From positions 13,300-77,299 of the forward strand of contig JBAXAF010000002.1 in the NCBI GenBank assembly GCA_037142675.1: a stretch of 64,000 bases of DNA. The letters are read 5' to 3'. The translations under genes were made by a program, and so were the position numbers. The stretch is from Candidatus Berkelbacteria bacterium. GTDB lineage: Bacteria > Patescibacteriota > UBA1384 > XYA2-FULL-43-10 > CAINNR01. The number at the start of each line of letters is the position of its first letter. Positions within the stretch are counted from its first letter, which is position 1. This document shows, one piece after another, positions 1 through 64,000 of the stretch. Under the pieces are notes generated by a model. The model saw only the letters and a program-made list of their open reading frames with translations, made no database searches and was not told the origin of the DNA.

Positions 1-42
1 GAATGCTGCCCTGATTTTCACTGCATGGCCTCCAAAATAAAA

Positions 43-1557
43 TCAAGTTTGAGCTTCATTTTTTCTAACCTTGATTGTGACACGAAAGACAGTTGGTTTA
101 ATACCTAGCAGCAGCCTGGTTTGCGAGTCAAATGCTGGAATTGAAGAAAATGCGATATTAGTAATTGGCAGCATTATTGGGGTTAAAATCCAGTCAAAAA
201 CAATCCTCCAGCCAGTTTTTTTGTTCCTGCGACGGGGCCAAACTAGCAAAGTTGATATGGTGAGTGTTGTAATCATACCAATATAGGCAACCAAAATGAT
301 ATTGCTGTAAATATGACGAAAATTGTATGCCAGAACAGAGTTGCCAAATTGCGGATTAACAACAAGTGGAATCCAGGAAAAAAGTGCCAGTACCAAAGAC
401 CCAGTGGCCCAACTCCAATGAGACTCAAAAAGTATCAGGCAGTTTGCCAAACGATCAAACCAGAAGATCTTTTTATCTTTGATTGCATGATAAAAAACAA
501 AAGGTATATCAGAGACTCCCCATGACCAACGCTTTTTCTGCAAATATTGTTCCTTAACGGTCAAAAACATCGTCGATCCCAAAATCGCGTCTTGGTAAAT
601 TGGAACAAAAACTGGCACCACCTGGTGATTACCAGCGAAGGCAAAATATGAGCGCCAGAATTGATGGCCATCTTCAACTATTGTATCCTTGGCCCAAAAA
701 TCAGTCAGGATAAGAGCCGCCAGACTTTGAGCATGCGAAGAAAAGTTACGCAGCCTGGAAACTCTGGAAGAAACTATCATTTGCCAAAAAGACGAACTCA
801 TACCAATCAAACGCATTGGCATTGGTACATCCCAGAGATTATTAAAGAACATCGGCAAAGGCTGAAAAGTTTTGTGGATTGGATCCGGAGTGGTTAAATA
901 TTTATATGTTAGGCAGGACAAGTATTTTTTATCCAAAATGTGGTCCGCATCCATATTAGTAACAATGATATTTTCGTACGGCACTTTTAGCTTGTCAATA
1001 ATTGGTAGCGCTGACTTCATGGAATAAGTGATATTTGGCCCTTTGCCCTTAATTTCATTAGGCAGATTGTCGGGATGCTCAGTGACAATAAAATCCAAAA
1101 ACTTCCCAGCATTTTCTTTCTTCAGAATTTCTGCGTATCCACGAACATTATCTTTGTCTCGTTCCTCTGTGGCCAAAATAAAGATAATCCGATTGTTTGG
1201 ATAGTCAGTCTTTTCAACTGATTTAACTGTAGTCCGAAGAATATCTAGCCCCTCTTTGTAAGTCGGGACCAAGACTATATGATAAATTTTTCTCCAGCTA
1301 TCCTTTGGGGCCAATTTTGTCAGTGCTGTCGCCCAATCGATAGCCATTTCTCTAGAGTGGTAAACATAACCCAAAACCAGCCGCCAAGACATAAACAAGA
1401 CTCGTATAAACCAAAAAATAATATAAAAAATCATGAATACAGCTAGAACTTTAGGCAAAAAGATTGCGAATAAAAATAAAACGACCAGGGTCCCCCAAGA
1501 AAAAGCCCCGGGCAGTATTTCAAATAGTCTAATTAGTTTTTTATCTCGTTTATCCAT
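43..1557 (-). CDS. Family 2 glycosyltransferase, processive (cellulose/chitin-synthase-like), multi-pass membrane protein
   Basis: 504-aa ORF; DAD motif (TNMDADH) and QxxRW motif (QKKRWSWG); multiple hydrophobic helices. Confidence 0.6.
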   Translation of the reverse strand: MDKRDKKLIRLFEILPGAFSWGTLVVLFLFAIFLPKVLAVFMIFYIIFWFIRVLFMSWRLVLGYVYHSREMAIDWATALTKLAPKDSWRKIYHIVLVPTYKEGLDILRTTVKSVEKTDYPNNRIIFILATEERDKDNVRGYAEILKKENAGKFLDFIVTEHPDNLPNEIKGKGPNITYSMKSALPIIDKLKVPYENIIVTNMDADHILDKKYLSCLTYKYLTTPDPIHKTFQPLPMFFNNLWDVPMPMRLIGMSSSFWQMIVSSRVSRLRNFSSHAQSLAALILTDFWAKDTIVEDGHQFWRSYFAFAGNHQVVPVFVPIYQDAILGSTMFLTVKEQYLQKKRWSWGVSDIPFVFYHAIKDKKIFWFDRLANCLILFESHWSWATGSLVLALFSWIPLVVNPQFGNSVLAYNFRHIYSNIILVAYIGMITTLTISTLLVWPRRRNKKTGWRIVFDWILTPIMLPITNIAFSSIPAFDSQTRLLLGIKPTVFRVTIKVRKNEAQT

Positions 1558-1921
1558 TTGGGTTTTTAATGTTTAATATTAAAGCCACTAGCGAAAGAAG
1601 ATCAATTGATATTATCAGAAAACAAAACGCTAGTGATAAGAATCGATCTTTTTTATATGAAATAAAGCTCAGTGATGCATTAATAGCAAATATTACCAAA
1701 ACAAAAAAATAAATCGGAATAAACATTGGGGCCATCCAGCTGCCTGAATTGACTACTAAAAACTGACGCAAAAAATAAAAAGCCGCAGCTGTTGAGACCA
1801 GTGACGAACAAAGCAACCAGATATAAGTTTTATCATCTGAAATCGTTGTCATGTTTCGTGATGCGGCAAAAAGCCAATCCTCGAGATAATTATAGCAAGA
1901 AACAAAAAACATTACACCCAA
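1550..1921 (-). CDS. small integral membrane protein, hypothetical
   Basis: 123-aa hydrophobic ORF overlapping the upstream gene end by 8 nt (operon-like). Confidence 0.4.
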   Translation of the reverse strand: MGVMFFVSCYNYLEDWLFAASRNMTTISDDKTYIWLLCSSLVSTAAAFYFLRQFLVVNSGSWMAPMFIPIYFFVLVIFAINASLSFISYKKDRFLSLAFCFLIISIDLLSLVALILNIKNPNG

Positions 1922-2055
1922 TTAAAGTTTCCGCTGCCTTGACAACCAGCGAATAGTCAATTACTTTAACTATTGAACTAATAATAATTTACCCAAAGCT
2001 AATACTTGTCAAATGTCCGGCATCAAACAAGCATTTAGCAGGGCTAAGGAGTGAA

Positions 2056-2553
2056 GTGAAAAAGTTTATTTACGGACTGGCAATTGTGATTCTGATTCTT
2101 ATCGTCGGAATATTAATTTACCGATCGTCCAAAGACAAGACCTCTGCAGACAAACCAAATACTGCCGCCGCTACCAACACTGAGGCGCAGCCAGCTTCAC
2201 TCGTTGTAGGTGACTTAGCAATGAAAGATGCCGTCGCCACAATTTATTACGGTAATGGCTGCCCACATTGTACTACCGTAGAGAAATGGCTGCAGGAGAG
2301 CGAATACTTGCCAGATGGTTCAAAAATCGACCAAGCATCAGTTGATTCATGGATATCCAATGCTAAAGTAAAATTTAACATGAAAGAAGTTTGGTACAAT
2401 TCCACAAATTCAGCCGAACTTACTGCCAACGCAACTAAACTTGGTATTACCAGCGATAAAGTTGGCGTTCCCTTTCTTTACGACCCCATAAACAACAAAA
2501 GCTACGTTGGTGAAACCGATATCAAAACATTCTTTGCCTCCCAGACAAAATAA
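2056..2553 (+). CDS. membrane-anchored thioredoxin-fold protein (CxxC)
   Basis: N-terminal TM helix; CPHC motif in GNGCPHCTTVEKWL context typical of thioredoxin/glutaredoxin-like folds. Confidence 0.5.
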   Translation: MKKFIYGLAIVILILIVGILIYRSSKDKTSADKPNTAAATNTEAQPASLVVGDLAMKDAVATIYYGNGCPHCTTVEKWLQESEYLPDGSKIDQASVDSWISNAKVKFNMKEVWYNSTNSAELTANATKLGITSDKVGVPFLYDPINNKSYVGETDIKTFFASQTK

Positions 2554-2605
2554 TTCTTAAACTCCTTTACTATTCGTTATTTACTATTAGTTATTAGTTA
2601 ATATC

Positions 2606-3043
2606 ATGTGCCAAATTTGTACTGTTGCGATAATTGGTGGTCTTGGCTTTTCACGATGGCTTCACGTGGATGATACCGTGAGTGGAGTTTGGATTGGAGC
2701 ACTACTAGTAACGATAATTTACTATTCAATCTCGTGGCTGGCCAAATACAAGATAAAATTCTGGGGCCGAGATTTTGTCGTTTCACTGGCTTACTACGCA
2801 CTAGTTTTTATACCTTTGTATACCGGGAAAATAATCGGCCATCCACTAAACCAGATTTGGGGTATTGATAAATTTGTTGTTGGCGCATTTTCTGGCAGCA
2901 TCTTCTTTATAGCAGCAACCATTTTATATTCTTGGCTCAAGAAAAAAAATGGTAACCACGCTCACTTTCCAATGGAGAAGGTTGTGATCCCAATTATATC
3001 GCTTATAATAGTAAGTGCAGGATTCTATTTCTTAACTAAATGA
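2606..3043 (+). CDS. hypothetical membrane protein
   Basis: 145 aa, 4 predicted TM segments; ATGA overlap with next ORF. Confidence 0.4.
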   Translation: MCQICTVAIIGGLGFSRWLHVDDTVSGVWIGALLVTIIYYSISWLAKYKIKFWGRDFVVSLAYYALVFIPLYTGKIIGHPLNQIWGIDKFVVGAFSGSIFFIAATILYSWLKKKNGNHAHFPMEKVVIPIISLIIVSAGFYFLTK

Positions 3044-3579
3044 TTATGGCAAAAATAAACTCAAACGACGTAAATGATTTAATCAACAACTTTGACAAGC
3101 TAAAAAAGGATCATAAGCTTGATCTTTCAGCCGACGAAGATTTGTCGATCGCAATTATGAATTTGGTTTCTATTGAAGAACATTTTTTCTTCACCGCCGA
3201 AAAGACCGAGGATAAAAAATATTACGATTTGTTGGCCGGCGTTCGCGAGATTAGAAAAGATTTGCTGAAAAAATTAGTCAAAGAAACCGAAGGCGAAGTT
3301 TGGTGCATTTCCAAGCATTTACTAGCTTCTTCGATGCGAGTAATGGAGGTCGGCACCAAGGAGCTTGGTCGGGGTCATAAAAAAGAAGCCTACGAACTCT
3401 TTGAAAAAGCTTATGAGCTCTATTCCCTGTTCTGGGGCGTAAACCTAAAAGCTATTCCAACGAAAGGAATTAAAAATATTGGGCCGAAAGCATTGGATAA
3501 GTCTGATAAAACAAAAAATGGCGCTCTGTCCAAATTCAAAGATTTAGTGAAAAAAGTTGTTGATTGCTGCATTGAGTAA
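3040..3579 (+). CDS. hypothetical protein
   Basis: 179-aa ORF, translationally coupled to upstream gene; followed by terminator hairpin. Confidence 0.4.
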   Translation: MIMAKINSNDVNDLINNFDKLKKDHKLDLSADEDLSIAIMNLVSIEEHFFFTAEKTEDKKYYDLLAGVREIRKDLLKKLVKETEGEVWCISKHLLASSMRVMEVGTKELGRGHKKEAYELFEKAYELYSLFWGVNLKAIPTKGIKNIGPKALDKSDKTKNGALSKFKDLVKKVVDCCIE

Positions 3580-3698
3580 ACTTTTATCGTAACTCTAAGC
3601 GATCTATCAGTTAATTGTGGTACACTTAAACTAAGTTAACTCTGGCGCATCAGAGATAATCCGATAGAATTGCACAAGTTACAGCGGATTAAAAAAAT

Positions 3699-3720
3699 CA
3701 CCCAATGGGTGTTTTTTTGT
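3699..3720 (+). terminator. rho-independent terminator
   Basis: hairpin CACCCAATGGGTG followed by TTTTTTT. Confidence 0.5.
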
Positions 3721-3772
3721 TTTAGCCATCGACCTTTCAGCTAAAATTCAGTAGTTTTGGTATAATAAGTTT

Positions 3773-4408
3773 ATGAAGTATTTAATTAGGTTCGATCGGT
3801 TTTTCGCCTGGGTTCTATTTATTACAATGATTCTTTTTTTGGTCTCTGGATACGGGATGACTAAGGGAATTATAACCAATTCGCTAGCGATTGATATCCA
3901 CAACAAAATATTACCACCAATTTTAATTGCAGCATTCACTATTCACGCCTGGTATGCCATCCATATGGCTTTTAAACGTTGGCAAATTTGGAATTGGTTT
4001 ACTCGGATTATATTAGCACTATTCTTCGTTGCTTTCGTTGGCTATTTTGGATACTTGCAGTACTTTTACCAACAACGTTATCCTACCAGTGGTTCATCAA
4101 CTTCTGCAGTTTCAACTTCGTCGTCAACATCAATAGCTCAAACTCCATCAACTTCAGGCTCTTCAGGCAGCACATCCAATACCAATCAATCAAAAACATT
4201 CACCCAAATTGAACTGGCGAAATACAACGGAAAAAACGGCCAACCAAGTTATGTTGCCGTTGATGGAAAAGTCTATGATCTATCCTCTGTTTTTAGAAAC
4301 GGAGCCCACTATGGCTGGAGTGCCGGGGAGGATTTATCAGCCGAATTTCACGCTCAACATTTAGATAGCATTTTAAGCAATTACTCCGTTGTTGGCGTTC
4401 TCAAATGA
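3773..4408 (+). CDS. membrane protein with Ser/Thr-rich linker and C-terminal cytochrome b5-like heme/steroid-binding domain
   Basis: N-terminal TM helices; S/T-rich low-complexity linker; C-terminal YNGKNGQPSYVAVDGKVYDLS...HYGWSAGEDLSAEFH resembles cyt-b5-like domain. Confidence 0.45.
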   Translation: MKYLIRFDRFFAWVLFITMILFLVSGYGMTKGIITNSLAIDIHNKILPPILIAAFTIHAWYAIHMAFKRWQIWNWFTRIILALFFVAFVGYFGYLQYFYQQRYPTSGSSTSAVSTSSSTSIAQTPSTSGSSGSTSNTNQSKTFTQIELAKYNGKNGQPSYVAVDGKVYDLSSVFRNGAHYGWSAGEDLSAEFHAQHLDSILSNYSVVGVLK

Positions 4409-4409
4409 T

Positions 4410-4817
4410 TTAGATCTCAGCTGCTTCTTTATTCGGCGCCTCATTATACTCGAAGTGGTATTTTTCCCCATCTGAAAAAATGAAGAAACGAAAACCATCC
4501 TTGGCGCCAACAAAAAAATCCCGACCATTACCACCTTCAAATCCCCCCGCTTTTCCAACATCATCGATGAGAGCCGAGAAACTCATATCGTCCTGACCAA
4601 TTTGTTTAATAATCGCAGGCGCGATTTCAACGCCGCCATTTCTATAACCATGGATATCTTTAAGCCATTTTAGATTTTCCTCGTGGGCATCCAGCAACTT
4701 CTGAATTTCAGATGAGACTAACTCTGAATTTTCTGCCTTGAAGGCATCCCAACCAACTACTTCTATTTGTTCCGCTTCTGGAACCATTTCTGCTGCTCCT
4801 AACTCTGGATCACTCAT
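4410..4817 (-). CDS. hypothetical acidic protein
   Basis: 135-aa ORF with plausible spacing before the tRNA pair. Confidence 0.35.
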   Translation of the reverse strand: MSDPELGAAEMVPEAEQIEVVGWDAFKAENSELVSSEIQKLLDAHEENLKWLKDIHGYRNGGVEIAPAIIKQIGQDDMSFSALIDDVGKAGGFEGGNGRDFFVGAKDGFRFFIFSDGEKYHFEYNEAPNKEAAEI

Positions 4818-4840
4818 TTTTCCTCCTAATTAATTATTAA

Positions 4841-4916
4841 TGGAGCCGATGGGCGGGGTTGAACCGCCGACCTCCACTTTACGAAAGTGTTGCTCTACCA
4901 ACTGAGCTACATCGGC
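4841..4916 (-). tRNA. tRNA-Thr (anticodon CGT)
   Basis: reverse complement GCCGATGTAGCTCAGTTGGTAGAGCA...TTCGTAA...GGTTCAACCCCGCCCATCGGCTCCA folds as cloverleaf; 7-bp acceptor, T-loop TTCAACC, encoded CCA. Confidence 0.85.
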
Positions 4917-4917
4917 C

Positions 4918-4991
4918 TGGAGCGGGTGAGCGGAGTCGAACCGCCCTCTTATCCTTGGGAAGGATACATTCTACCGATGAACCACACCCGC
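4918..4991 (-). tRNA. tRNA-Gly (anticodon CCC)
   Basis: reverse complement GCGGGTGTGGTTCATCGGTAGAATG TATCC TTCCCAA GGATA ...GGTTCGACTCCGCTCACCCGCTCCA; 1-nt spacer to tRNA-Thr. Confidence 0.85.
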
Positions 4992-4994
4992 AAA

Positions 4995-5056
4995 CTATAT
5001 TCTAGACTAGCAAATTTTGATGGTTTACTCAAGAAAGAAACTAGTCTAGAATATAG
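4995..5056. promoter_or_regulatory. large perfect inverted repeat (16-bp arms, ~30-bp spacer) in the divergent region between the tRNA operon and pgi
   Basis: CTATATTCTAGACTAG ... CTAGTCTAGAATATAG. Confidence 0.4.
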
Positions 5057-5068
5057 AAAAGGAGTGGT

Positions 5069-6193
5069 ATGAAATTTCATGATCTAAAAATTTTTGATAA
5101 TGTTCCAGACGATTGGTCGCAGTTTTTTGATTTTCACGAAGATTTGGATTATCTGAAACGAGAAGCGGCGAAAATTGATTTTGAATTTGAAAATGTTGTC
5201 ATCATCGGCAATGGCGGCTCAATTACCAGTTTCAATGCCTATTCAATTTGCACCAGTAAAAATACTTTTATAGTTAACTCAATGGACCCGGCACTTTTGC
5301 GCAAGGTAAAAAGTCAGTGCCAGATTGATAATACCGTCGTTGTGGCGATTTCCAAATCCGGCAACACTTTGGGCGTCATTGAGGCGCTGATTGATTTTAC
5401 CGGTTACAAAATTGTTGTTGTTACTGAAGGAGAAGAAGGTACATTGCGGCAAATCGCTAATAAAATGAATTGGCAAATTGTTGAGCATCCAAATATTTCT
5501 GGTCGATACTCCGGCGCTACCGCTGCCGGATTGTTTCCGGCGCTAATAGCCGGATGCAAAATTGAAGAAATTGCCAATGGGATATCAGCTGGCTACAAAT
5601 ACAAAAAAGAGGCTTGGAGCCTAGCAAAATACTATTTTGACTTGGAGCACAAAGGTTTTGTTGAAGTTTATGTTTCCGCTTACTCCTGGATTTTGTCTGA
5701 CTTTAGAACTTTAATAGTTCAACTAATGCACGAGTCAGTTTGCAAAAATGGCCGCGGCCAAACATTTTATTTTTCCGAAGCGCCAGAGTGTCAACATCAC
5801 ACCAACCAACGATTTTTTGGCGGCCGAAAAAATGTCATTGGCACTTTCATTACCGTAAAAACTTGGCATGACGACAAAAAAATCTCAGTTCCAACTGAAA
5901 TCGCCGATTTGAATTTGAAAGGTCTGGAGTTAAAAAAGCTGGATGATATTTCCTGCCAGCAAGCGCTTTTAGCTGAATATCATGGCACCAAAACCGAAGC
6001 CGATCGACTAAAAATTCCAAACATTACAATTGAACTGCCAGAAATTACAAATGAGACCGCCGGAGAACTTTTATCTTTCTGGCAACTGGTGGCATTTTAT
6101 TCGGCAATTCTCCGCAACGTGAATCCTTTTGATGAACCAGCCGTCACCAATTCCAAAAACATCACAATCGAAGAAATCAAAAGAATTAATTAA
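5069..6193 (+). CDS. pgi: glucose-6-phosphate isomerase (SIS-domain PGI family, short form)
   Basis: SIS-domain motifs (IIGNGGS, ISKSGNT) and PGI signature-like NISGRYSGATAAGL. Confidence 0.6.
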   Translation: MKFHDLKIFDNVPDDWSQFFDFHEDLDYLKREAAKIDFEFENVVIIGNGGSITSFNAYSICTSKNTFIVNSMDPALLRKVKSQCQIDNTVVVAISKSGNTLGVIEALIDFTGYKIVVVTEGEEGTLRQIANKMNWQIVEHPNISGRYSGATAAGLFPALIAGCKIEEIANGISAGYKYKKEAWSLAKYYFDLEHKGFVEVYVSAYSWILSDFRTLIVQLMHESVCKNGRGQTFYFSEAPECQHHTNQRFFGGRKNVIGTFITVKTWHDDKKISVPTEIADLNLKGLELKKLDDISCQQALLAEYHGTKTEADRLKIPNITIELPEITNETAGELLSFWQLVAFYSAILRNVNPFDEPAVTNSKNITIEEIKRIN

Positions 6194-6217
6194 TAATTAT
6201 TTGTAATAGGAGGAGAA

Positions 6218-6418
6218 ATGAGTTCAGCAGTAAGACATTTTGTTTTAGGTTTAGTTCTCGGCGTTTTAAGTATAATTATGCTCTACATTATGTTTAATTC
6301 CGTTGTACGAGACAACAGCATCAATTATACAAGTGCAATTATCGTAATCATCGCCTACGGTGTCGTCGCAACGATTATTGGCGAGGTTCTAGTAAAGTTT
6401 TCTTCAAAGAAAAAATAA
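6218..6418 (+). CDS. small membrane protein, hypothetical
   Basis: 66 aa, two hydrophobic helices. Confidence 0.3.
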   Translation: MSSAVRHFVLGLVLGVLSIIMLYIMFNSVVRDNSINYTSAIIVIIAYGVVATIIGEVLVKFSSKKK

Positions 6419-6424
6419 TTTGTT

Positions 6425-6838
6425 CTATAATTTCAATTTTGAAGCAATTGTTTCGGCTTGGCCGGGAGAGTATTCTTTGTGTGGCCAGGGCTGGAGGCCA
6501 TCATTTTCATAGCGCGGGATAACGTGGAAGTGTACATGTAAAACCGATTGTCCGGCGGCGGCATGAGTATTATTAGTGATGTTTACACCATCGGCACCAA
6601 ATTCTTCGATAATGTGTTTGCCGATTTTCTTTGCCAGCTCTAACATTTTGCTCGATAATTCCGCTGGAGTTTCTAAAATATTGGCAAAGTGTTTTTTTGG
6701 AATGACCAAAGTATGGCCTGGACGCACTGGCATAACATCAAGAAATGCTAAAAGTTCATCACTTTCATAAACTTTATTAGCGGGAATCTCCCCTGCGGCA
6801 ATTTTGCAAAAAATACAGTCATTCATTTTAGCCTCCAA
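6425..6838 (-). CDS. HIT-family nucleotide hydrolase
   Basis: histidine triad HVHFHVIP motif; 137 aa. Confidence 0.8.
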   Translation of the reverse strand: MEAKMNDCIFCKIAAGEIPANKVYESDELLAFLDVMPVRPGHTLVIPKKHFANILETPAELSSKMLELAKKIGKHIIEEFGADGVNITNNTHAAAGQSVLHVHFHVIPRYENDGLQPWPHKEYSPGQAETIASKLKL

Positions 6839-7123
6839 AAAAATAAAAAAATGCTAATGTTATATGGGCAATCACAACAATCATGATCGTAATGGCCAAA
6901 GTTTTCGTGTGACAAGAGACTGGAAATTTTATTACGCCTTTCCCAGAAAGTATTTGGATAATCAAAAAAAGTAAAACGACCAGACCGGAGATTAACAATA
7001 AATACATCTTCGCTCCTTATTGCATATAACAATTAATTTCTGATATCATTATACTATAATCTAACATAAGTAAGCTTTTATTTGCTGCCAAATGGGCGCG
7101 ACTAAAGGCAAAAGGGAGAAAAA

Positions 7124-7408
7124 ATGGCTGAAGTTGAAGAGAAAAAAGAAGCAGCACCTGCAGCTGCTGCGAATCCAGAACCGGTTACTGCACCAGCTGC
7201 CGGTGGCACGAAAAAACTTAACTGGGTTTTAACACTTGTGTTATCAATCCTTTTGGGGCAACTTGGGGTTGACAGGTTCATGATGGGTCAAATTGGACTT
7301 GGGGTTTTGAAACTTATCACCGCTGGTGGTTGTGGAATTTGGTGGATTGTCGATATTATCATGATCGCCATGAAAAAAGACTTTCCAGGTGTTGAGTGGG
7401 TAGAATAA
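7124..7408 (+). CDS. TM2 domain-containing protein
   Basis: Ala/Pro-rich N-terminus then two TM helices with LGVDRFMMGQ...GIWWIVD pattern typical of TM2. Confidence 0.55.
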   Translation: MAEVEEKKEAAPAAAANPEPVTAPAAGGTKKLNWVLTLVLSILLGQLGVDRFMMGQIGLGVLKLITAGGCGIWWIVDIIMIAMKKDFPGVEWVE

Positions 7409-7791
7409 GCAAAAAAAATATTCTCTTTGAATTTTTGAGTTTAGGCTCACCAAGAGCTGTCGTGGTTGATTTCAGTGTGGTTTTATTCACACTGGCAATC
7501 ATCCCGACAGCTTTTTTGGGTCAAACTGGCGGAATTTGCGTTTGGTATCGCTTTGTTTTGCCCTGGATATTTCATGGCCACTGCCCGGAAAATGGGATTT
7601 TTGCTCACTGTTTTTGCCCCGGCTGCGGAATAACCCACTCCATGTCGCGACTTATGCATGGGGATTTTTACGGAGCTTACCTATGTAACCATTTAATTTT
7701 GTTAGTTGCTCCAATAGTTTTAATTTTGTTGCTTTGGAACTCATATTTGTGGATAAAAAAAGGCCGGTCGCGTGGTGGTGCTTCCGGCTAG
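7396..7791 (+). CDS. DUF2752-like membrane protein
   Basis: CPxxGxxxCxxCGxTHS-like Cys/His pattern (HGHCPENG...CPGCGITHS) followed by TM helix. Confidence 0.45.
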   Translation: MGRISKKNILFEFLSLGSPRAVVVDFSVVLFTLAIIPTAFLGQTGGICVWYRFVLPWIFHGHCPENGIFAHCFCPGCGITHSMSRLMHGDFYGAYLCNHLILLVAPIVLILLLWNSYLWIKKGRSRGGASG

Positions 7792-8465
7792 GTCCTGACT
7801 GGACGATTGAGGTGCAAGGCGTCAACCTCGGGTGCAACAATCAACGACAACTGCTGGTTTCCGTTATGGAACTCCTCTGGTTGCCATTTTTCACCAATGG
7901 CTTCCAGACAGTTTTCGTGTACCTGCTGACTTAGGGCTCCAGCCACTAGTTCAGCGTCTAACGACTGGCGACAAATAGGGACTTCACACGAAACCAAATG
8001 CTGAATAACATCCAGTATATTGGGTGGGGCGGCTTGCATCACTTGACCCCACCTGCTATCGCTGATGTCATTAAGCAAGTACCGAGCCAATGGGTGGCTT
8101 TGGTGGTACGATTCGTGCGCAGCAAGATAAACTGCCGCCTCAGGCAACTTATCTGGGCAGTAGACCATTGAGCTCTCTGCCGATTCGGTAACTGCGGACG
8201 CAGCCAGAAAATGCAGCGCCCGATAGAACACCAGCGGATTGTTTCGCCGGTAGTTACAATTCCCACTGCTGTAAGTGTAGAGCCGATGTAACTCAGGTTG
8301 CCAGAAATGAGTCGAAACAACGAACCGCGCTGATTCAAACCTGGCCTCAGCCCAACAATCAGTTTCGATAACTCCCTCAGGCGTCCAAAGTCGGCGAACC
8401 AACGGCTCGCTACTCGACCAGATCACCGGCCAAAAGCGGTTTTCCGGGCGGAAATGGAATTCCAT
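7788..8465 (-). CDS. hypothetical protein encoded in a GC-rich islet
   Basis: 225-aa ORF; local GC visibly above the flanking ~35% background; no recognisable motif. Confidence 0.35.
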   Translation of the reverse strand: MEFHFRPENRFWPVIWSSSEPLVRRLWTPEGVIETDCWAEARFESARFVVSTHFWQPELHRLYTYSSGNCNYRRNNPLVFYRALHFLAASAVTESAESSMVYCPDKLPEAAVYLAAHESYHQSHPLARYLLNDISDSRWGQVMQAAPPNILDVIQHLVSCEVPICRQSLDAELVAGALSQQVHENCLEAIGEKWQPEEFHNGNQQLSLIVAPEVDALHLNRPVRT

Positions 8466-8584
8466 GGAGGATGCACCTCCTTTCGCATAATGGATCCGCA
8501 GACAGCAAAATCATTATGCTTCAAAAAAACCTTTTTTGTCAAATACAAAAAATTCAGACTAATCTGAATAATACTAAGAAATAA

Positions 8585-9355
8585 TTATTTTAGTTCAATC
8601 GAAATTGGACAATGGTCAGAACCAATAACCTTATCCAAAATATCTGCGGATACCAATTTTATGTTTTTTGATGTAAAGCAATAATCAATTCTCCAACCCA
8701 AATTTCGCGCTCGACAATCGGCCAACCATGGCCACCAAGTGTAGTTCCCACCGTCTTGATGATATTTTCTAAATGAGTCGACAAATCCCAGTTCGATAAT
8801 TTTATCGATTTGTTTTCGCTCCTCTGGCGTGAACATAATGTTGTTCTGATTGTTTTTCGGTCGTGCTAAGTCAAGCTCAGAGTGAGCAATATTAAAATCA
8901 CCAATAATAATTACGTTTTTATTTTTTAGCTCTTCCAGCCTGAGAAATAATTTTTTGTATGCGGATAACTTATAATCCAAATTCTCTTTTTGTCTGCCGC
9001 CATGTGGCAGGTATATATTAATTAAAACAAAATTACCAAAATCGAGTTCTAAATATCTCCCCTCGTGGTCAAACCGTTTCTCCCCTAGTCCTAATTTGAT
9101 ATTTTTTGGCACCTTTTTCGAAAATACTGCTACTCCCGAGTAGCCTTTTTTGTCGGCAAAATTTGTTGTTACAAAATATCCTTTGGGAATTTCGATTTCA
9201 TCAAAATCCTCAGAATTTATTTTTATTTCTTGCAAACAAACAATGTCGGCATTGGTTTTTGAAAACCAATCCCAAAAACCTTTTTTAATAACCGCACGAA
9301 TTCCATTCACATTCCAAGAAACAATCTTCATATCTTTATTGTACCACATTGACAT
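8585..9355 (-). CDS. xth: exodeoxyribonuclease III / AP endonuclease
   Basis: MKIVSWNVNGIRA start, ...LQEIK..., C-terminal SDHCPI typical of ExoIII/Ape family. Confidence 0.85.
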   Translation of the reverse strand: MSMWYNKDMKIVSWNVNGIRAVIKKGFWDWFSKTNADIVCLQEIKINSEDFDEIEIPKGYFVTTNFADKKGYSGVAVFSKKVPKNIKLGLGEKRFDHEGRYLELDFGNFVLINIYLPHGGRQKENLDYKLSAYKKLFLRLEELKNKNVIIIGDFNIAHSELDLARPKNNQNNIMFTPEERKQIDKIIELGFVDSFRKYHQDGGNYTWWPWLADCRARNLGWRIDYCFTSKNIKLVSADILDKVIGSDHCPISIELK

Positions 9356-9408
9356 ATATCATTGGTAATGATATAATTTTGGCACTACCGTGAGAAAGGG
9401 GTGGCTAT

Positions 9409-9798
9409 ATGCCGCCATTTGACCAAGACGCTGAAGATCAACGGGGGCTCGAGAGACAAGAGCTGGTTGGCAGCATTGCCGCAGCAATCGTGAGTGAACT
9501 GCTCGAAGCTAGATACGACGACGCGATGATGAACCATGCGACGGCCGAAATCGCTACCGCGATGATTGACCGATCCTTCGACTCACTCGGAGTCTACCCA
9601 TTCAGTATGGTTGTGTCGACGATGACACATTATGCCCTTGGGCTGGCTGCCGAAACCATCAACGCACATTGCGAGGCCAAGGAAGTCCGCGACTGGCTCT
9701 GGATTGAACTGACCGCTAAGTTCGTCAACGACGCCAGGTGCCCAATCGATAAGGCCAAGCATATGTGGGACATCGGGCACCCGGCCAAAGCCAAGTGA
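9409..9798 (+). CDS. hypothetical protein in a GC-rich islet
   Basis: 129-aa ORF, elevated GC; no motif recognised. Confidence 0.3.
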   Translation: MPPFDQDAEDQRGLERQELVGSIAAAIVSELLEARYDDAMMNHATAEIATAMIDRSFDSLGVYPFSMVVSTMTHYALGLAAETINAHCEAKEVRDWLWIELTAKFVNDARCPIDKAKHMWDIGHPAKAK

Positions 9799-9861
9799 TC
9801 AGGCCGAACTAGTATCCGGACCATGCCAGCGCATTCTGTACGCGCTGGCTTTTTTAACAAC

Positions 9862-9893
9862 AAAAAACGAATCCCAAAGGATCCGTTTTTTTC
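9862..9893. terminator. bidirectional rho-independent terminator between convergent genes
   Basis: AAAAAA-ACGAATCCCAAAGGATCCGT-TTTTTTT hairpin with A-run before and T-run after. Confidence 0.5.
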
Positions 9894-9894
9894 T

Positions 9895-9961
9895 TGTCAT
9901 TCCCGCGAAGGCGGGAATCTACTAAACTATTTTTGGATCCCCGACTAGATCGGGGATGACA
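9895..9961. repeat. double-hairpin palindromic element with TGTCAT/ATGACA termini (copy 1; second copy at 36703-36764 in opposite orientation)
   Basis: TGTCATTCCCGCGAAGGCGGGAATCTAC...GGATCCCCGACTAGATCGGGGATGACA; near-identical to reverse complement of 36703-36764. Confidence 0.7.
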
Positions 9962-9968
9962 TTTCATG

Positions 9969-10721
9969 TCACTTTTCGCCGTCGACAAATTTTTTAATAC
10001 TTTCAATATTTGAAAAAAGATTTTGCGGGAAAACGATAGTAGAATTTTTTTCAACTGCAATCTCGGATAATACTTGCAGGTTACGCAACTGAAGTGCAAC
10101 AGGGTGCTTAGCAATGACATCTGCAGCTTTGCCTAGTTTATCAGCGGATAAATATTCACCTTCAGCAGCAATAATTTTTGCTCGTTTTTCTCGCTCGGCC
10201 TCGGCTTGTTTTGCCATTGCTCGTTGCATTGTGTCTGGAAGTTGAATATCTTTAATCTCAACTGTTCGAACAGCGACTCCCCAAGATTCAGTATGTGTGT
10301 CAATGATATCTTTAACTTTTTGATTAATTTTCACCGTTTCTGATAAAACTTCGTCGAGTGAGAATTGACCTACAATATTTCGAACGGTGGTTTGGGCAAT
10401 TTGGTTGACTGCCGAGTAAACGTTTTGAATTGCGACTAATGATTTGGTTGCATCAACTACTTGAAAATAAGCAACAGCAGCAACATCAATAGAAACGTTA
10501 TCTTTGGTGATAATTTTTTGGCTTGGTACCGGCATTGTAACAATTTGCATTGAAACCTTAACTAATCGGTCGATGATTGGGATAATTATTCGCCAGCCAG
10601 GATTTCGCTCGCCAATAACACGGCCCAAGCGAAAAACCACACCTTTTTCAAACTGCTGGACAACCCGCAAACCCAAAATTAACAAAATAAGAACAATAAT
10701 CCCAATAGTTTCATACGGCAT
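9969..10721 (-). CDS. SPFH/band-7 (stomatin/prohibitin-like) membrane protein
   Basis: N-terminal TM helix, band-7 core, C-terminal [17 protein letters not shown] coiled-coil typical of stomatin/HflC-like proteins. Confidence 0.75.
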
Positions 10722-10740
10722 AAGAGCTCCTTCTTATTTC

Positions 10741-10809
10741 TGTCATCCCGGACTTGTTTCGGGATCTCAACTTTTGGTTTCAAGATGCTGAAATAAATTC
10801 AGCATGACA
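10741..10809. repeat. hairpin element with TGTCAT/ATGACA termini (related to MITE-like family)
   Basis: TGTCATCCCGGACTTGTTTCGGGAT...TGCTGAAATAAATTCAGCATGACA; two stem-loops. Confidence 0.5.
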
Positions 10810-10880
10810 AATATTAATTAATTTCTAATTCAGAAAATACTCTTAGTTTAGAAAATGTCAATGGCAGAAAGGAAAAAATA

Positions 10881-11732
10881 TCATTTACCGGGTTTTACAA
10901 CCTCAATTTTTTTCTCACTCAAATCTGGATAAGGTTTTGGTAAAACACCAACTCGATACTCTTTGCCAATATATCTTTTAACTCGTTTTTGCAAAATTAA
11001 TGCATCTGGATAATACCGCAACAACCCAATAGATTCAAACGTTTTTGAGTACGGTTCAAAAATTCTTTCCTCTTCCTTCCAGGAAAGATCATCCAGCGAA
11101 TACAGTAGCGTAAGAACAAGAAACAAGGCAATAGACAAAAAGAGAATGACACCAATTGAAACTGCCGCTCCAGAGTTAACTGCAGTCAAACAAACAAAAA
11201 TAACCAAGGAAAGAAAGGCGGAAACCAGCCATTCAAAAGCAGAAAGTCTGTCGTCAATTAAACCAATGGTGCTTTTTCTACAACTAAGGATTTTAGTTAA
11301 ACTTGTAATCATTGATCCAAACATTGCCTTGGCCTGATTGCTTTCCGGCTCATATTTGGTAATGGTCTGAAATAAATCATCATATTGCTTTTGGGTTAAG
11401 TAGTAATCCCAAATTTTATAATCTAGAGTTGCCATTAAATACTTATCGAGGCTATCTGTAACTTTTTCGGAAAAATCTTTATCAATCGCTTTGGCGGAAC
11501 TATAAATTGATATGAGCTGAGACCTTTCTTCTGAATCATTTTCGCGGATTTTGTCGATTCTCATTCTGCGATCTGAAATTGAAAAGCTAATAAATATGCC
11601 AAATAGAAAAGTAGATACTCCAAGTATTGTGGCAAAAAACGTACTGTATCGATGCAAATCTGCATTCAGAGCAAAGACAATTATGACGATTAGCGCCACA
11701 ATGTAAAACATTGCTTTCGAAAAATTACTCAT
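10881..11732 (-). CDS. hypothetical membrane protein
   Basis: 283 aa, several TM helices. Confidence 0.4.
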   Translation of the reverse strand: MSNFSKAMFYIVALIVIIVFALNADLHRYSTFFATILGVSTFLFGIFISFSISDRRMRIDKIRENDSEERSQLISIYSSAKAIDKDFSEKVTDSLDKYLMATLDYKIWDYYLTQKQYDDLFQTITKYEPESNQAKAMFGSMITSLTKILSCRKSTIGLIDDRLSAFEWLVSAFLSLVIFVCLTAVNSGAAVSIGVILFLSIALFLVLTLLYSLDDLSWKEEERIFEPYSKTFESIGLLRYYPDALILQKRVKRYIGKEYRVGVLPKPYPDLSEKKIEVVKPGK

Positions 11733-11744
11733 ATTCCTCCTTAA

Positions 11745-12311
11745 TTATTTAATATAATCGTGTCCGCCCTGATCAAAACTTATCCAATTCAATGCTTCCT
11801 TAGCGATATTCAATTCAACTTCGCTCAATGGACGAGAAAAATCAGACAATTCTTCTTCATTAATCATGCCAATGCCTCTGCCATCTTCTCTGGTATAAAT
11901 TGTAGAGTGGACTGGTTGAGTCGCAATATCGATTTTCAAAACATTTTGAAGTTCTTCAAAAAAGGTTTCAATACCCTCTGCTTCGCACATAATTACGATA
12001 GTTTTTTTATCAGCTTCTTGAACCAACTTAATATCGTCCTTAAATCGAACAAACCTAACTGGTTTTTTTTCTAGAATTTTTCCAGATTCCTTTAATATTT
12101 CGGATTCGGCCTGCTCGAGAGTTATCTTTTTATTTTTAGACAGTGCTTCAACATAATTTTTAACCCCCAAAATACTCATGTGAAATTTATCTTTGGCATA
12201 TAATTTTTCGCCATCGATGTCCAACTTTGGTGCAATATTTAATGATGGAATATATAAAATAATGTAGCCCATTTTAAAGTCATATGATTTTGGTAAAAAT
12301 TCACTGCTCAT
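11745..12311 (-). CDS. hypothetical protein
   Basis: 188-aa ORF tightly spaced with neighbours. Confidence 0.35.
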   Translation of the reverse strand: MSSEFLPKSYDFKMGYIILYIPSLNIAPKLDIDGEKLYAKDKFHMSILGVKNYVEALSKNKKITLEQAESEILKESGKILEKKPVRFVRFKDDIKLVQEADKKTIVIMCEAEGIETFFEELQNVLKIDIATQPVHSTIYTREDGRGIGMINEEELSDFSRPLSEVELNIAKEALNWISFDQGGHDYIK

Positions 12312-12312
12312 T

Positions 12313-12894
12313 TTAGTTATTTGTTAAATTATATATTTGCTTTAAAACTTCTGGCAAATCCGTAATTCCATCTTCGGCAGCGATGTGGCCAGAATTTTTT
12401 AAAAGAATAATTTTTGCAACGAGTTTTTCTTCGAATATTGCAGCATCGGCAACTGGGACATACGGATCGTCTTCCGATTGAATGCAAACAACGTTTTTTG
12501 TATGATTTTTTATTTTCTCAAAATTAATTGGTGTTTCTAGCCAAGGCTTTGCAATTTCTTTAGTATATTCTTCGTCCCAAGTTTCGTCAGATAAGTGCAG
12601 CCAAGCGGCAACTAAAATAATTCCGCCAATTTTTGTATTTTCTGGAAGTTTTTCAACAAAACGCAAGATTGTTTGACAACCAATACTGTGCCCAACAAGG
12701 ATTGTATCTTCATCTATATTCCCAGCAGCATCTGCTAGCGCAGACACCCATGCATCAATTGTTGGGCGTAAAGTGTCTGGCATTGCCGGGACAATTACTT
12801 CTACGGAATTCGCTTCTAATTTTTCTTTCAGCCAGGGGAACCAATCACCAGAGGGATTTCCACCCCAACCATGAACAATAATTACTTTTTTCAT
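12313..12894 (-). CDS. alpha/beta-hydrolase fold serine hydrolase (RBBP9/YdeN-like)
   Basis: VHGWGGNP near N-terminus, nucleophile elbow GHSIGC, C-terminal His. Confidence 0.6.
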   Translation of the reverse strand: MKKVIIVHGWGGNPSGDWFPWLKEKLEANSVEVIVPAMPDTLRPTIDAWVSALADAAGNIDEDTILVGHSIGCQTILRFVEKLPENTKIGGIILVAAWLHLSDETWDEEYTKEIAKPWLETPINFEKIKNHTKNVVCIQSEDDPYVPVADAAIFEEKLVAKIILLKNSGHIAAEDGITDLPEVLKQIYNLTNN

Positions 12895-13109
12895 AATTAA
12901 ATTATATCACACCGCCAGACTTGAAATATTGTCTCTAATGAGTTATAATTTACTCATTGCGGGGTTCCACCTTCGGCGGATAAACTCCGTTCAGTTTCGT
13001 CCAAAGGATGATCAGCCTATGGCGGAGGTTAGAACGGTCGCCTCGGCGATAGGTCACAAAATGTATTATGTCTATGTATTAAATTGCTTGAAAAAAATCA
13101 ACTGGTTAT

Positions 13110-13186
13110 GGGGTCGTAGTTCAGTTGGTTAGAACGCCACACTGTCACTGTGGAGGTCGCCGGTTCGAGTCCGGTCGATCCCGCCA
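13110..13186 (+). tRNA. tRNA-Asp (anticodon GTC)
   Basis: GGGGTCGTAGTTCAGTTGGTTAGAACG CCACA CTGTCAC TGTGG AGGTC GCCGGTTCGAGTCCGGTCGATCCCGCCA. Confidence 0.85.
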
Positions 13187-13212
13187 GTTGATTTTTTTCA
13201 AAAGATATTGTC

Positions 13213-13231
13213 CGGTCGATCACGCCAGATA
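13213..13231 (+). repeat. partial direct repeat of tRNA-Asp 3' end (att-like scar)
   Basis: GTCCGGTCGATCACGCCAG versus tRNA 3' end GTCCGGTCGATCCCGCCAG (1 mismatch), 26 nt downstream of the tRNA; precedes a GC-rich islet. Confidence 0.5.
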
Positions 13232-13363
13232 AAAAGATGTCACTGAAAAGTGATATTTTTTTATCTGTAGAATTTTTGACCGGACGAGAACCGAGGATGG
13301 GATCACTGTGATAAAAAAATAAGCCCGCCTGAAATGGCGGACTTTCTGACCTGTTTGTGCGAA

Positions 13364-13837
13364 CTATACACACCCAATTGGCGGCTGATTCATCGCCACC
13401 CATTCGTCGTAGCACCGAGCCAGTTCTTCTTCTGGACCCAGATCAATTAGCCCTTCCCTTACCAAGTCCTCGTGGGTTATTCTGTCATCACGGATCCAAT
13501 CACCGGTGCTTTGACCTTCGTCTTCTTCGCAACACCGGGCGCTGAACCAGATGTATGCACCGCGGCCCTCCATTAGCTCGGACACATTCCCCATCAACCA
13601 TTCGGCTGCTTCCGGTTGCGATTGCACCAAAATGTTGATTGCCAGCCCTGAATTCACCCAGTAACCGATAAGGCGGGAAGGAGTGGGACGACCGTCTGGT
13701 GCGATGAACGCAAATTCACTAACTTCGGCAACACTTGGTCCGAAAGCCGGCAGTCTCAGCCCAACCCAGGCTTGTCTAATCCAGAGAAGATCATCAGGCC
13801 CAGGCGAGGATTCTTTTACTCTAATAAAGGTCAGCAT
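13364..13837 (-). CDS. hypothetical protein (GC-rich islet)
   Basis: 157-aa ORF in a ~1.8-kb high-GC segment following tRNA-Asp. Confidence 0.35.
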   Translation of the reverse strand: MLTFIRVKESSPGPDDLLWIRQAWVGLRLPAFGPSVAEVSEFAFIAPDGRPTPSRLIGYWVNSGLAINILVQSQPEAAEWLMGNVSELMEGRGAYIWFSARCCEEDEGQSTGDWIRDDRITHEDLVREGLIDLGPEEELARCYDEWVAMNQPPIGCV

Positions 13838-14035
13838 TTTGCCACCTTCGTGTCGTTGTTGTCTAACTAATATATATCAAATAAATATAATCAACGCTAT
13901 CTGGATGTAGTTCTAGTATTATCCGCTGTTTCCCGCCATTAATAATTAGCTCTTTGAGCTAATTTTTTGTTGACTAAGTCACTATTTTTTGATATAAAAT
14001 TATTACTGCAACACCGATAACACGGAGGAAACCCC

Positions 14036-14701
14036 ATGAGGACGTTTGTGCAGCCGTTGCCAGACGATGTTGACTACGCGATCAAGCTGTCGATGTACGT
14101 TGGCCGTTACTGTATTCCGACAAGTCTGGGACACCTGGACGAGGAGGACTACAGAATGCACCACCTGCCAGTTCTGGAGTACGACTGCATCGGCAGCGAC
14201 AGGCCTACGGAGGCCGAGCTGGTCATTCTCTCTGATGTAACGACCTGGAGGCGCTTGCTCGAGAAGGTTTGTCCCGAGCATAGCAACGCCCGGGCGAACA
14301 CCCATTACATCTGCCTGTCCCGCTTCAGAACCCTGGTCTTGCGCAAGTTCCGTAGCAGGTGGACTTGCCGTCGGTCGCTCCTCGAACCCACTGTCGAAGC
14401 ACCGACACTCGATGAGCTGATCGACATGATCTGCAAATACCCCGACTTGCTTGTCGGGAGCAACTTCTTCGAGGTTCACATCGAGGATGCCCCTCCGGCA
14501 GCGCAGGTCGAGGAGAAGTGGTGCTGCGGGTCTAAGGACTGCCAGCATTTCGAGCTCTGCACCGAATGTGTCGGCGAAGTGCCGACCGACAAGCTGATGT
14601 GCGCCAATTGTGGCGCAGTCTACGCCCCCGACGGTCAGGGTGGCTGCGTTGCCGCCATCCCGACTACGGGCGGCCAGTGTTGCCTCAAGGCCACCCGGTA
14701 G
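14036..14701 (+). CDS. hypothetical Cys-rich protein (GC-rich islet)
   Basis: 221-aa ORF with many Cys (CCGSKDCQHFELCTECVGE...CANCG...QCC); followed by hairpin+T-run terminator at ~14736-14768. Confidence 0.4.
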   Translation: MRTFVQPLPDDVDYAIKLSMYVGRYCIPTSLGHLDEEDYRMHHLPVLEYDCIGSDRPTEAELVILSDVTTWRRLLEKVCPEHSNARANTHYICLSRFRTLVLRKFRSRWTCRRSLLEPTVEAPTLDELIDMICKYPDLLVGSNFFEVHIEDAPPAAQVEEKWCCGSKDCQHFELCTECVGEVPTDKLMCANCGAVYAPDGQGGCVAAIPTTGGQCCLKATR

Positions 14702-15305
14702 ACTGGTCCCCGCCAATTCGCCAGCTCAAGACGTACGCTTGACCCACCCCGGTCAAGCGTTTTTTATTAAAAAAATCCCCTCGTCTTGCACTCCGCAAGG
14801 CGAGGGGTCTGTTCTGTGCTGCTTTCCACTCCGGCTCGCAGCGGGTTTCCAGCTATTTCTTGCGACCGACAGTCACTGATTCTTCGACAGCAGTGTCAAG
14901 CCGCCACTCCTTTGGCAGCGTAACAGTTACGCAAGTCGCTCCCCCCGGACTTGATATGACCATCAGCGATTCGAACCACCTCTGCCCCATCGCGTCGAGC
15001 CGCCGCCGCACATAGCTGGCTATGGAGCAACAGAAACCGTACGTAATTCGGATCGCTAACCATAATTGCGGTTCTCCCATTCTGTATTCCAGCTGGCTTA
15101 GAAAAATCAGCTAGAAGCAGAACAAAAAAACTGGCCTTTAGCCAGAACTTTTTACAATACTATTTTTTTATTAATTCACGAAAAATTCTGGCTTAGGTCA
15201 GTTCCTTAAAAAACCAATAATTTTGCGCAACTTGTTTCATTGATTTGATATTAACAAATAGTTTCTGGGCTGTCAAATTCAGCCATTTTCTGCTAATATT
15301 GCTGC

Positions 15306-16217
15306 ATGGAATTCAAACATCAGCCGGTGCTGCTCCAAGAAGTTTTGGAATATCTGCCATTCAAAAATGGTGGTATTTTTGTTGATGGAACTTTGGGTGG
15401 AGGCGGACATACTCGAGCTCTGCTCGAGAAGTTGCAAGTTGCAAGTAACAAGTTGCAAGTAATTGGAATTGATCAAGACCTAGAGGCGATTTTTGCCGCT
15501 AAAAAAAATCTAAAAGAATTTTCTGACCAGGTTGAATTTGTCCACGATAATTATTTAAATCTAGCGGAAATTCTAAAATCAAAAGGAATTGAGAAAGTTG
15601 ACGGAATTCTTTTGGATCTTGGAGTTTCTAGCTATCAACTGGACAACAAAGATCGCGGCTTTTCTTTTCTGACTGACGCGTCGCTAGACATGCGAATGAA
15701 TCAATCAGATACGGAATCAGCCGCAGATATTATTAATAACTACAGCGAGGAAGATTTGGCCGGGATTTTCTATGATTGGGGAGAAGAACGCAATAGTCGA
15801 AAAATTGCTAAAAATATTGCCGAGGCTCGCAAGACCGAGAAAATTGAAACAACCAATCAACTGTCAAAAATTGTTGAACAATCATTTCCAGCCAGTTATA
15901 AAAATAAGTATAAAATCCACCCAGCCACACGAGTTTTTCAAGCACTCCGAATTGAAACTAATAATGAGTTAAATATTCTCAAAGAATTTATACCACAAGC
16001 AGCTGAGCTTTTGGCTGACGGTGGTCGGCTATTGATCATTTCTTTTCATTCGTTAGAGGATGGAATCGCCAAACATGCATTTCGCGAATTAGAACAAAAA
16101 TTTCCCAAAAAATTCAAAGTCTTAACAAAAAAACCACTGACTGCGACAGAAAATGAGATTCGAGAAAATCTTCGCTCCCGCAGCGCCAAGTTAAGAGTAC
16201 TTGAGAAATTGAATTAA
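15306..16217 (+). CDS. rsmH: 16S rRNA (cytosine1402-N4)-methyltransferase
   Basis: MraW/RsmH N-terminus (QPVLLQEVLEYL...DGTLGGGGHT), SAM-MTase motifs, full length 303 aa. Confidence 0.85.
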   Translation: MEFKHQPVLLQEVLEYLPFKNGGIFVDGTLGGGGHTRALLEKLQVASNKLQVIGIDQDLEAIFAAKKNLKEFSDQVEFVHDNYLNLAEILKSKGIEKVDGILLDLGVSSYQLDNKDRGFSFLTDASLDMRMNQSDTESAADIINNYSEEDLAGIFYDWGEERNSRKIAKNIAEARKTEKIETTNQLSKIVEQSFPASYKNKYKIHPATRVFQALRIETNNELNILKEFIPQAAELLADGGRLLIISFHSLEDGIAKHAFRELEQKFPKKFKVLTKKPLTATENEIRENLRSRSAKLRVLEKLN

Positions 16218-16284
16218 GAATAATGAAGCAGGAATTATGGATTCCAAACCCATTATTCACAATTCTTACTTCATAATTCCAACC

Positions 16285-16905
16285 CTAGTTCCACCAATGA
16301 TGTTTTTTGGACTCGGACTCGCGGAGTTTTTCCCAAAGCTCGCGCTGCTCTTTGGTAATGTGCCGTGGCAATTCTATCCGCACTGTCAAAATTAGGTCGC
16401 CACGTCCACCCTTATGAGATTTGCCCTTTCCAGGAAATCTAAATGATTGACCGTCTTGAACTCCGGCAGGTATGTCAAAATTAATTTTTTCATCACCAAT
16501 TGTTGCTTCTAATTTGTCCCCGAGAACAGCTTGAGCCGGGGTAATTCGAATTTCGGCTTGAACTTGAGAGAATGCTTGGCCAAAAAAATTCTCGAAAATA
16601 TCACCAAAACCGCCAAAGTCGAATTCCATTCCTTCAAAGCCACCGCCTTGAAAACCACCAAAACCACCCTGTTGACCACCGGCCGCTGAAAAATCTGTTC
16701 GGCCGAATTGATCGTACTGCGAACGTTTTTGCGGGTCGGACAGAACCTGGTAAGCCTCACTGACCTCATTGAATTTTTTGTGATCGGATTCTGTGCCGCC
16801 GCGATCTGGATGGTACTGCAAAGCTAGCTTTCGGTAAGCTTTTTTAATTTCTTCTATTGTGGCGCCTTTCTCGACGCCGAGTGTTTTATAATAATCGTTT
16901 GCCAT
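16285..16905 (-). CDS. J-domain co-chaperone (DnaJ/CbpA-like, lacks Zn-finger repeat)
   Basis: N-terminal J domain with HPD (YHPDRG), Gly/Phe-rich linker, no CxxCxGxG repeats. Confidence 0.75.
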
Positions 16906-17043
16906 AATAAAAAAAGAAATCGGTCCGAAGGCTAAGAAACCAGTTTGGAAATAAAGTTAGAGGTAGAAATTTGACATAGGTCTAACTTCCAGCCTCCACT
17001 TTTTACTACCAAACTGGCATCCTAACACAAAACCAAACTTCTA

Positions 17044-17724
17044 CTAATTTGAACTGTCGGTTACCAACGCGCCCGTAGAGGCGTCAACTTTGAATTGTTT
17101 TTGATTGGCGGACGCATCATATTCGACAAACCAGTATAGCCAGTTATTTGGATCGGCATTTTTCAAAATCAATTTAGCGGCAGTTAATGTACCAGCTTCG
17201 CGAAAAATCTTGCCTTCGCCTTTTTCGGCTGACTGAAGCGCTGCGACATAATTCTTTTTCAAATTGCTACGATTTATGGCAGTCACGCCTGTCATATAGT
17301 CTGCCTTCGACGTCCACGACCGAACAAATTTGCTGTCAGCGTTTGAAATCCCAATTACCCAATTATTATTTTTATCGCCGGTTGTGGTGTAGATAAAGTA
17401 GCTGATGCCAGAACCACGTTCCAGTGACCCCGGAAGGTCAACTTCTATTGCTGAAAGCACCAGTTTTTTGTCAACTTCGGCAGCTTTGGTGTCGGCTAAA
17501 GTCAATTGAGCATTTATAGCATCATTCACTACTGCCGAATCAATGTTTGTCAGATTGCTAATATCAGCCGTTGTGTCCGTGGTAGTTGTAGTCGCTGCAG
17601 TGGAAGTGGTGGTGGTTGCTGCTGTTTGACTTTTGCGATTCGAAACATAAGCCCAAATCCCAGCGACGATTAGCGCTGCTGCCATAATAATCAGAAAGAT
17701 TGGTTTTCGAAAAAAATCAAACAC
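17044..17724 (-). CDS. membrane-anchored hypothetical protein with Thr-rich linker
   Basis: signal-anchor helix then TTTTSTAATTTTTDTT low-complexity linker. Confidence 0.4.
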   Translation of the reverse strand: MFDFFRKPIFLIIMAAALIVAGIWAYVSNRKSQTAATTTTSTAATTTTTDTTADISNLTNIDSAVVNDAINAQLTLADTKAAEVDKKLVLSAIEVDLPGSLERGSGISYFIYTTTGDKNNNWVIGISNADSKFVRSWTSKADYMTGVTAINRSNLKKNYVAALQSAEKGEGKIFREAGTLTAAKLILKNADPNNWLYWFVEYDASANQKQFKVDASTGALVTDSSN

Positions 17725-17869
17725 TTTACCGCCTCCTTTGATACAATTCTATCAACAATTTTTTAAAGGTGCAATATGGATCAAATTGATCTAATTACTA
17801 ATTAACCTAATTGTTCTAAATTTTGGATATTAGAATTTTGGTAATTTTTTAGAAATTAGATATTAGAAA

Positions 17870-19771
17870 TTAGGATTTACCAGGCTCTTCTGTTTTTTTA
17901 GCATCTGGTTCTTCGGTACTCTCAGACTCCGTATCACTGCTAGTCCCTGATGGCTGTTCAGCCTGGCCGGCTTGTTGGTACATTGACGCGCCAAGCTCCT
18001 GCAAAGATGTTGACAACGCTTCGGTGGCATTTTTAATCACTTCAGAATTTTCCTCGGCCATAACATCACGCACCGCCTTAACTTTTTCTTCGACTTCGGT
18101 TTTCTTATTTGAGTCAACTTTGTCACCAGCGTCCTTCAGGGTTTTTTCAGCGGTATATACTAAGTTTTCAGCTTGGTTTTTAGCCTCAATCAACTCTTTC
18201 TTTTTCTTGTCTTCATCGGCGTGGACCTCAGCATCTTTTTTCATCTTTTCAATTTCCTCATCTGACAGGCCAGACGATGCCGTGATAGTAATTTTCTGTT
18301 CTTTGCCAGTGGCTTTGTCTTTGGCTGAAACATTCACAATGCCGTTGGCATCAATGTCAAAGGAGACCTCAACTTGTGGAACGCCGCGAGGTGAAGGTGG
18401 GATACCATCAAGAATGAAACGACCCAAGGTTTTATTATCATTGGCCATTTCTCTCTCGCCTTGTAGAACATGGATGTCAACCTGGGTTTGATTGTCAGCC
18501 GCAGTCGAGAAGACTTGTGATTTTGACGTTGGGATAGTGGTGTTGCGTTCAATAAGTTTGGTATTAACGCCACCCAAGGTCTCAATTCCGAGGGAAAGCG
18601 GAGTGACATCCAAAAGCAAAAGATCTTTAACTTCGCCGCCAAGAACCCCACCTTGAATTGCAGCACCAATAGCAACAGCTTCGTCCGGATTAACTGAGTG
18701 GTTTGGCTCCTTGCCGAAGAATTTTTTTACGGCCTCAAGAACTGCCGGCATTCTGGTTTGCCCACCAACTAATACAATTTCGTCAATGTCTTTGGCTTCG
18801 AGTTTAGCATCATTCAAAACTTTTTCACATGGTTTTAGAGATTTTTCAATCAAGCCGGATACTAACTGTTCAAGCTTAGCCCGAGAAAGATTGATGGCCA
18901 AATGTTTCGGGCCAGAAGCGTCAGCAGTCACAAACGGCAAGTTAATTTCAGTTTCATTTGAACTAGAGAGTTCAATTTTTGCTTTTTCGGCTGCTTCCTT
19001 TACTCGCTGAATGGCCGCTTTGTCATTATGTAAATCGACTCCCTGATCTTTTTTGAATTCATCGATAATATAATCCATAATTATTTGGTCGAAGTCATCA
19101 CCGCCTAAGTGAGTGTCACCATTTGTAGCTTTTACCTCAAAGACACCATCACCAAGTTCCAAAATTGTAATATCAAAAGTTCCACCGCCCAAATCGTAGA
19201 CGGCAATTTTTTCGCTCTTATTTTTATCAAGTCCGTAGGCCAGCGCAGCAGCGGTTGGTTCATTAATTATACGTTTAACTTCAAGACCTGCGATTTTCCC
19301 AGCGTCGGTAGTTGCTTGACGCTGAGAATCACTGAAGTATGCCGGGACAGTAATAACCGCTTCGGTAACTTTTTCTCCAAGATATGTTTCAGCATCAGTT
19401 TTCAATTTTTGTAAGGTAAATGCTGAAATTTCTTGCGGCGAATATTCTTTACCGTTCATCACAACCCGAATAGAACCGTCAGCAGCTTTTTTTGTGCTGT
19501 ATGGCATCTTTTTAATATCGTCTTGAGTTTCCTTATCCTCAAATTTTCGGCCAATGAAACGCTTAACAGAAAAAATAGTATTCTCTGAATTAGTAACGGC
19601 TTGACGTTTAGCCAGCTGGCCGACTAGTCTTTCCCCTTTTTTGTTTTCCGCAACAACAGATGGACAAGTTCTGCCACCTTCTGAGGTTGAAATAATTTTT
19701 GCCTCGCCACCTTCCATTACAGCAACGGCTGAGTTTGTGGTGCCAAGGTCAATTCCGATAATTTTTCCCAT
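17870..19771 (-). CDS. dnaK: molecular chaperone DnaK (Hsp70)
   Basis: canonical Hsp70 motifs ([18 protein letters not shown], ...); 633 aa. Confidence 0.97.
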
Positions 19772-19904
19772 GCTATCTCCTTATTTAGTTTTTCTTTCTA
19801 ATAGATCGGAGCCAGATTTCATCGCGGAACCCCAGTACCAGAACAAGTTCGGTGCGGGGCAGGTTGTGGTGACCCAGCGATGATTATTTCCAGCTCCTGT
19901 ATAT

Positions 19905-19926
19905 AATGTAAAGTTTCCTTTACATT
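19905..19926. promoter_or_regulatory. perfect palindrome overlapping the putative dnaK promoter (candidate heat-shock operator, not CIRCE/HAIR)
   Basis: AATGTAAAG-TTTCC-CTTTACATT between a TTGACA-like -35 (minus strand) and an A/T-rich -10. Confidence 0.4.
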
Positions 19927-20217
19927 TTGTCAATACCTTTTAGGCCAAAACGCGACCAAAAAATAAATTACATATAATAGTAAATGATAATTTCTCTTTT
20001 GCAGTAAAAAAGATCGGGCAATGTCAACAACGACATCGCCCGTTACACTGATTCGGAGCCAGTCCATTCCCAGATATTGGCGTTTCGGGCGCGCAGAGGA
20101 TCACCCAGCTCTAATCCGACCTCAAATCGTGCGCGTCTGGAGGGTTACTGCTGGTAGCACCTTTTGGTCATGCCAAATCGGCAACCTCCGAATCTAAGGT
20201 ATTTATATCAAGAAAGA

Positions 20218-20245
20218 AAAAAGCAGACAACCGGGGCTGTCTGCC
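20218..20245 (-). terminator. rho-independent terminator downstream of tRNA-Glu
   Basis: GCAGACAGCCCCGGTTGTCTGC hairpin followed by U-run on minus strand. Confidence 0.55.
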
Positions 20246-20258
20246 GAACGAAAAGTGC

Positions 20259-20335
20259 TGGTGCACGGGGCCAGATTCGAACTGGCGACATCTTCCTTGA
20301 GAAGGAAACGCTCTAACCAGCTGAGCTACCCATGC
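20259..20335 (-). tRNA. tRNA-Glu (anticodon CTC)
   Basis: reverse complement GCATGGGTAGCTCAGCTGGTTAGAGCG TTTCC TTCTCAA GGAAG ATGTC GCCAGTTCGAATCTGGCCCCGTGCACCA. Confidence 0.8.
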
Positions 20336-20539
20336 ACCGCGGACGATCAAGTTGCCAGGTGATCGCCCAGGCCTGTCGCTGGCTCAGGGGTGTGACCAGC
20401 AGAAGAATCTGGCGGGACGCTGAGCGCCCCAATTGCCAAGCAAAGCTTGGCGGACTGGATGCACTTCCCTTCGAACACCTTTTAGCCTGGCTTGACCAAT
20501 TAAGGCAGGCTTTCGAAGAGAACGACAGTCCTGATTGCT

Positions 20540-20764
20540 CTAAACAATATCTAAAGACTTAATCTTTAGCACTTTTGCAATACTTTGAAGCTTATCAATC
20601 GAAAGATTAACTTCACCACGTTCGATCTGAGCGTAATAGCTAGCATTGAGGTCTGCTTTTTCAGCCACCTCTGCCTGGGTAAGTCGAGCTTTTTCTCTAG
20701 CCTTTCTGACTTTATCACCCAATCTTTTCCGAGTTGTTTCGTTATTATCGCTCATGATGTTCAT
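20540..20764 (-). CDS. XRE-family helix-turn-helix transcriptional regulator
   Basis: 74 aa; LTQAEVAEKADLNASYYAQIERGEVNLSIDKL is a Cro/C1-type HTH. Confidence 0.8.
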   Translation of the reverse strand: MNIMSDNNETTRKRLGDKVRKAREKARLTQAEVAEKADLNASYYAQIERGEVNLSIDKLQSIAKVLKIKSLDIV

Positions 20765-20826
20765 ATACTAACAAAAAACTATCGAAATATCCATAAGTAA
20801 TTAAAAATATAATCAAAAGGAGGAAT

Positions 20827-21549
20827 ATGCCAGTAATGTCGCCGTCTTATAAAAGACACTTGGAAAATTTGCAAAATGAATTTGATGCGAAGAAATATCA
20901 TGAATTGCAAAAACTTGATCTTTTTAACGAGAAAACTTTTTACAAAGCTTTTGTTGGAGATATGCTTAATGCCAAAAAAGAGGTTATTATCCATAGCCCG
21001 TTTGTCTCGAAATTTAGAACGGATTTTCTCAAACCGACAATCGAAAAATTGATCGACCGGAACATTGACATCTTTATCTTTACCAGACCGATTGAAGAGT
21101 ACGATCCTACTATGCAACCCCAGATCGAGTGCGCGCTAAAACGCCTTGGAGAGCTTGGTGTCTGCATTTTCTACCCAGGACGATACATTCATCAAAAGGT
21201 GGCGATTGTTGACAGAGAAGTCCTATAGGAGGGCAGTTTGAATATTTTATCGCACAGAGCAAGTAACGAAATGATGAGGAGAACGGCTCACAGGGAATCC
21301 GCAACACAGGTCATGAACTATATCGGCCTGAATGATCAGATTGCGGCGGCTTATAAGTTGAAATACGAAAAATTGTACAAGGGGTTGATAAATACCTCCA
21401 AACAAAGTTTTAAGCTGAAAATGAAGATATTTTTGCTAGGACTGGCAGTTCCGATAATTGTATGGTTGATCGTCGGCTTGGTAAATATAAAACCTGTGCA
21501 AATATATACTTCGCTAGCAAATTCGATCATTGCATCATTGCAGCATTAA
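20827..21549 (+). pseudogene. PLD-family (HKD) nuclease interrupted by a single in-frame TAG inside the HxKx4Dx6GSxN motif; C-terminal TM helix
   Basis: ORFs 20827-21228 and 21238-21549 are in the same frame; read-through gives HQKVAIVDREVL*EGSLN, a perfect HxK(x)4D(x)6GSxN with the stop at a variable position. Confidence 0.6.
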
Positions 21550-21570
21550 AACTGTAACCACTCACTGTGT

Positions 21571-21654
21571 CGTCATTGCGAGGAGGTACGACGAAGCAAT
21601 CTGATCAAAATAGATTGCCGCGCCTCTCGCTTCACTCGATGACTCGCAATGACA
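21571..21654. repeat. MITE-like palindromic element, TGTCATTGCGAG...CTCGCAATGACA family (copy 1)
   Basis: terminal inverted repeats GTCATTGCGAGG / CTCGCAATGAC with internal GAAGCAATC...GATTGCCGCGCCT core; extended inverted repeats GTAACCACTCACTG/CAGCGAGTGGTTAC. Confidence 0.7.
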
Positions 21655-21922
21655 GCGAGTGGTTACTTAAAACTCTTCTTCTTTCAACTTTTCAAATCGC
21701 ATTTTGGAAAAATATTTCTGGCAATCTTTGTTATTACACCTCGCGAAACAACTTTTTTTGTCAGAAATCAAAATCGACGAGATAACTCCCGTTCGTGCGA
21801 CTACTTCGCCACATTTATCACAAACCTTATATTTCATAGATACACCTAGATTATCACAAAAATCCGAGCATTGGATACTCGGATTTTCTGCAGAAAAACA
21901 GCAGTAATATTTTTTAAGAATA

Positions 21923-23122
21923 TTATTCGTACTTTAGTGCGTCAAGTGCATTGATCTTGACCGCTCGATAAGCAGGGTATAGTCCGGTAGCTAAACCGAC
22001 TAGAATTGAGAATAATCCGACAATCAATTCAAGAGTCCAAGGTGTGACAAAAAGATTGATAGTATCAGCGCCAGCCCTTGAAGCAAAGACTGACAGCAGA
22101 GCATTTATGCCGGTTGCCATTAACAGTCCAAGAATTATGCCGAAGAAACCGCCAAAAGCACCGATCAAGAATGATTCAGTCACAAAGAGTTTGTAGATAT
22201 CAGCGTTTTGCATTCCAAGAGCTTTAAATAGACCGATCTCTCTAATTCTTTCAAGAAGATTAATTGTCAAAGTGTTGAATGTTCCAAGGGCAGCGACCAA
22301 AAGCGCTATCATGCCAAAAATCGCTAAGACTATCCTGAACAGAACGAATACTTGGCTAATCTGATCAACCGTATCTCCGACATATTCAGTCGATAATCCT
22401 AAATTTTCTAGTTGCTTGCGAAGTTCCGGAATGCTCTCTTTGGTGTCAGCTTTTAGTTTTAGGGAGATAAATTTATCGGCCCCATTTTTGGCAAGTAGCG
22501 AAATCGGCACATAAATGATTGGGCTTTGTTCATCTTTTTCGACTCCAACAATTTTCAGCGGAACTTTTTCGACAGTTTTAACCGAATCAGCATTGTCTGT
22601 GCGAATCTCTGCCGGAATAAGTAAATCTAAATCCATCGTTTGACCAATAACTTGATCCTCGTTCTCGCCTAGCAATTTCAAGGCAGCTCGGTTAATCATC
22701 GCTTGTCCATCTGCAAGTGGCAGAGAGCCTTTATCAGCACTAATGCTCGCCATTGGCCAGTAATCCTTACCTGCAGCGACAACGACGGTCTCAGCCGAGG
22801 TTCCGGTGCCATCACGACCAAGCCTACCGGCAATACTGTCAACTGGAACGACAGTTTGGACATGAGGAAGTGCTTCTGTCTTGTCAATCACGCTCTGATC
22901 AATTTTCAAAGTTTTTAAATTTGCCGATGGGATATCTAGAATAGTAAAAGCCTCAAAATTAGTCACCTGGCTTGTCACCAAACGCTCCAAGCCGTATCCC
23001 AGCGATACCAAGAAGATAATCGATCCAATACCAATCACAATTCCCAAAGTGGTAATTATTGTTCTGGATTTCTTTACCCATAGATTTTTTAGAGATAGCC
23101 GAACAATTACTTTTAATTTCAT
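21923..23122 (-). CDS. ABC transporter permease, FtsX/MacB/LolCE family
   Basis: 399 aa; N-terminal TM, large periplasmic domain, C-terminal 3 TM FtsX-like domain; ATGA-coupled to upstream ATPase. Confidence 0.75.
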   Translation of the reverse strand: MKLKVIVRLSLKNLWVKKSRTIITTLGIVIGIGSIIFLVSLGYGLERLVTSQVTNFEAFTILDIPSANLKTLKIDQSVIDKTEALPHVQTVVPVDSIAGRLGRDGTGTSAETVVVAAGKDYWPMASISADKGSLPLADGQAMINRAALKLLGENEDQVIGQTMDLDLLIPAEIRTDNADSVKTVEKVPLKIVGVEKDEQSPIIYVPISLLAKNGADKFISLKLKADTKESIPELRKQLENLGLSTEYVGDTVDQISQVFVLFRIVLAIFGMIALLVAALGTFNTLTINLLERIREIGLFKALGMQNADIYKLFVTESFLIGAFGGFFGIILGLLMATGINALLSVFASRAGADTINLFVTPWTLELIVGLFSILVGLATGLYPAYRAVKINALDALKYE

Positions 23123-23874
23123 ATCATTTTCTCCAAGTTCTTAAGCTCGCCCTCGAGCTGCGCTCGGAGTTCTCCCTTTTTCTCGGAGACGATTTTACCG
23201 TCTATCATGGCGATTGTTTTGCTCGCCAGAGGAAGATAAGCTAGGTTATGGGTAACCATTATCACGGTTCGTTTATAGATTTTATTGAGTTTTTGTAGCA
23301 GATCCATGACATAATCAGCGGAGTGCGTATCAAGATTGCCGGTCGGCTCATCGGCGACAATAATTGATGGATTATTAACCAGCGCTCGCGCCAAACCGAC
23401 CCTCTGTTGTTCACCACCGGAGAGCTGCATCGGCCATTTTTTGGCATACTGGCCCATTTCAACCTCGCCCAGTATTGCTTGTGCCTTAAACACCGAGTCA
23501 TGGTATCCTGATCCGGTTATCATTAGCGGAACCGCGACATTTTCAACTACATTGAGAGCTTTTGCCCAATACGATTGCTGGTAGACGATACCGAATTTGC
23601 TGGAGCGAACCTTGGCGCGTTGAGCCTGATTCAAAGAGCCCATATTCTTTTCATAGAGATAAACATTGCCCTTAGTTGGTGTTTCCAAGCCGACAATGTG
23701 ATTCAGAAGAGTTGATTTTCCACAACCTGATGGGCCATAAATAACAACAAAATCGCCTTCATTAATACTAACAGTAATGCCTTTTAAGACTTCTGTTTTT
23801 GTTGACTTGTCTGCCGAGACAAACTCTTTGAACAAACCATCAATTTTAATAATTTCTTTTTCCATTATTTCCAA
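23119..23874 (-). CDS. ABC transporter ATP-binding protein (MacB/LolD-like)
   Basis: Walker A GPSGCGKST, signature LSGGEQQRVGLARAL, Walker B IIVADEPTGNLD. Confidence 0.9.
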   Translation of the reverse strand: MEIMEKEIIKIDGLFKEFVSADKSTKTEVLKGITVSINEGDFVVIYGPSGCGKSTLLNHIVGLETPTKGNVYLYEKNMGSLNQAQRAKVRSSKFGIVYQQSYWAKALNVVENVAVPLMITGSGYHDSVFKAQAILGEVEMGQYAKKWPMQLSGGEQQRVGLARALVNNPSIIVADEPTGNLDTHSADYVMDLLQKLNKIYKRTVIMVTHNLAYLPLASKTIAMIDGKIVSEKKGELRAQLEGELKNLEKMI

Positions 23875-23878
23875 TTAT

Positions 23879-26800
23879 TCAATTATTTGGGTAAAACATC
23901 TTGCTTAAAAAGCCGAGTGATTTTTGCAGTGAATTAACAATAATGTCGACGACTGATTGTTGGATTTTACCGGTAATGGTTGTGGTGTCGTTCGAAGTTC
24001 CCATGTTCCCAGCGTTATCATGCGACACGGCCCGAAGGTGATAAATCTTTGATGGCTCAAGTCCGGAAGCAATGACTACATGGCTGGTCGAAAGCGCCAT
24101 ATCCTCTTTGGTTTTGAAATCATAATCAGATCCGCTGATTCCGGTTGAATATTCAATCTGACTTGTTGATGGTTCATCTGTTTGCCACGAAACAACTAAT
24201 TGCGCTTGTTGAGTTTGACCGAAGCCATTTGATTTTATTTCGACTGCAAGTGATGACAATTTTGGTGGTCGGGTGTCAAGCGGTGTTGTATAGGTGTTGG
24301 CATCTGACTCAACTTGATTTCCAAAGTTATCGACGCCTTTTGCTTTTAGAACATAAACCGATTTGTCCTGAAGGTCGGAAACCGTAATTTCGTGCGCTGT
24401 CTTATAATCAGCTTGCGAAGCGGTTTGTGCAGATGAGCCGATTGTATAAGAGACTATAGAAGTTGTCGCCACATTGGTATCCCAATTAAATTTCAGTGTC
24501 GTTGTCGGAGCGTCTTTAACTGTCTCAAAGCGGAAATTTGAGATCTTCGGCATGGTCAAAGTATTAAATGTATAATCATCCGAAATAAGCTGATTATTAT
24601 CCGTATCAGTCCCGATTATTTGAAAATGATATGTGGCCGAGTCGTCGAGGCTAGTCAAATTGATTGAGTGGCTAGTAGTTTGCGAACCGGATTTGTCGGA
24701 AATATTTCCACCATAGTTTGGAGTTTTTCCATAATTGATTGTCGAGGTGGCAATGGTTGTGGATGTCCAAGAAATTGTTGCGGCGTTCAAAGTGATATTT
24801 GAAACTTTTACATCGGAAATTTTCGGTCTTAGTCCGGTCTTAAACGAGTAGACATCGCTTCGTCCCTGGTTACCGTCTGAATCCTCCCACATTGCTTGGT
24901 AATAGTAGATCGTCTCAGGGTCAAGGCCAATGACTTCAACTGAGTGCTTTTTGCTCTTCTCCGGTTGACCAAATCCTTTGGCATTTTTCAAATCGTCTTT
25001 GCTTTTAGCAAAATAGCCGAAACTTGAACCTTCGCGGTCGGTTTCCCAAGAGATAGTAGCTGAAAATGCCTTTGGCGAAGCAGTTGGGGCCTCTGTTATG
25101 GCCGGTGGGTTAGTATAACGACCGGTCGGTGTCAAATTAACTATCGACGAGGCAACTGAATGTTGACCGGCATTGTCTTTCGATTTGACATAGTAATAGT
25201 ATTTTTGGCTTGTCAGGTCGGTGTCGGCATAAGTACTACCAGCGGTTGTGCCGACCGAGGAATAATTTGAGCCGTCAGTCGAACGATAAATTTCATAGCC
25301 GTTAAATCCGGTGCCGGTGTTTGCTGGCGCAATCCACTTTAGAGTTGCAGCAAACAGCGAAGCATCTCGGTTTGAAATATCAAAGATTTGCAAACTCGCC
25401 GGTGCGCCTGGCGCGGTGGTATTGGCAGTGAAGGTTGTTTTGGCGCAACCATCGGTGTCGGAGTTACCGGAGATTGCATTACAGGAATCAAATGAATAAT
25501 TTCCCGCTTCATCTTTGGCAACGATATAGAAGGTATTTTCTCCTTGTTGGGTGGCATATGGTCCGGCTGGAAGTATTCGGTCGGTCACAAACGAAGTATT
25601 CGACGGTGTCGGTAGCGCATTTATTGAGTAATAGTAACCCGATATTGTTCCGCTTCCGGTTGACGGCTCATCCCAGGAAAAAGCGAAACTGTTTGAATCA
25701 GACGATGACGGTGTGACAGTCAAATTCTTCGGTGCAGTCGGCGCGGTGTTATTGTAATAAAAGTTTGTCTGAACCGGAGTCGGATCGACATTGCCGGCGT
25801 TGTCAACGGCACGAAGATAAAAGATATTTGTGCCGGTTCGGTAAGCGACATCACCAAGTTCCAGTGATCCGCCGGTCATTGTTGCCGACCAATCGGAATA
25901 AATGCCGTCAGTTGCGCCTGTTTTGTATTGATAACCATAAATGCCACTTCCACCGGTGTCGCTCGCCATATCGGCACCCGAAGTCGGCCAGATGAAAGTA
26001 AAGGAATTGGTGCGCGTAAAGCCCGATGGTGAAACCGAAACATATTTTGGTGAATCCGGAGTTGCCGTTTCATATTTATAGGTGAAGATGGTTGAGCCGC
26101 TCCCGATATTACCGGCATTGTCTTTTGAGCTAATGCGTAAATAGTAAGTTGAGCCGGAAGCCAAAGAACCGGCGGTATAATTCAATCCTGTTTGGTAACT
26201 GCCGGCCGTATGCGGATCAGCAGAATTCGAAGTTCCGAAATAAACATAGTAACCGGCTGTGCCGGAAACCGTATTGGCGTGGCTGCCATCGGTGGCATCC
26301 GTGGAGGCGTTAAAAGTAAAATACGGAGCCGCGTAGTTGTGCCAATCGCCGGAGACAATATCGCTTCCACTAGAAGATTGACTTTTGGCAGTTGCCAAAG
26401 TCGGATCCGGTGGCGCCATATTATCCTGATCGTATTTGTAAGTGTATACGGTTGCAGCCGTAGAAATATTACCAGCGACATCTTGGGTTTTTATTCGCAA
26501 ATAATAGCTTTGATTATAGTTAGTCGATAAATCGCTTGCCGTGTAGTTTGTGGTAGTTTGCCAGACACTCGGATCGGCTGAAGCATTTGTACCGAAATAA
26601 ACATAATAACCGGCAACTCCCGACGGAGTTATCCCGTTTGCATTGTCACTTGGCGCAGTCCACGAAAAGTAAGGTGTTGGATAGTTATACCAAGTCGCCC
26701 CGTCAAGTGTCACGCCACTCGAAGTGCTTTTAGCGGTAATTGAGCTTGGATTATTTGGTGGTAAAAGATCTGGATTGTAATCAGGTGATGTAATGCCGGA

Positions 26801-27447
26801 AAAGTTAATCCAACCCCAGTCTTCGCTCCAGGCATAACCGGAGAAATTTCCTCCTGTAGCTATCACCACATTGGCGCCGGTCGGACTTGCATTAAAATCA
26901 ATATAGCCGCCGTTTAGCATTTTCGCCTTTCCTGATAAATGTCCGGAAGTGTCAGCGACTACCGGTCCCGAAGGATTGCTATCTGAGCCAAAGCTAATCC
27001 AGCCGAGATCGCCACCCCAGGCATAACCGCCCATCTGGCGAGAATAATTATCTATCGTCACATTGCTATGGTAAGTTCCTGCGTCAAAGTAAATTTTTTC
27101 GCCAGTGTTAACAATAGTTCCGGTAGTTCCCACAACCGCTACCGCACTGCCGGTAGCCTCAGAGTGCTTACTCGAGAGAAACATACCGCCAGCTACGATA
27201 ATAAAGCCGCAAAATATTGTGAATGCCGTCCAGCCGATTTGTTTGCGGTAAGGTTTTGCTTTTTTGGTAATCTTTGCGAGCCAACTATTAAATTCTGCCG
27301 GACTGGTAGAATCTTGATTTATACTTTGTCTTTTATGATTAACTTTTAGAGAAAATGACAAATGTTTTTTAAAATTACTAAAAACTTCACAAATCTTTTT
27401 TGTGATCTGTCGATAATTTCGATTAATTTTGGATATTAGCTTTTTCA

Positions 27448-27448
<1 letters not shown>
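23879..27448 (-). CDS. very large cell-surface protein with multiple FN3-like repeats (N-terminal membrane anchor)
   Basis: 1189 aa; repeated ~90-aa modules with YYxxxxxxDxAGNxS-type patterns; start codon overlaps RT stop (ATGA). Confidence 0.6.
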
Positions 27449-28642
<1,194 letters not shown>

Positions 28643-28666
28643 TTTTTTCTTGTCATTTGTTTTTCT

Positions 28667-28742
28667 TGTCATTGCGAGGCTTTGCGAAGCAATCTTTTTT
28701 GTGTTTTTTATGGGATTGCCACGCCTGCTGGCTCGCAATGAC
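28667..28742. repeat. MITE-like palindromic element, TGTCATTGCGAG family (copy 2), in the TR-RT spacer
   Basis: TGTCATTGCGAGGCTTTGCGAAGCAATC...GATTGCCACGCCTGCTGGCTCGCAATGACA. Confidence 0.7.
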
Positions 28743-28776
28743 ATACTCATTTTAGGTAGAAAAGGCATCCCCGTTG

Positions 28777-28906
28777 CCTGACACAGCGAACATTGTTGTT
28801 ATTGCCCTCTCCATTGTTGTTCGTGTTGCCATTATTCAACTGGACGTTCCACGCGTTAGATCCAACGCTGTTCTCCGTCGCCGACCAGTAGTTGTTGGAT
28901 GGCTGA
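28777..28906 (-). other. DGR template repeat (TR)
   Basis: 130 bp ~90% identical to VR (29499-29628); all 13 mismatches are at TR adenines on the coding (minus) strand; AAC/AAT codons in TR. Confidence 0.9.
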
Positions 28907-29083
28907 TGAAATGCTGCCGACTTTTGTTGCTCGGTTTTCTATCTCTGGCAAGCAGAGTAAGAAAACTTGTAATTATTCCTTTTGGAGCGGCAGCCGTAAC
29001 GGGGCGGTCGCACTCCCGATCATAACCCCGCACAGAGGCGAAGAATACGAGCGGCTCTTGCTATGCCTTTTCTACCTAAAATT

Positions 29084-29431
29084 TTAATGTGCTTTCGACC
29101 AATTCATCCATTTTTCGAACTGTTTCGATATTTCAATCAGTTGCTCAAAAAAGAATTTATAACTTTGTATTTTCATTGTCTTAAGCTCGTGCAGCATTCT
29201 GGCTTTAAACTTAATTCTCTCAATGATTACCAACCCCTCCTTTAATTTGTTTGTTTTGTCTTCAAGGTTATTGGCTTCAACAATTATGTCCATCAACTTT
29301 GTCAGCAATCCCTCTATTTCCTCGGCTAAGCCGTATTTGTAATCTTTCGGGAATCCTCGTGCCAACCGGAAGAAGTATAAATTTATGTCGTAAACGCTTT
29401 TGTAAATTGGAAGGTGGTCATATCTTGCCAT
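29084..29431 (-). CDS. avd: DGR accessory variability determinant (Avd)
   Basis: 115-aa helical protein starting MARYDHLPIYKSVYDINLYFFRLARGFPKDYKYGLAEEIE, positioned between target gene and TR as in canonical DGRs. Confidence 0.75.
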   Translation of the reverse strand: MARYDHLPIYKSVYDINLYFFRLARGFPKDYKYGLAEEIEGLLTKLMDIIVEANNLEDKTNKLKEGLVIIERIKFKARMLHELKTMKIQSYKFFFEQLIEISKQFEKWMNWSKAH

Positions 29432-29495
29432 AAAAATTTTCGCTCGACCGCCTTCGGCGGAAACAATAATAACTAAATAATCAAATTACCCTGCG

Positions 29496-30536
29496 TTACC
29501 TGACACAGCGAACATTGTAGTTACCGCCCTCTCCAAAGTTGCTCGTGTAGCCATTATTCAACTGGACGCCCCACGCGTAAGATCCAACGCTGCTCTCCGT
29601 CGCCGACCAGTAGTTGTAGGATGGCTGAGTCAGATTCCAGTAAGCACCATCAATGAAAGCCTGCATCAGCTCGTTTTGGGTTGGTAAACGCCAGACACCG
29701 GCACCGGCAGGGTTGGCACTGCTGTTGCAAAGCTGTGCAGCGGTTTTATTACCGACAGCCACATTGGCTGCGCCGGTAGCGTTCCATGTCCAAGAAGATC
29801 CGCCGGAAGCGACAAATTGAATTACTCCGGCATTATTCTTAAGGCATTGGCTCCAAGTTAAACCGGTTAGCGGGTCTTTATTGGTATTTCCGGCCCGATT
29901 ATCGTCACCGGTTACCGGAGACGAGTTGGTTGTAAAAGTTAAAGAACAGTTGTTGCCGGTCGTGCCACCGTCCGCCGGATCAAGCACATCGGTAGAGCAA
30001 GGGCCACCGGAAACTGGCGCATAATTACCGGAAATTTGCGTGCCATCATTTGACCAAGCGACTTTACCACTTTTAACATCGCCGGCTCCGGCAACCGTGC
30101 CGGCACCAGTCAAGGGATATGTTGCCGAAGGATATTGACCGGTTAAGCCAACGCCAAAGAGGGTTCCACTTTTGACTGTTCCAACTGAAAGATTCCCTAA
30201 ATTATATGTGCCGCTGGTTGCGCTGCGCGAACCGTTTGCGGTGAATGTTTTTGTAGATGAAACATCACCAGCCCCAGCCGTCGTGCTCGGTGTCCACTTG
30301 GCAGCAGTTTTGATACGGTTCCAATAAGTTCCCCAGTCTGGTGTGTCCGAGTCGGAACCGAAGGTTAAACCCGTAAGATCTGTATAAAGCGTTTTCATGC
30401 GTGAAGTTACTCCGGACTCCGGTGTGCTACCGGATTGTTCGGCAAAAACTTTGTAAGTTCCAAAAACTCCGGCGCAAAGTAGCACTGCCACAGCCGCGAT
30501 GATGAACTTATTCCTTTTTTTCATATTTGCCTCCAA
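29496..30536 (-). CDS. DGR target protein: secreted/surface protein with C-terminal DUF1566/C-type-lectin-fold variable region
   Basis: N-terminal signal/anchor; C-terminus GLTWSQC...WRLPTQNELMQAF...YWSATESSVGSYAWGVQLNNGYTSNFGEGGNYNVRCVR; VR at 29499-29628 matches TR. Confidence 0.85.
   Translation of the reverse strand: MEANMKKRNKFIIAAVAVLLCAGVFGTYKVFAEQSGSTPESGVTSRMKTLYTDLTGLTFGSDSDTPDWGTYWNRIKTAAKWTPSTTAGAGDVSSTKTFTANGSRSATSGTYNLGNLSVGTVKSGTLFGVGLTGQYPSATYPLTGAGTVAGAGDVKSGKVAWSNDGTQISGNYAPVSGGPCSTDVLDPADGGTTGNNCSLTFTTNSSPVTGDDNRAGNTNKDPLTGLTWSQCLKNNAGVIQFVASGGSSWTWNATGAANVAVGNKTAAQLCNSSANPAGAGVWRLPTQNELMQAFIDGAYWNLTQPSYNYWSATESSVGSYAWGVQLNNGYTSNFGEGGNYNVRCVR
29499..29628 (-). other. DGR variable repeat (VR) at the 3' end of the target gene
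   Basis: aligned to TR; VR has T,G,G,T,T,G,T... where TR has A on the coding strand (Y/S/G/F codons versus AAC/AAT). Confidence 0.9.
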
Positions 30537-30550
30537 TTATAAATTCTTTT

Positions 30551-30616
30551 TGTCATTGCGAAGTACGAAGCAATCTCATTCCACACAGATTGCCGCGCCT
30601 GCTGGCCCGCAATGAC
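30551..30616. repeat. MITE-like palindromic element, TGTCATTGCGAG family (copy 3), immediately upstream of target gene start
   Basis: TGTCATTGCGAAGTACGAAGCAATC...GATTGCCGCGCCTGCTGGCCCGCAATGACA. Confidence 0.7.
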
Positions 30617-30714
30617 AAACCCTAATCCTCGCAATGTAAAACTATAAATATTAAAAAAGACACTCAAAAGAGTGCTTGAATTACCAGTTCTAAATGCAAA
30701 AACGGAGAGCTCCT

Positions 30715-30745
<31 letters not shown>

Positions 30746-30990
30746 GAGTTCGGAACTTCGAACTCGAGCTAAAGCGCGCTCGTTACAGTTACGTTTAATG
30801 TTCCCTCCTCTATATAAAACACAGTCTTTGAAATGATTACTTATAATTATACATCAACTAAACCAATAATACATCATTTATTATTTTGTTGTAAATGCCT
30901 AGAAATCAAATTAATAGCAACTGGGATTTTCTTAGGAATTATCGTATCAATTTGGCACTTTAATCGTATCATTTTGATACGAGAAAGAGA

Positions 30991-31866
30991 TTAATTGCTT
31001 TGCCCGATTTTCCAGACTCCCTTTTCTCGAAATGCCGCCAGAGTTTGACGTTTTGCCATATTTAGAAGGACATTCAGGGGCTGTTTTGTATTTTTTGCGT
31101 ACTCAGAAAGTGAAATAATTTTGAGACCTTCTAAATAAGCAATTCTTTTATGTAAAGATTCCAATAGTGCAAGATAGAGAACTTTTTCCATGTCTGCAGT
31201 TTTTTTGTTTTCTTTATATTCCTGAAAGGTTTTGTAATATAGATGTTTCTCTTTATCACGAATAATCACAGGTGGAAAGCCAATCTGTAGCAGGAGATAA
31301 TTAATTAAAACCCTGCCAATTCGGCCATTACCATCGCAAAATGGATGAATATGCTCGAATTCCAAATGAAATTTAGCAATCTTTTCTAGAAAATAAGACA
31401 TGTGATCGCCGGAATAATCAAGAAGTGCTGATTCAACCATAGTTGCCACATGTTCCGGTGCTGGCGCAATGTGCGTTCCAACTCGGACATATTCTCCGGC
31501 AGATCTAAATATACCGGCAATTTTATCATCAATTCCAGCAATCAACATCTTGTGTAAAAACAAGATTAATTCTTCATCCAAATCACGGCTAAGAGTTTTG
31601 TCCTTGATATATTCAAAAACTCTAGCTAAATTTTTAGCTTCATAAACTTCTCGAACAGATACTTTGCGCGCAACTTCAAGTTCTAATAAAATCTTTTCAG
31701 TTTCCTCAATGGTGAGGGTTGAATTTTCGATAGCATTTGAGTTGTAGACTGATTCCGGAATCTCGGCTTCAGCTAGCATATCCAAAAGAGATCCTTTGCC
31801 GATTTTCAAAGTATCATACTGCTTTTTTAAGTCATTAATTTTTTGTTTGATATCTTTATTGATCAT
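30991..31866 (-). CDS. Fic/DOC family protein (AMPylase-type)
   Basis: Fic motif HPFCDGNGRIGR; 291 aa. Confidence 0.8.
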   Translation of the reverse strand: MINKDIKQKINDLKKQYDTLKIGKGSLLDMLAEAEIPESVYNSNAIENSTLTIEETEKILLELEVARKVSVREVYEAKNLARVFEYIKDKTLSRDLDEELILFLHKMLIAGIDDKIAGIFRSAGEYVRVGTHIAPAPEHVATMVESALLDYSGDHMSYFLEKIAKFHLEFEHIHPFCDGNGRIGRVLINYLLLQIGFPPVIIRDKEKHLYYKTFQEYKENKKTADMEKVLYLALLESLHKRIAYLEGLKIISLSEYAKNTKQPLNVLLNMAKRQTLAAFREKGVWKIGQSN

Positions 31867-31899
31867 GGTTAAATCTTATCATATTAACGATATATTGTC

Positions 31900-31950
31900 A
31901 ATACACCGTGAATATAGTCTACTTTGAGTATATATTCACGGTGTTTCTGA
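31900..31950. promoter_or_regulatory. 14-bp-arm inverted repeat between the NTase gene end and fic start (operator or terminator)
   Basis: ACACCGTGAATATA-gtctactttgag-TATATTCACGGTGT. Confidence 0.4.
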
Positions 31951-32003
31951 TTATTCAATGACATTTAGACTAGCTATAGAGGGCTTATTTTCGTTATATG
32001 GTG

Positions 32004-32648
32004 CTATTTATTAACTTTTGCCAAATAATTTGTCACGGTTTCTGAGAGATACTTTTTAACTAATTCGAAACTAATATCATCATCGTGCTTAAAGAGAATT
32101 GGTTCTTCCAGAATATCATCAAAATACACTAGGCTTTTAAGGATTAGGTTAACGTCAATTGTAGGAAACTTTTCTTTTGTTAATTTGAAAAGCTCTTCAA
32201 GGCTTATTTTGTGAAGAATAAAATACAAATCAACATAATCTTTAAGAACAGATCGGCTTGTAATTGCTGAGAGCTTCATAGCACCAATGTCTTCGAGGGA
32301 GGCCATTTTAAAATTATCTTCATCCAACAGTGGATTAATCGGTTTGTATGGAAAAGCAAAGAAGCTAATTTTAATTGTGTCGTCAATGATAAATGTTAGA
32401 GTATCTTTTTCTTCCTGAATTTTTGCAATTTGATGATTCTGAAAAATTTGCTCGACTTTTTTGGTCAAGTCTTCAGTAGAAAAAGATTGTTCAGAAAAGA
32501 AATCAAAATCAATACTATCTCGATGCCCCAGTTGCAATGCTAGAGCGGTGCCACCGGCAAGATAAAAATCATCTTTGAAAACTTTAAAAAGAGGTAGAAT
32601 ATTTATACGCTTTTGGTCTAGAATATCCCAATAAAATTGTTTATCCAT
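32004..32648 (-). CDS. nucleotidyltransferase of the AbiEii/DUF1814-like family (putative toxin/defence component)
   Basis: N-terminal LAGGTALALQLGHRDSIDFDFF resembles the GGTAL...RxSxDxD NTase motif of AbiEii-type proteins. Confidence 0.5.
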   Translation of the reverse strand: MDKQFYWDILDQKRINILPLFKVFKDDFYLAGGTALALQLGHRDSIDFDFFSEQSFSTEDLTKKVEQIFQNHQIAKIQEEKDTLTFIIDDTIKISFFAFPYKPINPLLDEDNFKMASLEDIGAMKLSAITSRSVLKDYVDLYFILHKISLEELFKLTKEKFPTIDVNLILKSLVYFDDILEEPILFKHDDDISFELVKKYLSETVTNYLAKVNK

Positions 32649-32928
32649 GAAGTACTCTTTCCAGCTTAGAAATGGGTTTGATATTTAAATAAAGCGACCA
32701 AAGAGCTAGAGACTTTTTGTTCCATTGACCAGTTGGAATCTGCTCGGCTATTTTTTGTATCTCATCCAAACTATATGTTTCGAACAACCAATCTGTAGCA
32801 TCTTCGGTGCCGTAATTTAAAACCTGGGCAATAATTAATTTTTTGTGTAATTCTAAATCGATCTTATTGATGTCATAAGACCAGAGAACATTTGCAACAG
32901 ATTTTGGAATTTTTTCGTTGGTTGTCAT
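32641..32928 (-). CDS. small partner protein of the nucleotidyltransferase (putative antitoxin/regulator)
   Basis: 95-aa ORF overlapping the NTase start by 8 nt. Confidence 0.35.
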   Translation of the reverse strand: MTTNEKIPKSVANVLWSYDINKIDLELHKKLIIAQVLNYGTEDATDWLFETYSLDEIQKIAEQIPTGQWNKKSLALWSLYLNIKPISKLERVLHG

Positions 32929-33004
32929 ACCTAAAAATTACTTGTCTAACAGATATATTATAGCATATTTGGGGCTATTTATATAGGGGAAAATGATATT
33001 AATC

Positions 33005-33817
33005 CTATTCCCAAATCTCTCCGGTAATACCATTTACTTTGATCTTGTCGATAGTCGTAAATTGTATACGAAGATCGCTCGGGTTGTCCTCGTCTTCTAA
33101 AAGTCCTTTGGTCATTCGTTTGGCATAGATCATGGTGGCTAGAGTCGGGCAAACAATCATGATAATCGGGAAGGTCTTGGAAATTTCATCCCATTCGTAG
33201 CCATTGTAAAGCTCTATAAAATTTTTGACTTGGCGCCTGATCGAATAACGAGGCAGAGTCGGCGCAATTATCGCAAAAAGAAAATATTCCGATATTGTCC
33301 GTTTGCTGGCTTTCTTTTTCTTGAGTCTTTTAACCACCGGATCCACTTTATATTCAGTCAAAAAGTTAAAACGATACTCGGAATTAGCCAGGTCCGTTGC
33401 GGTAGCAATCAAATAGGAGAGTTCATTTTCTTCACTAGACTCTCGGCTTCTGTTTGCCGCAATTTTCAAACCCAAAGCAATCTCCCCGACGAGCTGGCAT
33501 TTTTCGATAAAATCGGTTGAGCGGTCTTTAAGCCTATAAAACTTTCTTAGAACCTCGATCGAGCAATCATCTTGAGTTTTTAAGAATCTGATTCCATTTA
33601 ATCCCAGGTAATAGATCGCCGGTTTGGTATTTTCTCCAAACTTATTTGAATAGATTCGATTAAGGTATTCTTTTTGTGTTAGGTCTTTTAACCAGTCGTT
33701 GATTCTTTTGTGATATTTATGATTGAGGAATGCTTGAATTTGTTTTCGATCTAAGAATTTGTATTTGTATAGTAGTTTGAGTATTTCTTGTTGTTTTGTA
33801 GTTATTTTGTTGGTCAT
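33005..33817 (-). CDS. putative replication-relaxation / wHTH mobile-element protein
   Basis: N-terminal QQEILKLLYKYKFLDRKQIQAFL wHTH-like segment; mobile-element context. Confidence 0.3.
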   Translation of the reverse strand: MTNKITTKQQEILKLLYKYKFLDRKQIQAFLNHKYHKRINDWLKDLTQKEYLNRIYSNKFGENTKPAIYYLGLNGIRFLKTQDDCSIEVLRKFYRLKDRSTDFIEKCQLVGEIALGLKIAANRSRESSEENELSYLIATATDLANSEYRFNFLTEYKVDPVVKRLKKKKASKRTISEYFLFAIIAPTLPRYSIRRQVKNFIELYNGYEWDEISKTFPIIMIVCPTLATMIYAKRMTKGLLEDEDNPSDLRIQFTTIDKIKVNGITGEIWE

Positions 33818-34094
33818 TGTTTTGAATTAGTTGTTTATTTAATTTGCAATTTACCATTACTACCTACACCGACCAAACCTATATTTGTAAAGGTAAGTGA
33901 TACAAGTCGCATATCTTTTAAGGCTAAATTAAACATATTTCAGTATCAGTTCACTGATACAATTAAATACCTGATTATTCGGCTTGTCAACAGTCTTATT
34001 TAAACTTTTACCCTCTTGACATTGTGAATATAACAATAGTATACTATGAATATAATCACAATAAGGAGGGTATACGGGGACTTCTCATCTTCAA

Positions 34095-34415
34095 TTGATA
34101 GGCCAGAAAAACACCTTGTTTTCTACGGTGGAAATCAATCCCTCTGCCCATATTAAAGCTGAGAGGCCAAGGCCAGAAGCCTTAATTGCTACACATAGCA
34201 AAACCTTTGAGAGTGCCTTGAGCAGGATCTTCCCTGGCAAACAAGAGGAAACCAGGATCCAAAAGGCGCGCCTAATTATGGGAGATGATGTCAAAGATTT
34301 ATCGGATGAAGATTTAGAGGTTTTCCTTACCGAGTTTCAATATCTGATCGACTGCTGGTTAGACGAATACGAAAAACAAGTTTTCAATAACAAAACATTA
34401 AGAGAATTAATTTAA
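34095..34415 (+). CDS. hypothetical protein upstream of recombinase
   Basis: 106-aa ORF, 15-nt gap to recombinase start. Confidence 0.3.
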   Translation: MIGQKNTLFSTVEINPSAHIKAERPRPEALIATHSKTFESALSRIFPGKQEETRIQKARLIMGDDVKDLSDEDLEVFLTEFQYLIDCWLDEYEKQVFNNKTLRELI

Positions 34416-34429
34416 TAAAGGAGGGATGA

Positions 34430-36145
34430 ATGGACTTTCCATCACCAATCAAAGGGGAGCAATCAGAAAAAGCGGTCGTTTATATTCGAGTATCGACCGA
34501 AGAGCAAGTCGAAAACTATTCGCTAGGCACTCAAGAAGAGATTTGCAGAAAAGAAGCCGATAAACGAAAGCTCGAGGTTGTGAAGGTTTTTCGCGAAGAG
34601 GGACGTTCCGCAAAGACGATTACCGGACGACCTACACTAATTGAAATGCTCGAGTATTGCCGAAAACACAAAAGAGAAATCAGTTCGGTTATTGTTTACC
34701 GACTGGATCGAGTTTCCCGTCAAACATCTGATTATTTGGTGATTAGAAGAAAACTGGTGGAATGCGAAATAGAACTAATTTCAGCCACAGAGCCAACCGG
34801 CAACAGCCCGACAGAAAAGTTTGTTGAAACTATGTTGGCCGGCTTTGCCCAGATGGATAACGATATTCGAAGCGAACGAGCCAAAAATGGGCTTAGAGCC
34901 AGATTCCAGGCTGGCTTAACCAGTTATGTAACGATGGGCTATGATAATAAAAGTGGCTATACAACAAAAAATCCCGAAACATTTGATAAGCTTCAAGCTT
35001 CTTGGCATTTATTTTCCACAGGCACGAAAACACTGCGAAATATTGCCAATATTCTAACTGAACAAGGAATTGCCCAAAGACATAAAGGCGGGCGTATGCT
35101 CCCACAGCAGGTTAACAGAATGTTTCGCAATAAATTCTATGCCGGTTATGTCATCTCTAAAAAATATGGGCAAGAAGTCCAAGGCCAGCATCCACCAATG
35201 GTTACCGAGGAATTATTCTACAAAGTCCAAGCGATTCTAGATGGTAGAAACCACAACATCTCAAGGCCGCTAGCAAAGCGCCATCGAGACAACCCGAATT
35301 TTCCCCTGCGCCGTATCGTCAAATGCGAAATTTGCGGTACTTCTTTTACTGGAGGGAAAAGCAAAGGCAAGCGCGAATACTATGGCTATTACTTTTGCCG
35401 AAACAGATGCAAAGAATCGAATGTCGCTTCGGAAAAGATAACCCATGATACCACCGACTATTTGGGTAAAATATCCCTAACAGAAAAAACCGCCAAATTG
35501 TTTAACGCTTTTCTGCGAAGAACTTATTTTAGCAGGGCTAAAACCCTACAAAAAAGACGAGAGCAGGCCGATGACGAGCTAAAAAAGTCATATGAAACAC
35601 GCCAGGCATTAATCGATAAGAATCTGACCGGCATATACTCCGACGAGATCTTTAAGGAACAAAACAATATGTTAGAGGCAAAAATAAAGAGTATTCAATT
35701 CACTAAAAACGATGAATTACTTGATAAATATGCTCTTGGGCCGATTACTCAATTTGTTGAAACCAAGCTAACCGATCTGCCGAAAACCTTTGAGACATCT
35801 ATAAAAAAAGATCCTGAACCGGATCTCGGACAGATCAGAATGCTCCTGTGTTCGATATTCCCCTCTGGAATGCCATATGGCCGAAATGGCTATTCGAACA
35901 CAGAAATCAGCCCATTTTTCAGAGCGATTTTGGACTTGCAGCCCAAGAATTCTAATCTTGTCTCGTTTGGCGGAGAGAGTGTGATTCGAACACACGAGGA
36001 TAGGTATCCATGGGTTTACCACCCATTCCCTTTGACCACTCGGGCATCTCTCCGCTTAAGACTTACAGCGAGCCGTGCCGGAGCCCAACCCGACAATCAT
36101 CTCCCCGTGACGTCGTGTCACAGCCTTGATGACATCAAACATTGA
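34430..36145 (+). CDS. large serine recombinase (integrase); 3' end of ORF runs antisense through tRNA-Tyr (C-terminal ~60 aa probably spurious extension)
   Basis: resolvase catalytic domain AVVYIRVSTEEQ, recombinase domain, zinc ribbon CEICG...CRNRC, coiled-coil; no stop codon until 36145. Confidence 0.8.
   Translation: MDFPSPIKGEQSEKAVVYIRVSTEEQVENYSLGTQEEICRKEADKRKLEVVKVFREEGRSAKTITGRPTLIEMLEYCRKHKREISSVIVYRLDRVSRQTSDYLVIRRKLVECEIELISATEPTGNSPTEKFVETMLAGFAQMDNDIRSERAKNGLRARFQAGLTSYVTMGYDNKSGYTTKNPETFDKLQASWHLFSTGTKTLRNIANILTEQGIAQRHKGGRMLPQQVNRMFRNKFYAGYVISKKYGQEVQGQHPPMVTEELFYKVQAILDGRNHNISRPLAKRHRDNPNFPLRRIVKCEICGTSFTGGKSKGKREYYGYYFCRNRCKESNVASEKITHDTTDYLGKISLTEKTAKLFNAFLRRTYFSRAKTLQKRREQADDELKKSYETRQALIDKNLTGIYSDEIFKEQNNMLEAKIKSIQFTKNDELLDKYALGPITQFVETKLTDLPKTFETSIKKDPEPDLGQIRMLLCSIFPSGMPYGRNGYSNTEISPFFRAILDLQPKNSNLVSFGGESVIRTHEDRYPWVYHPFPLTTRASLRLRLTASRAGAQPDNHLPVTSCHSLDDIKH
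35968..36053 (-). tRNA. tRNA-Tyr (anticodon GTA), type II with long variable arm
   Basis: reverse complement GGAGAGATGCCCGAGTGGTCAAAGGGA ATGGG TGGTAAA CCCAT GGATACCTATCC TCGTGTGTTCGAATCACAC TCTCTCCGCCA; D-arm pattern as in bacterial tRNA-Tyr; position 33 is G (atypical). Confidence 0.7.
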
Positions 36146-36348
36146 TCAGCTCGCAAACATCTGGAGCGGGCGACCGGATTAGTACCGGCAACCAAATGCA
36201 ACCCTGTCCTTACTGCTTTGTTGTTGCTAGCAGCAGTCGACTCAGCGGCATCCGCTCGACGCCCGCTCTCCGAAAAATGTGCGGCGCCGGTTCCCAGACC
36301 GAGCCTGGGTTTCCGATCCGGGTCGGCGCCGCGAAACTTGTCAAGATT

Positions 36349-36473
36349 TGGTCGGGGCGACCAGATTTGAACTGGTGACCTTACGGGCTGCCAGGAATGA
36401 GTTTTAGCTCCTTTGCCAAGGGAAACTCAAACCGGCAGTGGACCGCACGAGCTACCAACTGCTCCACGCCCCG
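36349..36473 (-). ncRNA. tRNA-like gene with ~50-nt hairpin insertion in the anticodon loop (intron-containing tRNA or tRNA pseudogene)
   Basis: reverse complement has canonical acceptor (CGGGGCG/CGCCCCG), D arm GAGC-AGTTGGTA-GCTC, anticodon stem TGCGG/CCGTA, variable loop AGGTC, T arm ACCAG-TTCAAAT-CTGGT, discriminator A + CCA; 56 nt between anticodon-stem strands containing CTGCCGG...TGAGTTT...AAACTCA...CCTGGCAG helix. Confidence 0.5.
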
Positions 36474-36537
36474 ACCGCGAAATGCGACAAAGAATAATAT
36501 AGCAGATACAGTTTTTTCTGTCAATAGTTTTGTGTTT

Positions 36538-36626
36538 CGTCATTGCGAGGAGCGATTAAGCAACGTGGCAATCTTTTAAATAGAGCTTGCCACGCCTCAG
36601 CCGATGGCTGATGGCTCGCAATGACA
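36538..36626. repeat. MITE-like palindromic element, TGTCATTGCGAG family (copy 4)
   Basis: TCGTCATTGCGAGGAGCGATTAAGCAACGTGGCAATC...GCTTGCCACGCCTCAGCCGATGGCTGATGGCTCGCAATGACA. Confidence 0.7.
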
Positions 36627-36702
36627 ATCTTAAAGCGATTTGATTTCTGCGACATTTTTTGCTAAGTTAGGTATAGAAATTTGGGGTTTCTTTTTTTATT
36701 AC

Positions 36703-36764
36703 TGTCATCCCCGACCTGATCGGGGATCCACTAATAGTAGATTCCCGCCTGCGCGGGAATGACA
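36703..36764. repeat. double-hairpin palindromic element (copy 2 of the 9895-9961 element, inverted)
   Basis: TGTCATCCCCGACCTGATCGGGGATCCACTAATAGTAGATTCCCGCCTGCGCGGGAATGACA. Confidence 0.7.
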
Positions 36765-36784
36765 TAACCTTAAGGAGTAGAAAA

Positions 36785-39442
36785 ATGGCAATCGATGCAA
36801 AAAAGATGGTGTACTTCTTCGGCGGGAAAAAGGCCGAAGGAAACGGCAAAATGAAAGATCTCTTGGGTGGCAAAGGTGCAAACCTGGCCGAAATGGTTAA
36901 CTCTGGTGTCCCAGTTCCTCCAGGCTTTACTATTACCACAAAAGTTTGCAACCACTTTTCAGACAATAAGGGCAAGATGCCTGCTAGGTTCGACAAAGAA
37001 TATACTGAGGCTATCGCAAAGATGGAAAAAGCCGTTGATAAAAAATTCGGCGACCTAGAGAATCCACTTTTAGTTTCCGTTCGTTCCGGCGCCAAATTCT
37101 CGATGCCAGGAATGATGGATACCATTCTAAACTTAGGCCTTAATGACAAAACTGTTGCAGCTCTGGCTGCAAAATCTGGCAACCGCCGATTTGCCCTAGA
37201 CGCTTACAGAAGATTTATTCAAATGTTCTCTGGAGTTGTGCTAGAAATCGACAAAGATCTATTTGAAGAAATTTTGGATTACGTTAAAGTTGAAGCCAAA
37301 GTTAAATTGGACACAGAGCTAAAAGAAGATGATCTAGAAATCGTGATCAAAAAATATAAAGATTTAGTTAAAAAGCAAATAGGAAAAGAATTTCCAACCG
37401 ATCCTATGACTCAGTTGGCTATGGCCAGAGACGCGGTTTTTAAAAGCTGGAACAATCCACGAGCTTTCACTTACAGACGAATGAATAAGATTGCCGATGA
37501 TTTAGGCACTGCCGTTAATGTCCAGGCAATGGTTTTTGGCAATATGGGCAGTGACTCAGCAACTGGTGTTGGTTTTACTAGAAACCCTTCAACTGGAGTT
37601 AATGAATTTTACGGCGAGTACCTAACCAACGCCCAAGGAGAAGACGTAGTGGCCGGAATTCGCACACCAAAACCAATTATAGAATTGAAGAAAGAAATGC
37701 CTGCGGCTTTCAAAGAGCTCAAAGATATTACTGACAACCTAGAAAAACACTACCGTGATATTCAAGACTTTGAATTTACTATTGAGCAAGGCGTACTTTA
37801 TATGTTGCAAACTCGCGTCGGCAAACGAACAGCCCACGCTGCAATCAAAATTGCTGTTGATATGGTTAAAGAGGGCATGATTACCAAAGAAGAAGCAATT
37901 ATGAGAGTTGAGCCAGAAGGCTTGAACCAACTGCTCCACCCGGTTTTTGATGCCAAAGTGAGTTATGATGCTGTTGCCACTGGACTCCCAGCATCCCCTG
38001 GCGCTGCCGTTGGCAAAGTAGTATTTACTTCTGAAGACGCAGTTAAAAAAGCGGACGAAAAAGTTATTTTGGTTCGAACTGAAACTTGTCCGGATGATAT
38101 TTCCGGAATGGAAGTTGCACAAGGAATTCTAACTGCCAGAGGTGGAATGACCTCACACGCCGCCGTAGTCGCTCGTGGCATGGGTAAATGCTGCGTTGCC
38201 GGCTGTGAAGATATTAAGGTAGATGAAAAAGCTGGCAAATTAATCATCGCTGGAAAAACTATTAAAGAAGGCGACTATATTTCTATTAACGGTTCAACCG
38301 GTGAAGTTATTCTTGGCCAGGTTCCAACAATCGAGCCAACACTTTCTGGCGACTTTGGAACACTCATGAGCTGGGTTAACAAAACTCGCCGCCTGGGAGT
38401 TCGTTCCAACGCCGATATTCCACGAGATGCAAAAACCGCTGCCGGTTTCGGTGCTGAAGGAATTGGTCTTTGCCGAACTGAGCACATGTTCTTTGATGCT
38501 GCCAGATTGCCTCTAATGCAAAAAATGATTCTAGTTGATACCGAAGAAGACAGGCGCAAGGCGTTAGAAAAACTTTTGCCTTTCCAAAAAGAAGACTTCA
38601 AAGGATTATTTGAAGAAATGAAAGGCTACTCTGTCACCGTTCGTCTGCTTGACCCACCACTTCATGAATTTTTGCCAAAGACCAAAGAGGAAGCCAAAGA
38701 GCTTTCAAAGAAAATTGGCATTGACGAAAAAATTATTTGGAGCAAAACGCAGGACTTGCATGAATTCAACCCAATGCTTGGTCATCGCGGTTGCCGTTTG
38801 GGAATTACCTATCCGGAAATCACCGAAATGCAAACTAAGGCGATCATTTCCGCCGCTTGCGAACTTTTGAAAAAGAAAAATGTCAAAGTAGTGCCAGAAA
38901 TTATGGTGCCACTAGTTGGGAATGTTTCTGAGTTCAAAGATCAAAAAGATATTATCGACGCTACCGCTGCCGAGACAATGAAAGAGTATGGCGTTAAAGT
39001 CAAATACATGGTTGGTACCATGATCGAAGTTCCACGAGCCGCCGTTACCGCCGATGAAATAGCCGAGGTAGCCGACTTCTTCTCCTTTGGAACTAATGAC
39101 CTGACACAGATGACCTTGGGTTTCTCCCGCGATGATGCCGGCAAGTTCATTAAAGTTTACATGGACAAAAAGATCTTTGCCTCCGATCCATTCCAAACAC
39201 TAGACCAAGAAGGCGTTGGCCAGTTGGTGAAAATGGGCATTGAAAAAGGCCGAAGCGTCAAAGAAAAACTAAAGATTGGTATATGCGGCGAACATGGTGG
39301 AGACCCGGATTCAGTTAAGTTCTGCCACCGCGCCGGCATGGATTATGTTTCCTGCTCACCATACCGCGTACCAATCGCTTGTCTTGCCGCCGCCCAAGCA
39401 GTGGTTGAAGAGAGTGATGGGACCAGCTACACAAACAAATAG
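36785..39442 (+). CDS. ppdK: pyruvate, phosphate dikinase
   Basis: 885 aa; PEP-utilising enzyme domains, phosphohistidine region GGMTSHAAVVARG, TIM-barrel CRTEHMFF. Confidence 0.95.
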   Translation: MAIDAKKMVYFFGGKKAEGNGKMKDLLGGKGANLAEMVNSGVPVPPGFTITTKVCNHFSDNKGKMPARFDKEYTEAIAKMEKAVDKKFGDLENPLLVSVRSGAKFSMPGMMDTILNLGLNDKTVAALAAKSGNRRFALDAYRRFIQMFSGVVLEIDKDLFEEILDYVKVEAKVKLDTELKEDDLEIVIKKYKDLVKKQIGKEFPTDPMTQLAMARDAVFKSWNNPRAFTYRRMNKIADDLGTAVNVQAMVFGNMGSDSATGVGFTRNPSTGVNEFYGEYLTNAQGEDVVAGIRTPKPIIELKKEMPAAFKELKDITDNLEKHYRDIQDFEFTIEQGVLYMLQTRVGKRTAHAAIKIAVDMVKEGMITKEEAIMRVEPEGLNQLLHPVFDAKVSYDAVATGLPASPGAAVGKVVFTSEDAVKKADEKVILVRTETCPDDISGMEVAQGILTARGGMTSHAAVVARGMGKCCVAGCEDIKVDEKAGKLIIAGKTIKEGDYISINGSTGEVILGQVPTIEPTLSGDFGTLMSWVNKTRRLGVRSNADIPRDAKTAAGFGAEGIGLCRTEHMFFDAARLPLMQKMILVDTEEDRRKALEKLLPFQKEDFKGLFEEMKGYSVTVRLLDPPLHEFLPKTKEEAKELSKKIGIDEKIIWSKTQDLHEFNPMLGHRGCRLGITYPEITEMQTKAIISAACELLKKKNVKVVPEIMVPLVGNVSEFKDQKDIIDATAAETMKEYGVKVKYMVGTMIEVPRAAVTADEIAEVADFFSFGTNDLTQMTLGFSRDDAGKFIKVYMDKKIFASDPFQTLDQEGVGQLVKMGIEKGRSVKEKLKIGICGEHGGDPDSVKFCHRAGMDYVSCSPYRVPIACLAAAQAVVEESDGTSYTNK

Positions 39443-39497
39443 CTCTGGCTAATGTAAAAAATACCACTGAATTAAACCGGTGGTATTTTTTATGTCT

Positions 39498-39923
39498 TTA
39501 TTCAGATTTATTGCAGCACTTTGTAATCTCACTGATGATTTCATCCAATCGATGCTCAGCTTTAATATAATATTTGTCTACTCCAAGTTGCATATAATGT
39601 TTAACTTTATCTGGCGATGCAGTGTTGGAAACTACAAAGATTGGAATATTTTTCCATTCATCACTCTTTTTAATTTGAGCAACAAAGTCCAATCCATCTT
39701 CCTTACCAAAAAGATAATGATCAAGCCAAATAATGTCAACTTCAACTTTATCTTTCAATAAATTCAATCCCTGCTCAACGCTTCTGGCAGAAACAACCTG
39801 AAAACCAGTAGTTTTCAGCTTAGTTGAAATTGCCTCAATCAATGGTTGTTCATCTTCCATTACTAAAACTTTTGTATCCGACATATTTTTCTCCAAAATT
39901 ATTACGATTTTACTTCGCGGCAA
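39498..39923 (-). CDS. single-domain response regulator (CheY-like receiver)
   Basis: 141 aa; receiver domain with phospho-acceptor Asp context IIWLDHYL. Confidence 0.75.
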   Translation of the reverse strand: MPRSKIVIILEKNMSDTKVLVMEDEQPLIEAISTKLKTTGFQVVSARSVEQGLNLLKDKVEVDIIWLDHYLFGKEDGLDFVAQIKKSDEWKNIPIFVVSNTASPDKVKHYMQLGVDKYYIKAEHRLDEIISEITKCCNKSE

Positions 39924-40049
39924 CGTAAATTAAATAAACAATCGCCAAAAAAGCTAAGGAAAGAACAAAAAATGTTGTCCCCAGAAAAATTGCGACTGGG
40001 GTAACATCATCTTTGGTTGTGGTTGTTTGCTCCATAATAAATATATTAA

Positions 40050-42998
40050 TTATTCAATTCTTTTATCACCTTCTTTTGCTTTCATGCCAGAAAGTGGCAA
40101 GGCAACATGGAAGGTAGTGCCTTTATTTTCGGCTGAATCGAAACTAATCTTTCCACCTGAATTATCTACGATTGATTTTACAATGTAAAGCCCGAGACCT
40201 GTTCCCTCGGTATCTTTTTCCCGAACATTGTCAGCACGGAAAAGTTTGGAGAAAATTTTATCTTGCTGATCTTTTGGAATTCCGTAGCCAGAGTCTTTAA
40301 CATTAATTAAAATATTTTTATCTTTTAGCGAAATATTCGACTCAACGCTACCACCATCTGGTGTATACTTTACAGCATTGGATAATAAATTTTGCAAAAC
40401 AATTCTAACTAATTTTGGATCGGCAGAGAACTTTGGAATTTTTTCATAATTCTCTTTAATTTTTAATTTCTTGGTTTTAATTTGCGGAGTCAATTCCTCA
40501 ATAACACTCTTGGAGATTTCCACGACATCCGTTGGTTCAGGCTCAACAGAAAAAGTGCCAAGTTCAATTCGCGAAACATTGAGTAGCGAATTAACCAAAT
40601 CAACCATTCGCTGATTCCCAGCGTAAATTTTCTCAACAAATTCAGTTTGTTGTTTTGTCAACTTCCCAGCGTCACCAGCCAAGAGCATTTCTGCAAACCA
40701 ATTGACGGATGATAGTGGGGTTCGCAGCTGATGAGAAGCAAGTGAAACAAACTCAGTTTTTGCTTTATCAATTTCCCGCTCATGCGTAACATCGCGAAAT
40801 ACTACAACACAACCAATAATACTTCCATCCCTATCTTTGAGCGGTGCCGCGCTATCTGCAACAGCAATTTTTTCTCCTGCCTTTTGGGTAATTTGGGTAT
40901 GGTTTGCCATCTCCTGAACTTCTCCCGTAGTCATAGCCTTTGACATAAATTCATCATTGACTTTGCCAGTATCTTCAAAAGAAAATTTTAAAACATCCGA
41001 ATATTTTTTACCCATTGATTCCTCAACCGAATATCCCGATAGTTTTGCGGCCACGGAGTTAAAAACGATAATATTTAAGTCTTTGTCGACAACAAACACA
41101 CCGTCGCCAATGCTATGTAGTATTGCATCAATTTTATCTTTTTCATGGCCGACCTTGTCTTTCTCGTCTTCAACATCTTCCAAAATATTCAAAACCGCCT
41201 TTTGCTGGTCTTCCATAAAAGCCGACTTTTCAGTAATCTCATGTGTTTGCTCCTCAACTTTTCTATCAACCTCAGCCCTAGAGGCAATAACAGCTTTAAT
41301 CATTGCATCAAACGATTGTGAGAGCTGACCAATTTCATCATTTGAATTAATTATTACATTTTGGCTCAAGTCCCCTGCGGCAATCTTCTCGGCACTAAAT
41401 TTCAACTCCTCAATTGGTTTTGTAATTCTTGTAGAAAAGTAATATCCAACAATATAAAATATTACGACCGAACCAAGAAGCAACAAGATAAACAATTGAA
41501 TTTCAGAATTCGTAGAAGCTAGTGCTGTTGACTCCTTCTCTGCAACAATAACACACCAATTAGTTTCCTTTATTGGTAAATATGAGGCAATAACTGTGGT
41601 ATTTACAATACTTTTTCCAACAATTATTTGGGGCAAGTAGCTACTTTTGTTTTTAGCAATTTCTGCAAGACAAGCTTTTGGCGGATCAGCGTCAAGCTTT
41701 GTTTTCAATATTTCTCCATTATCATATTCAGCTAGCTGAGATATTAAATATCCGGAGCTATTCATAACAAATATTCTATCTACCGCTTCAGATTTTCCAC
41801 TATCCACAAGACCAGCGAAGAATTTGTGAATATCCACTCGGGCAGCAATAACACCGAATGTTTTTCCGCTGTCGGTCACTGGTACCGATATAGCCATTGA
41901 ATGTTCCTTCGAAACATCAGAGTAATAGACATCTTTAATATGAGTATTCTTAATCCCTTGGATAAAAATTTCATCTGATGATTTATCTTGGCCAATAGAC
42001 TCCAGACTGCTGGAAGCTACCTCTTTGCCTGTTGAGTCTATTAAAAATACCTCTTGAAAATCAAGAGAATTTGATTTTATATTGATAAGCTTTTTCTGAA
42101 CCTCATTGAAAATTTCTGAATTTGTCGCTTGGTTCGGGTTTTTAAGATAGTCAACAAAAGCTTGGGAAGTTTTTGCCATAAGCTCAACTGTGTTTTTTTG
42201 CTCACTAAGCTTCATAGTAACATGAGTGACATTACTTTCAGCTAAAGTATTAATTCTTAAATCAATTTCTGAACGCAAGTACTTTTCTGATGCGGCAATT
42301 ACAATATAGGTAGATGCGATCGATAAAATAATAAATGAAAATCCAAAAGTTAATATTATTCTCGGTCTAATTCTACTAAAACTTTTTGGCGCCGCACCAA
42401 ACAATGATTCAGTTTCTGATTTTGAGCCTACCTTGTTTGTTGCAATTCCAAAAAACAAAACTACTAAGCTTGAAATTGATAATAAATAATACATAACCTG
42501 ACTTTTCTCGGCTAATACCCCAGCAGTTGCGACAAGGATTAGGTAAGCGATGAAATACAATATTCCACTTTGCCTAAATTTTATATAGCTCCAAATTATT
42601 AGGGTTAAAATTACAACTGAAGCCATCTCAACTATTCTAGATGTCACTTCATATGATGGAATTTGCATAATATAAAGAACTTCAAGCAAGGCAGAAGCAA
42701 TAACCAGCAATATTAGTACGCTTTTCTTGTCTTTGCAATGGTTAAGTATGGCAACAAACATAACAAGTATCGACAAAATCATTACCATTTCTCCGCCCCG
42801 GAAAATGTTGTAGAGCCAAGTAATATTTGGCATAAATTTAAACAACATCTCGGAGATTGTCGAAATTACTGTGGCAGCAATCCCGACATTCAAAATTGGG
42901 ATTAAGTAATTCTTTGTGCTAGAGGTTTTTGCATATAAAAATATAAAAAGTCCGAGCGCTACTGTTGCCTGCAATATTAAAAGGAGTGTAATTGTCAT
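40050..42998 (-). CDS. multi-domain sensor histidine kinase (polytopic N-terminus, Cache-like, HAMP, PAS, HisKA, HATPase_c)
   Basis: 982 aa; H-box SHQLRTPLSSV, G-box GTGLGLYIVKSIV; HAMP segment and PAS-like region. Confidence 0.85.
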   Translation of the reverse strand: MTITLLLILQATVALGLFIFLYAKTSSTKNYLIPILNVGIAATVISTISEMLFKFMPNITWLYNIFRGGEMVMILSILVMFVAILNHCKDKKSVLILLVIASALLEVLYIMQIPSYEVTSRIVEMASVVILTLIIWSYIKFRQSGILYFIAYLILVATAGVLAEKSQVMYYLLSISSLVVLFFGIATNKVGSKSETESLFGAAPKSFSRIRPRIILTFGFSFIILSIASTYIVIAASEKYLRSEIDLRINTLAESNVTHVTMKLSEQKNTVELMAKTSQAFVDYLKNPNQATNSEIFNEVQKKLINIKSNSLDFQEVFLIDSTGKEVASSSLESIGQDKSSDEIFIQGIKNTHIKDVYYSDVSKEHSMAISVPVTDSGKTFGVIAARVDIHKFFAGLVDSGKSEAVDRIFVMNSSGYLISQLAEYDNGEILKTKLDADPPKACLAEIAKNKSSYLPQIIVGKSIVNTTVIASYLPIKETNWCVIVAEKESTALASTNSEIQLFILLLLGSVVIFYIVGYYFSTRITKPIEELKFSAEKIAAGDLSQNVIINSNDEIGQLSQSFDAMIKAVIASRAEVDRKVEEQTHEITEKSAFMEDQQKAVLNILEDVEDEKDKVGHEKDKIDAILHSIGDGVFVVDKDLNIIVFNSVAAKLSGYSVEESMGKKYSDVLKFSFEDTGKVNDEFMSKAMTTGEVQEMANHTQITQKAGEKIAVADSAAPLKDRDGSIIGCVVVFRDVTHEREIDKAKTEFVSLASHQLRTPLSSVNWFAEMLLAGDAGKLTKQQTEFVEKIYAGNQRMVDLVNSLLNVSRIELGTFSVEPEPTDVVEISKSVIEELTPQIKTKKLKIKENYEKIPKFSADPKLVRIVLQNLLSNAVKYTPDGGSVESNISLKDKNILINVKDSGYGIPKDQQDKIFSKLFRADNVREKDTEGTGLGLYIVKSIVDNSGGKISFDSAENKGTTFHVALPLSGMKAKEGDKRIE

Positions 42999-43957
42999 TA
43001 TTTTAATTTTTTACTTTTAATCTCTCGCTTCATATCTGCAATTTCTTTTTTCAACTCAATCATTTTAAGTTCACGGCCAGTCATGTATTTATTTAGTTTC
43101 TCGAGATCTGCTGTTCGTTCTTTAATTTTTTCTTCAGTATTTTCTATAGAATTTTTTAGGGACGCTGTCATTTTATTGAAATCGACTGCAAATGAGCCAA
43201 TTTCATCCTTGCTATTAATGCTAACATTTGTTTCTAGTTTTCCACTTGTGATTTCTTTAGCTGCAACTTTAAACATGCCAAGTGGAACCATAAAGGTTTT
43301 GACTATGAGAGAAAGGATGAAGATCATAGCAAAGAAAAAGAGTGCAACAAATCCCATCATGCCCCATTTTTGAAAAACCATTAGACTGGCTAAATAATCT
43401 TTAGCTTCATCAATAGATTTGGTTGACGTCGCTGAGGCAGAATCAAGTTCTGATCCTCTTCTGGCAAGATATTTCTCAATTCCAGCCGCATAAATATCTT
43501 TTTGTTTGGTGTACTCCTCGCCATCCAATATTTTTTGGGCTTCTGCTAAATCATTTTTTTCTATTAAAGCGAAGGCTTCAGTTTCAAGATTAAATAAAGC
43601 ATCATTGGCCCCAGAAATGCTTTCAAAAATTGCCCTGTCTTCTGGATTTGCTTCAATTGCCTCCTCGATTCTCAAAAACAGCTTGGGAAGATATTTATCG
43701 TAGCGAGTTTTCCATTTTATGTCGCCTGTGAAAGCGTAGTTCCTAATTGACTGAGTCAGGACTTCGTCGTCATATCGTATCAGTTGGGCTGTGACATCGA
43801 GCTTAGAATTTTTCTGAACGTCTTCGATTGCTTTAGGCAAATTTTTTTTCAAATAATCTTCTATCGTCGTCGTACCCCGAATTGAGAAATATCCAAAAAA
43901 TCCAAAGATTAGAAAGATGGCACCGAAATATATTATAAATCTTTTTTTAATTGTCAT
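42998..43957 (-). CDS. HAMP-domain membrane protein with C-terminal coiled coil
   Basis: two TM helices flanking a periplasmic 4-helix region, HAMP (ITSGKLETNVSINSKDEIGSFAVDFNKM), coiled-coil tail GRELKMIELKKEI. Confidence 0.55.
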   Translation of the reverse strand: MTIKKRFIIYFGAIFLIFGFFGYFSIRGTTTIEDYLKKNLPKAIEDVQKNSKLDVTAQLIRYDDEVLTQSIRNYAFTGDIKWKTRYDKYLPKLFLRIEEAIEANPEDRAIFESISGANDALFNLETEAFALIEKNDLAEAQKILDGEEYTKQKDIYAAGIEKYLARRGSELDSASATSTKSIDEAKDYLASLMVFQKWGMMGFVALFFFAMIFILSLIVKTFMVPLGMFKVAAKEITSGKLETNVSINSKDEIGSFAVDFNKMTASLKNSIENTEEKIKERTADLEKLNKYMTGRELKMIELKKEIADMKREIKSKKLK

Positions 43958-44157
43958 TTAACTTCCTTTATAATTTCCAAAATATCTTGGACAATCTTCA
44001 TGTGTCGCTCTTCGTCATCGTGAATTCCCTGAATAACCTCTTTTTCATGGGCAGTTTCTTTTTCTAACAGAAGTTCCTGATAATAATCATGAGCTTTTTT
44101 TTCGATCGAAAATAACTCTTCGAATGACTGGACTAATTTTTCCTTGCTTTGGCTCAT
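43954..44157 (-). CDS. small hypothetical protein
   Basis: 67 aa, ATGA-coupled. Confidence 0.3.
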   Translation of the reverse strand: MSQSKEKLVQSFEELFSIEKKAHDYYQELLLEKETAHEKEVIQGIHDDEERHMKIVQDILEIIKEVK

Positions 44158-44687
44158 GATAAATCCCTTAGCGCTTGTTCGTGCCGTTTACTATCTGATA
44201 GCAAAACTTGCAGTTTGGTAATTATTAACTCTTTTTGATCTCTTTTTAGATCTGACGCTTGAATCATTTTCTCATATTCATTTTCCAGAGACTCAACAAC
44301 GCTTTCTTCTAGTTTAATGCCGTCAGAGTACCTGCTATCAACTACCGTTTGTGGAATATTTTTACCCTGTTTCAATTCTTCAATTTCTTTTTTCAGCTCA
44401 ATCATTTTCAATTCTCGACCGATCATTAACTTATTCATTTTCTCTAACTCCCCAACTTTCTCGTCAACATTCGCTGGAACTGAAATATCTTTCAGATTAG
44501 ATTTTTTTCTTTTCAATAAACCTTTGCGCAAAGATTCCAAAGAAGAGGCGAGTTTTGACAACTCGTCTCCGCCTTTGGATTGGATAACTCTTTTTTCCAA
44601 ATTGCCTCTTGCAATTCTATTTGTAGAAACCACCAAGCTATCCAATCTTTTTTTTGAAACTAGTACTTCGCCTGCCCCTCCAGCCAT
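44154..44687 (-). CDS. coiled-coil protein sharing the GRELKMIELKKEIEELK motif with the HAMP protein
   Basis: 177 aa, predicted helical. Confidence 0.35.
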   Translation of the reverse strand: MAGGAGEVLVSKKRLDSLVVSTNRIARGNLEKRVIQSKGGDELSKLASSLESLRKGLLKRKKSNLKDISVPANVDEKVGELEKMNKLMIGRELKMIELKKEIEELKQGKNIPQTVVDSRYSDGIKLEESVVESLENEYEKMIQASDLKRDQKELIITKLQVLLSDSKRHEQALRDLS

Positions 44688-44700
44688 ATATACCCTATTG

Positions 44701-45153
44701 TTATCTTGTTACACTAATCGTTTTGCTATTTTCTGCGCTTGGCGCCGCCACTGTAATTCTGTTGTTGGCAGTTTTTAAGATTGTATATCCTGCGCTATTC
44801 ACCGTTCCACCAGTTGGATCTTTTGGAATAGAGGTTAAATATTTTTCGCTGGCTGTCAAAACACCAAGATCAATTAAACCAGTGCAAGTTCCGCCAGTTG
44901 CACAAACAGCCGTCGGTGTTGTTGTGATTGTTGCCGGAATTGTCCCATTAGTATCGACTGCATACTGATAGGCAGCATTTAGAATTGTATTTACGTCGGT
45001 CTCACGTTGTGCATTTCGCGAATCAGCAAGTTGTTTTGCTGGGTTAATAGCAATAATAACGATTGCTGCCAAAATTGCGATGATAGCGATGACCAAAAGA
45101 ATTTCAAGCAGTGTGAAACCTTTTTTTGTTTTACATTTTTTTACACAACCCAT
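44701..45153 (-). CDS. type IV pilin (major pilin paralogue A)
   Basis: prepilin leader KKGFTLLEILLVIAIIAILAAIVIIAI; 150 aa. Confidence 0.85.
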   Translation of the reverse strand: MGCVKKCKTKKGFTLLEILLVIAIIAILAAIVIIAINPAKQLADSRNAQRETDVNTILNAAYQYAVDTNGTIPATITTTPTAVCATGGTCTGLIDLGVLTASEKYLTSIPKDPTGGTVNSAGYTILKTANNRITVAAPSAENSKTISVTR

Positions 45154-45178
45154 AATCTCCTCCTATTAAAAATACTAA

Positions 45179-45652
45179 TTATTTTGTCACACTAACTGTT
45201 TTACCTTGCTCAGCACTTGGCGCACAAACCGTAATTCTGTTATTAGCGCTTTTGGAGATGTAATAACCGGTGCCATCAGTTGATGATGTTGTAGGATCAA
45301 TTGGCAGTGATGTAACGTATTTCTGAGCTGTGGTCAAAACAGAAAGATCAACTCCAGCCGAACAGGTGCCAGTTGCGGTGGCTTTGCAGATTTGGTTAGC
45401 AGCAACAAGAGCACAAGAACCAGTCGGGATAGTTGGCATTGATCCACTGTTGTCGATAGCATACTGATAAGTAGCGTTTAACACTGTCTCAACGTCTGTT
45501 TGACGCTGTGCATTTCGCGAATCAGCAAGTTGTTTTGCTGGGTTAATAGCAATAATAACGATTGCTGCCAAAATTGCGATGATAGCGATGACCAAAAGAA
45601 TTTCAAGCAGTGTGAAACCTTTTTTTGTTTTAAATCTCATAATCCCCTCCAT
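45179..45652 (-). CDS. type IV pilin (major pilin paralogue B)
   Basis: same leader/N-terminal 56 aa as paralogue A; divergent C-terminal domain. Confidence 0.85.
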   Translation of the reverse strand: MEGIMRFKTKKGFTLLEILLVIAIIAILAAIVIIAINPAKQLADSRNAQRQTDVETVLNATYQYAIDNSGSMPTIPTGSCALVAANQICKATATGTCSAGVDLSVLTTAQKYVTSLPIDPTTSSTDGTGYYISKSANNRITVCAPSAEQGKTVSVTK

Positions 45653-45677
45653 TTATTTAACTATTTAAACTATTATA

Positions 45678-46121
45678 TCAGAAATCTGCCACCTCTTGCC
45701 AAGAGGAGATAATAATCTTTGGCGAAATTTGGCTAATGGTAACTTTAACTTTTCTGACCACACCATTGATTGTACCGCTGGAGTCAATTGTTCGAATCTG
45801 ACCAACGCCAGCTGTTACAGTCGAGGTGCAGCTATCGCCGTTGATTGTTAAATTATTAGTACCGGAGTAAGCGGTGTTATCTCTGATTCGCTGAAGTGCA
45901 TCTTCGGCACAAGCATCTGCTAGTGATTTGCCAATGTCAGATTGGGATAACGCCAACGAAGAACGAGAGTAAGATAATCCAAGAAAAAGCATTGAAGTTG
46001 CTACAACTAAACCTACGGCAGAAACAACAAGGACACCTATTAATGTAACGTATCCTGGTTTGGTTTCGACCAGAGGCCGACCAGCCTTGGGCTGGTGTAT
46101 CTTGTAATAAATATTATTCAT
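45678..46121 (-). CDS. putative minor pilin / pilus assembly protein
   Basis: 147 aa, N-terminal hydrophobic helix, within pilus operon. Confidence 0.4.
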   Translation of the reverse strand: MNNIYYKIHQPKAGRPLVETKPGYVTLIGVLVVSAVGLVVATSMLFLGLSYSRSSLALSQSDIGKSLADACAEDALQRIRDNTAYSGTNNLTINGDSCTSTVTAGVGQIRTIDSSGTINGVVRKVKVTISQISPKIIISSWQEVADF

Positions 46122-46684
46122 CTTAAACTAGCTGCCCCAGTAAAAGTTTTTGAAAAATCATATTCATTGCGACCAGAATTATTAATATAGCTGACTGTAA
46201 AAGATACCTTTATTACCCCCTTGGTCGACGCAGCAGAGAGGTTTTGGAAGTTAAGTGCTGTGATTGCAACCTTTGGGGTCGTTAAGTTAACTGGAGCAAG
46301 CGCGTCTTCTGAAACTCTAATGGTGCCAGTTGTTAAATCAAAAACCGTTGGGTTTTTTGCCGGTGTAGTTGACGTCAATGTGATAGCTGCGGCCGAAGTA
46401 CCAACGGCAGGGGAGGCAATACTACTTGAATTGCGAATGGCCTGCGTAATCTGTTCCATGGCGATTGTTCCCTGCTGTTCGACTTCAGCGATAGTCTGAT
46501 TTTTTACTCTGGAACGCAAAGTTTCAAAATAAAAAACTGAAACTGAAAGTAAAATAATGCCAGTTAGTGAGATATACAACAACAATTCAATTAAAGTGAA
46601 TCCTTTTTGATTTAAATTTTCTGATTTTGAGTTACAATTTTGCATTTTAACTTTCGAATTTTGAGTTTTTAAAAAATGTCCCAA
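46118..46684 (-). CDS. prepilin-type N-terminal cleavage/methylation domain protein (minor pilin)
   Basis: KGFTLIELLLYISL leader. Confidence 0.7.
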   Translation of the reverse strand: MGHFLKTQNSKVKMQNCNSKSENLNQKGFTLIELLLYISLTGIILLSVSVFYFETLRSRVKNQTIAEVEQQGTIAMEQITQAIRNSSSIASPAVGTSAAAITLTSTTPAKNPTVFDLTTGTIRVSEDALAPVNLTTPKVAITALNFQNLSAASTKGVIKVSFTVSYINNSGRNEYDFSKTFTGAASLR

Positions 46685-48423
46685 GCGAAATCATAATAAT
46701 AATCCTCAGGCGAGGCGCCAGATGAAACATGATTATTGAAACCCCAGGCGTCAGCAGATCCATAGACTGCATGGGCTGTTCCATTCCAAACAATTGAAGA
46801 CAGCGATCTATTCTGCTCGCCCAAAAGTATCATTAGATCATTAGTCGTTGGATTTGCTATGGTCCGTACGGTTTTTAAGTTTGAACCAAGATTATTGATT
46901 GTAGTGGCAGCGGCATCAAAGGTATTTGTTGTTGGATTATACTTTTTTATTTGTGGTGTCACACTTTGATTAGCGTAAAGGGCAATTGCATTTACTCCCG
47001 CCATTTCGTAGCCGACATCATAGGCTTTTTGAATATCGGCATCAGCTAAAGTCGCAACAATTTGATTAGTTGGATTTGTTAAAGTTGGAGTAATGTCTGC
47101 CCGATAGCAAATTACTTGTGGTACCGTGTTTTGACTACAAACCAGGAACTCATTACTACTCGGTCTAGCCATCACTCTCATAGCAGCTAACCTGGTAGGA
47201 GATGATCCTTGATTCGCCCCGTTCGTGGTATTACTCCAGCTTCCGCCTCCTGTACCGTTAGCAGTGAAAACTTTGTAGCGGATTGAGCGATCATTTTGAT
47301 TATTGCTAAAAGCCATTAGGCCCTTAGTTGGGGAAAGCGGGCTCCAATCAAAATCAATTAATCGTTTTGTAGCAACCGGCGCCTGAGTCGAGTGCTCAGA
47401 GTGAGCAGTCCAGTCGGCTGTCGTGTAGCCTGTGCCATCATAGTATTGGGAGTTTGTGTCAGATTGATTGTCGAATACTATTGCCATAATCTCGCTAGTT
47501 CCAGGCCGGACTTTCATTACAATGTAGACAGGTACGCCACCAGAAATTTGGGCCGAAACTGCGGAACCCCAAACTGAACCGTTCCAAACTCGAAATTTTG
47601 GCGTTGTAGTGTTATCGGAGTACATGGTGACAAAATCACCATTTGCCAAATAAACCCCATCGAAATTCTGAACATCCAAAAAGGTGATCGCTGGAATTGT
47701 CGAAATTAATGTCGGTGTATTCCAAGTAGTTCCGTTCCAAACTTGAGAATAGATGTATTGATTAACTCCATTGTAGTGCCGGGAAATTAGAATTTTTTCA
47801 TTTCTAGTAGTCGAAGAGTAAAGTTTGGCTGCTCGCATGACCTTGTTGGTTGTTGCACCGTCGACATCAGAAGTCGCGGCGGCGGCACTCCAAGTGTTAG
47901 TATTGGCATCAAAAATTTTGTACTCCATGGCATCTGTCGTAGTACCACCATTACTGTAAACGAGCATGCCGCCTTTATTGACCGAAACTGTTGTTGACCA
48001 GTTAGCTAAGTAAGTTGTAAGGGCAATTGATCCAGAGCGTTGCAAATTTTGTACCCAAGTGACAGTTGAGGTAATTTTTTTACGTTTCGAATCAACCGTA
48101 GAGATATTAATCGCTCTAGAAAAAATGTCAGTTACGTCTGGTGTTGAAACTGGCACAAGAGAATATGTCGTGCCTGAGACCGCTAAACTATAATTGCCGT
48201 CAGACAAATTAGCCCAGGCGTTGTCACGAATATTTCGCACCGCCTCTAGGCCCTCCTTGGCTACAAAGTGGGCACGGTCGCGTTTGCCAGCCAATGCAGT
48301 GCTCTCTCTGCCATATATATAAGCGCCAGAAAAAGCTGTTACAACCAGAGAGAAAAGAGCGGCGGCCAAAAGCGCTTCAACTATACTATATGATTTTCTA
48401 GTTTTTAGTAGATATTTTTTCAT
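46669..48423 (-). CDS. large pilus-associated protein with pseudopilin-like N-terminus
   Basis: 584 aa; N-terminal SYSIVEALLAAALFSLVV; Thr/Ser/Asn-rich beta-rich body. Confidence 0.45.
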   Translation of the reverse strand: MKKYLLKTRKSYSIVEALLAAALFSLVVTAFSGAYIYGRESTALAGKRDRAHFVAKEGLEAVRNIRDNAWANLSDGNYSLAVSGTTYSLVPVSTPDVTDIFSRAINISTVDSKRKKITSTVTWVQNLQRSGSIALTTYLANWSTTVSVNKGGMLVYSNGGTTTDAMEYKIFDANTNTWSAAAATSDVDGATTNKVMRAAKLYSSTTRNEKILISRHYNGVNQYIYSQVWNGTTWNTPTLISTIPAITFLDVQNFDGVYLANGDFVTMYSDNTTTPKFRVWNGSVWGSAVSAQISGGVPVYIVMKVRPGTSEIMAIVFDNQSDTNSQYYDGTGYTTADWTAHSEHSTQAPVATKRLIDFDWSPLSPTKGLMAFSNNQNDRSIRYKVFTANGTGGGSWSNTTNGANQGSSPTRLAAMRVMARPSSNEFLVCSQNTVPQVICYRADITPTLTNPTNQIVATLADADIQKAYDVGYEMAGVNAIALYANQSVTPQIKKYNPTTNTFDAAATTINNLGSNLKTVRTIANPTTNDLMILLGEQNRSLSSIVWNGTAHAVYGSADAWGFNNHVSSGASPEDYYYDFAWDIF

Positions 48424-48860
48424 TAAAAATCTGCCACGCCTTTAGCGTTTATTGTGATAGTCCTTGAATCGTTTTGCACCGAAGTCATTGTTAAAGATGG
48501 AGTTGAATTTGGAACACCAGTCATTTTTGCAAAATAAATTTCAGTCGGTGCCGACAATGTCATGTTGGTTGGAAATGTTGTTATTTCATCATAGGTCGCG
48601 TCACGGCCAACATAGGTTGTGCCTTTATACAATGTAATATTGCCTGGATCAATTCGAACACCCCACGATGAATCACCCTGAGACGAGATTGATAATACCT
48701 GTGACCGACGAAGTGCCTGCTCAAAACTCTGGGCAGCAACATCCAAATCGTTTTTATTTTGTGATCGCAAATAAAGAGGAACCGAAAATCCAGCGATCAC
48801 CGTAATTGTTGCGACCGAGAGCAAAACTTCAATTAAAGTGAAACCGGTTCTTTTCTTCAT
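48423..48860 (-). CDS. prepilin-type N-terminal domain protein (minor pilin)
   Basis: TGFTLIEVLLSVATITVIAG leader. Confidence 0.7.
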   Translation of the reverse strand: MKKRTGFTLIEVLLSVATITVIAGFSVPLYLRSQNKNDLDVAAQSFEQALRRSQVLSISSQGDSSWGVRIDPGNITLYKGTTYVGRDATYDEITTFPTNMTLSAPTEIYFAKMTGVPNSTPSLTMTSVQNDSRTITINAKGVADF

Positions 48861-48861
48861 A

Positions 48862-49980
48862 CTATTGAATAGCGCTATTCATGCCGCCAACCAAACCGTA
48901 AATCGGCATAATTACTGAAAGTGCGACAAATAGGACTCCGAGCCAAACAATAACCAGAAATACGGGTTCCAAAATTGTTGCTAGGTTTTTTGCTGAGACA
49001 TCAGCTTTTTCCTCGTACATTTGACCAATTCGGATTAATGTTTCTGACAAACTTCCAGACTGCTCGCTAACTATTATCATTTGTTGAATTGTTTTCGGCA
49101 TTAACTTTGCACTTCCTTTGTAACTTGCAAAGCTTTTCTGGAAACTGTTTCCCTCACTGATAGTTTTTGAAACTGCTGTGTAGAACTTGGTGTACGCTGT
49201 AATTGTTGAAGAGTCAGCTAAAGCATCCAGTGCTTCAACTATTGGCATGCCAGCATCAATCAAACTTCCAAGAATATAACCGGACCGAGAAAGTTCTGAT
49301 TGCAGCAATATGCCTCTGGTTGCAGGAATAGCAAAAATTATTGCCTGTCCGATAAATTTTGTTGAAGGAAAAAAGAAAATAAAATACACAAGCAGTAGCA
49401 AACCACCAAGAAATGATGGGACAAATATTAGACCGTCGGCTCGAAGAAAATTTCCAAATGAAATAAGAGCAATGGTAATTTTTGGCAATTTCACATGAAG
49501 CTGGGAAAAAACCGTAGATAATTTCGGTAAAATAAACCAGGTAACGCCTGAGCCAACAAAAAGAATGAGGAAAAAAACAAACAAAGGGTACGCCATTGCC
49601 GAACGAATTTTAGACCTAAACATTTTATCTTTGGACTGACTTTGTGCAACAATCTTTAAGTTTTCCGATAACCTGCCTGATTGTTCTCCAATACGAATAA
49701 GTGAGATAAAATGTTTTTGAAATATTCCAGCTTTCTCCATCGAACGCCAGAGCGTAGCTCCAGAAGCAATATCATCTAAAAGCTCTGTGATAATTTTTTT
49801 AAGCGCACCTGACCTAACCTCCTCCTTTAAAGACTGAAGTGCGGCGACAATTGGCATACCAGAAGCAAGTAGCACCGAAAGGTTCTCAATAAAAAAATCT
49901 TTTTCTTCACCAATCATTAAATTGGTAAAAAAACTTAGTTTATTCTGCGTAGTTTTTTTCTCAAGCTTTTTTTCCACCAT
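48862..49980 (-). CDS. pilC: type IV pilus assembly platform protein PilC (GspF family)
   Basis: 372 aa; duplicated GspF-type domains with TM helices. Confidence 0.85.
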   Translation of the reverse strand: MVEKKLEKKTTQNKLSFFTNLMIGEEKDFFIENLSVLLASGMPIVAALQSLKEEVRSGALKKIITELLDDIASGATLWRSMEKAGIFQKHFISLIRIGEQSGRLSENLKIVAQSQSKDKMFRSKIRSAMAYPLFVFFLILFVGSGVTWFILPKLSTVFSQLHVKLPKITIALISFGNFLRADGLIFVPSFLGGLLLLVYFIFFFPSTKFIGQAIIFAIPATRGILLQSELSRSGYILGSLIDAGMPIVEALDALADSSTITAYTKFYTAVSKTISEGNSFQKSFASYKGSAKLMPKTIQQMIIVSEQSGSLSETLIRIGQMYEEKADVSAKNLATILEPVFLVIVWLGVLFVALSVIMPIYGLVGGMNSAIQ

Positions 49981-49981
49981 A

Positions 49982-51664
49982 CTACTCCGGAGGATTTGCT
50001 ACGCGTATTAATTCATCCAATGTAGTGACACCGGCCAATACTTTATCCAAGCCATCTTCAAACATGGTGCGATTCCCAGCTTTAGTTGCAATCTGGCGGA
50101 TTTCCTCTGATGATGGATGCTCCATGATTTTGGCTTTAATTTCCTTAGTCATTTCTATCATTTCAAAAATTGCTGTTCTACCTTTAAACCCGCTATGGTT
50201 GCAAGCTTCACAACCGGGAGCCACGTAGAGAGAAGCCTTTTCTGGTAAATATTTAGCGGCTTCAGGATATTTTTCTTTGATCTGAGCTGTTGATAGTGAC
50301 AAGCTTTTACGGCATTTTTCACAAAGCTTTCTTACTAACCGCTGAGCAATAATTATTTCCAATGTTGATGATAATAAAAACGGTTCAATTTCCATATCAA
50401 GTAATCTTGGTACAGCCGTAGCAGCATCGTTTGCATGAAAAGTTGAAAGCAAAAGATGGCCAGTAAGAGCCGCATTAACAGCAATTTCAGCTGTTTCGTT
50501 ATCACGTATTTCTCCGACAAGAATAATATCTGGATCCTGACGAACAATTGACCGAAGCCCCTTAGCAAAAGTTAAGTTAGTTTGAGAGTTTACTTGGATC
50601 TGGTTAACCCCAGTAATTCGATACTCAGCCGGGTCTTCAATAGTGGTAATATTTTTGTCAGGCGTATTTAGCATTTTTAGAACTGCATACAAGGAAGTTG
50701 TTTTTCCTGAGCCAGTCGGACCGGTAACCAAAATCATACCGAAAGGTTTTTTTGAAAATTTCTCAAGTCGCTCCTCATCGTCATGGGCTAACCCAAGATC
50801 AGACATTGTGAAGCTTCGAACGTATTGAGAAAGCAGACGTATAGAAACTTTCTCACCATCTAATATTGGAACCACAGAAACACGCATATCAACGTAACCT
50901 TCTGGGTTAGTGTAGCGCATAGAACCGTCCTGGGCTGCAGTATGTTCGTCAATTCTCAAATGCGACTCAACCTTTATTCGATTTAGAATATTCTCGTAAT
51001 ACTCTTTTGGAATTTTTCCAGCTTCCTGCAAGGCACCATCGACACGAAAGCGAATGATGGTTTCAGTTTCTTGCGGCTCAAAGTGAACATCTGAAGCATG
51101 AAAATTTATTGCATCGTTAAAAATTTCAGACAGCACTTCTGGCGCGAATTTTTCCGATTTCTCTATAATTTCTGAAAATCTAGTTTTTAGTGTCCGGCGG
51201 AAATTAATAAATTGGTCATTAATATCTTGTGTGTTTGCATAGTAAATTTCAACTTTTTTTCCAGCAAAAAACTTTTCCATTTCTGTCACAATCCCAGTTT
51301 GCTTTGGATCATCGGTAGCAACTATAACCTTTGTCGCGTCTTCTTTAAACGGGACGGCTTTAAACTTTTTGGCGACAGCTTCGGGTAATTTCAAAAGCAG
51401 CTCCTTTACAGGAGGATTAGATCCCAAGTCAGCATATTTAATATCGTAGGCCTCTGCGACAGCCTGCCCTAGTGTGTCCTGACTAATTATTGCCTCCTCA
51501 AAAAGCCAGTCAACAAAAGACGAGCCACGCTCCTTGGCTTTTTCTTCAGCTTTAGCGATATTTTCAGCCGAAACATAATTCTCTCGCAAGAGAATATCTT
51601 TCAACTTGTCGTCACTAATCACTCCCCTCCTTACACAGACGAATTTACTCGAGAATCGCACCAA
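49982..51664 (-). CDS. pilB: type IV pilus assembly ATPase PilB (GspE family)
   Basis: Walker A VTGPTGSGKTTSLYA, Asp/His boxes, C-terminal Cys cluster. Confidence 0.9.
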   Translation of the reverse strand: MVRFSSKFVCVRRGVISDDKLKDILLRENYVSAENIAKAEEKAKERGSSFVDWLFEEAIISQDTLGQAVAEAYDIKYADLGSNPPVKELLLKLPEAVAKKFKAVPFKEDATKVIVATDDPKQTGIVTEMEKFFAGKKVEIYYANTQDINDQFINFRRTLKTRFSEIIEKSEKFAPEVLSEIFNDAINFHASDVHFEPQETETIIRFRVDGALQEAGKIPKEYYENILNRIKVESHLRIDEHTAAQDGSMRYTNPEGYVDMRVSVVPILDGEKVSIRLLSQYVRSFTMSDLGLAHDDEERLEKFSKKPFGMILVTGPTGSGKTTSLYAVLKMLNTPDKNITTIEDPAEYRITGVNQIQVNSQTNLTFAKGLRSIVRQDPDIILVGEIRDNETAEIAVNAALTGHLLLSTFHANDAATAVPRLLDMEIEPFLLSSTLEIIIAQRLVRKLCEKCRKSLSLSTAQIKEKYPEAAKYLPEKASLYVAPGCEACNHSGFKGRTAIFEMIEMTKEIKAKIMEHPSSEEIRQIATKAGNRTMFEDGLDKVLAGVTTLDELIRVANPPE

Positions 51665-52013
51665 TCTTTTCGACTATCTCGGCAACAGAAACATTTGATT
51701 TAATATAGAAATCTTTTGCACCAAGTGCCTTGGCTTTTTCTTCATCCTCGGGTTGGCTTAAATTGGATGCAACAATTACCGGAGTTTCAATACCAGCTTT
51801 TTTGGCGCCCTCAAGAAAACCAAAACCATCAAGTTTTGGCATAATTAAGTCCAGGACAATCAAATCAAAATCTCCGCTCTTTGCCTCTTCGAGTGCCTCT
51901 TCACCGTTTGAAGCCACGGTCACAACAAAACCTGAATGTTCAAGTTTTAATTTGAGGGCCTCGGCTATCGCTTGTTCGTCTTCAGCAACCAAAATCTTCT
52001 TGCCTTCAGGCAT
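51645..52013 (-). CDS. single-domain response regulator (CheY-like)
   Basis: 122 aa receiver domain. Confidence 0.75.
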   Translation of the reverse strand: MPEGKKILVAEDEQAIAEALKLKLEHSGFVVTVASNGEEALEEAKSGDFDLIVLDLIMPKLDGFGFLEGAKKAGIETPVIVASNLSQPEDEEKAKALGAKDFYIKSNVSVAEIVEKIGAILE

Positions 52014-52082
52014 AATCCTCCTAACTATTTAGTTAAATCCATTTTATCATGAGTGCGATAATAATGGCAAATTTATTTAGAT

Positions 52083-52544
52083 CTATTTTGCGACTTTGAC
52101 TTTTGCTGGGCGCAATATTCCACCAGCAAATTTGTAGCCGGATAAAATTTCTTCAACGATAATCCCAGATGCTTGGTCGGAATCGACTTCCTCAATTGCT
52201 TCGTGTAATTCAGGGCTGAATTCCTGACCAATCGAATCGATCCGTTCTAAACCATTTTCAAACAAAATATTTTCAAACTGTTTTTCGATTTGTTTAATTC
52301 CTTGAGCCCAATTATCAGTGTCTAATTCTTTTGGTAAATGCTTGGCTGCCAGTTGAAAATGATCTAAAACGGGTAAAAGTTGATCGATAATGTCAGCGCC
52401 AGCGCCTTGAATTAATTTGATTCGCTCATCAGCGGCCTGTTTTTTGAAATTAACAAAATCAGCCTGAGTTCGCTGCCAACCAGCGGTTAATTCAGCAATT
52501 CTCTCTTCTAAATCTTTAGCTTTCTTGCTCTCTACTTTTTTCAT
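52083..52544 (-). CDS. grpE: nucleotide exchange factor GrpE
   Basis: coiled-coil N-terminus and C-terminal beta domain ending ILRPAKVKV; 153 aa. Confidence 0.75.
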   Translation of the reverse strand: MKKVESKKAKDLEERIAELTAGWQRTQADFVNFKKQAADERIKLIQGAGADIIDQLLPVLDHFQLAAKHLPKELDTDNWAQGIKQIEKQFENILFENGLERIDSIGQEFSPELHEAIEEVDSDQASGIIVEEILSGYKFAGGILRPAKVKVAK

Positions 52545-52559
52545 AATATTTTTTAAATA

Positions 52560-52915
52560 AATTGCCTTGCCCGAGTGATTCGGGCAAGGACCAGAATGAT
52601 TGTTCTTGGCGGCCTCTCAGGCCGCAATGTGGACGCGACCACAGTTGCAGGTGATGGCATTACCTGCCAAGGTTGCCATCGAAGTGTTCGTTGCTGTATC
52701 GGCGAGTATTACCCTCGGACAAACCTCGCAGGTAGTGAGCTTAATCAACCTGCTCGCGTCCCAGTAATACTGAGAATTGCAGACCGCGCAACGCAGTACC
52801 AGTCTGCTCTTGCGTAAGACAACTACCGTTCCCTTCACTACCAGCCTCTCCGAACAGTCGTGATTCGGTGCCACGGTGATACCTCCGTGAATCAGGCTAA
52901 GACTTGTTATATAAT
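52560..52915. other. GC-rich ~350-bp noncoding block with terminal hairpin (candidate structured RNA, unidentified)
   Basis: GC far above flanks in an AT-rich genome; hairpin CCTTGCCCGAGTGATTCGGGCAAGG at 52565-52589; overlapping six-frame ORFs look like GC artefacts. Confidence 0.3.
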
Positions 52916-52923
52916 AGTACCTG

Positions 52924-54471
52924 ATGGGGAAAAAGTCAATTATGAAAAAGCTTGCCCTGAGCGATCCAACCATTGGCGGCGAGTCGAATTGGTCAATTCC
53001 AAATTATCGACTGCTAACGATTTTTTTGGCAACATTTCTTGCTGGCGTTTTTACTGCCAGTTTTTTTAATCTCGATTTTTTTAAAATATATTTAGTAGCA
53101 GTTATATTCGTCCTGATAATTTTCGCAATAAATATACTGATTAACGAATTCATTATTAAAATGATGGCCGCAGCAGCGATAGTTTTTCTCGCTGGTTTTT
53201 TGCTTTTCTCTTTCACTAATACCAAGATGAATAATTTACAGCTTCCGTTCGGACAAACGAAGGAGTTTTCTGGAATAGTAGCCAGTTACCCAACAGTTTC
53301 CGGGAACTCACAAACCTTCTTTTTGCAAACCTCTGATTTTGGCCAACCAGCGAAAATCTATATTTCCACTTCAGCGTTTCCAGCTTTTGCGTACGGCGAC
53401 AAATTAAAAATTAAGTCGGCTGTTACTAAGCCGACAAATATTTCCAATTTTGATTGGGTGAGTTATTTAAAGCGCTATGGGACGGCGGCAACAACAACGC
53501 CGAATCCGCAAATCATTATAGTTTCAACTGATAGTGGAAACAAGTTTCTAAAAAAACTCTATTCCGTGAGAAAAAAATTTGAAATTGCAGTCCAGCGGAC
53601 TTTGCCTGAGCCTGAAAGTTCGCTGGGGATCGGTATTTTAATTGGTTCGAAACAAGGTTTTGGCAAGGACTTAATTAATGATTTTGCTAAAGTTGGAATT
53701 ACTCACATTATCGCTCTGTCGGGTTACAATGTAACAATAATTATTATTTTCTTGACTGATATTCTGCTCGGAGTAATAAGCCGAAAAAAGATTTTTGTTT
53801 TATCAATAATATTAATCATGGGATTTGTCGCCATGACCGGAGCAGCATCATCCGTAATTCGAGCAGCGATAATTACATTGCTGATTGCCTTCGGTAAAAC
53901 AATCGGCCGACGCGCCGATATGGCCAACCTAATTTTGCTCTCAGCAGCCACAATGGTAGCAATTAATCCATTTGTATTGCGCTTTGACACTGGATTTCAA
54001 CTTTCATTCTTGGCTTTTACCGGCCTGGTTTATTTCTCACCAATTGTAAAAAAATTATTTTCCAAAAAGTTTTTTAAAGTCTGGCCAGAGTTTATTAAAT
54101 CGGCTGTGACTGAAACATTATCAGCGCAGATTTTTGTTCTGCCATTAATACTCTCAACTTTCGGTTTAATCTCAATTATTGCGCCAGTTACAAATGTTTT
54201 AATTCTGCCGACGGTTCCAGCAATAATGTTGTTTGTTTTCCTGTCGACAATAATTTATTGGATTGTGCCGGTAATTGGAAAACTAGCATTTCTAATTTGC
54301 TATTTACCACTAAAATATATTATTTTAGTCAGCGAATACTTTGCCAGGCTGCCAGTTGCAGCAATTCAAATTTCTGATTATTGGCAAACTGGTATTATAA
54401 TAATATATATTTTATTATTGGCATTTATTATTTTCAAAAACAAAAAAATTTATGATCCGCAAACTAACTGA
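52924..54471 (+). CDS. comEC: ComEC/Rec2 DNA-uptake channel protein (DUF4131 + competence domain)
   Basis: polytopic membrane protein; competence-domain motif GITHIIALSGYNV. Confidence 0.8.
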   Translation: MGKKSIMKKLALSDPTIGGESNWSIPNYRLLTIFLATFLAGVFTASFFNLDFFKIYLVAVIFVLIIFAINILINEFIIKMMAAAAIVFLAGFLLFSFTNTKMNNLQLPFGQTKEFSGIVASYPTVSGNSQTFFLQTSDFGQPAKIYISTSAFPAFAYGDKLKIKSAVTKPTNISNFDWVSYLKRYGTAATTTPNPQIIIVSTDSGNKFLKKLYSVRKKFEIAVQRTLPEPESSLGIGILIGSKQGFGKDLINDFAKVGITHIIALSGYNVTIIIIFLTDILLGVISRKKIFVLSIILIMGFVAMTGAASSVIRAAIITLLIAFGKTIGRRADMANLILLSAATMVAINPFVLRFDTGFQLSFLAFTGLVYFSPIVKKLFSKKFFKVWPEFIKSAVTETLSAQIFVLPLILSTFGLISIIAPVTNVLILPTVPAIMLFVFLSTIIYWIVPVIGKLAFLICYLPLKYIILVSEYFARLPVAAIQISDYWQTGIIIIYILLLAFIIFKNKKIYDPQTN

Positions 54472-55318
54472 AAATTGGCGAATATACATTTTGATATTTC
54501 TCGCACTACTAGCCGTAGCAATTTGGACAGTATATTTTGAAGAACCAGATAATAATGTTCATATTTATGTCTTAAACGTCGGCCAAGGAGACGCGGAGTT
54601 AATCCAAAAAGGAAATTATCAAATACTAATTGACGGTGGACCTGACAATTCTATAATTGCACAGTTGGGCAAAGTTATGCCCGTTGAGGACCGTGAGATC
54701 GAGGAGATGATTTTGACCCATCCGCATGCCGACCATGTTGCCGGGTTGGTGGAGGTTTTGAATCGCTACAAAGTCGATAAAGTAATTTACAATGGTGTTG
54801 ATTATTCATCAAATGCCTACAAGGAATTTCAAACGAAAATAAAAGAAAAAAATATCCCAGTTTCAACGCCAGAAATCGGTAACACAGAAAAAGTTTTTGA
54901 CCAAGGGGTTATTAACTACCTCTGGCCAGGCAATAATTCTGATACTTATAAAGACAATCTGAATAATACGTCTGTGATTTTTCGATTTGATTATGGAAAT
55001 TTTTCCGGACTTTTTACTGGCGATGCTGAAATGCCCACATGGCAACAGATAATTACCAATGATAAAGATTTGATATCCAATGTTGTATTTTTGAAAGTTG
55101 CTCATCACGGCTCGAACACTGGTTCAGCCGACGCTAATATTTCTGTCATAAAACCAAAAATAGCCATTATTTCTTGCAGCGTCAACAATAAATACGGCTT
55201 TCCACACAAGGAAACCCTTGATTCATTACAAAAGATCGGTGCTGATATTTATCGCACCGATCTTCTTGGAGCTATTGATATTTCAACTGACGGCAAAGTC
55301 TGGAAGGTAAATAATTAA
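54452..55318 (+). CDS. metallo-beta-lactamase domain protein (ComEC C-terminal domain encoded separately)
   Basis: N-terminal TM helix; MBL motifs THPHADHVAG, GD, KVAHHGS. Confidence 0.75.
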   Translation: MIRKLTENWRIYILIFLALLAVAIWTVYFEEPDNNVHIYVLNVGQGDAELIQKGNYQILIDGGPDNSIIAQLGKVMPVEDREIEEMILTHPHADHVAGLVEVLNRYKVDKVIYNGVDYSSNAYKEFQTKIKEKNIPVSTPEIGNTEKVFDQGVINYLWPGNNSDTYKDNLNNTSVIFRFDYGNFSGLFTGDAEMPTWQQIITNDKDLISNVVFLKVAHHGSNTGSADANISVIKPKIAIISCSVNNKYGFPHKETLDSLQKIGADIYRTDLLGAIDISTDGKVWKVNN

Positions 55319-56352
55319 ACTTTTAGTATTCTGACAATTAGACTGTCTTTGTGTAGGCCTGCCAACCAGTCTGTAAAGCTTTGGTCAGCTTGACCTTTTT
55401 TCTCTGTGACTTTAATAATGTGCCAGCCAAACTGAGTTTTAAATGATTCTGAAACTTGTCCTACGGCCGTAGTGAAAGCAACCTTTTCAAATTCGGGGTC
55501 CATTTGGCCGTGAGAGAAGAAACCTAAATCGCCGCCATTTGTAGCCGAACCAGTATCCTCGCTAAATTGCTTAGCCTCTGCCGCAAAGTCCGCTCCACCC
55601 TTAATATCTGCGGCTGCCTTATCAATTTTAACCTTTGCTGCTGCTACGGCCGCCGCATCAGCATTTTGGTCAACACGAATTAATATGTGCCCTGCGTGGA
55701 CCTGAACCGGCACTGCATCTTGTAGTTTTTGCTGCAAAATTTGGTCTGCTATTAGTTGTTTAAAATCAGAAACATTTAAACCATACAGATCATTTAGAAC
55801 TTTTTTGACTTCATCCTCACCACCGTTTTGGGCCACAACATCACTGTAGGCGTTGGTAACATCGGATTCAGAGACTGTCACGCCATATTTCTTCGCCTGA
55901 CTTTTCATGACTTCGTTGTCAACTAATTGATCCATAATCTGCGATCTGACCTCGGCATAATCTACACCAGTCTGCTGAGTTGATGAGTAAAACTTTGATA
56001 TATACTGATAATTGCGAAAGTACGCATCTATTGTGACAATTCTTCCTTGCACTATTGCCGCTGGATAAGGAATAATTTTTGATGTTAACCTGGTAACCGA
56101 ATCGTTAATCTTATATTTGTAAATTCCAACTCCAATGGCGGCGCCAAAGGCAAAAATTAATAACGAAAGAATAAATATTGCCTTGAAAACACGATTGGCC
56201 CAAATGCCAACCAAGGGATGAAGCTCTAACGCTTCGCCATTTCTAATTTTCTTAAATAGATCAGATACTAGCAAACAAAAGCGCCAGATAATTAAGGCGA
56301 TTTTCTTGATAAACTGCCAGATACCAACAAACATTTTTTTAATTTTTTTCAT
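55315..56352 (-). CDS. membrane-anchored parvulin-type peptidyl-prolyl isomerase (PrsA/SurA-like)
   Basis: PpiC domain HAGHILIRV...GGDLGFFSHGQM..FEKVAF. Confidence 0.75.
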   Translation of the reverse strand: MKKIKKMFVGIWQFIKKIALIIWRFCLLVSDLFKKIRNGEALELHPLVGIWANRVFKAIFILSLLIFAFGAAIGVGIYKYKINDSVTRLTSKIIPYPAAIVQGRIVTIDAYFRNYQYISKFYSSTQQTGVDYAEVRSQIMDQLVDNEVMKSQAKKYGVTVSESDVTNAYSDVVAQNGGEDEVKKVLNDLYGLNVSDFKQLIADQILQQKLQDAVPVQVHAGHILIRVDQNADAAAVAAAKVKIDKAAADIKGGADFAAEAKQFSEDTGSATNGGDLGFFSHGQMDPEFEKVAFTTAVGQVSESFKTQFGWHIIKVTEKKGQADQSFTDWLAGLHKDSLIVRILKV

Positions 56353-56421
56353 ATTATTTTTCCTCTATTAAATTCTAGCTAAAATCCTACCTAAATGCAA
56401 CATGTTCGCAAAGGCCCAGTA

Positions 56422-56991
56422 TTATCGACCCCACGAAACTGTCAGTACCAGCAATAACAAAACAAATACTGCGGTGTAGATGTACCCTAGAAAGCTTCTG
56501 CCAATTTGATTTTTTTCAGAAATGTTTGCCAAGTAACCCGTAAAAACGTAAGTGAAAATACCTATAATCAAGCTTTTTGTTAATGGGTTAATTAGCCAAA
56601 AACTCAAAATTAGATACAGCTCCAATATCGACAATAGGAAAAATGTCAGCACCAGCGAAAAGTTTTCATTTATAATAATTAACTTGCGAGCCAAAAACCA
56701 AAAAACTGTGCCTGCTACAATTGCCAGCCCGATTAGTACAACCCACAGAGGCAAACCAAACGCAGACCCAAGACCATAAAAAAAATAAGCAAGAGAAAAA
56801 ATTATGTCGATTAAAACAAAGTACTCGGCTCGTTTAGTGATGACTAAAAAAACCACAAACAGGGAAACCAGCAAAAAGCTCCACTCAAAAATCACCAGAG
56901 TAGGAAAAACAAAAAATGAGGCAGCGCCCCATAAAACTAAAAAAATTAGAATTAATTTTTCGACTAAGTTTTCAACCTTTGATATTTGCAT
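56422..56991 (-). CDS. hypothetical polytopic membrane protein
   Basis: 189 aa, 6 predicted TM helices. Confidence 0.4.
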   Translation of the reverse strand: MQISKVENLVEKLILIFLVLWGAASFFVFPTLVIFEWSFLLVSLFVVFLVITKRAEYFVLIDIIFSLAYFFYGLGSAFGLPLWVVLIGLAIVAGTVFWFLARKLIIINENFSLVLTFFLLSILELYLILSFWLINPLTKSLIIGIFTYVFTGYLANISEKNQIGRSFLGYIYTAVFVLLLLVLTVSWGR

Positions 56992-58315
56992 AGGCTTCTT
57001 TGTTATCTTGGCCTATTATAATTTCTAGGTCAATAGTCCCATTTGGTGCTGTAGTTTTGGTAATAACTTTAGCGGTCAGTCTGCTAGCTAAAAATTGTAA
57101 AGTGTATTTCTTGGCACCCTTGGAATAGTCATCAATTTCAGATGTTTTCTGGATCGTTTTTGTGGTCTGAACATCAACAATATTATAGCCATAACTTTTA
57201 AGTAGCGTTGACCAGCCGGTTGCGGCGGAAGTTGAACCGGAAGCATTGATAATTCTAATATTCGCCGCTTCCTTTTTTAGATACGGATCAGAAAATATTT
57301 CATGAGCAATCTTTTGAACATCTTTCCAGTTGCCAGTTTTTGTCTTAAGATAAAATGTTCCCGATGTTGAGTCTGAAACTAGTGGACCACTCGCCCCATT
57401 GTCCAAAACTTTGGTAACAATTTGTGACTTATCAATCTTTTTAACTATCGTCACCAGCGATTTTATTTCATCTGTGACCAAGTCTGTCTTGACACTGGCC
57501 CCAAGAGCGCTAATAAGTGATAGAATTTTTTCTGGGTTAGACAAAGTACTTGAGGACATAACTTTATCCTTAAAGGCCGCCATTACTAGCTGCTGCCTGG
57601 CCGATCTATCAAAATCCGACGTTGTCTCCCTGGACCTGGCATATTTTAACGCTGTTGTCCCATCCATGTGTTGCTGACCGGCAGCAATTTTAAACGGCTG
57701 ATAGTGAACCATGTCATCGGCTGGAAACATTGGGTCATTAAGTGCTTTTGGCACGTTCACGTCTACACCACCAATAGCATCAATAGCCTTTTTGAAACCA
57801 GAAAAATCGATTTTGATATAGTAGTGGATTGGCAAATCAAGAATTGTCCCGACTTGCTGTTTAGCCAAACTTCCTCCGCCTTCTTTGCCTTGTTTGTTAC
57901 CGAAGTCATACACTGCATTGATTTTTCCTGCGTAGCTCGGGGTCTTCATGGTGACATACAAATCGCGGGGGATTGAAAGCATTGCCATTGTATTGTTAAC
58001 CGGATCGATCGATAGAACTTCGATCGAGTCAGTCAAATTACCACCAGGATGGCTTGACCCGCCAGCACCAAGCAACAAAATATTAATTCGGCCATCACCT
58101 TCACCTTTTAGCTGAACGTCTTTGCTGCCAGAGAGCATTTGTAAAAACGGTGATGAGCCAGAATAGTTTTTAGTAAACATACCGCGCCAACGTGCATAGG
58201 TTACTCCGCCACCAATAAGCAGAATGGCCAGAATAACAGAAATAATAATCCAGAGCTTTTTCTTGGATTTTGGTTTTTGTTTTTGGCCTGGGTTTTCTAG
58301 AAGAATTTTTGACAT
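56972..58315 (-). CDS. LytR-CpsA-Psr (LCP) family cell-envelope phosphotransferase
   Basis: N-terminal anchor; LCP core INILLLGAGG...DSIEVLSIDPVNNTMAMLSIPRDLYV. Confidence 0.8.
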   Translation of the reverse strand: MSKILLENPGQKQKPKSKKKLWIIISVILAILLIGGGVTYARWRGMFTKNYSGSSPFLQMLSGSKDVQLKGEGDGRINILLLGAGGSSHPGGNLTDSIEVLSIDPVNNTMAMLSIPRDLYVTMKTPSYAGKINAVYDFGNKQGKEGGGSLAKQQVGTILDLPIHYYIKIDFSGFKKAIDAIGGVDVNVPKALNDPMFPADDMVHYQPFKIAAGQQHMDGTTALKYARSRETTSDFDRSARQQLVMAAFKDKVMSSSTLSNPEKILSLISALGASVKTDLVTDEIKSLVTIVKKIDKSQIVTKVLDNGASGPLVSDSTSGTFYLKTKTGNWKDVQKIAHEIFSDPYLKKEAANIRIINASGSTSAATGWSTLLKSYGYNIVDVQTTKTIQKTSEIDDYSKGAKKYTLQFLASRLTAKVITKTTAPNGTIDLEIIIGQDNKEAYANIKG

Positions 58316-58383
58316 GAAAAAAATTAGAAGTTTCTTGTATAATTATCTTACCAAACAATGAAATAATCTGTCTAGGTCTAAAT

Positions 58384-58779
58384 TTATTTCTTGATTTTTG
58401 GCTTAGTAATATGAGGCTGGTTTAAATAAATCGGCAAAACAAAGTCTCTTCGATCGCTGACAACTTTTCCATTGGTATCAGCTTCGTAAATTGGAACTTT
58501 TAGCGACCAAGCAAGAAAATTTGCCGTCGTAATCCCAATTCGCAGTCCTGTGTATGACCCGGGTCCGGGGAAAATAGCGACTGAATCGATTTGAAAATTA
58601 TTACCTTTAATAAGTTGGTCAATTTCGAGCAATAGCTTATCAGACAATTCCGAGCGACTTTCAATTATTTTTTCGCAAACCATTTTTCTATCTAAAAATA
58701 GTGCGATTCTCGTTTGATCGGTCGCACAATTAATAAACAACAAATTACCAGCTAATTTTTCTACTGTTTTCATTAACAT
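58384..58779 (-). CDS. tsaB: tRNA threonylcarbamoyladenosine biosynthesis protein TsaB (short form)
   Basis: GPGSYTGLRIGITTANFLAWSL motif of YeaZ/TsaB. Confidence 0.65.
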   Translation of the reverse strand: MLMKTVEKLAGNLLFINCATDQTRIALFLDRKMVCEKIIESRSELSDKLLLEIDQLIKGNNFQIDSVAIFPGPGSYTGLRIGITTANFLAWSLKVPIYEADTNGKVVSDRRDFVLPIYLNQPHITKPKIKK

Positions 58780-59176
58780 AGCTAAAATTAATTATAGTCA
58801 TATTTTCTGGGAATTCGCTGAAAACCTGCTCCGGCCACTCAACAACAACAATATTTTTCCCATCAGCCAAAAACTCTTCAAAACCAATCGCTTCCAAGTC
58901 CTGTTTCGAAGACAGGCGATAAGCGTCGATATGAACCAATTGGCAATCATCACCGGAATAGATTTTCTGAACGACGAAGGTCGGGCTGGTAATATTTCTC
59001 TCAACACCTAAGAAACTTGCCAAACCTTTGACGAAAGCGGTTTTGCCACTGCCAAGATCACCAACAAGGCCTATTAAAAAAGCACTCGGAGACTGCTCGC
59101 CGCCAGGCAGGTTTTCACTAAGAAATTTTTTGGCTAAATTCTCAGTTTCTTCAGGAGAATTGGTAATGTGATCCAT
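58745..59176 (-). CDS. tsaE: tRNA threonylcarbamoyladenosine biosynthesis ATPase TsaE
   Basis: P-loop GDLGSGKT in YjeE/TsaE context; 143 aa. Confidence 0.75.
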   Translation of the reverse strand: MDHITNSPEETENLAKKFLSENLPGGEQSPSAFLIGLVGDLGSGKTAFVKGLASFLGVERNITSPTFVVQKIYSGDDCQLVHIDAYRLSSKQDLEAIGFEEFLADGKNIVVVEWPEQVFSEFPENMTIINFSYVNENSRKISW

Positions 59177-60897
59177 GAGAATATTATTGCAGTTATAATA
59201 ATATATACGACACTCGAGCCAGAATTTGGCAACCCGGATGACGAGATAATTTTAACATCACTTTGAACAATTGGCAATATGCGATAGTTGTCGCCATATT
59301 GGGACAATATTCCAGCAATTTGCACTCGATCGCCAACAGACATCCGCGGCTTATTAATTCCCGTGCCGGTTCGAATTGAAACCTCAATTTCTCCCCACCG
59401 GGGGTCACCTCCGGAGACACTCCCATGAATGTAAAACGTGCTGCCGGAAGTTTTTGTTACGGTTCCCACGACTGAAATATACTGACCTTCAAAATTCTCA
59501 GCGATTTGGGAAATGGTAGTTTTCACCGATGCCGGCGGTGGATGGGTCGATAAAATCCAGATATCAGAAAGCTCGGAAGTTTTCAGCCGCCGCTCACCAT
59601 TGATTGATCCTAGTTCGCCTGTCACTTGGATTTGATCTCCGACACTTAAAGCTGGAAATAATTTGTCATAACTATAAATTTGAACGCCGGAGATTCCGTC
59701 CTGAATATAAAAATACTGCGATGATAATTTCCCTGGCACAACACTGACAGTACCAGTGACTTGCAATGCAGTGCCGTCCGGTTGGTTTCTGGCGCCGGCA
59801 ATATCGGTTTGTAAAATCGGCGCGTCTTGATCTGGTACATTAACTTCAACAGTTAAAATATTCTCCGCTGCCGGTGTTAAAGTTGTCGTCCACTGCCAAC
59901 TATCGGTGAATTTAGAATAACTTTGACCGCGATTGGTTTTTCCGTAAGTAACGGCAGATTTTATGTCTCCACTTGGATCAATTAAATTTGTCGTATCTCC
60001 GGTGTCTGTTAGACCAATTTTTATTTCCGGATTTTTAAAAACCCGATATTCTTTGGCTTTGACAATTGTGCTAATTTCGAATGTCCCGGCATCTAGTTGC
60101 CAATTTATCAGATCGATATCGATGTCGGAAGAATTATAAAGTTCAATATATTCATCCGCCGAACCGGTTGCCGGCTGCGGCAAAAGTTCGTTGATATAAA
60201 TTTTGTCAGAATAAATTACTGTTGTTGGCAATATATTTTCGCTGCCTCTTGTTATTGGAACTATCTGAAAATCATTCGCGTCATTAATAGTATCAATCCC
60301 ATTTGGAATTCGAGAGATTGATTGCCCCTGATTTGGTACTGCCGCATTATTTGCCAGTGGCCCAAATGTAACTCGATCAATTTCAATAGTGTTATTTCTC
60401 AAAACCAGTGTTGCCCCACTGTTTGCCAGCCAATTAATACCAAGATTACAAATATAATATTCGTCATTCCTCGGGCACATTGCCATCGATAATGGTTTTT
60501 TATATTCCGTTCCACTGCCGGTAATTTTTACCAGTGAATAATCAGCCAAATTGAAATCTGAATTACTTGGATCATAAAGTTCCACCCATTCTATATCTGT
60601 CCCACCAGAAATTTGATTTGGATAAATTTCATTAATCACAATGTAATCACCGGCGGCTTTGGCTTTCGGTGATAAAACAAAAATGACGCCGATAAAAAAT
60701 AGCGCCATTATTGCGTAAAAAAATAATCCAAATGCAATTTTCCCCCACCCCTGTTGCATAAAATTATTATAACACAAATTAAAAAACACTGCGAGGAAGC
60801 TAAGTGGTCCCGAGGCCTTCGGGAACTTTAAGCTCCATGCACAGTGCAATTTTCCCCCAACGGCAAGAAAACAAAAAACCTTCGAGTAATTGCCCAA
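59134..60897 (-). CDS. surface protein with two lamin-tail domains (LTD) and C-terminal membrane anchor
   Basis: INEIYPNQ...EWVELYDPS and YINELLPQP...EYIELYNSS LTD signatures; C-terminal hydrophobic helix. Confidence 0.6.
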   Translation of the reverse strand: MGNYSKVFCFLAVGGKLHCAWSLKFPKASGPLSFLAVFFNLCYNNFMQQGWGKIAFGLFFYAIMALFFIGVIFVLSPKAKAAGDYIVINEIYPNQISGGTDIEWVELYDPSNSDFNLADYSLVKITGSGTEYKKPLSMAMCPRNDEYYICNLGINWLANSGATLVLRNNTIEIDRVTFGPLANNAAVPNQGQSISRIPNGIDTINDANDFQIVPITRGSENILPTTVIYSDKIYINELLPQPATGSADEYIELYNSSDIDIDLINWQLDAGTFEISTIVKAKEYRVFKNPEIKIGLTDTGDTTNLIDPSGDIKSAVTYGKTNRGQSYSKFTDSWQWTTTLTPAAENILTVEVNVPDQDAPILQTDIAGARNQPDGTALQVTGTVSVVPGKLSSQYFYIQDGISGVQIYSYDKLFPALSVGDQIQVTGELGSINGERRLKTSELSDIWILSTHPPPASVKTTISQIAENFEGQYISVVGTVTKTSGSTFYIHGSVSGGDPRWGEIEVSIRTGTGINKPRMSVGDRVQIAGILSQYGDNYRILPIVQSDVKIISSSGLPNSGSSVVYIIITAIIFSWITLPILLKKLRI

Positions 60898-60944
60898 AAG
60901 TTTTGTATTACCAGTATAATTTATTCAAGATATTGTGTCAATTA

Positions 60945-61994
60945 CTATATTATTAACATCGCATCGCCAAAAGAGTAAAATCGATATTGATTTTTTATTG
61001 CATAATTATAAAGCTCTAAAAGTTTCTCCCGCCCATCAAAATTTGTTTTCGATTGAATAAAAGCCGCCACCAACATCATTAAACTTGATTTTGGCAGATG
61101 AAAATTAGTGATAAGACCATCAATGATTTTGAATTTGTCACCAGGCTGGATAAAAATATCGGTTGATTCGGAAATATCATTTCCTCCTGATAGTATTTTT
61201 TCCGATACTGATTCCAAAGCCCGAGCTGTGGTTGTGCCAACAGCAATAATTCGACCACCAGATTTTTTCGTTGATAGAATATTCTCAATCGTTGTACTTG
61301 GAATAAAAAAATTCTCCGAGTGCAATTTTTTCTGCTTAACATTCTCGTCGTCAATCGGAGCAAAAGTTCCCAAGCCAACATGTAAGTCAACCGAAGCGAA
61401 ATTAACGCTAGCAACTTTTAAATCAGAAATTAATTTTTCAGTGAAATGCAAACCTGCGGTCGGAGCGGCAGCTGAACCGTAATTCTTAGCATAAACTGTC
61501 TGGTATTCTTTCTTCAATTTCGTTTCAGAAAGTGGTGAATTTTTAATATAAGGAGGAATCGGCATTTGGCCAATTTTTTCTACTATCTGCCAAAATTTCT
61601 CGTCTGGATAATTAAACGCAACCAAACACTCCTTGCCGCTTTTCTCCAAAATTTCTGCCTTCAAATTATCAGAAAAATAAATTTTATCTCCAACTAAAAC
61701 TTTACCGCCTACTAAAACTTGCCAATTCTGACCAGATTTTTCTAGCAACAAAATCTCAATATTCCCACCTGTAATTTTCCGACCAAAAAATCTTGCAGGC
61801 ATAACCTTGGAATTGTTAGTGACAACTAAATCGCCGGGTTTTAGAAAATCACTGAGATCAGAAAAAGATTTATGACATATATTATTTTTTTCGGTTTCAA
61901 AAACTAAAAGCCGCGAAGCATCTCGCGGATTCGCAGGCGTTTTAGCAATCAGAATTTCTGGTAGAAGATAATTATACTTCTCTATCCGTGTCAT
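60945..61994 (-). CDS. queA: S-adenosylmethionine:tRNA ribosyltransferase-isomerase
   Basis: QueA N-terminus YNYLLPEILIAKTPANPRDASRLLV and full-length 349 aa. Confidence 0.9.
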   Translation of the reverse strand: MTRIEKYNYLLPEILIAKTPANPRDASRLLVFETEKNNICHKSFSDLSDFLKPGDLVVTNNSKVMPARFFGRKITGGNIEILLLEKSGQNWQVLVGGKVLVGDKIYFSDNLKAEILEKSGKECLVAFNYPDEKFWQIVEKIGQMPIPPYIKNSPLSETKLKKEYQTVYAKNYGSAAAPTAGLHFTEKLISDLKVASVNFASVDLHVGLGTFAPIDDENVKQKKLHSENFFIPSTTIENILSTKKSGGRIIAVGTTTARALESVSEKILSGGNDISESTDIFIQPGDKFKIIDGLITNFHLPKSSLMMLVAAFIQSKTNFDGREKLLELYNYAIKNQYRFYSFGDAMLII

Positions 61995-62895
61995 TAAACG
62001 ACACCTCCTGCCCCTCTGATAACTCTTTTAATTCTTTCTCAAACTTTTCCGGCTTGTCTACATTGTCTGCCCCAAACCCATATTCTTCAATTGGCTGTTG
62101 ATTTTTAAACTCTTCATCCGAAGGGGATAGACTGTCATCAGGTGCTATTTTCTTGTCAGCTGATGAGCTATAAGATTCTTCCAAATATTTTATTCCGCCC
62201 TCAGACTCATCATCTGACATTAATTGACTTTTAGGACCATCTACCTTGACAGCAGGCTCATCCACTGCTGGCTCTTGTTGATCATTCTTCCCTTCCTCGG
62301 GATGGAAGTAGTCCTCGGGTCGGTAATCATCCGCAGCGCCTTGGTTTCGATGGACCTTTGGCTCATACTCAGCCTCAATTGATGCTTCGTGCAATTCTAT
62401 AATTTGTTTGGCCAAAGTGTACGGGTGCGGGACATCTTCAAAAATGAAGTTCTCTCGCTCACCAGCAGTTTGAATGTGTATGCTGCCAAAATGAATAAGG
62501 GTTTGGAGAAAACCTTCAACCTCGGCTTCAACATCCTGAATTTGATGCAAATGAAGTTCGGCAATTTCGCGGCTAAAAAAGCCTTTTTGCTTGATATCAA
62601 CAATTCTTTTGTTGGTAACAATGTAAACGTCAAGATAGTAATTAACAAAGCCATATAGCAATAAACCAAGAGCAGTTAATGTATAACTTCCGCCAATAAT
62701 AATGGCAAAGTTTCCAATGGGGCCAGAAAAAACATCCGGGTTGCTCGCCCAATAGGCTACAAGCACTAGCACCGGAACTAATAAGACTGCAACGAAGAAA
62801 ATTATCGTTGCAAATACTATCCAGTGGCGCCTAATAAGCAAAAAAACTCGCTCGCCGCTGACTTGTGATGGGAAAAATTTACCTGAAATCGGCAT
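61972..62895 (-). CDS. membrane protein with bacterial PH (bPH_2/DUF304) domain and acidic C-terminal tail
   Basis: two TM helices then YIVTNKRIVDIKQKGFFSREI PH-like segment. Confidence 0.5.
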   Translation of the reverse strand: MPISGKFFPSQVSGERVFLLIRRHWIVFATIIFFVAVLLVPVLVLVAYWASNPDVFSGPIGNFAIIIGGSYTLTALGLLLYGFVNYYLDVYIVTNKRIVDIKQKGFFSREIAELHLHQIQDVEAEVEGFLQTLIHFGSIHIQTAGERENFIFEDVPHPYTLAKQIIELHEASIEAEYEPKVHRNQGAADDYRPEDYFHPEEGKNDQQEPAVDEPAVKVDGPKSQLMSDDESEGGIKYLEESYSSSADKKIAPDDSLSPSDEEFKNQQPIEEYGFGADNVDKPEKFEKELKELSEGQEVSFNDTDREV

Positions 62896-62903
62896 TTTAT
62901 CCT

Positions 62904-63134
62904 TTATGTTAATGTCGACGGCCAGGCCCTGAGGCTAATAGCTATTAGCGTAAAGACGATTACCGTAATAGTCGATACTACATATATTATTATGGCTGGC
63001 TTTGTGAAGTCACCAACATAGCCGAACCTCCAAAGGTGGTAAAGGCCGAAAGCGCTAAAAACAACAAAAACCGCCAAAAAAATAAAATAACAGATTAATA
63101 ATAGCATCATAATTTTACTCCAACATCCGTTCAT
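62904..63134 (-). CDS. small membrane protein
   Basis: 76 aa, two TM helices. Confidence 0.3.
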   Translation of the reverse strand: MNGCWSKIMMLLLICYFIFLAVFVVFSAFGLYHLWRFGYVGDFTKPAIIIYVVSTITVIVFTLIAISLRAWPSTLT

Positions 63135-63687
63135 TTATAGAAAAAGTGCAACCACAGTACGATGGTATCATAAATCTGTGCGAACGTGAATAATTTCTGC
63201 CTTGCCAATAACCTTTGCGAAAATCATCGTACACAAACTCAAGATCATTCTCTTTGGCGATTTGACTGGAAATATAATCGATAAATTCGTGGTCCTGATA
63301 AGGCGAAGCTAGAAGTGTAGTTGAAAAATATTTTATTCGCTTATTTTTAGCTTCCTGTGCAGTTCTCATCATTTTTAATTCATAGCAAAATTCACAACGT
63401 TTTCTTCGAAACCGATTTTTATCATTAATAAATTTTAACGATTTTGGATCTTGCCAAGGTTTGATTGGTTTAAAAAATTCATCCTCGTCGTACTCGGGAA
63501 CGATTAACTCCAAATTATTTTTTTGGCAGTAGTCAGTTACGTCTTTCAGGCGATTTAAATATTCAACCTTCCCATGGATCGAAGGATTGTAATAAAAAAT
63601 TGTTGGCGAGAAATCCCTCTCAACCAATTTATTATGAACATATGACAAACAAGAAACACAACAAGTATGCAATAAAATTTTCTTCAT
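63115..63687 (-). CDS. queH: epoxyqueuosine reductase QueH (DUF208)
   Basis: N-terminal LLHTCCVSC and C-terminal CGCTFS cysteine motifs typical of QueH; co-located with queA. Confidence 0.7.
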   Translation of the reverse strand: MKKILLHTCCVSCLSYVHNKLVERDFSPTIFYYNPSIHGKVEYLNRLKDVTDYCQKNNLELIVPEYDEDEFFKPIKPWQDPKSLKFINDKNRFRRKRCEFCYELKMMRTAQEAKNKRIKYFSTTLLASPYQDHEFIDYISSQIAKENDLEFVYDDFRKGYWQGRNYSRSHRFMIPSYCGCTFSINERMLE

Positions 63688-63808
63688 GATAAATTTTATT
63701 AAATTTCTAAATCCTAATTTCTAAACAAATTTTAAATCCCAAAAGTTTTGAATTTTGAAAATTTGATCATTAGATATTGTTTAGAGTTTAGAATTTAGAT
63801 GTTAGAGA

Positions 63809-64000
63809 TTAAAAAAGTATCTGTTTTTTACCATCGGAAACTTTTGATTTGCCCAAATGTTGATACGCCCCAGGAGTGGCGACTCGTCCGCGAGGCGTCC
63901 GGTCAATGAAGCCTAGCCGCATTAAATATGGCTCAATAACGTCTTCTATTGTATCGCGGTCCTCAGAAGTCGCTGCTGCCAAGGCATCAAGTCCAACCGG
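63809..64000 (-). CDS. ruvB: Holliday junction helicase RuvB (C-terminal fragment; gene continues beyond window)
   Basis: translated tail [28 protein letters not shown] matches RuvB C-terminal winged helix. Confidence 0.75.

Follow-up and report, generated by a model that had tools for sequence, protein, structure and literature searches.

[quoted passage not shown] For the LI integrase, a motif lies 5 bp nearer the centre in attB than in attP (PMC3783163). Use of tRNA genes by S-Int enzymes was found in 14 out of 297 cases and termed "not reported previously" (PMC7192596), and tRNA goes unmentioned in a large LSR survey (PMC10083194). The "suicidal" integrases of the SSV type (SSV1, pTN3, pT26-2) have a compact int-att module with a tRNA-matching att site inside the integrase gene, so that integration partitions the gene (PMC8371274). 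These tyrosine recombinases are described as confined to Archaea, and their N and C halves are inactive once split. In P4-like and Islander-type islands, a tyrosine integrase sits at the island edge by a tRNA 3′ end, the tRNA is regenerated, the repeat is a tRNA fragment of 15-50 bp, the cargo varies and relatives lack the island. Inoviruses of the phiRSM type integrate into tRNA-Ser. Their enzymes, named as site-specific S-Core integrases (PMC7192596), are resolvase-sized. In the integration-dependent immunity of mycobacteriophages, which involves a tyrosine integrase, attP lies in the repressor gene, so integration alters the C-terminus of the protein; the repressor tail tags the protein for degradation, and its regulatory role has been demonstrated.

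The window analysed here is a stretch of 64,000 nucleotides from Candidatus Berkelbacteria (CPR). Between DnaK (17870-19771) and ppdK (36785-39442) it carries a block that is very probably a 15.5-kb integrative, plasmid-like element, with attP in its LSR gene, integrated at the 3′ end of tRNA-Tyr. The enzyme has the LSR domain set and coiled coil, and its short att sites show the offset reported for LI. Unlike phiC31 and similar LSRs, its family targets tRNA 3′ ends throughout, attP lies within the integrase ORF, and there is an extra C-terminal helical domain with a detachable tail and no recognised RDF. As in the SSV type, the att site matching a tRNA gene is inside the integrase gene, which integration partitions; here, however, the enzyme is a bacterial serine recombinase that loses no more than its final 36 codons (a shorter stretch in distant members) and keeps every known domain intact. 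The locus resembles P4-like and Islander-type islands in the position of the integrase, the regenerated tRNA, the variable cargo and the absence from relatives, but the integrase is of the serine family, its ORF runs antisense over the tRNA and the repeat is only 8 bp. With phiRSM-type inoviruses it shares a serine-family recombinase with a tRNA gene as attB; those filamentous phages, in contrast, have enzymes without Recombinase and zinc-ribbon domains. As in mycobacteriophage immunity, attP is inside an element gene whose C-terminus changes on integration, but it is the integrase itself that is affected, and any role of the tail swap is putative. The ends of the element are as follows.

20447-35974: mobile element, 15.5 kb, with the 8-bp repeat TTGGCGGA at both ends
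20447..20454, plus strand: attL core TTGGCGGA, left direct repeat (attL/attR/attP junction alignment)
20455..20479, plus strand: P′ arm of the attachment site, identical in the attP of L088 and conserved in L084 and L096
20449..20562, plus strand: separated 3′ portion of the integrase gene (codons GG-LDALPFEHLLAWLDQLRQAFEENDSPDCSKQYLKT-stop)
34430..35974, plus strand: element-encoded part of the large serine recombinase, about 513-515 codons (Pfam Resolvase, Recombinase and Zn-ribbon)
35949..35966, plus strand: P arm of the attachment site, within the last integrase codons
35967..35974, plus strand: attR core TTGGCGGA, right-hand copy of the direct repeat, antisense to the 3′ terminus of tRNA-Tyr (..TCCGCCA) with 1 further nt
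35975..36145, plus strand: read-through part of the integrase ORF, 57 codons of antisense tRNA-Tyr and spacer
35968..36053, minus strand: tRNA-Tyr(GTA), target gene and B′ arm (ARAGORN; Rfam 46.9 bits)

The 8-bp repeat occurs seven times in the window and is weak evidence alone. By contrast, the 64 kb contain just two copies of the composite TGGCGG-N(9-18)-TTCGAAC, one at each end of the block and both on one strand, against a chance expectation of 0.01. Symmetric 16-bp attP spacers place the predicted crossover dinucleotide GG at 20452-20453 and 35972-35973. In the P′ arm, TTCGAAC (20470-20476), a T-loop mimic and the presumed zinc-ribbon-domain (ZD) motif, lies 16 bp from this crossover, and ATTCTAA (35949-35955) lies 16 bp to its left, suggesting that the P and P′ arms are symmetric. 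The tRNA arm has TTCGAAC (35985-35991) at 11 bp, against 16 bp in the element arm; this difference of 5 bp is the one known between attB and attP of serine integrases. The same offset occurs in a second subfamily (L104 attR versus L105 attP), and one attP/attR pair (L124 versus L122) has an offset of 4 bp rather than 5. The B arms, on the host side downstream of the tRNA, have no clear matching motif. The LSR would thus recombine attP with the 3′ end of a tRNA gene ending in ..CCGCCA, here tRNA-Tyr; the T-loop/T-stem TTCGAAC would act as the ZD motif of the B′ half-site, and its placement 5 bp farther out in the P′ arm would distinguish attP from attB. Because the 8-bp identity spans the last 7 nt of the tRNA, the tRNA is regenerated on integration, and the tRNA-Tyr gene is indeed intact (Rfam recovered it in a local scan and missed it in the whole-window scan with default filters). 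The initial annotation had proposed looking for the other att site in a second copy of the 22-nt tRNA-Tyr 3′ segment; none was found, even with 3 mismatches, and only the 8-bp core is repeated.

The recombinase ORF (34430..36145, plus strand, 571 aa) has its first stop at 36143-36145 and spans the entire tRNA-Tyr gene on the opposite strand, an overrun that had been reported from the start and that the sequence confirms. The element-encoded part comprises catalytic, recombinase and zinc-ribbon/coiled-coil domains plus the extra helical domain, and the catalytic motif YIRVSTEEQ is intact. The 57 codons past 35974 are antisense tRNA and spacer, with no native protein sequence. The native C-terminus is a conserved 36-aa tail that joins the rest of the integrase in the un-integrated form alone; in the window it is found at 20449-20562, 15.5 kb away from the remainder of the gene. 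The un-integrated arrangement is seen in the related contig L088, where the junction ..AATCTTGTCTCGTTTGGCGGACTGGATGCACTTCCCTTCGAACACC.. joins the window's right end up to the core to the window's left end from the core, and the integrase ORF (1658-3310, 550 aa) continues uninterrupted into the native tail. This junction gives the true C-terminus and, together with the divergence of homologues according to the abutted tRNA, bears out the earlier proposal that the overrun marks an integration junction. The tail is kept in L084, L096 and P0095 (about 60% identity in the last), with synonymous changes past the P′ arm; synonymous to non-synonymous counts per pair there are 3:1, 5:2, 4:1, 4:3, 3:4 and 3:4. 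The tail is coding, as synonymous changes equal or exceed non-synonymous ones in most pairs. Distant members (L132, L124) have short tails of only about 5-11 aa, so the long tail helix is not universal. In the AlphaFold model of the P0095 homologue (pLDDT 83), the attP-core codons fall within residues 496-511, a linker of low confidence; the terminal helix that follows (512-526) is undocked and likewise of low confidence.

In the proposed mechanism, attP is part of the LSR gene at its 3′ end: the P arm forms the last ~8 codons before the core, the core encodes F-G-G, and the P′ arm and beyond encode the 36-aa tail. Integration splits the gene, keeping ~513 codons with all known domains at the right end and stranding the native tail at the far left end; because attP is inside the gene, the natural tail is removed and the frame then runs backwards through the tRNA to a chance stop. 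The tail swap may lower the stability or activity of the integrated-form enzyme, and antisense transcription from the tRNA array may damp LSR expression; the swap may also have no effect, and any functional consequence is predicted only.

The backbone of the element consists of the XRE regulator, Replic_Relax, orf106 and the LSR, and the cargo of a DGR, Fic, the AbiEii pair, the PLD nuclease, the ABC/FtsX pair and a giant surface protein. Pfam families across the block match the gene content listed initially.

20540..20764, minus strand: HTH regulator of the XRE family, the gene nearest the left end (Pfam HTH_3 1.6e-14)
20827..21549, plus strand: PLD-family (HKD) nuclease (Pfam PLDc_2, weak)
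21923-23122, minus strand: FtsX/MacB permease (Pfam)
23119-23874, minus strand: ABC ATPase (Pfam)
23879..27448, minus strand: 1189-aa fn3-rich surface protein (Pfam)
27448..28768, minus strand: DGR reverse transcriptase, RT (Pfam RVT_1)
28772..28906, minus strand: DGR template repeat, TR (TR/VR alignment)
29084..29431, minus strand: DGR accessory protein bAvd (Pfam bAvd 2.8e-11)
29496..30536, minus strand: DGR target protein with Lcl_C C-terminal domain (Pfam); variable repeat (VR) at ~29494-29628
30991..31866, minus strand: Fic-domain protein (Pfam Fic 2.2e-20; PADLOC 3.6e-38)
32004-32648, minus strand: AbiEii nucleotidyltransferase (Pfam; PADLOC AbiEii)
32641-32928, minus strand: DUF6922, AbiEii partner (Pfam)
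33005..33817, minus strand: Replic_Relax (plasmid replication/relaxation-like) protein (Pfam 9.6e-8; PHROG replication-initiation matches)
34095..34415, plus strand: orf106, small conserved protein separated by 14 nt from the downstream integrase gene

The XRE protein is 100% identical (aa) in L088, beside attP, and 72-79% identical at the equivalent end of L084 and L096. Translation of the PLD gene confirms the amber interruption noted earlier, an in-frame TAG at 21229-21231 within the HxK..D..GSxN motif. The Fic protein matches the candidate defence families PDC-S04 and SoFic. Replic_Relax lies beside the integrase module in many related loci and is a conserved backbone gene of the element family. 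orf106, immediately upstream of the integrase in most related loci, has no family match in Pfam, PHROG or PADLOC and is a candidate accessory or directionality factor. The DGR is real, as all 16 mismatches between TR (28772-28906) and VR (29494-29628) fall at TR adenines. Its RT is in two frames, broken by a (GA)20 tract (28135-28174) whose length varies between samples.

Comparison of sequences among related loci demonstrates the element boundaries, the attP junction and the absence from relatives, as well as cargo shared at another tRNA and family-wide tRNA abutment. In L160, L161 and L163 (ppdK 95% aa identity), gene order is DnaJ-DnaK-tRNA array-ppdK, with only a 0.8-1.4 kb array between DnaK and ppdK; the synteny comparison suggested earlier thus confirms an insertion, with core genes resuming at ppdK. 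The arrays of relatives at this locus differ and are without tRNA-Tyr, and an exact empty attB, with tRNA-Tyr joined directly to the window's left flank, was not found. Both ends are present in L084 (7.7 kb) and L096 (7.8 kb), with core and P′ arm as in the window. In L087, which abuts tRNA-Ser(TGA), the 3′ end of the giant gene, RT, Avd, target, Fic, AbiE and Replic_Relax are 99-100% identical (nt) to the window, and the final 335 aa of the giant protein are 100% identical, in agreement with the view that the block is the vehicle of the DGR. L087 is mosaic, its LSR gene having 94.3% nt identity versus ~100% for most cargo, so it indicates shared cargo with a different LSR allele and no simple hop. 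LSR alleles that are 92-98% identical are located at Tyr-GTA, Ser-TGA, Ser-GGA and Ser-GCT.

It is unlikely that the element is an immobile fossil whose integrase was killed by the gene split. The native LSR tail is missing, and some of the cargo looks damaged, with a frameshift in the RT and a stop codon in the PLD gene. Neither a circle nor an attP form was seen for this particular element; the related L088 matches it at 91-93%, and the L088 junction could stem from tandem copies instead of a free circular form. However, the LSR retains its catalytic serine and all of its domains. Although most sampled family members are integrated, the protein is highly conserved, with 112 invariant columns across 54 sequences. 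Near-identical cargo at another tRNA and a VR that is still diversifying between samples, with sequences differing among the window, L001, L002 and L087, also speak for mobility.

It is very unlikely that mobility is confined to the right part of low GC (~30.6-36 kb, with Fic, AbiE, Replic_Relax and LSR), and that the DGR, giant protein, ABC pair, PLD and XRE are host genes or an older separate insertion. GC falls to 0.32-0.36 at 31-34 kb, the ABC/FtsX/giant-protein module has homologues outside the element in L113, and 21003-26441 (the remainder of PLD, the ABC pair and the start of the giant gene) was seen in no second context. The P′ arm and detached LSR tail at 20447-20562 argue instead for the full extent, as do XRE and PLD (a 70% homologue adjoining XRE) directly after attP in L088, the single block of giant-gene 3′ end, DGR and right part in L087, the absence of the entire block from relatives, and similar ABC/FtsX/giant/DGR cargo beside a 94% LSR in L091. 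Equally little probability attaches to a prophage or conjugative element (ICE). The integrase matches a PHROG integrase family, and a VirD4/TraG-like ATPase occurs in a relative's element (P0004 contig), but the block ORFs include no capsid, terminase, tail or T4SS gene (Pfam, PHROGs), a search of IMG/VR found no relatives, and the backbone of XRE, Replic_Relax, orf106 and LSR resembles a small integrative plasmid.

The recombinase has 949 homologues. Homologous sequences are conserved to about aa 512 and then continue as antisense of the adjoining tRNA (..FGGExGIRTH..), with total lengths of 503-607 aa; among the 120 best homologues, most tails are translations of antisense tRNA. A conserved extension had been named as a sign against the integration reading. 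Its start does look conserved, for ~10 residues after aa 512, but this is because tRNAs are conserved. An extension past aa 513 that is a genuine part of the recombinase, with the tRNA merely overlapping, is therefore extremely improbable: the common stretch is the antisense translation of the acceptor/T-arm, later residues follow tRNA identity and stop after 5-90 residues, and the un-integrated ORF goes on into a different, conserved tail. An antisense tRNA is abutted at a common codon/alignment position in 40 of 52 related loci (of the others, 6 resemble attP forms and 5 are truncated at the end of a contig), and the tRNAs concerned are Ser, Tyr, Asp, Glu, Phe, Gly, Arg, Lys, Ala and Leu. 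The GC content of the block (0.32-0.48) is inside the range of the remaining window, so composition by itself does not flag the block. A conserved core genome with a chance absence of stops across tRNA-Tyr, compatible with this composition and with the weak, seven-fold 8-bp repeat, can be dismissed given the absence of the entire block in relatives, the attP junction in L088 and an overrun recurring in ~40 independent loci at many different tRNAs and one common codon.

Two further features lie on the left, host side of the integrated element.

20259..20335, minus strand: tRNA-Glu(CTC), host gene adjoining the island (ARAGORN; Rfam 66.6 bits)
20410..20446, plus strand: second TGGCGG core (20410-20415) plus 31 nt (20416-20446) (alignment to relatives)

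The initial annotation placed the island between tRNA-Glu and tRNA-Tyr; the insertion stands, but tRNA-Glu is a mere neighbour. It was rejected as an att partner, the left end at 20447 being 112 bp away, and tRNA-Glu with its upstream spacer is syntenic with L160 and L161. On the right, 35975-36473 is host array outside the element and holds two odd tRNA-like genes besides tRNA-Tyr. The homology shared with relatives breaks off precisely at 20415/20416, where they carry the body of tRNA-Ser(GCT), and resumes at 36479. The intervening sequence GACGCTGAGCGCCCCAATTGCCAAGCAAAGCT, whose final T is the first base of the left repeat, is matched only in the same-strain contig L085, and 20410-20446 is possibly the scar of an earlier integration or excision.

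The recombinase ORF (34430..36145, 571 aa) runs antisense across a tRNA-Tyr gene, as the initial annotation had it. This tRNA gene and a tRNA-Glu gene were recovered at the positions given there:

20259-20335, minus strand, tRNA-Glu(CTC)
35968-36053, minus strand, tRNA-Tyr(GTA)

The tRNA-Tyr was missed by a whole-window Rfam scan and scored 46.9 bits over the full model in a local Rfam scan. Pfam confirmed each of the genes that the initial annotation had named. The enzyme is a large serine recombinase (LSR). It has a Resolvase catalytic domain (Pfam, 1.3e-30, aa 15-162; motif VYIRVSTEEQ) with a catalytic serine that is invariant in a 54-sequence alignment, a Recombinase domain (Pfam, 1.3e-13) and a Zn_ribbon_recom match of 22.4 bits, slightly below the Pfam cutoff of 25.3. 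In the AlphaFold model of a homologue, P0095 (pLDDT 83), the catalytic, recombinase and zinc-ribbon/coiled-coil domains are those expected of such enzymes, with beta-strands at 297-323 and long helices at 352-426, and residues 429-495 form an additional helical domain. A low-confidence linker (496-511) corresponds to the core codons of attP, the un-integrated junction, and is followed by a low-confidence terminal helix (512-526). The small orf106, found directly upstream of the integrase in most related loci, matches no family in Pfam, PHROGs or PADLOC.

Two related contigs define the element. In L084, an integrase 79% identical to that of the window reads into tRNA-Ser(TGA). Three window genes, Replic_Relax, the small ORF upstream of the integrase and XRE, have homologues in L084. 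The XRE homologue closes a 7.7-kb segment there, and at this far end DNA homology to the window starts exactly at TTGGCGG (window 20447). In L088 (integrase 96% identical at the amino acid level), the integrase 3' end is joined directly to left-end sequence, ..AATCTTGTCTCGTT-TGGCGG-ACTGGATGCACTTCCCTTCGAACACC.., and the junction is followed by XRE (100% amino acid identity) and then the PLD gene. By BLAST, L088 195-3202 lies on window 32969-35974 and L088 3195-3752 on window 20447-21002, with the 8-bp core common to both. The L088 junction is thus attP, and the two window junctions are attL and attR; L088 is a 91-93% related element and not the identical one. A search of L088 for terminal overlap, which would indicate circularity, found none. 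The attP junction therefore sets the element limits at 20447-35974 (15.5 kb), flanked by TTGGCGGA. The junction sequences expected for the window element are:

attP junction: AATCTTGTCTCGTTTGGCGGACTGGATGCACTTCCC
empty attB, as expected: CCAAGCAAAGCTTGGCGGAGAGAGTGTGATTCG

The 8-mer core alone is not significant, with seven copies in the window; the composite TGGCGG-N9-18-TTCGAAC occurs in the window only at the two ends of the element (0.01 expected). The proposal that the block is an integration product thus stands, with its limits redrawn to 20447-35974. The other att site had been expected to carry a second copy of a 22-nt tRNA-Tyr 3' segment, and none was found within 3 mismatches; the actual repeat is 8 bp. 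GC content was a misleading boundary marker, since it is low only at 31-34 kb. Elsewhere, window 14001-15000 has a GC spike (0.58, relative to a window mean of ~0.40).

The same arrangement recurs across a large family. A protein search recovered 949 LSR relatives, on CPR-type contigs wherever these were named. The relatives (503-607 aa) align to the LSR only up to ~aa 512, after which all read ..FGG-E-x-G-I-R-T-H.. and then diverge. This string is no more than the acceptor end and T-arm of a tRNA translated in antisense (TTT GGC GGA GAG .. GGG ATT CGA ACC). We surveyed 52 loci with an integrase 3' end, from metagenomes and assemblies. Antisense tRNA starts at the same alignment position in 40 of them; of the others, 5 are truncated where their contig stops, 6 are un-integrated in appearance and 1 is divergent. 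The tRNAs abutted are Ser-TGA/GGA/GCT/CGA, Tyr, Asp, Glu, Phe, Gly, Arg, Lys, Ala and Leu, and integrase alleles 92-98% identical to that of the window occur at four different tRNAs. Because so many loci abut antisense tRNA at one position, the ORF overrun is not peculiar to the window but is what integrated members of a large family normally show. The earlier suggestion that the recombinase/tRNA junction arose by integration is borne out by the L088 attP and by these 40 loci.

The attachment sites have a regular architecture. In attP, the terminal GG of TGGCGG has ATTCTAA 16 bp to its left and TTCGAAC 16 bp to its right. If these two motifs are the distal half-site motifs, GG would be the crossover dinucleotide (20452-3 and 35972-3). 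In the tRNA arm, TTCGAAC (T-loop/T-stem) is 11 bp from the predicted crossover GG. The zinc-ribbon-domain motif of serine integrases lies 5 bp further inward in attB than in attP (PMC3783163), and the window spacing of 16 (P', element arm) and 11 (B', tRNA arm) agrees with this offset at the sequence level. A second subfamily, with core TGGTAG and tRNA-Glu, has the same spacing of 16 vs 11 (L105 vs L104), and L132/L133 have the 16-bp spacing in an attP-like form. One attP/attR pair departs from this, with a 4-bp difference. The 8-bp identity spans the last 7 nt of the tRNA, and the tRNA gene is therefore regenerated. No convincing B-arm motif was matched in the host flanks of the window or of L084. 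As the B arms have no clear motif and near-identical enzymes use several tRNAs, the data suggest that recognition depends mainly on the tRNA half.

L105 also has an 88-bp tandem duplication (1891-2062), in the order integrase 3' end, core, P' arm, a repeat of the last 72 nt of the integrase, core and tRNA-Glu(CTC). This order resembles that of a tandem dimer that has lost the DNA between two TTCGAACACC copies.

Placement of attP within the last codons of the integrase gene is universal in the family, and the native 3' end of the gene can be read from un-integrated DNA. The L088 ORF is 550 aa and ends ..FGG-LDALPFEHLLAWLDQLRQAFEESDSPDCPKRYLKT, a tail that is also encoded in the window (20449-20562). 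It is kept in L084 and L096 (79% integrases) and is recognisable in P0095 (~60%). The P' arm DNA is nearly invariant, and beyond it changes are largely synonymous (synonymous:non-synonymous 3:1, 5:2, 4:1, 4:3, 3:4 and 3:4), which argues that this stretch is coding and not merely a binding site. Integration therefore detaches the terminal helix and substitutes tRNA-antisense residues, leaving all known functional domains intact. In the P0095 AlphaFold model the terminal helix is of low confidence and undocked, and gives no indication of tail function. Native tails of distant members are much shorter, which disfavours a universal regulatory role.

Within the integrase gene, the motif TTCGAACAC at 35893-35901 encodes (Y)-S-N-T of a conserved GYSNT and is retained in 18 of 22 distinct integrase variants, at varying distance from the core. 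The Ser codon of GYSNT is TCG in 20 of the 22, compared with ~20% usage. Retention of TCG while neighbouring third positions change suggests constraint at the DNA level on TTCGAACAC, perhaps as an accessory binding site.

We compared the locus with relatives that lack the block, as the initial annotation had proposed. Three of these (L160, L161 and L163, the last from GCA_026397235.1; ppdK 95% identical) carry DnaJ-x-DnaK, a tRNA array of 0.8-1.4 kb and ppdK-GrpE, with the block absent, and their homology with the window ends at 20415 on the left and restarts at 36479 on the right. These closer relatives were obtained by protein search; a ppdK scan of GTDB genomes gave a closest match of 72% (Shapirobacteria), uninformative for synteny, and an exact DnaK look-up returned only same-strain contigs, all occupied. 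No exact empty tRNA-Tyr attB was found, as the tRNA arrays vary among relatives and none has tRNA-Tyr at the locus; a gapped pattern (tRNA-Glu 5' end ... tRNA-Tyr 3' end) had 0 matches in metagenome contigs. On the left, a second TGGCGG occurs at 20410-20415, 38 bp from the left core of the element (20410 vs 20448), and homology stops right after it. In the relatives this TGGCGG is the 3' end of a tRNA-Ser(GCT), the body of which is absent from the window. The 31 nt between the two cores (20416-20446) had no match outside the strain. The segment 20410-20446 may be what an earlier integration, or an aberrant excision, left behind at a neighbouring target.

The suggestion that the block is the vehicle of a diversity-generating retroelement (DGR) gains support from L087, where the same cargo occurs at tRNA-Ser(TGA), followed by tRNA-Ser(GCT). 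Shared with L087, at 98-100% nucleotide identity, are the final 335 codons of the giant-protein gene, the reverse transcriptase (RT), Avd, the target gene, Fic, AbiEii, DUF6922, Replic_Relax and orf106. Nucleotide identity to window 26442-35998 is 99.9-100% for most of the cargo (giant protein, Fic and AbiE 100%) and lower for RT (98.8%), the integrase gene (94.3%), Avd (91.7%) and the variable repeat (VR, 79%). Given this non-uniform identity, L087 combines the cargo with another integrase allele, by module exchange and not a simple hop. The mosaic implies recombinational exchange, between elements, of the integrase module and DGR parts.

The DGR is genuine, comprising RT, an accessory protein and a template repeat (TR, 28772-28906) with a VR (29494-29628) at the 3' end of the target gene; each of the 16 TR/VR differences falls on a TR adenine. 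Three further contigs of this element have VR sequences that differ from that of the window. The RT ORF is split into two frames by a (GA)20 tract at 28135-28174. Elsewhere the repeat numbers 17 units (L001), 12 (L087) or at least 29 (L002), all out of frame; the frame would be restored by 19, 16, 13 or 10 units. Slipped-strand phase variation of RT is possible, because the VR diversifies between samples despite out-of-frame tracts. A second unit, gaactc(GA)14, lies at 30718-30745 between the target gene and Fic. Same-strain assemblies (L001/L002/L085/L086) break inside the RT (GA)n tract, and many related contigs terminate within ~100 bp of the integrase-tRNA junction (e.g. L089, L091, L093 and L099); breaks at both places are consistent with strain heterogeneity there.

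Cargo differs among relatives around a constant backbone (XRE ... Replic_Relax - orf106 - integrase). DGRs recur in L084, L096-L099, L113 and L135, L088 carries a PQQ beta-propeller protein and the P0004 contig a TraG-like ATPase. In the window, Fic and AbiEii match defence-system models, the AbiEii nucleotidyltransferase (Pfam 2.4e-18, PADLOC 2e-9) being partnered by DUF6922 and not AbiEi. The PLD-like nuclease has an in-frame TAG (21229-21231) inside its HxK..D..GSxN (HKD) motif (..HQKVAIVDREVL*EGSLN..), which could have arisen by recent nonsense mutation or could be a site of read-through; in L088, too, the homologue is truncated. Pfam searches of all major ORFs found no virion structural, packaging or mating-pore genes, PHROGs searches of 7 proteins matched only integrase, regulator and replication families, and a prophage is accordingly unlikely. 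The P' arm pattern and the LSR protein had 0 matches in IMG/VR viral contigs. Homologues of the ABC-FtsX-giant surface protein genes (35-47% amino acid identity) lie outside the element, past the tRNA, in L113 (12116-16780), and within the cargo in L091 (2321-5747); this module is therefore both chromosomal and mobile cargo.

Two points are unusual, the systematic targeting of tRNAs and the attachment site inside the recombinase gene. In a 2020 survey, 14 of 297 S-Int islands were in t(m)RNA genes, a use called previously unreported and in need of proof (PMC7192596, 2020), and a large LSR survey makes no mention of tRNA (PMC10083194). Here, comparative evidence from dozens of independent loci indicates that the 3' ends of tRNAs are the target throughout a clade of large serine integrases. 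An att site inside the recombinase's own gene is known from archaeal tyrosine 'suicidal' integrases and was stated to be exclusive to Archaea (PMC8371274); the present family places it outside both Archaea and the tyrosine family, against that statement. As in the SSV-type enzymes, the att site lies within the integrase gene, the gene is partitioned on integration and the int-att module is compact. In contrast to their tyrosine fold and a split that separates the catalytic domain from the N-terminal part, the enzyme here is a serine recombinase and the C-terminal tail alone is detached. These differences in fold and in what is lost exclude it from the 'suicidal' integrases. We found no description of this integrase family in the literature; our coverage was incomplete and an earlier description is possible.

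The most interesting part, barely touched by the initial annotation, is this family-wide integrase with attP in its own gene and the tRNA 3' end as its target via the T-loop. A tentative reading, to which we give rather low credence, is that the CPR family is a bacterial serine counterpart of 'suicidal' integrases, with a tail-swap switch and retargeting based on the tRNA half. The episomal enzyme, with its native C-terminal helix, would differ from that of the integrated copy, with its tRNA-antisense tail, and the change of tail would provide an intrinsic switch of directionality or stability; the integrated copy would be convergent with the tRNA promoter. Recognition of attB would be almost wholly via the tRNA half-site, with the T-loop as the ZD motif, and if so, small changes could retarget the enzyme among tRNAs. 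The mobile elements of CPR bacteria are poorly charted, and here one that carries a DGR, defence-type genes and surface proteins is delimited to the base pair and assigned a mechanism. For annotation, gene callers add spurious C-terminal tails of 5-90 residues, and a long ORF overlies the tRNA gene. For engineering, natural attP/attB pairs based on tRNA T-arms are available in this family, in which retargeting between tRNAs is visible.

We also noted two tRNA-like genes with insertions between tRNA-Tyr and ppdK (36162-36266 and 36349-36473, minus strand), missed by standard ARAGORN and Rfam. With introns allowed, ARAGORN called one Ala-GGC, with a 47-nt anticodon-loop insert, and the other weakly Ser-CGA, with an 18-nt insert. 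The gene at 36349-36473 aligned poorly to tRNA-Ala of the relatives, and the 3' part of the first is kept in L163/L164. A GC-rich hairpin with a U-run lies between them (36282-36333). Farther along, the tRNA-Gly(GCC) at 59500-59593 is 94 nt long.

Follow-up and report, generated by a model that had tools for sequence, protein, structure and literature searches.

How a gene for an enzyme of the PLD superfamily comes to carry an amber codon in the middle of its catalytic motif is the question raised by this locus of Candidatus Berkelbacteria bacterium (contig JBAXAF010000002.1), which was analysed within a stretch of 64,000 nucleotides, here called the window. An open reading frame (ORF) of 133 codons (20827-21228, + strand), which holds H122, K124 and D129, closes with a premature TAG at 21226-21228, and the same frame stays open for 106 codons more, up to the TAA at 21547-21549. 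The co-frame rest of the gene (21229-21549, + strand; residues 135-240) encodes the GSxN element and the last part of the PLD core, followed by a long helical stalk and, toward the C-terminus, a transmembrane helix, and is presumably not translated, or at best re-initiated at the TTG at 21238. Reading across the stop yields H122-Q-K124-VAIV-D129-REVL-*-E-G136-S137-L-N139, i.e., HxK(x)4D(x)6GSxN, at 21190-21243 (+ strand). The initial annotation of this locus had described two co-frame ORFs that join in just this motif, and direct reading of the sequence bears it out. The XRE regulator that it placed beside the PLD gene is found there as an intact, divergent ORF of 74 aa that itself ends in TAG (20540-20764, - strand; Pfam HTH_3, E=1.6e-14).

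The pairing of the two co-frame ORFs is not due to chance, because both the Pfam match and the full-length homology span the stop. On the fused sequence PLDc_2 covers residues 47-165 with 32.2 bits (cut-off 27, E=1e-7), whereas the N-terminal ORF alone reaches 19.9 bits (E=7e-4) and stays under the same cut-off. A protein search in a collection of 5.8 billion clusters returned 312 relatives, the best of which are intact, 236-241 aa long and up to 91% identical over their full length; where their sources are named, these are Candidatus Berkelbacteria or Patescibacteria, and all listed homologues bear PF13091. The fused product of 240 aa can be aligned over its whole length with intact proteins of 240 aa from these groups (91% identity), both halves being contiguous and free of any frameshift. 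Among 74 homologues the complete motif is intact, with H122, K124, D129, G136 and N139 invariant. The gene in the window is thus a disrupted member of this family in which H122, K124, D129, G136, S137 and N139 are all encoded and a TAG occupies codon 134; the earlier assignment to a PLD-family gene broken inside its catalytic motif agrees with both the PLDc_2 match and the alignment. Gene callers run on other assemblies report the same N-terminal fragment as 130 or 133 aa.

The initial annotation had taken the TAG to fall on a non-conserved position, which proved wrong. Two alignments, one of 23 and one of 74 sequences, place the stop in the column of Trp134, with W in 73 of the 74 homologues and Y in the remaining one, and the surrounding block, ILWEGSLNIL, is the most conserved of the protein. 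Codon 134 is TGG in all four of the nearest relatives whose DNA was compared (L002-L005). Given this near-invariant tryptophan and the TGG of the nearest relatives, the stop represents a single G>A transition at 21227.

Regarding the protein that the undamaged gene would encode, the AlphaFold2 model of an intact homologue (P0001, 91% identical) has a mean pLDDT of 83 and comprises a PLD core that ends near residue 165, a long helix at residues 168-221 and a short tail. The last turns of the long helix are formed by a hydrophobic segment at residues 201-219 (21427-21483, + strand; mean hydropathy 2.9 over 19 residues), which is preceded by four lysine or arginine residues and followed by one. 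According to this model, the intact protein would be a tail-anchored HKD phosphodiesterase that faces the cytoplasm. A Foldseek search with the model gave 4ggk, 4ggj, 6ehi, 4gel and 1byr as top matches (probability 1.00, target TM-score 0.55-0.67), and model and search together assign P0001 to the single-HKD, Nuc-like fold. In a sequence search of the PDB the sole match was MitoPLD, a weak one (E=0.006). The PADLOC profiles that matched the protein were MkoC (positions 969-1109 of 1136, E=1e-11), MkoB (2e-7) and DrmC (2e-5), and no family for it was found in NCBIfam or PHROGs. The predicted fold and the domain matches in PADLOC point to a nuclease, rather than an enzyme acting on lipids, as the most likely activity. 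With a single HKD motif per chain, the intact protein is predicted to dimerise into one active site.

The best structural matches are Zucchini/MitoPLD (PLD6) of mouse and fly, NucT of Helicobacter pylori and Nuc of the Salmonella plasmid pKM101 (4ggk and 4ggj, E about 1e-8; 6ehi, 4e-8; 4gel; 1byr), which likewise have one HKD motif per chain and a core of about 150 residues, although the sequence identity to them is just 14-22%. The likeness to Zucchini/MitoPLD would extend to a single membrane helix that serves as tether and to a catalytic domain that faces the cytoplasm. The anchor of MitoPLD is N-terminal and Nuc has a signal peptide, whereas the protein described here has its predicted anchor at the C-terminus, after a helical stalk of about 35 residues. 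It also differs from Nuc, NucT and Zucchini in that its gene is paired with an XRE gene and resides on mobile elements, and the window copy, moreover, breaks off within the motif.

Apart from the TAG at codon 134, the gene contains no frameshift and no second stop. Between the window and its intact relatives, dN/dS (Nei-Gojobori) is 0.07-0.18 upstream and 0.06-0.08 downstream of the stop (0.06-0.10 when summarised for both halves), and between intact copies it is 0.04-0.11. The codon changes specific to the window after the stop comprise eight synonymous changes and four conservative replacements, for which a ratio of about 3 to 9 would apply under neutrality (binomial p=0.003). Since dN/dS on either side of the stop resembles that between intact copies, the lesion is young, and a pseudogene of long standing is rejected by the same values. 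This pattern of substitutions indicates that the PLD lineage of the window has been under purifying selection for almost all of its history. The description of the gene as otherwise undegraded in the initial annotation is accordingly upheld, and of the three explanations offered there it is the very recent nonsense mutation that the evidence favors.

Other members of the family have also been inactivated. The PLD gene of one locus has a TGA at the invariant R64 (L121), and that of another has a TGA at R151 (L172/L179); a decayed copy (L012) contains one TGA and two TAA, has lost the catalytic HxK and has SS in place of GS. On elements of the L089 type a 3' deletion has left 113 aa of the PLD protein, next to an XRE protein that is 100% identical to that of the window. 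In total about five independent knockouts were seen among roughly 170 PLD loci, and a pattern of disruption specific to TAG was not found among the matches listed from the genome and metagenome scans (160 loci). The recurrence of knockouts by any stop codon, with the regulator spared, is consistent with an effector that imposes a cost and disappears through ordinary mutations, and the occurrence of TGA, TAA and deletion argues against a regulatory device specific to TAG. Repeated knockouts beside an intact regulator suggest that the PLD nuclease is costly to its carrier, although with so few knockouts (about five in roughly 170 loci) the notion of a costly and recurrently lost gene is suggestive and not proven.

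An error of sequencing or assembly, with TGG as the true codon, would look like what is seen here, a single-base difference from all homologues, and had been put forward as one possible source of the stop. Exact-sequence look-ups with the truncated product of 133 aa, the XRE protein and the neighboring ABC permease led to further contigs of various ENA and JGI metagenome assemblies, whose identity with the window over the XRE-PLD region (20540-21700) is 99.8% or higher. The same TAG at codon 134 is present in all 11 of these that cover the codon (L001, L090, L096, L098-L105), including haplotypes with other flanks and with other alleles at SNPs of the XRE gene (20561, 20652, 20684, 20693), and its identity across different assemblies refutes such an error, to which we assign next to no probability. 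The PLD ORF is 100% identical in all 11, the four SNP positions falling within the XRE gene. An otherwise identical intact allele was not found in the collection of 5.8 billion clusters, where the nearest intact protein has 91% amino acid identity, nor did the metagenome scan contain a closer intact allele among the matches listed. The amber allele is fixed in a near-clonal population and is older than the small diversity of that population, which is too clonal to reveal whether the PLD ORF is still under selection. (One of the contigs with the amber codon is a raw MEGAHIT contig that still has a Nextera adapter at its end.) A reassignment of TAG to a sense codon throughout the genome might be considered because some lineages of Patescibacteria have altered codes, UGA being reassigned in Gracilibacteria and Absconditabacteria. 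However, 17 of the 75 ORFs in the window, obtained by a greedy ORF call, end in TAG, among them the XRE gene, ppdK, a GrpE-like gene and pilus genes, and no other real gene in the window is cut by TAG into two long co-frame pieces; the sole other long co-frame pair separated by TAG, at 38275, runs antisense to ppdK. The XRE protein, moreover, ends at the same residue, 74, in the gene calls of its relatives (L003, L004, L089-L098). The view taken at the outset that genome-wide amber recoding is unlikely is sustained by the ORFs that end in TAG and by the lack of any other gene split by it within the window, and such recoding is almost certainly not the explanation.

Two further readings would retain a function for the sequence downstream of the stop. 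Under amber suppression, a full-length nuclease would be made only in the presence of a suppressor tRNA that decodes UAG, e.g., one supplied by a phage with recoded TAG; phages that reassign TAG with suppressor tRNAs have been documented (bioRxiv 10.1101/2021.08.26.457843; PMC9523058). The ORF after the stop is indeed wholly intact, and the amber allele is still found in many samples and beside three different flanks, but an intact downstream ORF is equally expected of a young pseudogene. The other alleles of the family with a single nonsense codon have TGA, and the decayed copy TGA and TAA; no tRNA with a CUA anticodon is among the six tRNAs detected in the window by ARAGORN. Furthermore, the suppressors known from phages place Gln at TAG (PMC9523058), whereas position 134 is occupied only by W, or once by Y, in the 74 homologues. 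Suppression is in our view very unlikely, and even less credence is given to its most elaborate form, in which the amber codon would be a selected switch, the suppressor tRNA of the phage itself triggering a toxic, membrane-tethered nuclease and abortive infection. A split gene, in which the fragment of 133 aa and a C-terminal fragment starting from the TTG at 21238 would reassemble or take on a new role, e.g., as a dominant-negative HKD partner, is an improbable reading as well. In its favor, a perfect Shine-Dalgarno sequence (AGGAGG in place of GGGAGG) arises from the G>A change at a distance of 5 nt before that TTG, and an ORF of 103 aa from the TTG is called in several assemblies; yet intact relatives already have the GGAGG core and, in the case of L003, the TTG as well, so that the arrangement is probably coincidental. 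The cut would also fall within residues 132-136, which in the model form a beta-strand of the catalytic core, and the re-initiated fragment would be devoid of W134, E135, the invariant G136 and the S137 of GSxN.

The amber codon is thus very probably a recently fixed, ordinary nonsense mutation that has brought about the loss of function of a PLD-family gene carried by a mobile element. A single G>A change at 21227 has turned the TGG of Trp134 into TAG in the midst of the HKD motif of a 240-aa PLD-superfamily protein. Translation then ends after H122, K124 and D129, giving a product without the GSxN element, the end of the core, the helical stalk and the membrane anchor. A fragment of 133 aa of this kind should be able neither to form the active site nor to reach the membrane, and the amber allele is therefore regarded as a null allele, the codon probably not being read through. 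In the intact pair, a predicted membrane-tethered nuclease would presumably be repressed by the divergent XRE protein; the pair most likely serves in defence, exclusion or addiction through this nuclease, at a cost to the carrier. Such a cost would explain both the recurring knockouts and the fixation of the amber allele.

The XRE-PLD pair is the leftmost cargo of an integrative element of about 15.5 kb (20447-35974) that is inserted in a tRNA-Tyr gene, a conclusion based on the edges of homology, the joined ends found elsewhere, the direct repeats and the recombinase. The left attachment-site core, TTGGCGGA, lies at 20447-20454 (+ strand) and marks the left end of the element; it is repeated directly at 35967-35974 (+ strand), where the right core coincides with the 3' end (..TCCGCCA) of tRNA-Tyr (GTA; 35968-36053, - strand), the integration target, which was detected by ARAGORN and whose acceptor stem is intact in the alignment. 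A gene for a large serine recombinase (34430-36145, + strand) occupies the right end of the element and extends with its 3' end across the attachment site; its product has matches to Pfam Resolvase (1.3e-30), Recombinase (1.3e-13) and Zn_ribbon_recom. Homology between the window and six other contigs (L003, L004, L089, L098, L099, L101) breaks off exactly at 20447/20448. In L089 and L092, which contain an element 92% identical to that of the window, the end at 20447 is joined to the end at 35974 through the core TTGGCGGA, and the same serine recombinase gene adjoins the XRE gene. The features characteristic of elements of this class, i.e., the recombinase, 8-bp direct repeats at the two ends, one of them in the 3' end of a tRNA gene, and, in the related element of L089 and L092, an attP-like junction, are thus all present. 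Elements of the window type have three different left flanks among the contigs, and both ends, arranged as in the window, are covered by one independent contig (L100 + L108). Further cargo consists of a Zn-ribbon ORF, an ABC transporter, an fn3-repeat protein of 1189 aa, a diversity-generating retroelement (DGR), a Fic protein, an AbiEii/DUF6922 pair (AbiE-like) and a Replic_Relax protein. A search with Rfam over 19800-37000 returned tRNA-Glu alone. The mobile-element setting of the XRE-PLD pair was absent from the initial annotation.

The XRE-PLD pair is a conserved and widespread two-gene module. A scan of species-representative genomes with P0001 as query yielded 435 relatives of the PLD protein, the closest among the best 80 of the 435 loci being 88% identical to the query. 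In the long form (about 240 aa; Berkelbacteria and other Patescibacteria) an XRE homologue is encoded 54-110 bp upstream on the opposite strand at most loci, and the genes around these pairs vary from locus to locus. Several metagenome-assembled genomes (MAGs) contain two to five XRE-PLD loci, sometimes within the small genomes of Patescibacteria. Gammaproteobacteria, Levybacteria and other groups have a short form that lacks the tail (147-190 aa), and many of its genes have a small XRE gene directly downstream in convergent orientation. The same PLD domain also forms the C-terminal end of proteins of about 716 aa and about 1050 aa (L050-L055, L060), with which the signature ILWEGSLNILSQ is shared. 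A description of an XRE+PLD system, or of PLD nucleases of Patescibacteria, was not found in the literature.

The XRE protein matches restriction-modification 'control protein' profiles (E=1.5e-14) and capH-like profiles in PADLOC, and dN/dS of its gene is 0-0.10. The divergent intergenic region of 62 bp (20765-20826), in which the PLD gene has its ribosome-binding site, AGGAGG, is almost identical in L002, L003, L004, L016 and L089 and is presumed to hold the promoters and the operator. An inverted repeat that could serve as operator was not found in these 62 bp at a seed length of 6, and a simple promoter scan gave weak consensus matches only. In intact copies the XRE protein probably represses the divergent PLD promoter.

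HKD nucleases are known to act against foreign DNA (PMC12191111), and the pair was compared with defence and addiction systems that employ similar components. The PLD nuclease domains of MkoC and MkoB (Mokosh) and of DrmC (DISARM) provide the best PADLOC matches, a likeness at the level of the domain only; unlike the proteins of these systems, the PLD protein of 240 aa has no helicase or ATPase domain. The neighbors of the PLD gene in the window are the XRE gene, the Zn-ribbon gene and the ABC transporter, and next to it no helicase, methyltransferase or other partner of a known kind is encoded, either in the window or in L003, L004, L005 and L007. Mokosh was rejected because the match is confined to the PLD domain and no helicase is among these called neighbors, and DISARM because the DrmC domain match is weak and DrmA, DrmB and a methyltransferase are lacking beside the PLD gene. 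BfiI, SauUSI and the END nucleases are PLD-family HKD nucleases, too, and the small XRE protein resembles the C-proteins of restriction-modification systems; the PLD protein differs in having no DNA-recognition domain, with a transmembrane tail in place of a sensor domain, and restriction-modification under C-protein control was discarded since neither the window nor the four homologous contexts show an adjacent methyltransferase. With no known partner genes adjacent, the module does not belong to Mokosh, DISARM or restriction-modification. Type II toxin-antitoxin systems (XRE-, HipB- or MqsA-like antitoxins) likewise combine a small HTH protein with a potentially toxic enzyme, as is predicted here, and share with the pair the occurrence of paralogous copies in some genomes, the location on mobile elements and a regulator that outlives the enzyme gene. 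An operon of the type II toxin-antitoxin kind was nevertheless rejected, as the XRE and PLD genes are divergent (54-110 bp between them) or convergent, and not bicistronic.

For this locus, the amber codon is accounted for by an ordinary young nonsense mutation and no new biology is needed; look-ups across assemblies can tell a real, fixed stop from an assembly error. Because the XRE-PLD pair is widespread and mobile and matches no whole PADLOC system and no NCBIfam family, it is a candidate defence or addiction module, and it may reasonably be considered a candidate for a membrane-associated nuclease module of this kind in ultra-small bacteria.

The pair formed by the XRE regulator gene (20540-20764, minus strand) and the amber-interrupted PLD gene lies at the left end of an integrative element of approximately 15.5 kb (20447-35974), which is bounded by 8-bp direct repeats (TTGGCGGA), has the 3' end of tRNA-Tyr as its target and carries a large serine recombinase gene at its right end. 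Across other assemblies, three different left flanks of the window-type element were found. In two contigs carrying a related element (L089 and L092), both ends are fused via the same TTGGCGGA core. This sister element (L089, L091-L093, L095 and L097) is 92% identical to that of the window; among its metagenomic copies, the joined-ends junction adjoins the recombinase in L089, L092 and L095, and L091, L093 and L097 show a junction with unrelated DNA. The tRNA-Tyr (35968-36053) was called intact by ARAGORN; a search of positions 19800-37000 with the Rfam tRNA model at its gathering threshold reported tRNA-Glu (20262-20335) alone and not the tRNA-Tyr.

The XRE protein of the sister element is 100% identical to that of the window, and its PLD gene is shortened to 111-113 aa, ending before the HKD motif. 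Among the amber-bearing contigs, SNPs were found at four positions of the 225-bp XRE gene, whereas the 723-bp PLD ORF has none; the SNP 20652 T/G, which causes the exchange D38A near the HTH, is common to four of these contigs. Relative to related loci, dS is 0.11-0.14 for XRE and 0.37-0.99 for PLD, and because the XRE values are several-fold lower in the same pairs, the comparison suggests that the left end of the element is mosaic or recombining. (Positions 1-17 of the amber-bearing contig L001, public contig ERZ27300127 k141_301545, are the Nextera transposase adapter ATGTGTATAAGAGACAG, an untrimmed adapter left in the deposited assembly.)

The G>A exchange at 21227 that is the source of the stop codon also yields a perfect AGGAGG Shine-Dalgarno sequence, located 5 nt 5' of an in-frame TTG (21238), at which a 103-aa ORF begins in the public gene calls. 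Directly 3' of the PLD stop codon lies a 113-bp copy (21554-21666) of a family of small palindromic repeats, with further copies at 28667-28743, 30552-30616 and 36539-36625; their arms contain GTCATTGCGAG (nine arm matches observed versus 0.9 expected by chance). The syntenic loci L003 and L004 lack the 113-bp copy, which is therefore a MITE-like insertion.

Elsewhere (L050-L055, L060 and L056-L088), the same PLD domain, recognisable by its signature LWEGSLNILSQ, is found in two settings. In L050-L055 and L060 it forms the C-terminal end of proteins of about 1050 aa and 716 aa. Gammaproteobacteria, Levybacteria and other groups have a stand-alone form of 147-190 aa, behind which lies a 67-aa XRE gene in convergent orientation. 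The XRE-PLD pair has a P-type ATPase gene as a neighbour in L007 and L073.

The element also carries a diversity-generating retroelement (27448-30536) with a bAvd gene (29084-29431), an Lcl_C-type target gene (29496-30536) and a reverse transcriptase gene that is split between two frames, with one ORF at 28094-28768 and the other at 27448-28131. Since a perfect (CT)20.5 dinucleotide repeat (28134-28174) adjoins the junction of these ORFs, the site could be a slippage-prone on/off switch or mark a second disrupted gene. Compared with window positions 26438-26565, the amber-bearing contig L104 shows 28 mismatches within 128 bp at its end, inside the gene of a 1189-aa fn3-repeat surface protein, the remainder being identical; this cluster could mean that the region is hypervariable or a repeat domain, or that the contig end is chimeric. 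Besides the XRE-PLD pair, the element encodes, at 30991-32928, a protein with a Fic domain (HPFxxGNGR motif) as well as an AbiEii nucleotidyltransferase and its DUF6922 partner; it therefore carries several toxin- or defence-like modules.

Follow-up and report, generated by a model that had tools for sequence, protein, structure and literature searches.

The small GIY-YIG nuclease Ssn has its recognition sites, the NTS/SRM repeats, in single-stranded DNA (Chenal 2025, PMC11893778). Hairpin binding and single-stranded DNA nicking by Ssn have been reported, the three bases that lie upstream of the repeat's palindrome and the C right after it are critical, and SsnA binds the hairpin when it is DNA but not when the identical sequence is RNA (PMC11893778). 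Cross-specificity between Ssn homologs is only partial, Rickettsia is among the SRM-rich genomes, and mobility of Ssn units has been raised as a hypothesis only (PMC11893778). Ssn and NTS were described only in 2025, and the locus reported here adds four points. Here, we analyze eight repeat elements in a 64-kb window (the whole stretch of DNA under study). We conclude, with a probability of about 80%, that they are head-to-head pairs of Ssn-related hairpin motifs and gene-less derivatives of a module-ssn-module unit.

Paired hairpin modules in the window

The window contains eight elements of 62 to 89 bp in total and none further (Table 1). Each consists of two inverted hairpin modules of the structure (T/C)GTC-[AT..stem-loop..AT]-C(T/C). 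GTC points outward in both modules and ATC(T/C) inward, and the spacer between them is 11 to 35 nt long and contains no gene. A generic module rule (GTC, an AT-closed stem of at least 5 bp, and C) found 16 modules in the window versus 1.14 +/- 1.18 by chance in 200 shuffles, and the eight doublets comprise 15 of the 16 rule matches plus one degenerate module. The stems are AT closed and 5 to 8 bp long in all 16 modules of the doublets, and the (T/C)GTC and ATC(T/C) flanks are present in 15, the exception being the right module of A4 (GCAAGC). Moreover, the TGTCATTGCGAG terminus occurred nine times with at most one mismatch when 0.34 matches were expected, a number reached in 0 of 100 shuffles, and TGTCAT-N40-70-ATGACA occurred five times when 0.19 was expected. 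Finally, an HMM built from 299 ATTGCGAG-class modules returned exactly the eight expected modules and one 11-nt fragment when the window was scanned. Thus, the repeats with common termini proposed in the initial annotation are real, and its coordinates were right to within 1 nt, the ends at 28742 and 30616 being corrected to 28743 and 30617.

Table 1. Elements, partial termini, and the reverse transcriptase (RT) insertion block in the window
Feature	Coordinates	Strand	Modules or size	Fold z (ssDNA)	Remarks
Doublet B1	9895-9961		left TGTCATTCCCGCGAAGGCGGGAATCT (+), right TGTCATCCCCGATCTAGTCGGGGATCC (-)	-5.5	left module fits published SRM pattern
Doublet C	10741-10809		TGTCATCCCGGACTTGTTTCGGGATCT (+), TGTCATGCTGAATTTATTTCAGCATCT (-)		separate hairpin class
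Doublet A1	21571-21654		ATTGCGAG class, alpha left, beta right	-5.2	
Whole RT insertion block	28180-28284	-	105 nt, 35 codons		
Doublet V	28184-28270		TGTCATCCTGAGGTTACAGCCGAAGGATCT (+), TGTCATTCCGAGCTTGTCGAGGAATCT (-)		inside DGR RT gene
Stutter near A2	28651-28656	+	lone extra TGTCAT		10 nt outside A2
Doublet A2	28667-28743		ATTGCGAG class	-6.2	TR-RT spacer
Doublet A3	30551-30617		ATTGCGAG class		upstream of DGR target gene
Stutter near A3	30627-30637	+	partial terminus CCTCGCAATGT		9 nt outside A3
Doublet A4	36538-36626		ATTGCGAG class	-5.4	right module degenerate, GCAAGC for GCAATC
Doublet B2	36703-36764		B1's two hairpins, reversed order	-5.3	

When folded as single-stranded DNA, all eight elements beat their own shuffles (z -3.4 to -6.2), and the predicted fold of the A-class doublets is one long hairpin and not two module hairpins. 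The inner region of 299 distinct modules had a mean of 2.33 Watson-Crick closing pairs versus 0.38 when shuffled, 49 different inner arms of at least 3 nt were found among them, and the inner stems covary. At least six hairpin classes are present in the window. The core on which the family had been defined, GAAGCAATC...GATTGCC(G/A)CGCC, is found in A1, A2, and A3 but is degenerate in A4. The copy in the RT gene had been taken for a variant of that core, but only TGTCAT/ATGACA and the architecture are common, and its hairpins, ATCCTGAGG and ATTCCGAGC, are of another class. Doublet C is indeed a further member of the family, as had been suspected, but its hairpins form a separate class, and its 25-nt GTCATGCTGAATTTATTTCAGCATC module has an identical copy in an unrelated locus, L228. 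B1 and B2 are the same two-hairpin element in opposite orientations, as first described, and their arms are 86 to 97% complementary. Doublets B, C, and V have TGTCAT in common, and the two hairpins of each are unrelated. Moreover, alpha-alpha, alpha-beta, and beta-beta doublets were all found; modules assort independently. What had looked like a single element with terminal inverted repeats is a pair of independent, oriented modules, but the broader proposal of a non-autonomous MITE- or REP-like palindromic family is supported.

The doublets occupy several kinds of site. B1 lies between convergent genes directly after a terminator-like hairpin, and A1, also between convergent genes, is flanked by an inverted repeat of 12 bp (GTAACCACTCAC/GCGAGTGGTTAC) and occupies its loop. 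In the diversity-generating retroelement (DGR), A2 sits between TR (28772 to 28906) and the RT start (28642), and the target gene has its RBS, GGAGG, and its probable ATG just downstream of A3. A position beside tRNA genes had also been reported, but the distances to the closest tRNA genes are 0.5, 1.2, and 2.3 kb and the association is not significant. A2 and A3 are each accompanied by a stutter, in which part of the outer arm is repeated a short way outside a full module; the ATTGCGAG-class HMM weakly matched the A3 stutter at 30626 to 30636, and partial termini like that near A2 also occur in L033, L065, L100, and L142.

Relation to Ssn recognition sites and Ssn-like genes

The ATTCCCGC hairpin differs from the NTS of Neisseria at 2 of 28 positions, and the modules at 9895 to 9922 (the left module of B1) and 36737 to 36764 agree with the Neisseria NTS CGTCATTCCCGCGMAVGCGGGAATCYRG at 26 of 28 positions. 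The published SRM pattern, HGTCWYN(0-2)YYVSBRHN(0-5)WNVSBRGN(0-2)RNCYNB, fits three modules in the window versus 0.07 expected. These are three of the four B-type modules, namely, the left module of B1 and both modules of B2; no A-, V-, or C-type module of the window fits. The bases common to the window modules are the GTC and C found to be critical for Ssn, which supports their identity as NTS/SRM (PMC11893778). Literature searches with B-class strings led to PMC11893778, and searches with ATTGCGAG-class sequence or peptide strings returned nothing relevant.

The ATTGCGAG class is itself associated with Ssn-like genes. Modules of this class lie on both sides of 92-aa single-domain GIY-YIG genes in L033 (Woesebacteria), L065, and L100, the products of which match Pfam PF01541 with E values of 1e-15 to 1e-18. 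Invariant residues Y5, Y16, and E63 are spaced as the catalytic Y6, Y17, and E64 of SsnA (Y-11-Y-47-E), and an NCBIfam search gave no family name for the Ssn-like proteins. Among 84 metagenomic loci encoding relatives of the ATTGCGAG-associated protein, a module was found within 300 bp of the gene in 70 and on both sides in 48, and modules of the ATTGC (ATTGCGAG) class were found at the gene in 55. Module density was 6.8 per kb within 150 bp of the gene versus 0.22 per kb beyond 600 bp, a 30-fold difference, and modules may form arrays, as in L157 with 19. Upstream of the gene, the module closest to it was in "+" orientation in 41 of 54 loci; downstream, the closest was in "-" orientation in 43 of 58. 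The doublets have the same outward geometry. Because an outward-GTC pair is the arrangement that brackets ssn genes, the doublets are probably non-autonomous, MITE/REPIN-like derivatives of it. No ssn gene was found in the 64-kb window with an HMM of 87 Ssn-like proteins (best E value, 0.2).

The elements are spread across phyla. At least 120 stretches of species genomes, which together span more than ten phyla, carry the exact 12-nt termini, as do 17 viral contigs, and this speaks decisively against a chance resemblance of termini. Hosts include Cyanobacteria, Bacteroidota, Chloroflexota, Nitrospirae, Planctomycetes, Proteobacteria, CPR, and Omnitrophota, and DGR-free genomes and contexts have the same elements too. 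Two Logan contigs, L139 and L140, break within B1, and L231 also ends inside such an element. The elements are a common source of metagenome contig breaks, as well as of spurious peptides, and annotation should mask them as repeats and call no ORFs in them.

How Ssn might maintain such elements can be outlined. A module, comprising an oriented 5' tag (T/C)GTC, an AT...AT palindrome, a variable inner stem-loop, and a 3' C(T/C), would form a hairpin in single-stranded DNA. The hairpin would be bound by a single-domain Ssn-family GIY-YIG nuclease of approximately 92 to 94 aa, which would nick a few nucleotides 5' of GTC. As Ssn cuts one orientation only, a doublet would receive one nick per strand. 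We propose that an Ssn from another part of the genome propagates or maintains the doublets in trans. In this Patescibacteria-like lineage, insertion and loss have been repeated, mostly in intergenic DNA, and one insertion is in frame in the RT linker. We infer that Ssn acts on these particular copies and drives their spread. GIY-YIG enzymes hydrolyze DNA and are not known to catalyze strand transfer, and no transposition chemistry is established for the doublets. These points count against the explanation, as do the ssn-free window, the failure of the A, V, and C classes to fit the published SRM pattern, the presence of at least six hairpin classes given partial cross-specificity, the irregular flanking duplications, and the single long hairpin predicted for A-class doublets. 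Tentatively, module-ssn-module units and doublets might even constitute a distinct class of mobile DNA, the sole enzyme of which is a nuclease of approximately 92 aa and which spreads by nicking and repair of single-stranded DNA instead of by transposase chemistry. If true, the elements would provide the first comparative-genomic evidence for such mobility.

Gain and loss around the DGR

The RT gene of the DGR carries a filled site. The inserted block consists of filler CAGC, doublet V, filler AGAACGG, and TCGAGTT. This last is a 7-nt direct repeat in its second copy, the first being at 28173 to 28179. The corresponding empty site, AAACTCGAGAGAG, is present in the homologous RT genes of L141 and L142, as seen by alignment with the V site read by eye. 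V is translated in the RT frame without a stop codon, and protein alignment placed the 35 extra residues between KL and (ER)n. Moreover, alignment to the bRT structure 8ub7 placed the insertion between residues 122 and 127. We conclude that V is an in-frame insertion at a naturally variable (ER)n linker of RT. The RT was initially said to be disrupted by the element, but what breaks the frame is a (GA)20 tract, through its length. The tract is native to this RT clade, and it is to this tract, not to the insertion, that annotation should attribute the split RT. A CTCGAGTTC...GAACTCGAG hairpin with (CT)n was also considered as a second mobile element that carried V, and the idea was dropped because the RT gene has the (GA)n tract and CTCGAG as native sequence. 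The intergenic hairpin with (GA)n is conserved in L141 and L227.

Related loci differ repeatedly in the elements that they contain. Syntenic L141, approximately 84% identical in DNA sequence, has neither V nor A3, and after Avd, an element is present in both L141 and L142 at a site that is empty in the window. At the position of A2, L141 has a single module and L142 has three, and L142 has another doublet that is read in frame at the N terminus of a neighboring gene. Single modules exist in L141 and L228. Thus, filled and empty sites indicate repeated gain and loss around this genome's DGR and bear out the earlier view of recent activity. When presence/absence polymorphism was sought around B1 and C with exact-protein look-ups, only identical sequence was found.

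The duplications that accompany insertion are irregular. The two verified insertions, in RT and next to Avd, are flanked by duplications of 7 nt and 9 nt, but across 144 doublets, flanking repeats of at least 6 nt were found at 29 versus 14.9 expected, a weak excess and not a general feature. Duplication lengths vary (perhaps 4, and 7, 9, 17, and 21 nt, the last two in L114 and L015), and 1 to 7 filler nucleotides separate duplication and terminus. Spread by nicking and repair would fit the filled and empty sites, the variable 7- to 21-nt duplications with filler, and the terminal stutters, and it would likewise fit the in-frame insertions into genes and the module arrays.

Competing explanations and known systems

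Alternatively, the DNA repeats might be genes for structured RNAs, either sRNAs or hairpins of 5' or 3' untranslated regions that act in regulation, mRNA stabilization, or termination. B1 and B2 gave weak matches of 32.3 and 25.8 bits to the Rfam family FtrB (RF02748), which was described as a 115-nt Francisella transcript detected with a Northern probe that spans GTCATTCCCGCGTAGGCGGGAATCTC (PMC3091763). The RF02748 consensus has GTCATTCCCGCGTAGGCGGGAATCTC followed by a second hairpin and thus resembles a B-type doublet as a transcript. Moreover, four doublets end 15 to 24 nt upstream of a start codon; C ends 20 nt from an SPFH gene at 10721, A3 ends 15 nt from the ORF start of the target gene (TTG, 30536), and B2 ends 21 nt from the start of an 885-aa ORF (36785). 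FtrB, however, has a gathering score of 66 bits, to which these matches do not come close. Rfam reported only tRNAs in the window at the gathering threshold, and at an E-value threshold it added the weak FtrB matches and a non-significant RT-17 match at 29176 to 29269. The elements are two-fold symmetric and occur in both orientations, also between convergent genes and in coding sequence. No T-run follows the hairpins in the window, and it is the DNA hairpin that SsnA binds. GCGAAGC mini-hairpins, like tandem G.A motifs of the form C-GA-G, are characteristic of DNA hairpins that are stable, which also counts against RNA. Finally, deletion of ftrB caused no defect in growth, stress, macrophages, or mouse virulence in the conditions tested, and FtrB was presented as a Francisella-specific trans-acting sRNA with no link made to a repeat or a nuclease (PMC3091763). 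We consider an RNA family improbable, but side effects of the elements on transcripts are possible.

Derivation as a classical MITE from an insertion sequence with a DDE transposase, 12-nt terminal inverted repeats, and target-site duplications is less probable still. The termini TGTCATTGCGAG and CTCGCAATGACA are perfect inverted repeats, and direct repeats flank the two insertions for which empty sites were verified. The duplications, however, have no fixed length and are mostly absent, and filler adjoins the terminus. Moreover, single modules exist, B, C, and V doublets are alike in TGTCAT only, and none of the neighbor genes of 146 elements was a transposase bracketed by the termini.

Slightly further down in likelihood, and very unlikely in our opinion, are elements of the REPIN/BIME type, in which doublets of REP hairpins are mobilized on single-stranded DNA by RAYT, an IS200/IS605-like Y1 transposase. 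REPs bear a 5' GTAG tetranucleotide, whereas the conserved tag here is GTC in a sequence that is NTS/SRM. The anatomy is alike, with two inverted hairpins, a short spacer, an intergenic location, and arrays in some loci (PMC3116915, PMC3337134). In 70 of the 84 loci, however, the gene that these termini bracket is GIY-YIG. The neighborhood of 146 elements in 137 loci comprised 1374 ORFs; no RAYT was bracketed by the repeats, the sole adjoining nuclease was GIY-YIG, and there was no other recurrent neighbor family. As with REPINs and RAYTs (Bertels and Rainey 2011, PMC3116915), the doublets are non-autonomous pairs of inverted hairpins, a single-copy nuclease or transposase gene is bracketed by the repeats, and recognition of hairpins in single-stranded DNA has been proposed. 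They differ in that the enzyme is a GIY-YIG hydrolase instead of an HUH/Y1 transposase, the tag is another, and the hairpins of one doublet may be unrelated.

The least probable alternative, already largely refuted, is that the TR-RT spacer hairpins and those upstream of the target gene are parts of the DGR that serve RNA folding, cDNA priming, or target recognition. Three of the eight elements do lie within the 3.3-kb cassette, A2 fills 77 of the 129 nt of the TR-RT spacer, and the spacers of L141 and L142 also hold modules. However, the number, class, and orientation of spacer modules differ among the window, L141, and L142, and module number and orientation vary in L228 as well. Three of six related cassettes (L227, L229, and L230) have no module, and the TR-RT spacer of L228 has none. 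Moreover, the other five elements of the window lie far from the DGR, genomes and contexts that lack DGRs have the same elements, and the clustering at the DGR once proposed is not significant when normalized to non-coding DNA (2 intergenic doublets in approximately 0.9 kb versus 7 in 7.7 kb window-wide).

Palindromic elements of Rickettsia (RPEs) offer another likeness. RPEs are palindromic and may insert in frame into genes and be translated, and here, V adds 35 aa to RT and the L142 doublet is in frame in the neighboring gene. RPEs are 100 to 150 bp, longer than the elements of the window. A review of MITEs mentions them (PMC10969869).

The kinship that we favor is with the NTS/SRM repeats. 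In both cases, the hairpins are oriented, the AT-closed palindrome having GTC on its 5' side and C on its 3' side, they are widely spread across phyla, and they bracket small single-domain GIY-YIG genes. NTS/SRM were described as single repeats and as NTS-ssnA-NTS units, including the Neisseria dRS3 repeat ATTCCC-N8-GGGAAT (PMC11893778), whereas every module in the window is within a tight, gene-less inverted doublet, and the host is apparently a Patescibacteria-like genome. The locus thus shows that the hairpins also occur as such compact doublets, with the geometry of the ssn-bracketing pair. Moreover, related genomes show clean presence and absence of the elements, sometimes within genes and in frame. 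A further addition is the very widespread ATTGCGAG class, which is tied to a clade of Ssn-like genes and is missed by the published pattern. In this dominant class, unlike the published SRM, the outer stem is 5 bp long, the internal loop is GA/GAA (or GA/GYG), and the inner hairpin varies.

Inverted pairs of hairpin modules

The repeats of the window form a real family with shared termini, as the initial annotation had proposed. In the window, the TGTCATTGCGAG termini with at most one mismatch gave 9 matches versus 0.34 expected, and TGTCAT-N40-70-ATGACA gave 5 versus 0.19 expected. Reading the copies together with their flanking sequence delimited eight elements, and all of them are inverted module pairs in which the GTC ends point outward and 11 to 35 nt lie between the modules. 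Each module consists, in order, of (T/C)GTC, a palindrome with AT at its opening and AT at its close, and C(T/C). The G+C content of the window, 40.6%, and the names of its RT homologs suggest a Patescibacteria-like genome. A generic rule (GTC, an AT-closed stem of 5 bp or more, and C) found 16 modules in the window versus 1.14 +/- 1.18 in 200 dinucleotide shuffles. The eight doublets comprise 15 of the 16 rule-found modules and one degenerate module, and the generic-rule scan found no unpaired modules in the window.

Elements delimited in the window and open reading frames of the DGR RT
Feature	Position	Strand	Remark
A1	21571-21654		ATTGCGAG class
A2	28667-28743		ATTGCGAG class
A3	30551-30617		ATTGCGAG class
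A4	36538-36626		ATTGCGAG class
V	28184-28270		Other hairpin class than A types
B1	9895-9961		Same two hairpins as B2, order reversed
B2	36703-36764		Same two hairpins as B1, order reversed
C	10741-10809		
RT split ORF	28642..28094	minus	
RT split ORF	28131..27448	minus	

The elements fall into more than one hairpin class. That B1 and B2 are one two-hairpin element in opposite orders was confirmed. V had been read as a variant of the A-type element, but apart from an 11-nt fragment, an HMM of the ATTGCGAG class returned exactly eight A-class modules from the window, and therefore four A-type elements. We conclude that V is a member of a different hairpin class.

Folded as single-stranded DNA, all eight elements beat their own shuffles (z from -3.4 to -6.2). 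The B and C elements are predicted to form two separate hairpins each, and the A types one long hairpin because the ATTGCGAG arm is common to both modules. A predicted hairpin within the module is supported by covariation of the inner segment: in 299 distinct modules, the inner segment closed with a mean of 2.33 Watson-Crick pairs versus 0.38 when shuffled, and there were 49 distinct inner arms 3 nt or longer. The outer part of the ATTGCGAG class reads ATTGC-GA...G(A/T/C)(A/G)-GCAAT. GCGAAGC mini-hairpins and C-GA-G tandem G.A steps are stable in DNA. Finally, the alpha and beta kinds of module (left and right, respectively, in A1) assort freely, as alpha-alpha, alpha-beta, and beta-beta doublets.

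Gain and loss in related loci

Close homologs of the window DGR RT exist, and presence and absence of elements were compared between the window, the locus of one such homolog (L141, syntenic with the window at ~84% DNA identity), and a second related locus (L142). V is missing from L141 and L142, where AAACTCGAGAGAG is the empty site, and in the window V lies in a 105-nt block with the 7-nt repeat AACTCGA on its flanks and fillers of 4 and 7 nt. A3 is missing from L141. The TR-RT spacer holds a doublet in the window, one module in L141, and three in L142. Moreover, an element with AGCACATTA as its flanks directly follows the Avd stop codon in both L141 and L142, and the window has the empty site. 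We note that downstream of RT in L142 (2515-2700), a doublet of ATTCCGAC and ATCTCGAGC hairpins, absent from the window and L141, is read in frame (..LLSFRLQWRNLKTIGEISRQARDDNS..) as part of the called N-terminus of a large fn3-like protein.

A test for target-site duplications had been proposed. Over 144 doublets, flanking direct repeats of at least 6 nt occurred 29 times versus 14.9 expected, with a few long ones of 17 and 21 nt. As this excess is weak, the family is not characterized by a fixed target-site duplication. Moreover, partial copies of the outer arm ("stutters") adjoin many modules, A2 and A3 included, and a simple cut-and-paste model does not account for them. Stutters lie 3 to 12 nt outside a full module at window 28651-28656 and 30627-30637, at 1634-1645 of the Woesebacteria locus L033, at L100 25-68 and 153-197, and at L142 749-770, 885-902, and 2656-2676. 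A 12-bp inverted repeat between convergent genes, GTAACCACTCAC / GCGAGTGGTTAC (window 21554-21671), encloses A1 in its loop, and A1 may thus have inserted into a terminator-like hairpin. Independent short-read assemblies of the same strain (L139 and L140 from Logan, L231 from ENA) end inside B1, C, and V, and thus the repeats break contigs.

The DGR and its reverse transcriptase

The window DGR is bona fide. On the minus strand, a target gene with VR (29494-29628) is followed by Avd, TR (28772-28906), and RT, and 12 of the 13 differences between TR and VR are at TR adenines. The initial annotation had an element copy disrupting the RT, and while the insertion stands, the frame disruption does not: the inserted part amounts to only 35 residues, V plus flanks, in frame and free of stop codons. 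Instead, the split into two ORFs is caused by a coding microsatellite, (GA)20 on the minus strand (window 28134-28173), that encodes the (ER)n linker of the RT. At n = 20 the frame is lost for the C-terminal 227 aa; a full-length ORF (392-398 aa) requires n = 12, 15, 18, or 21. Thus, V is inserted in the RT yet is not the cause of the frame break. Compared with Bordetella bRT (8ub7), the window RT is longer between positions 122 and 127, where a native (ER)n linker is present in close homologs and ranges in length from ERER up to (ER)5E. In L231, the second assembly of the same strain, n = 11, likewise out of frame. The tract could serve as a slipped-strand ON/OFF switch of the RT, or it could reflect a pseudogene or a collapse in assembly.

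A second (GA)n tract lies upstream of the DGR target gene (window 30717-30771), directly after a minus-strand hairpin, CTCGAGTTCG-AAGTTC-CGAACTCGAG. Hairpin and tract also occur in L141 (2861-2904), the equivalent site of L227 (992-1025) has a (GA)n tract, and AACTCGAG(AG)n is common to this site and the RT microsatellite. L141 also encodes a second Avd (partial ORF 1-153, minus strand) beside a 384-aa ORF (173-1327) that is partly similar in DNA sequence to the window RT and has a long (GA)n/(CT)n tract of its own (768-823), and the two may constitute a second DGR.

Neither the clustering of copies around the DGR nor their location beside tRNA genes held up. The window is ~12% noncoding, and seven intergenic doublets in 7.7 kb of noncoding DNA compare with two in ~0.9 kb within the DGR cassette, an enrichment that is not significant once scaled to noncoding DNA. 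Moreover, three of six related DGR cassettes lack any module, and the elements therefore are not DGR components. As for tRNA genes, the closest lie 0.5 to 2.3 kb away. ARAGORN calls a tRNA-Tyr (window 35968-36053) and a tRNA-Gly(gcc) of unusual length, 94 nt (59500-59593), neither of which is reported by the Rfam tRNA model at gathering score. Separately, two direct-repeat pairs at window 44701-45635 (201 nt at 89% and 98 nt at 70% identity, ~480-500 nt apart) are a ~0.5-kb tandem duplication unrelated to the hairpin doublets.

Ssn-like genes and known hairpin repeats

The elements are widespread. A search of IMG/VR contigs and GTDB species genomes for the exact 12-nt termini with a 30- to 60-nt interior matched 17 IMG/VR contigs and, in the GTDB genomes, at least 120 stretches. 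Among the matches listed were Cyanobacteria, Bacteroidota, Chloroflexota, Nitrospirae, Planctomycetes, alpha-, gamma-, and deltaproteobacteria, CPR lineages, Omnitrophota, KSB1, and Clostridia. No conserved neighbor gene of the elements was found in the matched genomes.

The ATTGCGAG class is outside the published pattern of Ssn-related motifs (SRM), hairpin sites recognized by the small GIY-YIG single-strand nucleases of the Ssn family, and its link to Ssn was therefore tested independently. Four of the loci fetched by exact termini encode 92-aa GIY-YIG proteins, and ATTGCGAG modules bracket the gene in L033, L065, and L100. The proteins are single-domain PF01541, and their invariant Y5, Y16, and E63 are spaced like the catalytic Y6, Y17, and E64 of SsnA, the Neisseria member. 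Using an alignment of the 92-aa proteins as the query, we fetched 84 further loci; a module lay within 300 bp of the Ssn-like gene in 70, modules flanked it on both sides in 48, and the ATTGC class was present in 55. In the 150 bp nearest the gene, modules numbered 6.8 per kb; farther than 600 bp away, their density was 0.22 per kb. The closest upstream module was "+" at 41 of 54 loci and the closest downstream module "-" at 43 of 58, which is the outward geometry of the window doublets with the gene replacing the spacer. We therefore take the doublets to be gene-less versions of a module-ssn-module unit. No ssn gene was found within the 64-kb window.

The Neisseria dRS3 repeat belongs to a 28-nt oriented hairpin, the NTS (CGTCATTCCCGCGMAVGCGGGAATCYRG), that was generalized to the SRM (Chenal et al. 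2025, PMC11893778). SsnA, a 94-aa GIY-YIG nuclease, binds SRMs as single-stranded DNA and cuts a few nucleotides upstream but does not bind double-stranded DNA, RNA, or the reverse strand, and the critical positions are the 3 nt that precede the palindrome and the C directly after it (PMC11893778). The bases at these positions are those common to all window modules. Moreover, two modules (9895-9922 and 36737-36764) each have 2 mismatches to the NTS over its 28 positions, and the published SRM pattern matched three window modules versus 0.07 expected, none of them of the ATTGCGAG class. In Rfam, B1 and B2 match FtrB below threshold, a Francisella sRNA for which the Northern probe spans the B1/B2-type module (PMC3091763). 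We conclude that the window elements are Ssn-related hairpin repeats in the form of MITE/REPIN-like doublets, dominated by a class outside the published motif. How they spread we infer; their kind is already known, and the variant and its behavior are new.

Follow-up and report, generated by a model that had tools for sequence, protein, structure and literature searches.

In diversity-generating retroelements (DGRs), a reverse transcriptase (RT), acting with the accessory protein Avd, copies the RNA of a template repeat (TR) into cDNA, and template adenines are misread. The DGR of the Bordetella phage BPP-1 has the order mtd-avd-TR-brt, and its Avd is a four-helix-bundle accessory protein. The locus described here, from a Candidatus Berkelbacteria bacterium (CPR/Patescibacteria), resembles it in gene order, in the presence of Avd, in an RT with an I/LGxxxSQ motif, in A-to-N differences that fall at TR adenines only and mostly in AAC codons, and in a variable repeat (VR) that forms the 3' end of a target modelled with a C-type-lectin fold. 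It differs from BPP-1 in being chromosomal and not phage-borne, in its target (Lcl_C/DUF1566, not Mtd), in the MITE-like hairpins of its TR-RT spacer, in an RT gene broken up by a MITE and a GA repeat, and in an IMH and a target hairpin that can be recognized only tentatively.

With LdtA, the target of the Legionella pneumophila DGR, the Berkelbacteria target shares the DUF1566/Lcl_C class, and its best structural match is the C-terminal domain of Legionella Lcl. However, LdtA is an outer-membrane lipoprotein of a Gram-negative cell, whereas the Berkelbacteria target has only an N-terminal hydrophobic helix and is made by a CPR cell. To our knowledge, no simple sequence repeat (SSR) has been reported in the RT of the Legionella pneumophila DGR. 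Wu et al. 2018 (PMC5758913) place targets of the LdtA type in their category d (DUF1566/'CLec2'), and Roux et al. 2021 (PMC8144416) delineate a 'DGR clade 2' that is cellular, aquatic and restricted to Patescibacteria, with small DUF1566-type targets, and take population-level VR diversity as their criterion of activity. The Berkelbacteria element is likewise cellular, with a DUF1566-type target and VR diversity across populations.

The other relevant systems are the SSR contingency loci, known from CT/GA tracts in Helicobacter genes, from phase-variable genes of Neisseria, Haemophilus and Campylobacter, and from phasevarions. As in these loci, the tract is perfect and sits either within an ORF or in the interval from start codon to gene body, genomes that are otherwise nearly identical differ in its length, and in-frame and out-of-frame alleles coexist, with both wrong frames seen. 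Here, on the other hand, the gated gene would be a hypermutation polymerase and not a surface or modification gene, i.e., a mutable switch atop a mutator, and it would operate in environmental CPR bacteria that are uncultured, for which reversible switching is proposed. Finally, the insert in the RT recalls the Rickettsia palindromic elements and MITEs, being a palindrome that lies in frame in a surface loop and is flanked by a target-site duplication, but it comes from another sequence family, with TGTCATYSCGAG termini. Taken as a whole, we consider it probable, though by no means assured, that the locus is an ordinary DGR of the CPR type in which a hypermutable repeat would gate RT expression.

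Anatomy of the retroelement

In the window, i.e., the whole 64-kb stretch of DNA analysed, the genes lie in the order target-avd-TR-RT, all on the minus strand (Table 1). ORFs and domain matches both bear out this canonical order, which a first-pass annotation had proposed. The same annotation had called the DGR complete: the cassette does contain an Lcl_C/DUF1566 target, an Avd, a TR and a DGR-type RT, but the term itself has to be given up, since the RT is divided between two ORFs that do not share a frame.

Table 1. Features of the Berkelbacteria DGR locus (positions in the window)
Feature	Position	Strand	Remarks
RT 3' ORF	27448..28131	-	227 aa; YLKMDIKSFF motif through thumb; Pfam RVT_1
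RT 5' ORF	28094..28642	-	RT residues 1-124 (from METYFTY), then insert, ER repeat and 13-codon out-of-frame tail
(GA)20G tract inside RT gene	28134..28174	-	perfect, 100% matches (TRF)
MITE-like insertion in RT	28173..28277	-	105 nt = 35 codons, in frame; 7-bp target-site duplication AACTCGA
MITE-like inverted repeat	28667..28743	.	fills TR-RT spacer; long hairpin, RNA fold z = -2.9
Template repeat (TR)	28777..28906	-	intergenic; homology extends to 28772
avd accessory gene	29084..29431	-	115 aa
Short GC hairpin CCGCC-GAA-GGCGG	29448..29460	-	5 bp; ~36 nt downstream of VR; read from sequence
DGR target gene	29496..30524	-	342 aa from ATG; 346 aa from TTG at 30536
Variable repeat (VR)	29499..29628	-	final 43 codons of target
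MITE-like inverted repeat TGTCATTGCGAA...CCCGCAATGACA	30551..30617	.	between leader and target start
Two terminator-like hairpins	30660..30721	-	first 30721-30705, second 30675-30660
Leader (GA)14 tract	30717..30745	-	TRF, 14.5 copies; ~190 nt upstream of target start codon
Perfect 10-bp hairpin CTCGAGTTCG/CGAACTCGAG	30743..30768	-	just 5' of leader GA tract; kept in four lineages
Promoter-like site TTTACA-18-TATTAT	30866..30895	-	10/12 consensus matches; candidate by consensus only

The C-terminus of the target (residues 218-346) is an Lcl_C/DUF1566 domain (Pfam PF07603, 57.1 bits for a cut-off of 34.9). Because a PDB sequence search with the target returned noise only, the fold assignment needed an AF2 model, whose C-terminal domain has a pLDDT above 90 and for which Foldseek retrieved first the C-terminal domain of Legionella Lcl (8q4e, E 3.4e-5) and then C-type lectin-like domains. 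The Lcl_C/DUF1566 domain thus models as a C-type-lectin-like fold, in agreement with the target class annotated earlier, and the N-terminal hydrophobic helix makes the protein a candidate for secretion or surface location. The Avd protein matches Pfam bAvd (PF22296) with 44.3 bits, above the gathering cut-off of 40, and NCBIfam DivGenRetAVD with an E value of 2.3e-13 and 50 bits, under the curated cut-off of 80.

TR and VR align without gaps at an offset of 722, with 118 of 130 nt identical (90.8%). On the coding (minus) strand, the TR base is an A at all 12 mismatches (six A>T and six A>G), for a TR that contains 42 A in 130 nt (P = 3.8e-7, hypergeometric). Nine of the 15 Asn codons of the TR (AAC/AAT) are changed in the VR, to TAC (four times), AGC (twice), GGC, GGT and TTT. 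What had been annotated for this pair, i.e., ~90% identity, mismatches at TR adenines exclusively, this set of codon replacements, and a VR made of the last 43 target codons, therefore stands, except for the number of mismatches, which had been given as 13. The homology continues for 5 nt beyond the stop codon, with a single non-A mismatch (28776), at the place where IMH and IMH* would be expected to part. The terminal 16-20 nt of TR and VR are identical before the flanks diverge (TAACGCAGGG vs CAACGGGGAT), and constitute a putative IMH/IMH*. The GC hairpin beyond the VR is a candidate DGR target-site hairpin or terminator. A repeat search of the window independently recovered the TR/VR pair, and a search with chunks of the TR in which A was replaced by N revealed no second VR in the whole window.

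The leader upstream of the target opens with the promoter-like site, within a block conserved in lineages A-D. Its own GA tract is 14, 12 or 11 units long across assemblies, and the final GAGAG of this tract pairs with a CTCTC to form the first terminator-like hairpin, which is followed by a T-run. The second one shows compensatory stem changes between lineages, and the MITE-like repeat located before the target start is missing from that site in lineages C and D.

At the gathering level, Rfam identified only tRNAs over the window, and under relaxed settings the cassette yielded a single RT-17 match, below threshold and located inside avd (E 0.28), which we treated as chance. Integration at the tRNA-Tyr was also considered and rejected, the tRNA region not being repeated anywhere else in the window.

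Turnover of the variable repeat in natural populations

Around 20 independent assemblies of the same species are found in public data, and they carry at least 12 VR alleles for 2 TR alleles (counted in assemblies, not in reads). Lineage A presents at least six VR alleles, with an identical TR in every assembly that contains it; lineage B also presents at least six, with another TR allele that is likewise invariant. These VR alleles differ from the TR only at TR adenines (18 of 18 differences for L008), with the single exception of L152, which carries an indel. The comparison between the window and L001, a 19.4-kb contig, is particularly clear: over 19,370 aligned nt, there are 14 mismatches and one gap, all 14 mismatches are VR sites that are A in the TR, and the sole gap is the RT tract, with 17 units vs 20. 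The same pattern, i.e., changes at the A-sites of the VR, is observed for L002, L003 and L005, and little VR turnover is observed in lineage C. The VR diversity at TR-A positions that the first-pass annotation had suggested looking for is thus present among natural populations, at the level of assemblies, and at TR-adenine sites only, and the refuting condition set in that annotation turns out in favour of a DGR. The VR changes and the TR does not, i.e., mutagenic retrohoming is ongoing, and the locus is a real chromosomal DGR, active in nature. Following the mechanism established for DGRs, the mutagenized cDNA would replace the VR, and up to 15 Asn codons could be rewritten on the ligand-binding face of the target.

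A GA tract of variable length in the reverse transcriptase gene

As judged from its motifs (LPIGNLTSQ, of the [LIV]GxxxSQ type, and YVDD, of the YxDD type) and its homology, the RT belongs to the DGR clade. Indeed, once the insert is removed, it aligns with the Bordetella bRT (8ub7) over its full length, collinearly across the junction (phmmer E 1.6e-44). In the window, it has no single intact ORF: the 5' ORF, read in tblastn frame -1, and the 3' ORF, which begins at an ATG 3 nt past the GA tract, are in two frames separated at (GA)20. The intact RT that the word complete implied is therefore not borne out, and both the tract and the MITE-like insert had gone unnoticed. The two adjoin each other, and the tract lies in an RT surface loop directly before the YLKMD (motif A) strand. 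It is a perfect tract inside an ORF, with a unit length that is not a multiple of 3. A GA unit has 2 nt and, therefore, two of every three tract lengths break the frame: n = 20 puts the part of the RT beyond the tract into the +1 frame, whereas n = 21, 18, 15 or 12 would keep it in frame.

This loop appears to be a tolerant place. The unoccupied site of the MITE-like insert is found in L166 (cacAAACTCGAgagag), the same loop accommodates inserts of 30-48 aa in natural RTs of full length, and other RTs (P0013, P0042) have similar in-frame inserts there. In the model of the in-frame 434-aa RT (pLDDT 85.9), the insert is a low-confidence excursion from a confident core, and an RT with this 35-aa insert may still be active. 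Against 5.8 billion proteins, among the matches listed, near-identity to the RT of the window was found only for the 227-aa half, and the closest full-length RTs were 82-83% identical; the in-frame 434-aa RT was identified through a JGI contig and a cluster listing (P0126).

In near-identical genomes, the tract has 20, 17, 12 or 11 units, of which only n = 12 is in frame and gives an uninterrupted 434-aa RT ORF. The assembly carrying it, L150, differs from L149 (n = 11, split RT) by one SNP and one GA unit over 5,974 nt. This in-frame allele is known within the species from a single assembly (L150 = L008), and the single unit that separates it from the seven n = 11 assemblies is no more than Illumina stutter or a consensus error could produce. 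The tract is complete in 12 assemblies of lineages A and B, and the RT is out of frame in 11 of these 12. Could all the length differences be sequencing or assembly artefacts, in a gene that is truly in frame everywhere? Illumina data do stutter at dinucleotide repeats, several contigs terminate exactly at GA tracts (a hint of within-sample heterogeneity), and L002 reaches its contig end in (GA)29, i.e., a tract of at least 29 units. However, three pipelines (ENA MEGAHIT, JGI, an NCBI MAG) agree on n = 11, which recurs in seven assemblies, n = 17 recurs in two, the gaps between 17 and 20 and between 11 and 17 represent 3-6 units, which is beyond stutter, and tracts of 22-41 nt are well below the read length and k=141. 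We regard this explanation as highly improbable. Tract length changes by slippage, and the n = 20 allele of the window is OFF.

The tract also recurs in the RT genes of other DGRs. In relatives, pure GA tracts coding (ER)n are found at the RT loop before motif A, some in frame (L166, n = 17; L148, n = 6; L009, n = 13) and some not (L159, n = 13; L144/L145, n = 12; L010, n = 7; L069, n = 9), and the out-of-frame alleles occupy both wrong frames, as random slippage predicts. In more distant RTs, (GA)16-27 tracts separate an upstream ATG from the conserved N-terminus. Among 125 cellular or metagenomic DGR loci of other species, eight of the nine sense-strand tracts of (GA)>=7 are located in the RT gene, which accounts for 19% of the bases, and GA is the only dinucleotide to attain 7 units. 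In the 80 viral DGR loci (416 kb), no dinucleotide repeat reaches even 5 units, which rules out the GA tract as a universal DGR feature.

How the tract may act on DGR mutagenesis

In the reading given above as probable, the tract in the Berkelbacteria RT would work as a phase-variation switch. The majority of cells, with an inactive RT, would keep their current VR, and the minority with an in-frame tract would diversify it; the polymorphic leader tract may give an extra layer of control. Out-of-frame alleles would make no RT, switching would be fast and reversible within a clone, and VR turnover would follow the ON fraction. More tentatively, as a wider reading that is quite possible rather than probable, we propose that DGR mutagenesis is itself phase-variable in a fair number of cellular DGRs, most of them of the Patescibacteria type. 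The GA tracts of the RT gene (in the loop before motif A, ahead of the RT body but after the start codon, or at other places) and a further one in the leader would together form a heritable and reversible hypermutation switch, ON in a minority of cells, with the VR frozen otherwise. A phase-variable DGR of this kind would be a second-order contingency locus, filtered from surveys as a 'broken' RT.

One observation goes against the switch: VR turnover is high in precisely those lineages in which the consensus sequence has a frameshifted RT. It fits phase variation only if ON cells are common enough, and RNA-level recoding or a split enzyme would fit it equally. It is thus conceivable, although we consider it unlikely, that out-of-frame alleles are still expressed and that the tract is a throttle without any on/off function. 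Expression could occur by GA slippage at the RNA level, the RNA polymerase adding or dropping a unit or the ribosome shifting by 2 nt, with a perfect re-pairing of the Glu and Arg tRNAs after the shift; or the enzyme could be made of two pieces, an N-terminal fragment and the 227-aa fragment started at the ATG past the tract. Turnover in lineages A and B despite 11 out-of-frame RTs in 12 speaks for this, as do the conservation of this ATG in the Berkelbacteria subclade and a break that falls in a loop tolerant of large inserts. Moreover, the OFF lengths of the species (11, 17 and 20) are each one unit short of an ON length and need one common correction (+2 nt, or -2 for the ribosome), which could hint at directional recoding. 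However, the opposite correction is needed in other lineages (L144, n = 12; L010, n = 7; L048, n = 8; L069, n = 9), so no single directional mechanism fits, and we set aside a programmed directional frameshift. For the two-piece enzyme, a Met following the tract is lacking in relatives further away, and the GA run, as read from the sequence, is a poor Shine-Dalgarno match placed only 3 nt before the ATG.

Another possibility is that the RT of the window is just a decaying pseudogene, of which the repeat and the MITE are the damage, the VR diversity being older, or coming from a minority of intact genotypes or from a DGR RT acting in trans from elsewhere in the genome. Most assemblies, like the window, do have a broken frame, and some relatives are clearly degenerate: residues 120-265 are gone from L037 and L043, and the frame changes a second time in L144/L145. 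Many DGRs were dropped from published surveys for premature stops (PMC5758913). The little VR change of lineage C, which is OFF, fits the switch and simple decay as well. Yet, between assemblies that all have a broken frame, there are 10-21 VR changes and zero substitutions elsewhere in 19 kb; therefore, mutagenesis postdates the insertion and is very recent. Tract aside, both parts of the RT are undamaged and do not differ between assemblies. Decay does not predict that long GA tracts be confined to RT genes and be absent from the flanks, and, concerning a trans-acting enzyme, no other RT was found within the 64-kb window. Decay seems to us unlikely, and less credible than continued expression of the out-of-frame alleles.

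Taken alone, the Berkelbacteria DGR adds a further case to a familiar class, although the evidence that it is active in the wild is unusually clean (all 14 changes in 19 kb fall at VR adenine sites). Of greater interest is the repeat-gated RT, which would bear on how cells control DGR mutagenesis. Frameshifted or repeat-gated RTs are not mentioned, within the scope of a keyword search, in the text of Wu et al. 2018 (PMC5758913), where candidates with premature stops were discarded, or of Roux et al. 2021 (PMC8144416), and full-text searches of the literature, with a keyword search of the hankyphage paper, gave no report of repeat-gated DGR RTs. If true, a slippage switch in the RT would be a simple population-level way to avoid the endless scrambling of a good variant, and surveys that drop RTs with premature stops would undercount functional DGRs. 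Mutagenesis tools based on DGRs could also be made switchable by following this natural design. More generally, the repeat-gated RT provides a testable link between two classic generators of bacterial diversity, i.e., simple-sequence contingency loci and retroelement-driven hypermutation.

The DGR cassette and the turnover of its VR

We compared TR and VR without gaps (offset 722) and found 118 identical positions of 130, in agreement with the identity of about 90% given in the first-pass annotation, which had also rightly placed VR in the 43 codons at the 3' end of the target ORF. That annotation had counted 13 mismatches; there are 12 (six A>T and six A>G on the coding strand) and, as it had claimed, every one falls on an adenine of TR (P = 3.8e-7 by chance, with 42 A in 130 nt). 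Of the 15 Asn codons in TR, 9 are thereby turned into Tyr, Ser, Gly or Phe codons in VR. The pair was also found independently by a repeat search of the window, and a search of the 64 kb gave no further VR. All DGR parts lie on the minus strand, in the order target-avd-TR-RT.

Coordinates of the features in the window
Feature	Position	Strand	Remark
Half-site of the MITE-like family	21643-21654		
Fibronectin-III-rich protein	23879-27448	minus	1189 aa
(GA)20G tract in RT	28174..28134	minus	perfect; then TT-ATG-ACA and remainder of RT
MITE-like palindromic element in RT	28277..28173		105 nt, 35 codons, in frame; 7-bp target-site duplication AACTCGA
MITE-like copy	28667-28743		TR-RT spacer
TR	28906..28777	minus	
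bAvd protein	29431..29084	minus	115-aa ORF
VR	29628..29499	minus	
Target gene	30524..29496	minus	342 aa from ATG; Pfam Lcl_C (formerly DUF1566) at residues 218-346
MITE-like copy	30551-30617		between leader and target start
Leader	30650-30900	minus	
Leader (GA)14 tract	30717-30745		upstream of target
Fic	30991-31866		islet beside DGR
AbiEii toxin	32004-32648		islet beside DGR
DUF6922	32641-32928		islet beside DGR
Replic_Relax-like protein	33005-33817		islet beside DGR
Large serine recombinase	34430-36145	plus	islet beside DGR
tRNA-Tyr	35968-36053	minus	86 nt
Half-site of the MITE-like family	36615-36626		
tRNA-Gly(gcc)	59500-59593		94 nt

The target had been assigned to the DUF1566/C-type-lectin fold, and the Pfam match and the structure model bear this out. 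The AlphaFold model, built with 56 homologues as input, reaches a pLDDT above 90 in the C-terminal domain. In the PDB, this domain comes closest to the C-terminal domain of Legionella Lcl (8q4e, E 3.4e-5), and dozens of C-type lectin-like domains rank behind it. Once the two pieces of the RT are joined, they match Bordetella bRT (structure 8ub7, E 1.6e-44) collinearly across the junction and show the LPIGNLTSQ and YVDD motifs. Of the family features of DGRs, an intact RT ORF is the one clearly lacking in the window. The DGR assignment is secure and, by mechanism and membership, the locus belongs to the CPR-type DGRs with targets of the DUF1566 class; Roux et al. 2021 (PMC8144416) and Wu et al. 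(PMC5758913) report such DGRs as common in Patescibacteria. Going by the GenBank names of identical proteins, the locus belongs to MAGs of Candidatus Berkelbacteria.

By exact-protein look-ups (Avd and the RT 3' ORF) and one metagenome scan, we gathered some 20 independent assemblies from this species, drawn from ENA, JGI and Logan and including two NCBI MAGs. They show VR heterogeneity at exactly the TR-adenine positions, which the first-pass annotation had proposed to look for. Along 19,370 nt of alignment with the window, contig L001 has 14 mismatches, each of them at a VR position where TR has A, and a single gap, which is located in the RT tract (17 versus 20 units); L002, L003, L004 and L005 repeat this pattern. 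There are at least six VR alleles in lineage A, which has the TR of the window, and at least six more in lineage B, which is 98.5% identical and has its own TR allele, while TR is constant inside each lineage. The VR-versus-TR differences are confined to TR adenines in all alleles but one, a lineage-B VR (L152:2810-2914) with a 3-nt deletion ringed by a cluster of non-adenine differences. DGR indels beside AAC repeats are known, according to Wu et al. (PMC5758913). Recent activity of the DGR is secure.

Leader, MITE-like elements and neighbouring genes

The leader is conserved in four lineages. Its promoter-like site is followed by an invariant GGAGGGAA and then, in this order, by a perfect 10-bp hairpin, the (GA)14 tract and two terminator-like hairpins. 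In the first of these, the final GAGAG of the tract is paired with CTCTC; the second shows compensatory changes in its stem. This tract has 14, 12 or 11 units depending on the assembly and shares its 5' context, AACTCGAG, with the RT tract. No canonical start codon follows GGAGGGAA in the leader, and no Rfam family matches the leader. It might represent a small RNA or else an attenuator, and our guess is that its tract tunes read-through into the operon.

Three copies and two half-sites of a MITE-like palindromic family (termini TGTCATYSCGAG...CTCGSRATGACA) are found in the window. The copy that fills the TR-RT spacer adopts a long hairpin fold (z -2.9); in Bordetella, this spacer holds the cDNA-priming spacer RNA.

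The start of the 1189-aa protein coincides with the RT stop codon. This protein has no VR, keeps its place after RT throughout lineages A-D and may be co-transcribed with the DGR. On the other side, a mobile or defence islet (30991-36145) adjoins the DGR; in L152, the place of Fic is taken by an rve-family transposase. With its 3' end, the serine recombinase ORF overlaps tRNA-Tyr, of which no att-like repeat was found. Both tRNAs were called by ARAGORN and are absent from the Rfam tRNA model matches at gathering level; the tRNA-Gly, a long one, may harbour an insertion, or the call may be false.

The frame break in the RT gene

The first-pass annotation had called this DGR complete and overlooked that the RT of the window is not a single ORF. 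This frame break is a fact of the sequence. The reading is interrupted after residue 124 (…EFVHKL) by the MITE-like insert and then by the GA tract, whose 20 units (n = 20) put the downstream 227 codons in the +1 frame; the computed lengths that restore the frame are n = 12, 15, 18 or 21. The GenBank annotation as a polymerase covers only the 218-aa C-terminal piece.

The tract varies within the species: 20, 17, 17 and at least 29 units (the latter at a contig end) in lineage A; 11 units in seven lineage-B assemblies obtained by three pipelines, and 12 in one. An artefact is very improbable as the source of the break. On the n = 12 contig (L150), the RT is uninterrupted and called by JGI as a 434-aa protein. 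It lies one SNP and one GA unit apart from an n = 11 contig (L149) over 5,974 nt, and this in-frame allele of the species comes from a single assembly; the one-unit difference may be a consensus error. The in-frame RT model (pLDDT 85.9, pTM 0.79) has a core above pLDDT 90, from which the insert and the ER repeat leave as a low-confidence helix-loop-helix excursion.

Many short contigs stop exactly at either GA tract (3' ends of L160, L161 and L002; 5' ends of L155, L160, L162 and L004). The Logan contigs L160 and L161 both finish at (GA)11+G. In a k=31 graph, this is where an allele of n = 11, which is in frame in their lineage, would part from alleles of at least 12 units. Such ends hint at mixed tract lengths within one sample, short of proof.

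Taken as a whole, the break is probably best explained by slipped-strand phase variation of the RT. The main difficulty of this reading is the VR turnover in lineages with an out-of-frame consensus RT, which needs either a substantial in-frame minority or expression of the out-of-frame gene. The second could come from RNA-level slippage or a two-piece RT, which we consider unlikely; decay of the RT, with the diversity generated earlier or by an RT in trans, appears somewhat less likely still. A full-text literature search, together with Wu et al., Roux et al. 2021 and the hankyphage paper, gave no account of repeat-gated DGR RTs. Wu et al. (PMC5758913) state that their survey left out candidates with premature stops.

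GA tracts across the RT clade

Many of the closest RT homologues carry (ER)n at exactly the same loop, encoded by a pure GA run wherever the DNA is readable. In two of them (P0013 and P0042), RE repeats accompany a MITE-like in-frame insert, and the border of the GA tract thus seems to attract MITE-like elements. Related RT genes in L037 (650-1233) and L043 (1769-2277), 77-78% identical in their N-terminal part, are without residues 120-265; this deletion begins at the GA-tract position, a hint that the tract or the MITE site is a deletion hotspot as well.

At more distant RTs, only 45-50% identical and from MAGs labelled Nomurabacteria, Patescibacteria, deltaproteobacterium and Gammaproteobacteria, (GA)27, (GA)22, (AG)16 or (GA)5 lies just upstream of the conserved N-terminus. 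Two of them have ATG codons only upstream of the tract, in another frame, which is the classic layout of phase-variable genes. In L048, the frame changes at an (AG)8 located at a third RT site.

Among 125 loci of other species, 8 of the 9 sense-strand GA tracts of at least 7 units fall within the RT gene and its 200 nt upstream, i.e., 19% of the bases (binomial P ~1e-5); at this length, GA is the only dinucleotide seen anywhere. In 80 viral DGR loci (416 kb), dinucleotide repeats of at least 5 units are absent. The only two dinucleotide arrays of the 64-kb window are both inside the DGR cassette.

The tracts of relatives are in frame in L166/L147 (n = 17), L148 (n = 6) and L009 (n = 13), and out of frame in L159 (n = 13), L144/L145 (n = 12), L010 (n = 7) and L069 (n = 9); P0027 looks like the in-frame counterpart of L069. 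To return to frame, the out-of-frame alleles must gain one unit in some lineages and lose one in others, a pattern in keeping with random slippage rather than with a directional recoding signal. The GA tract is native to this RT clade.
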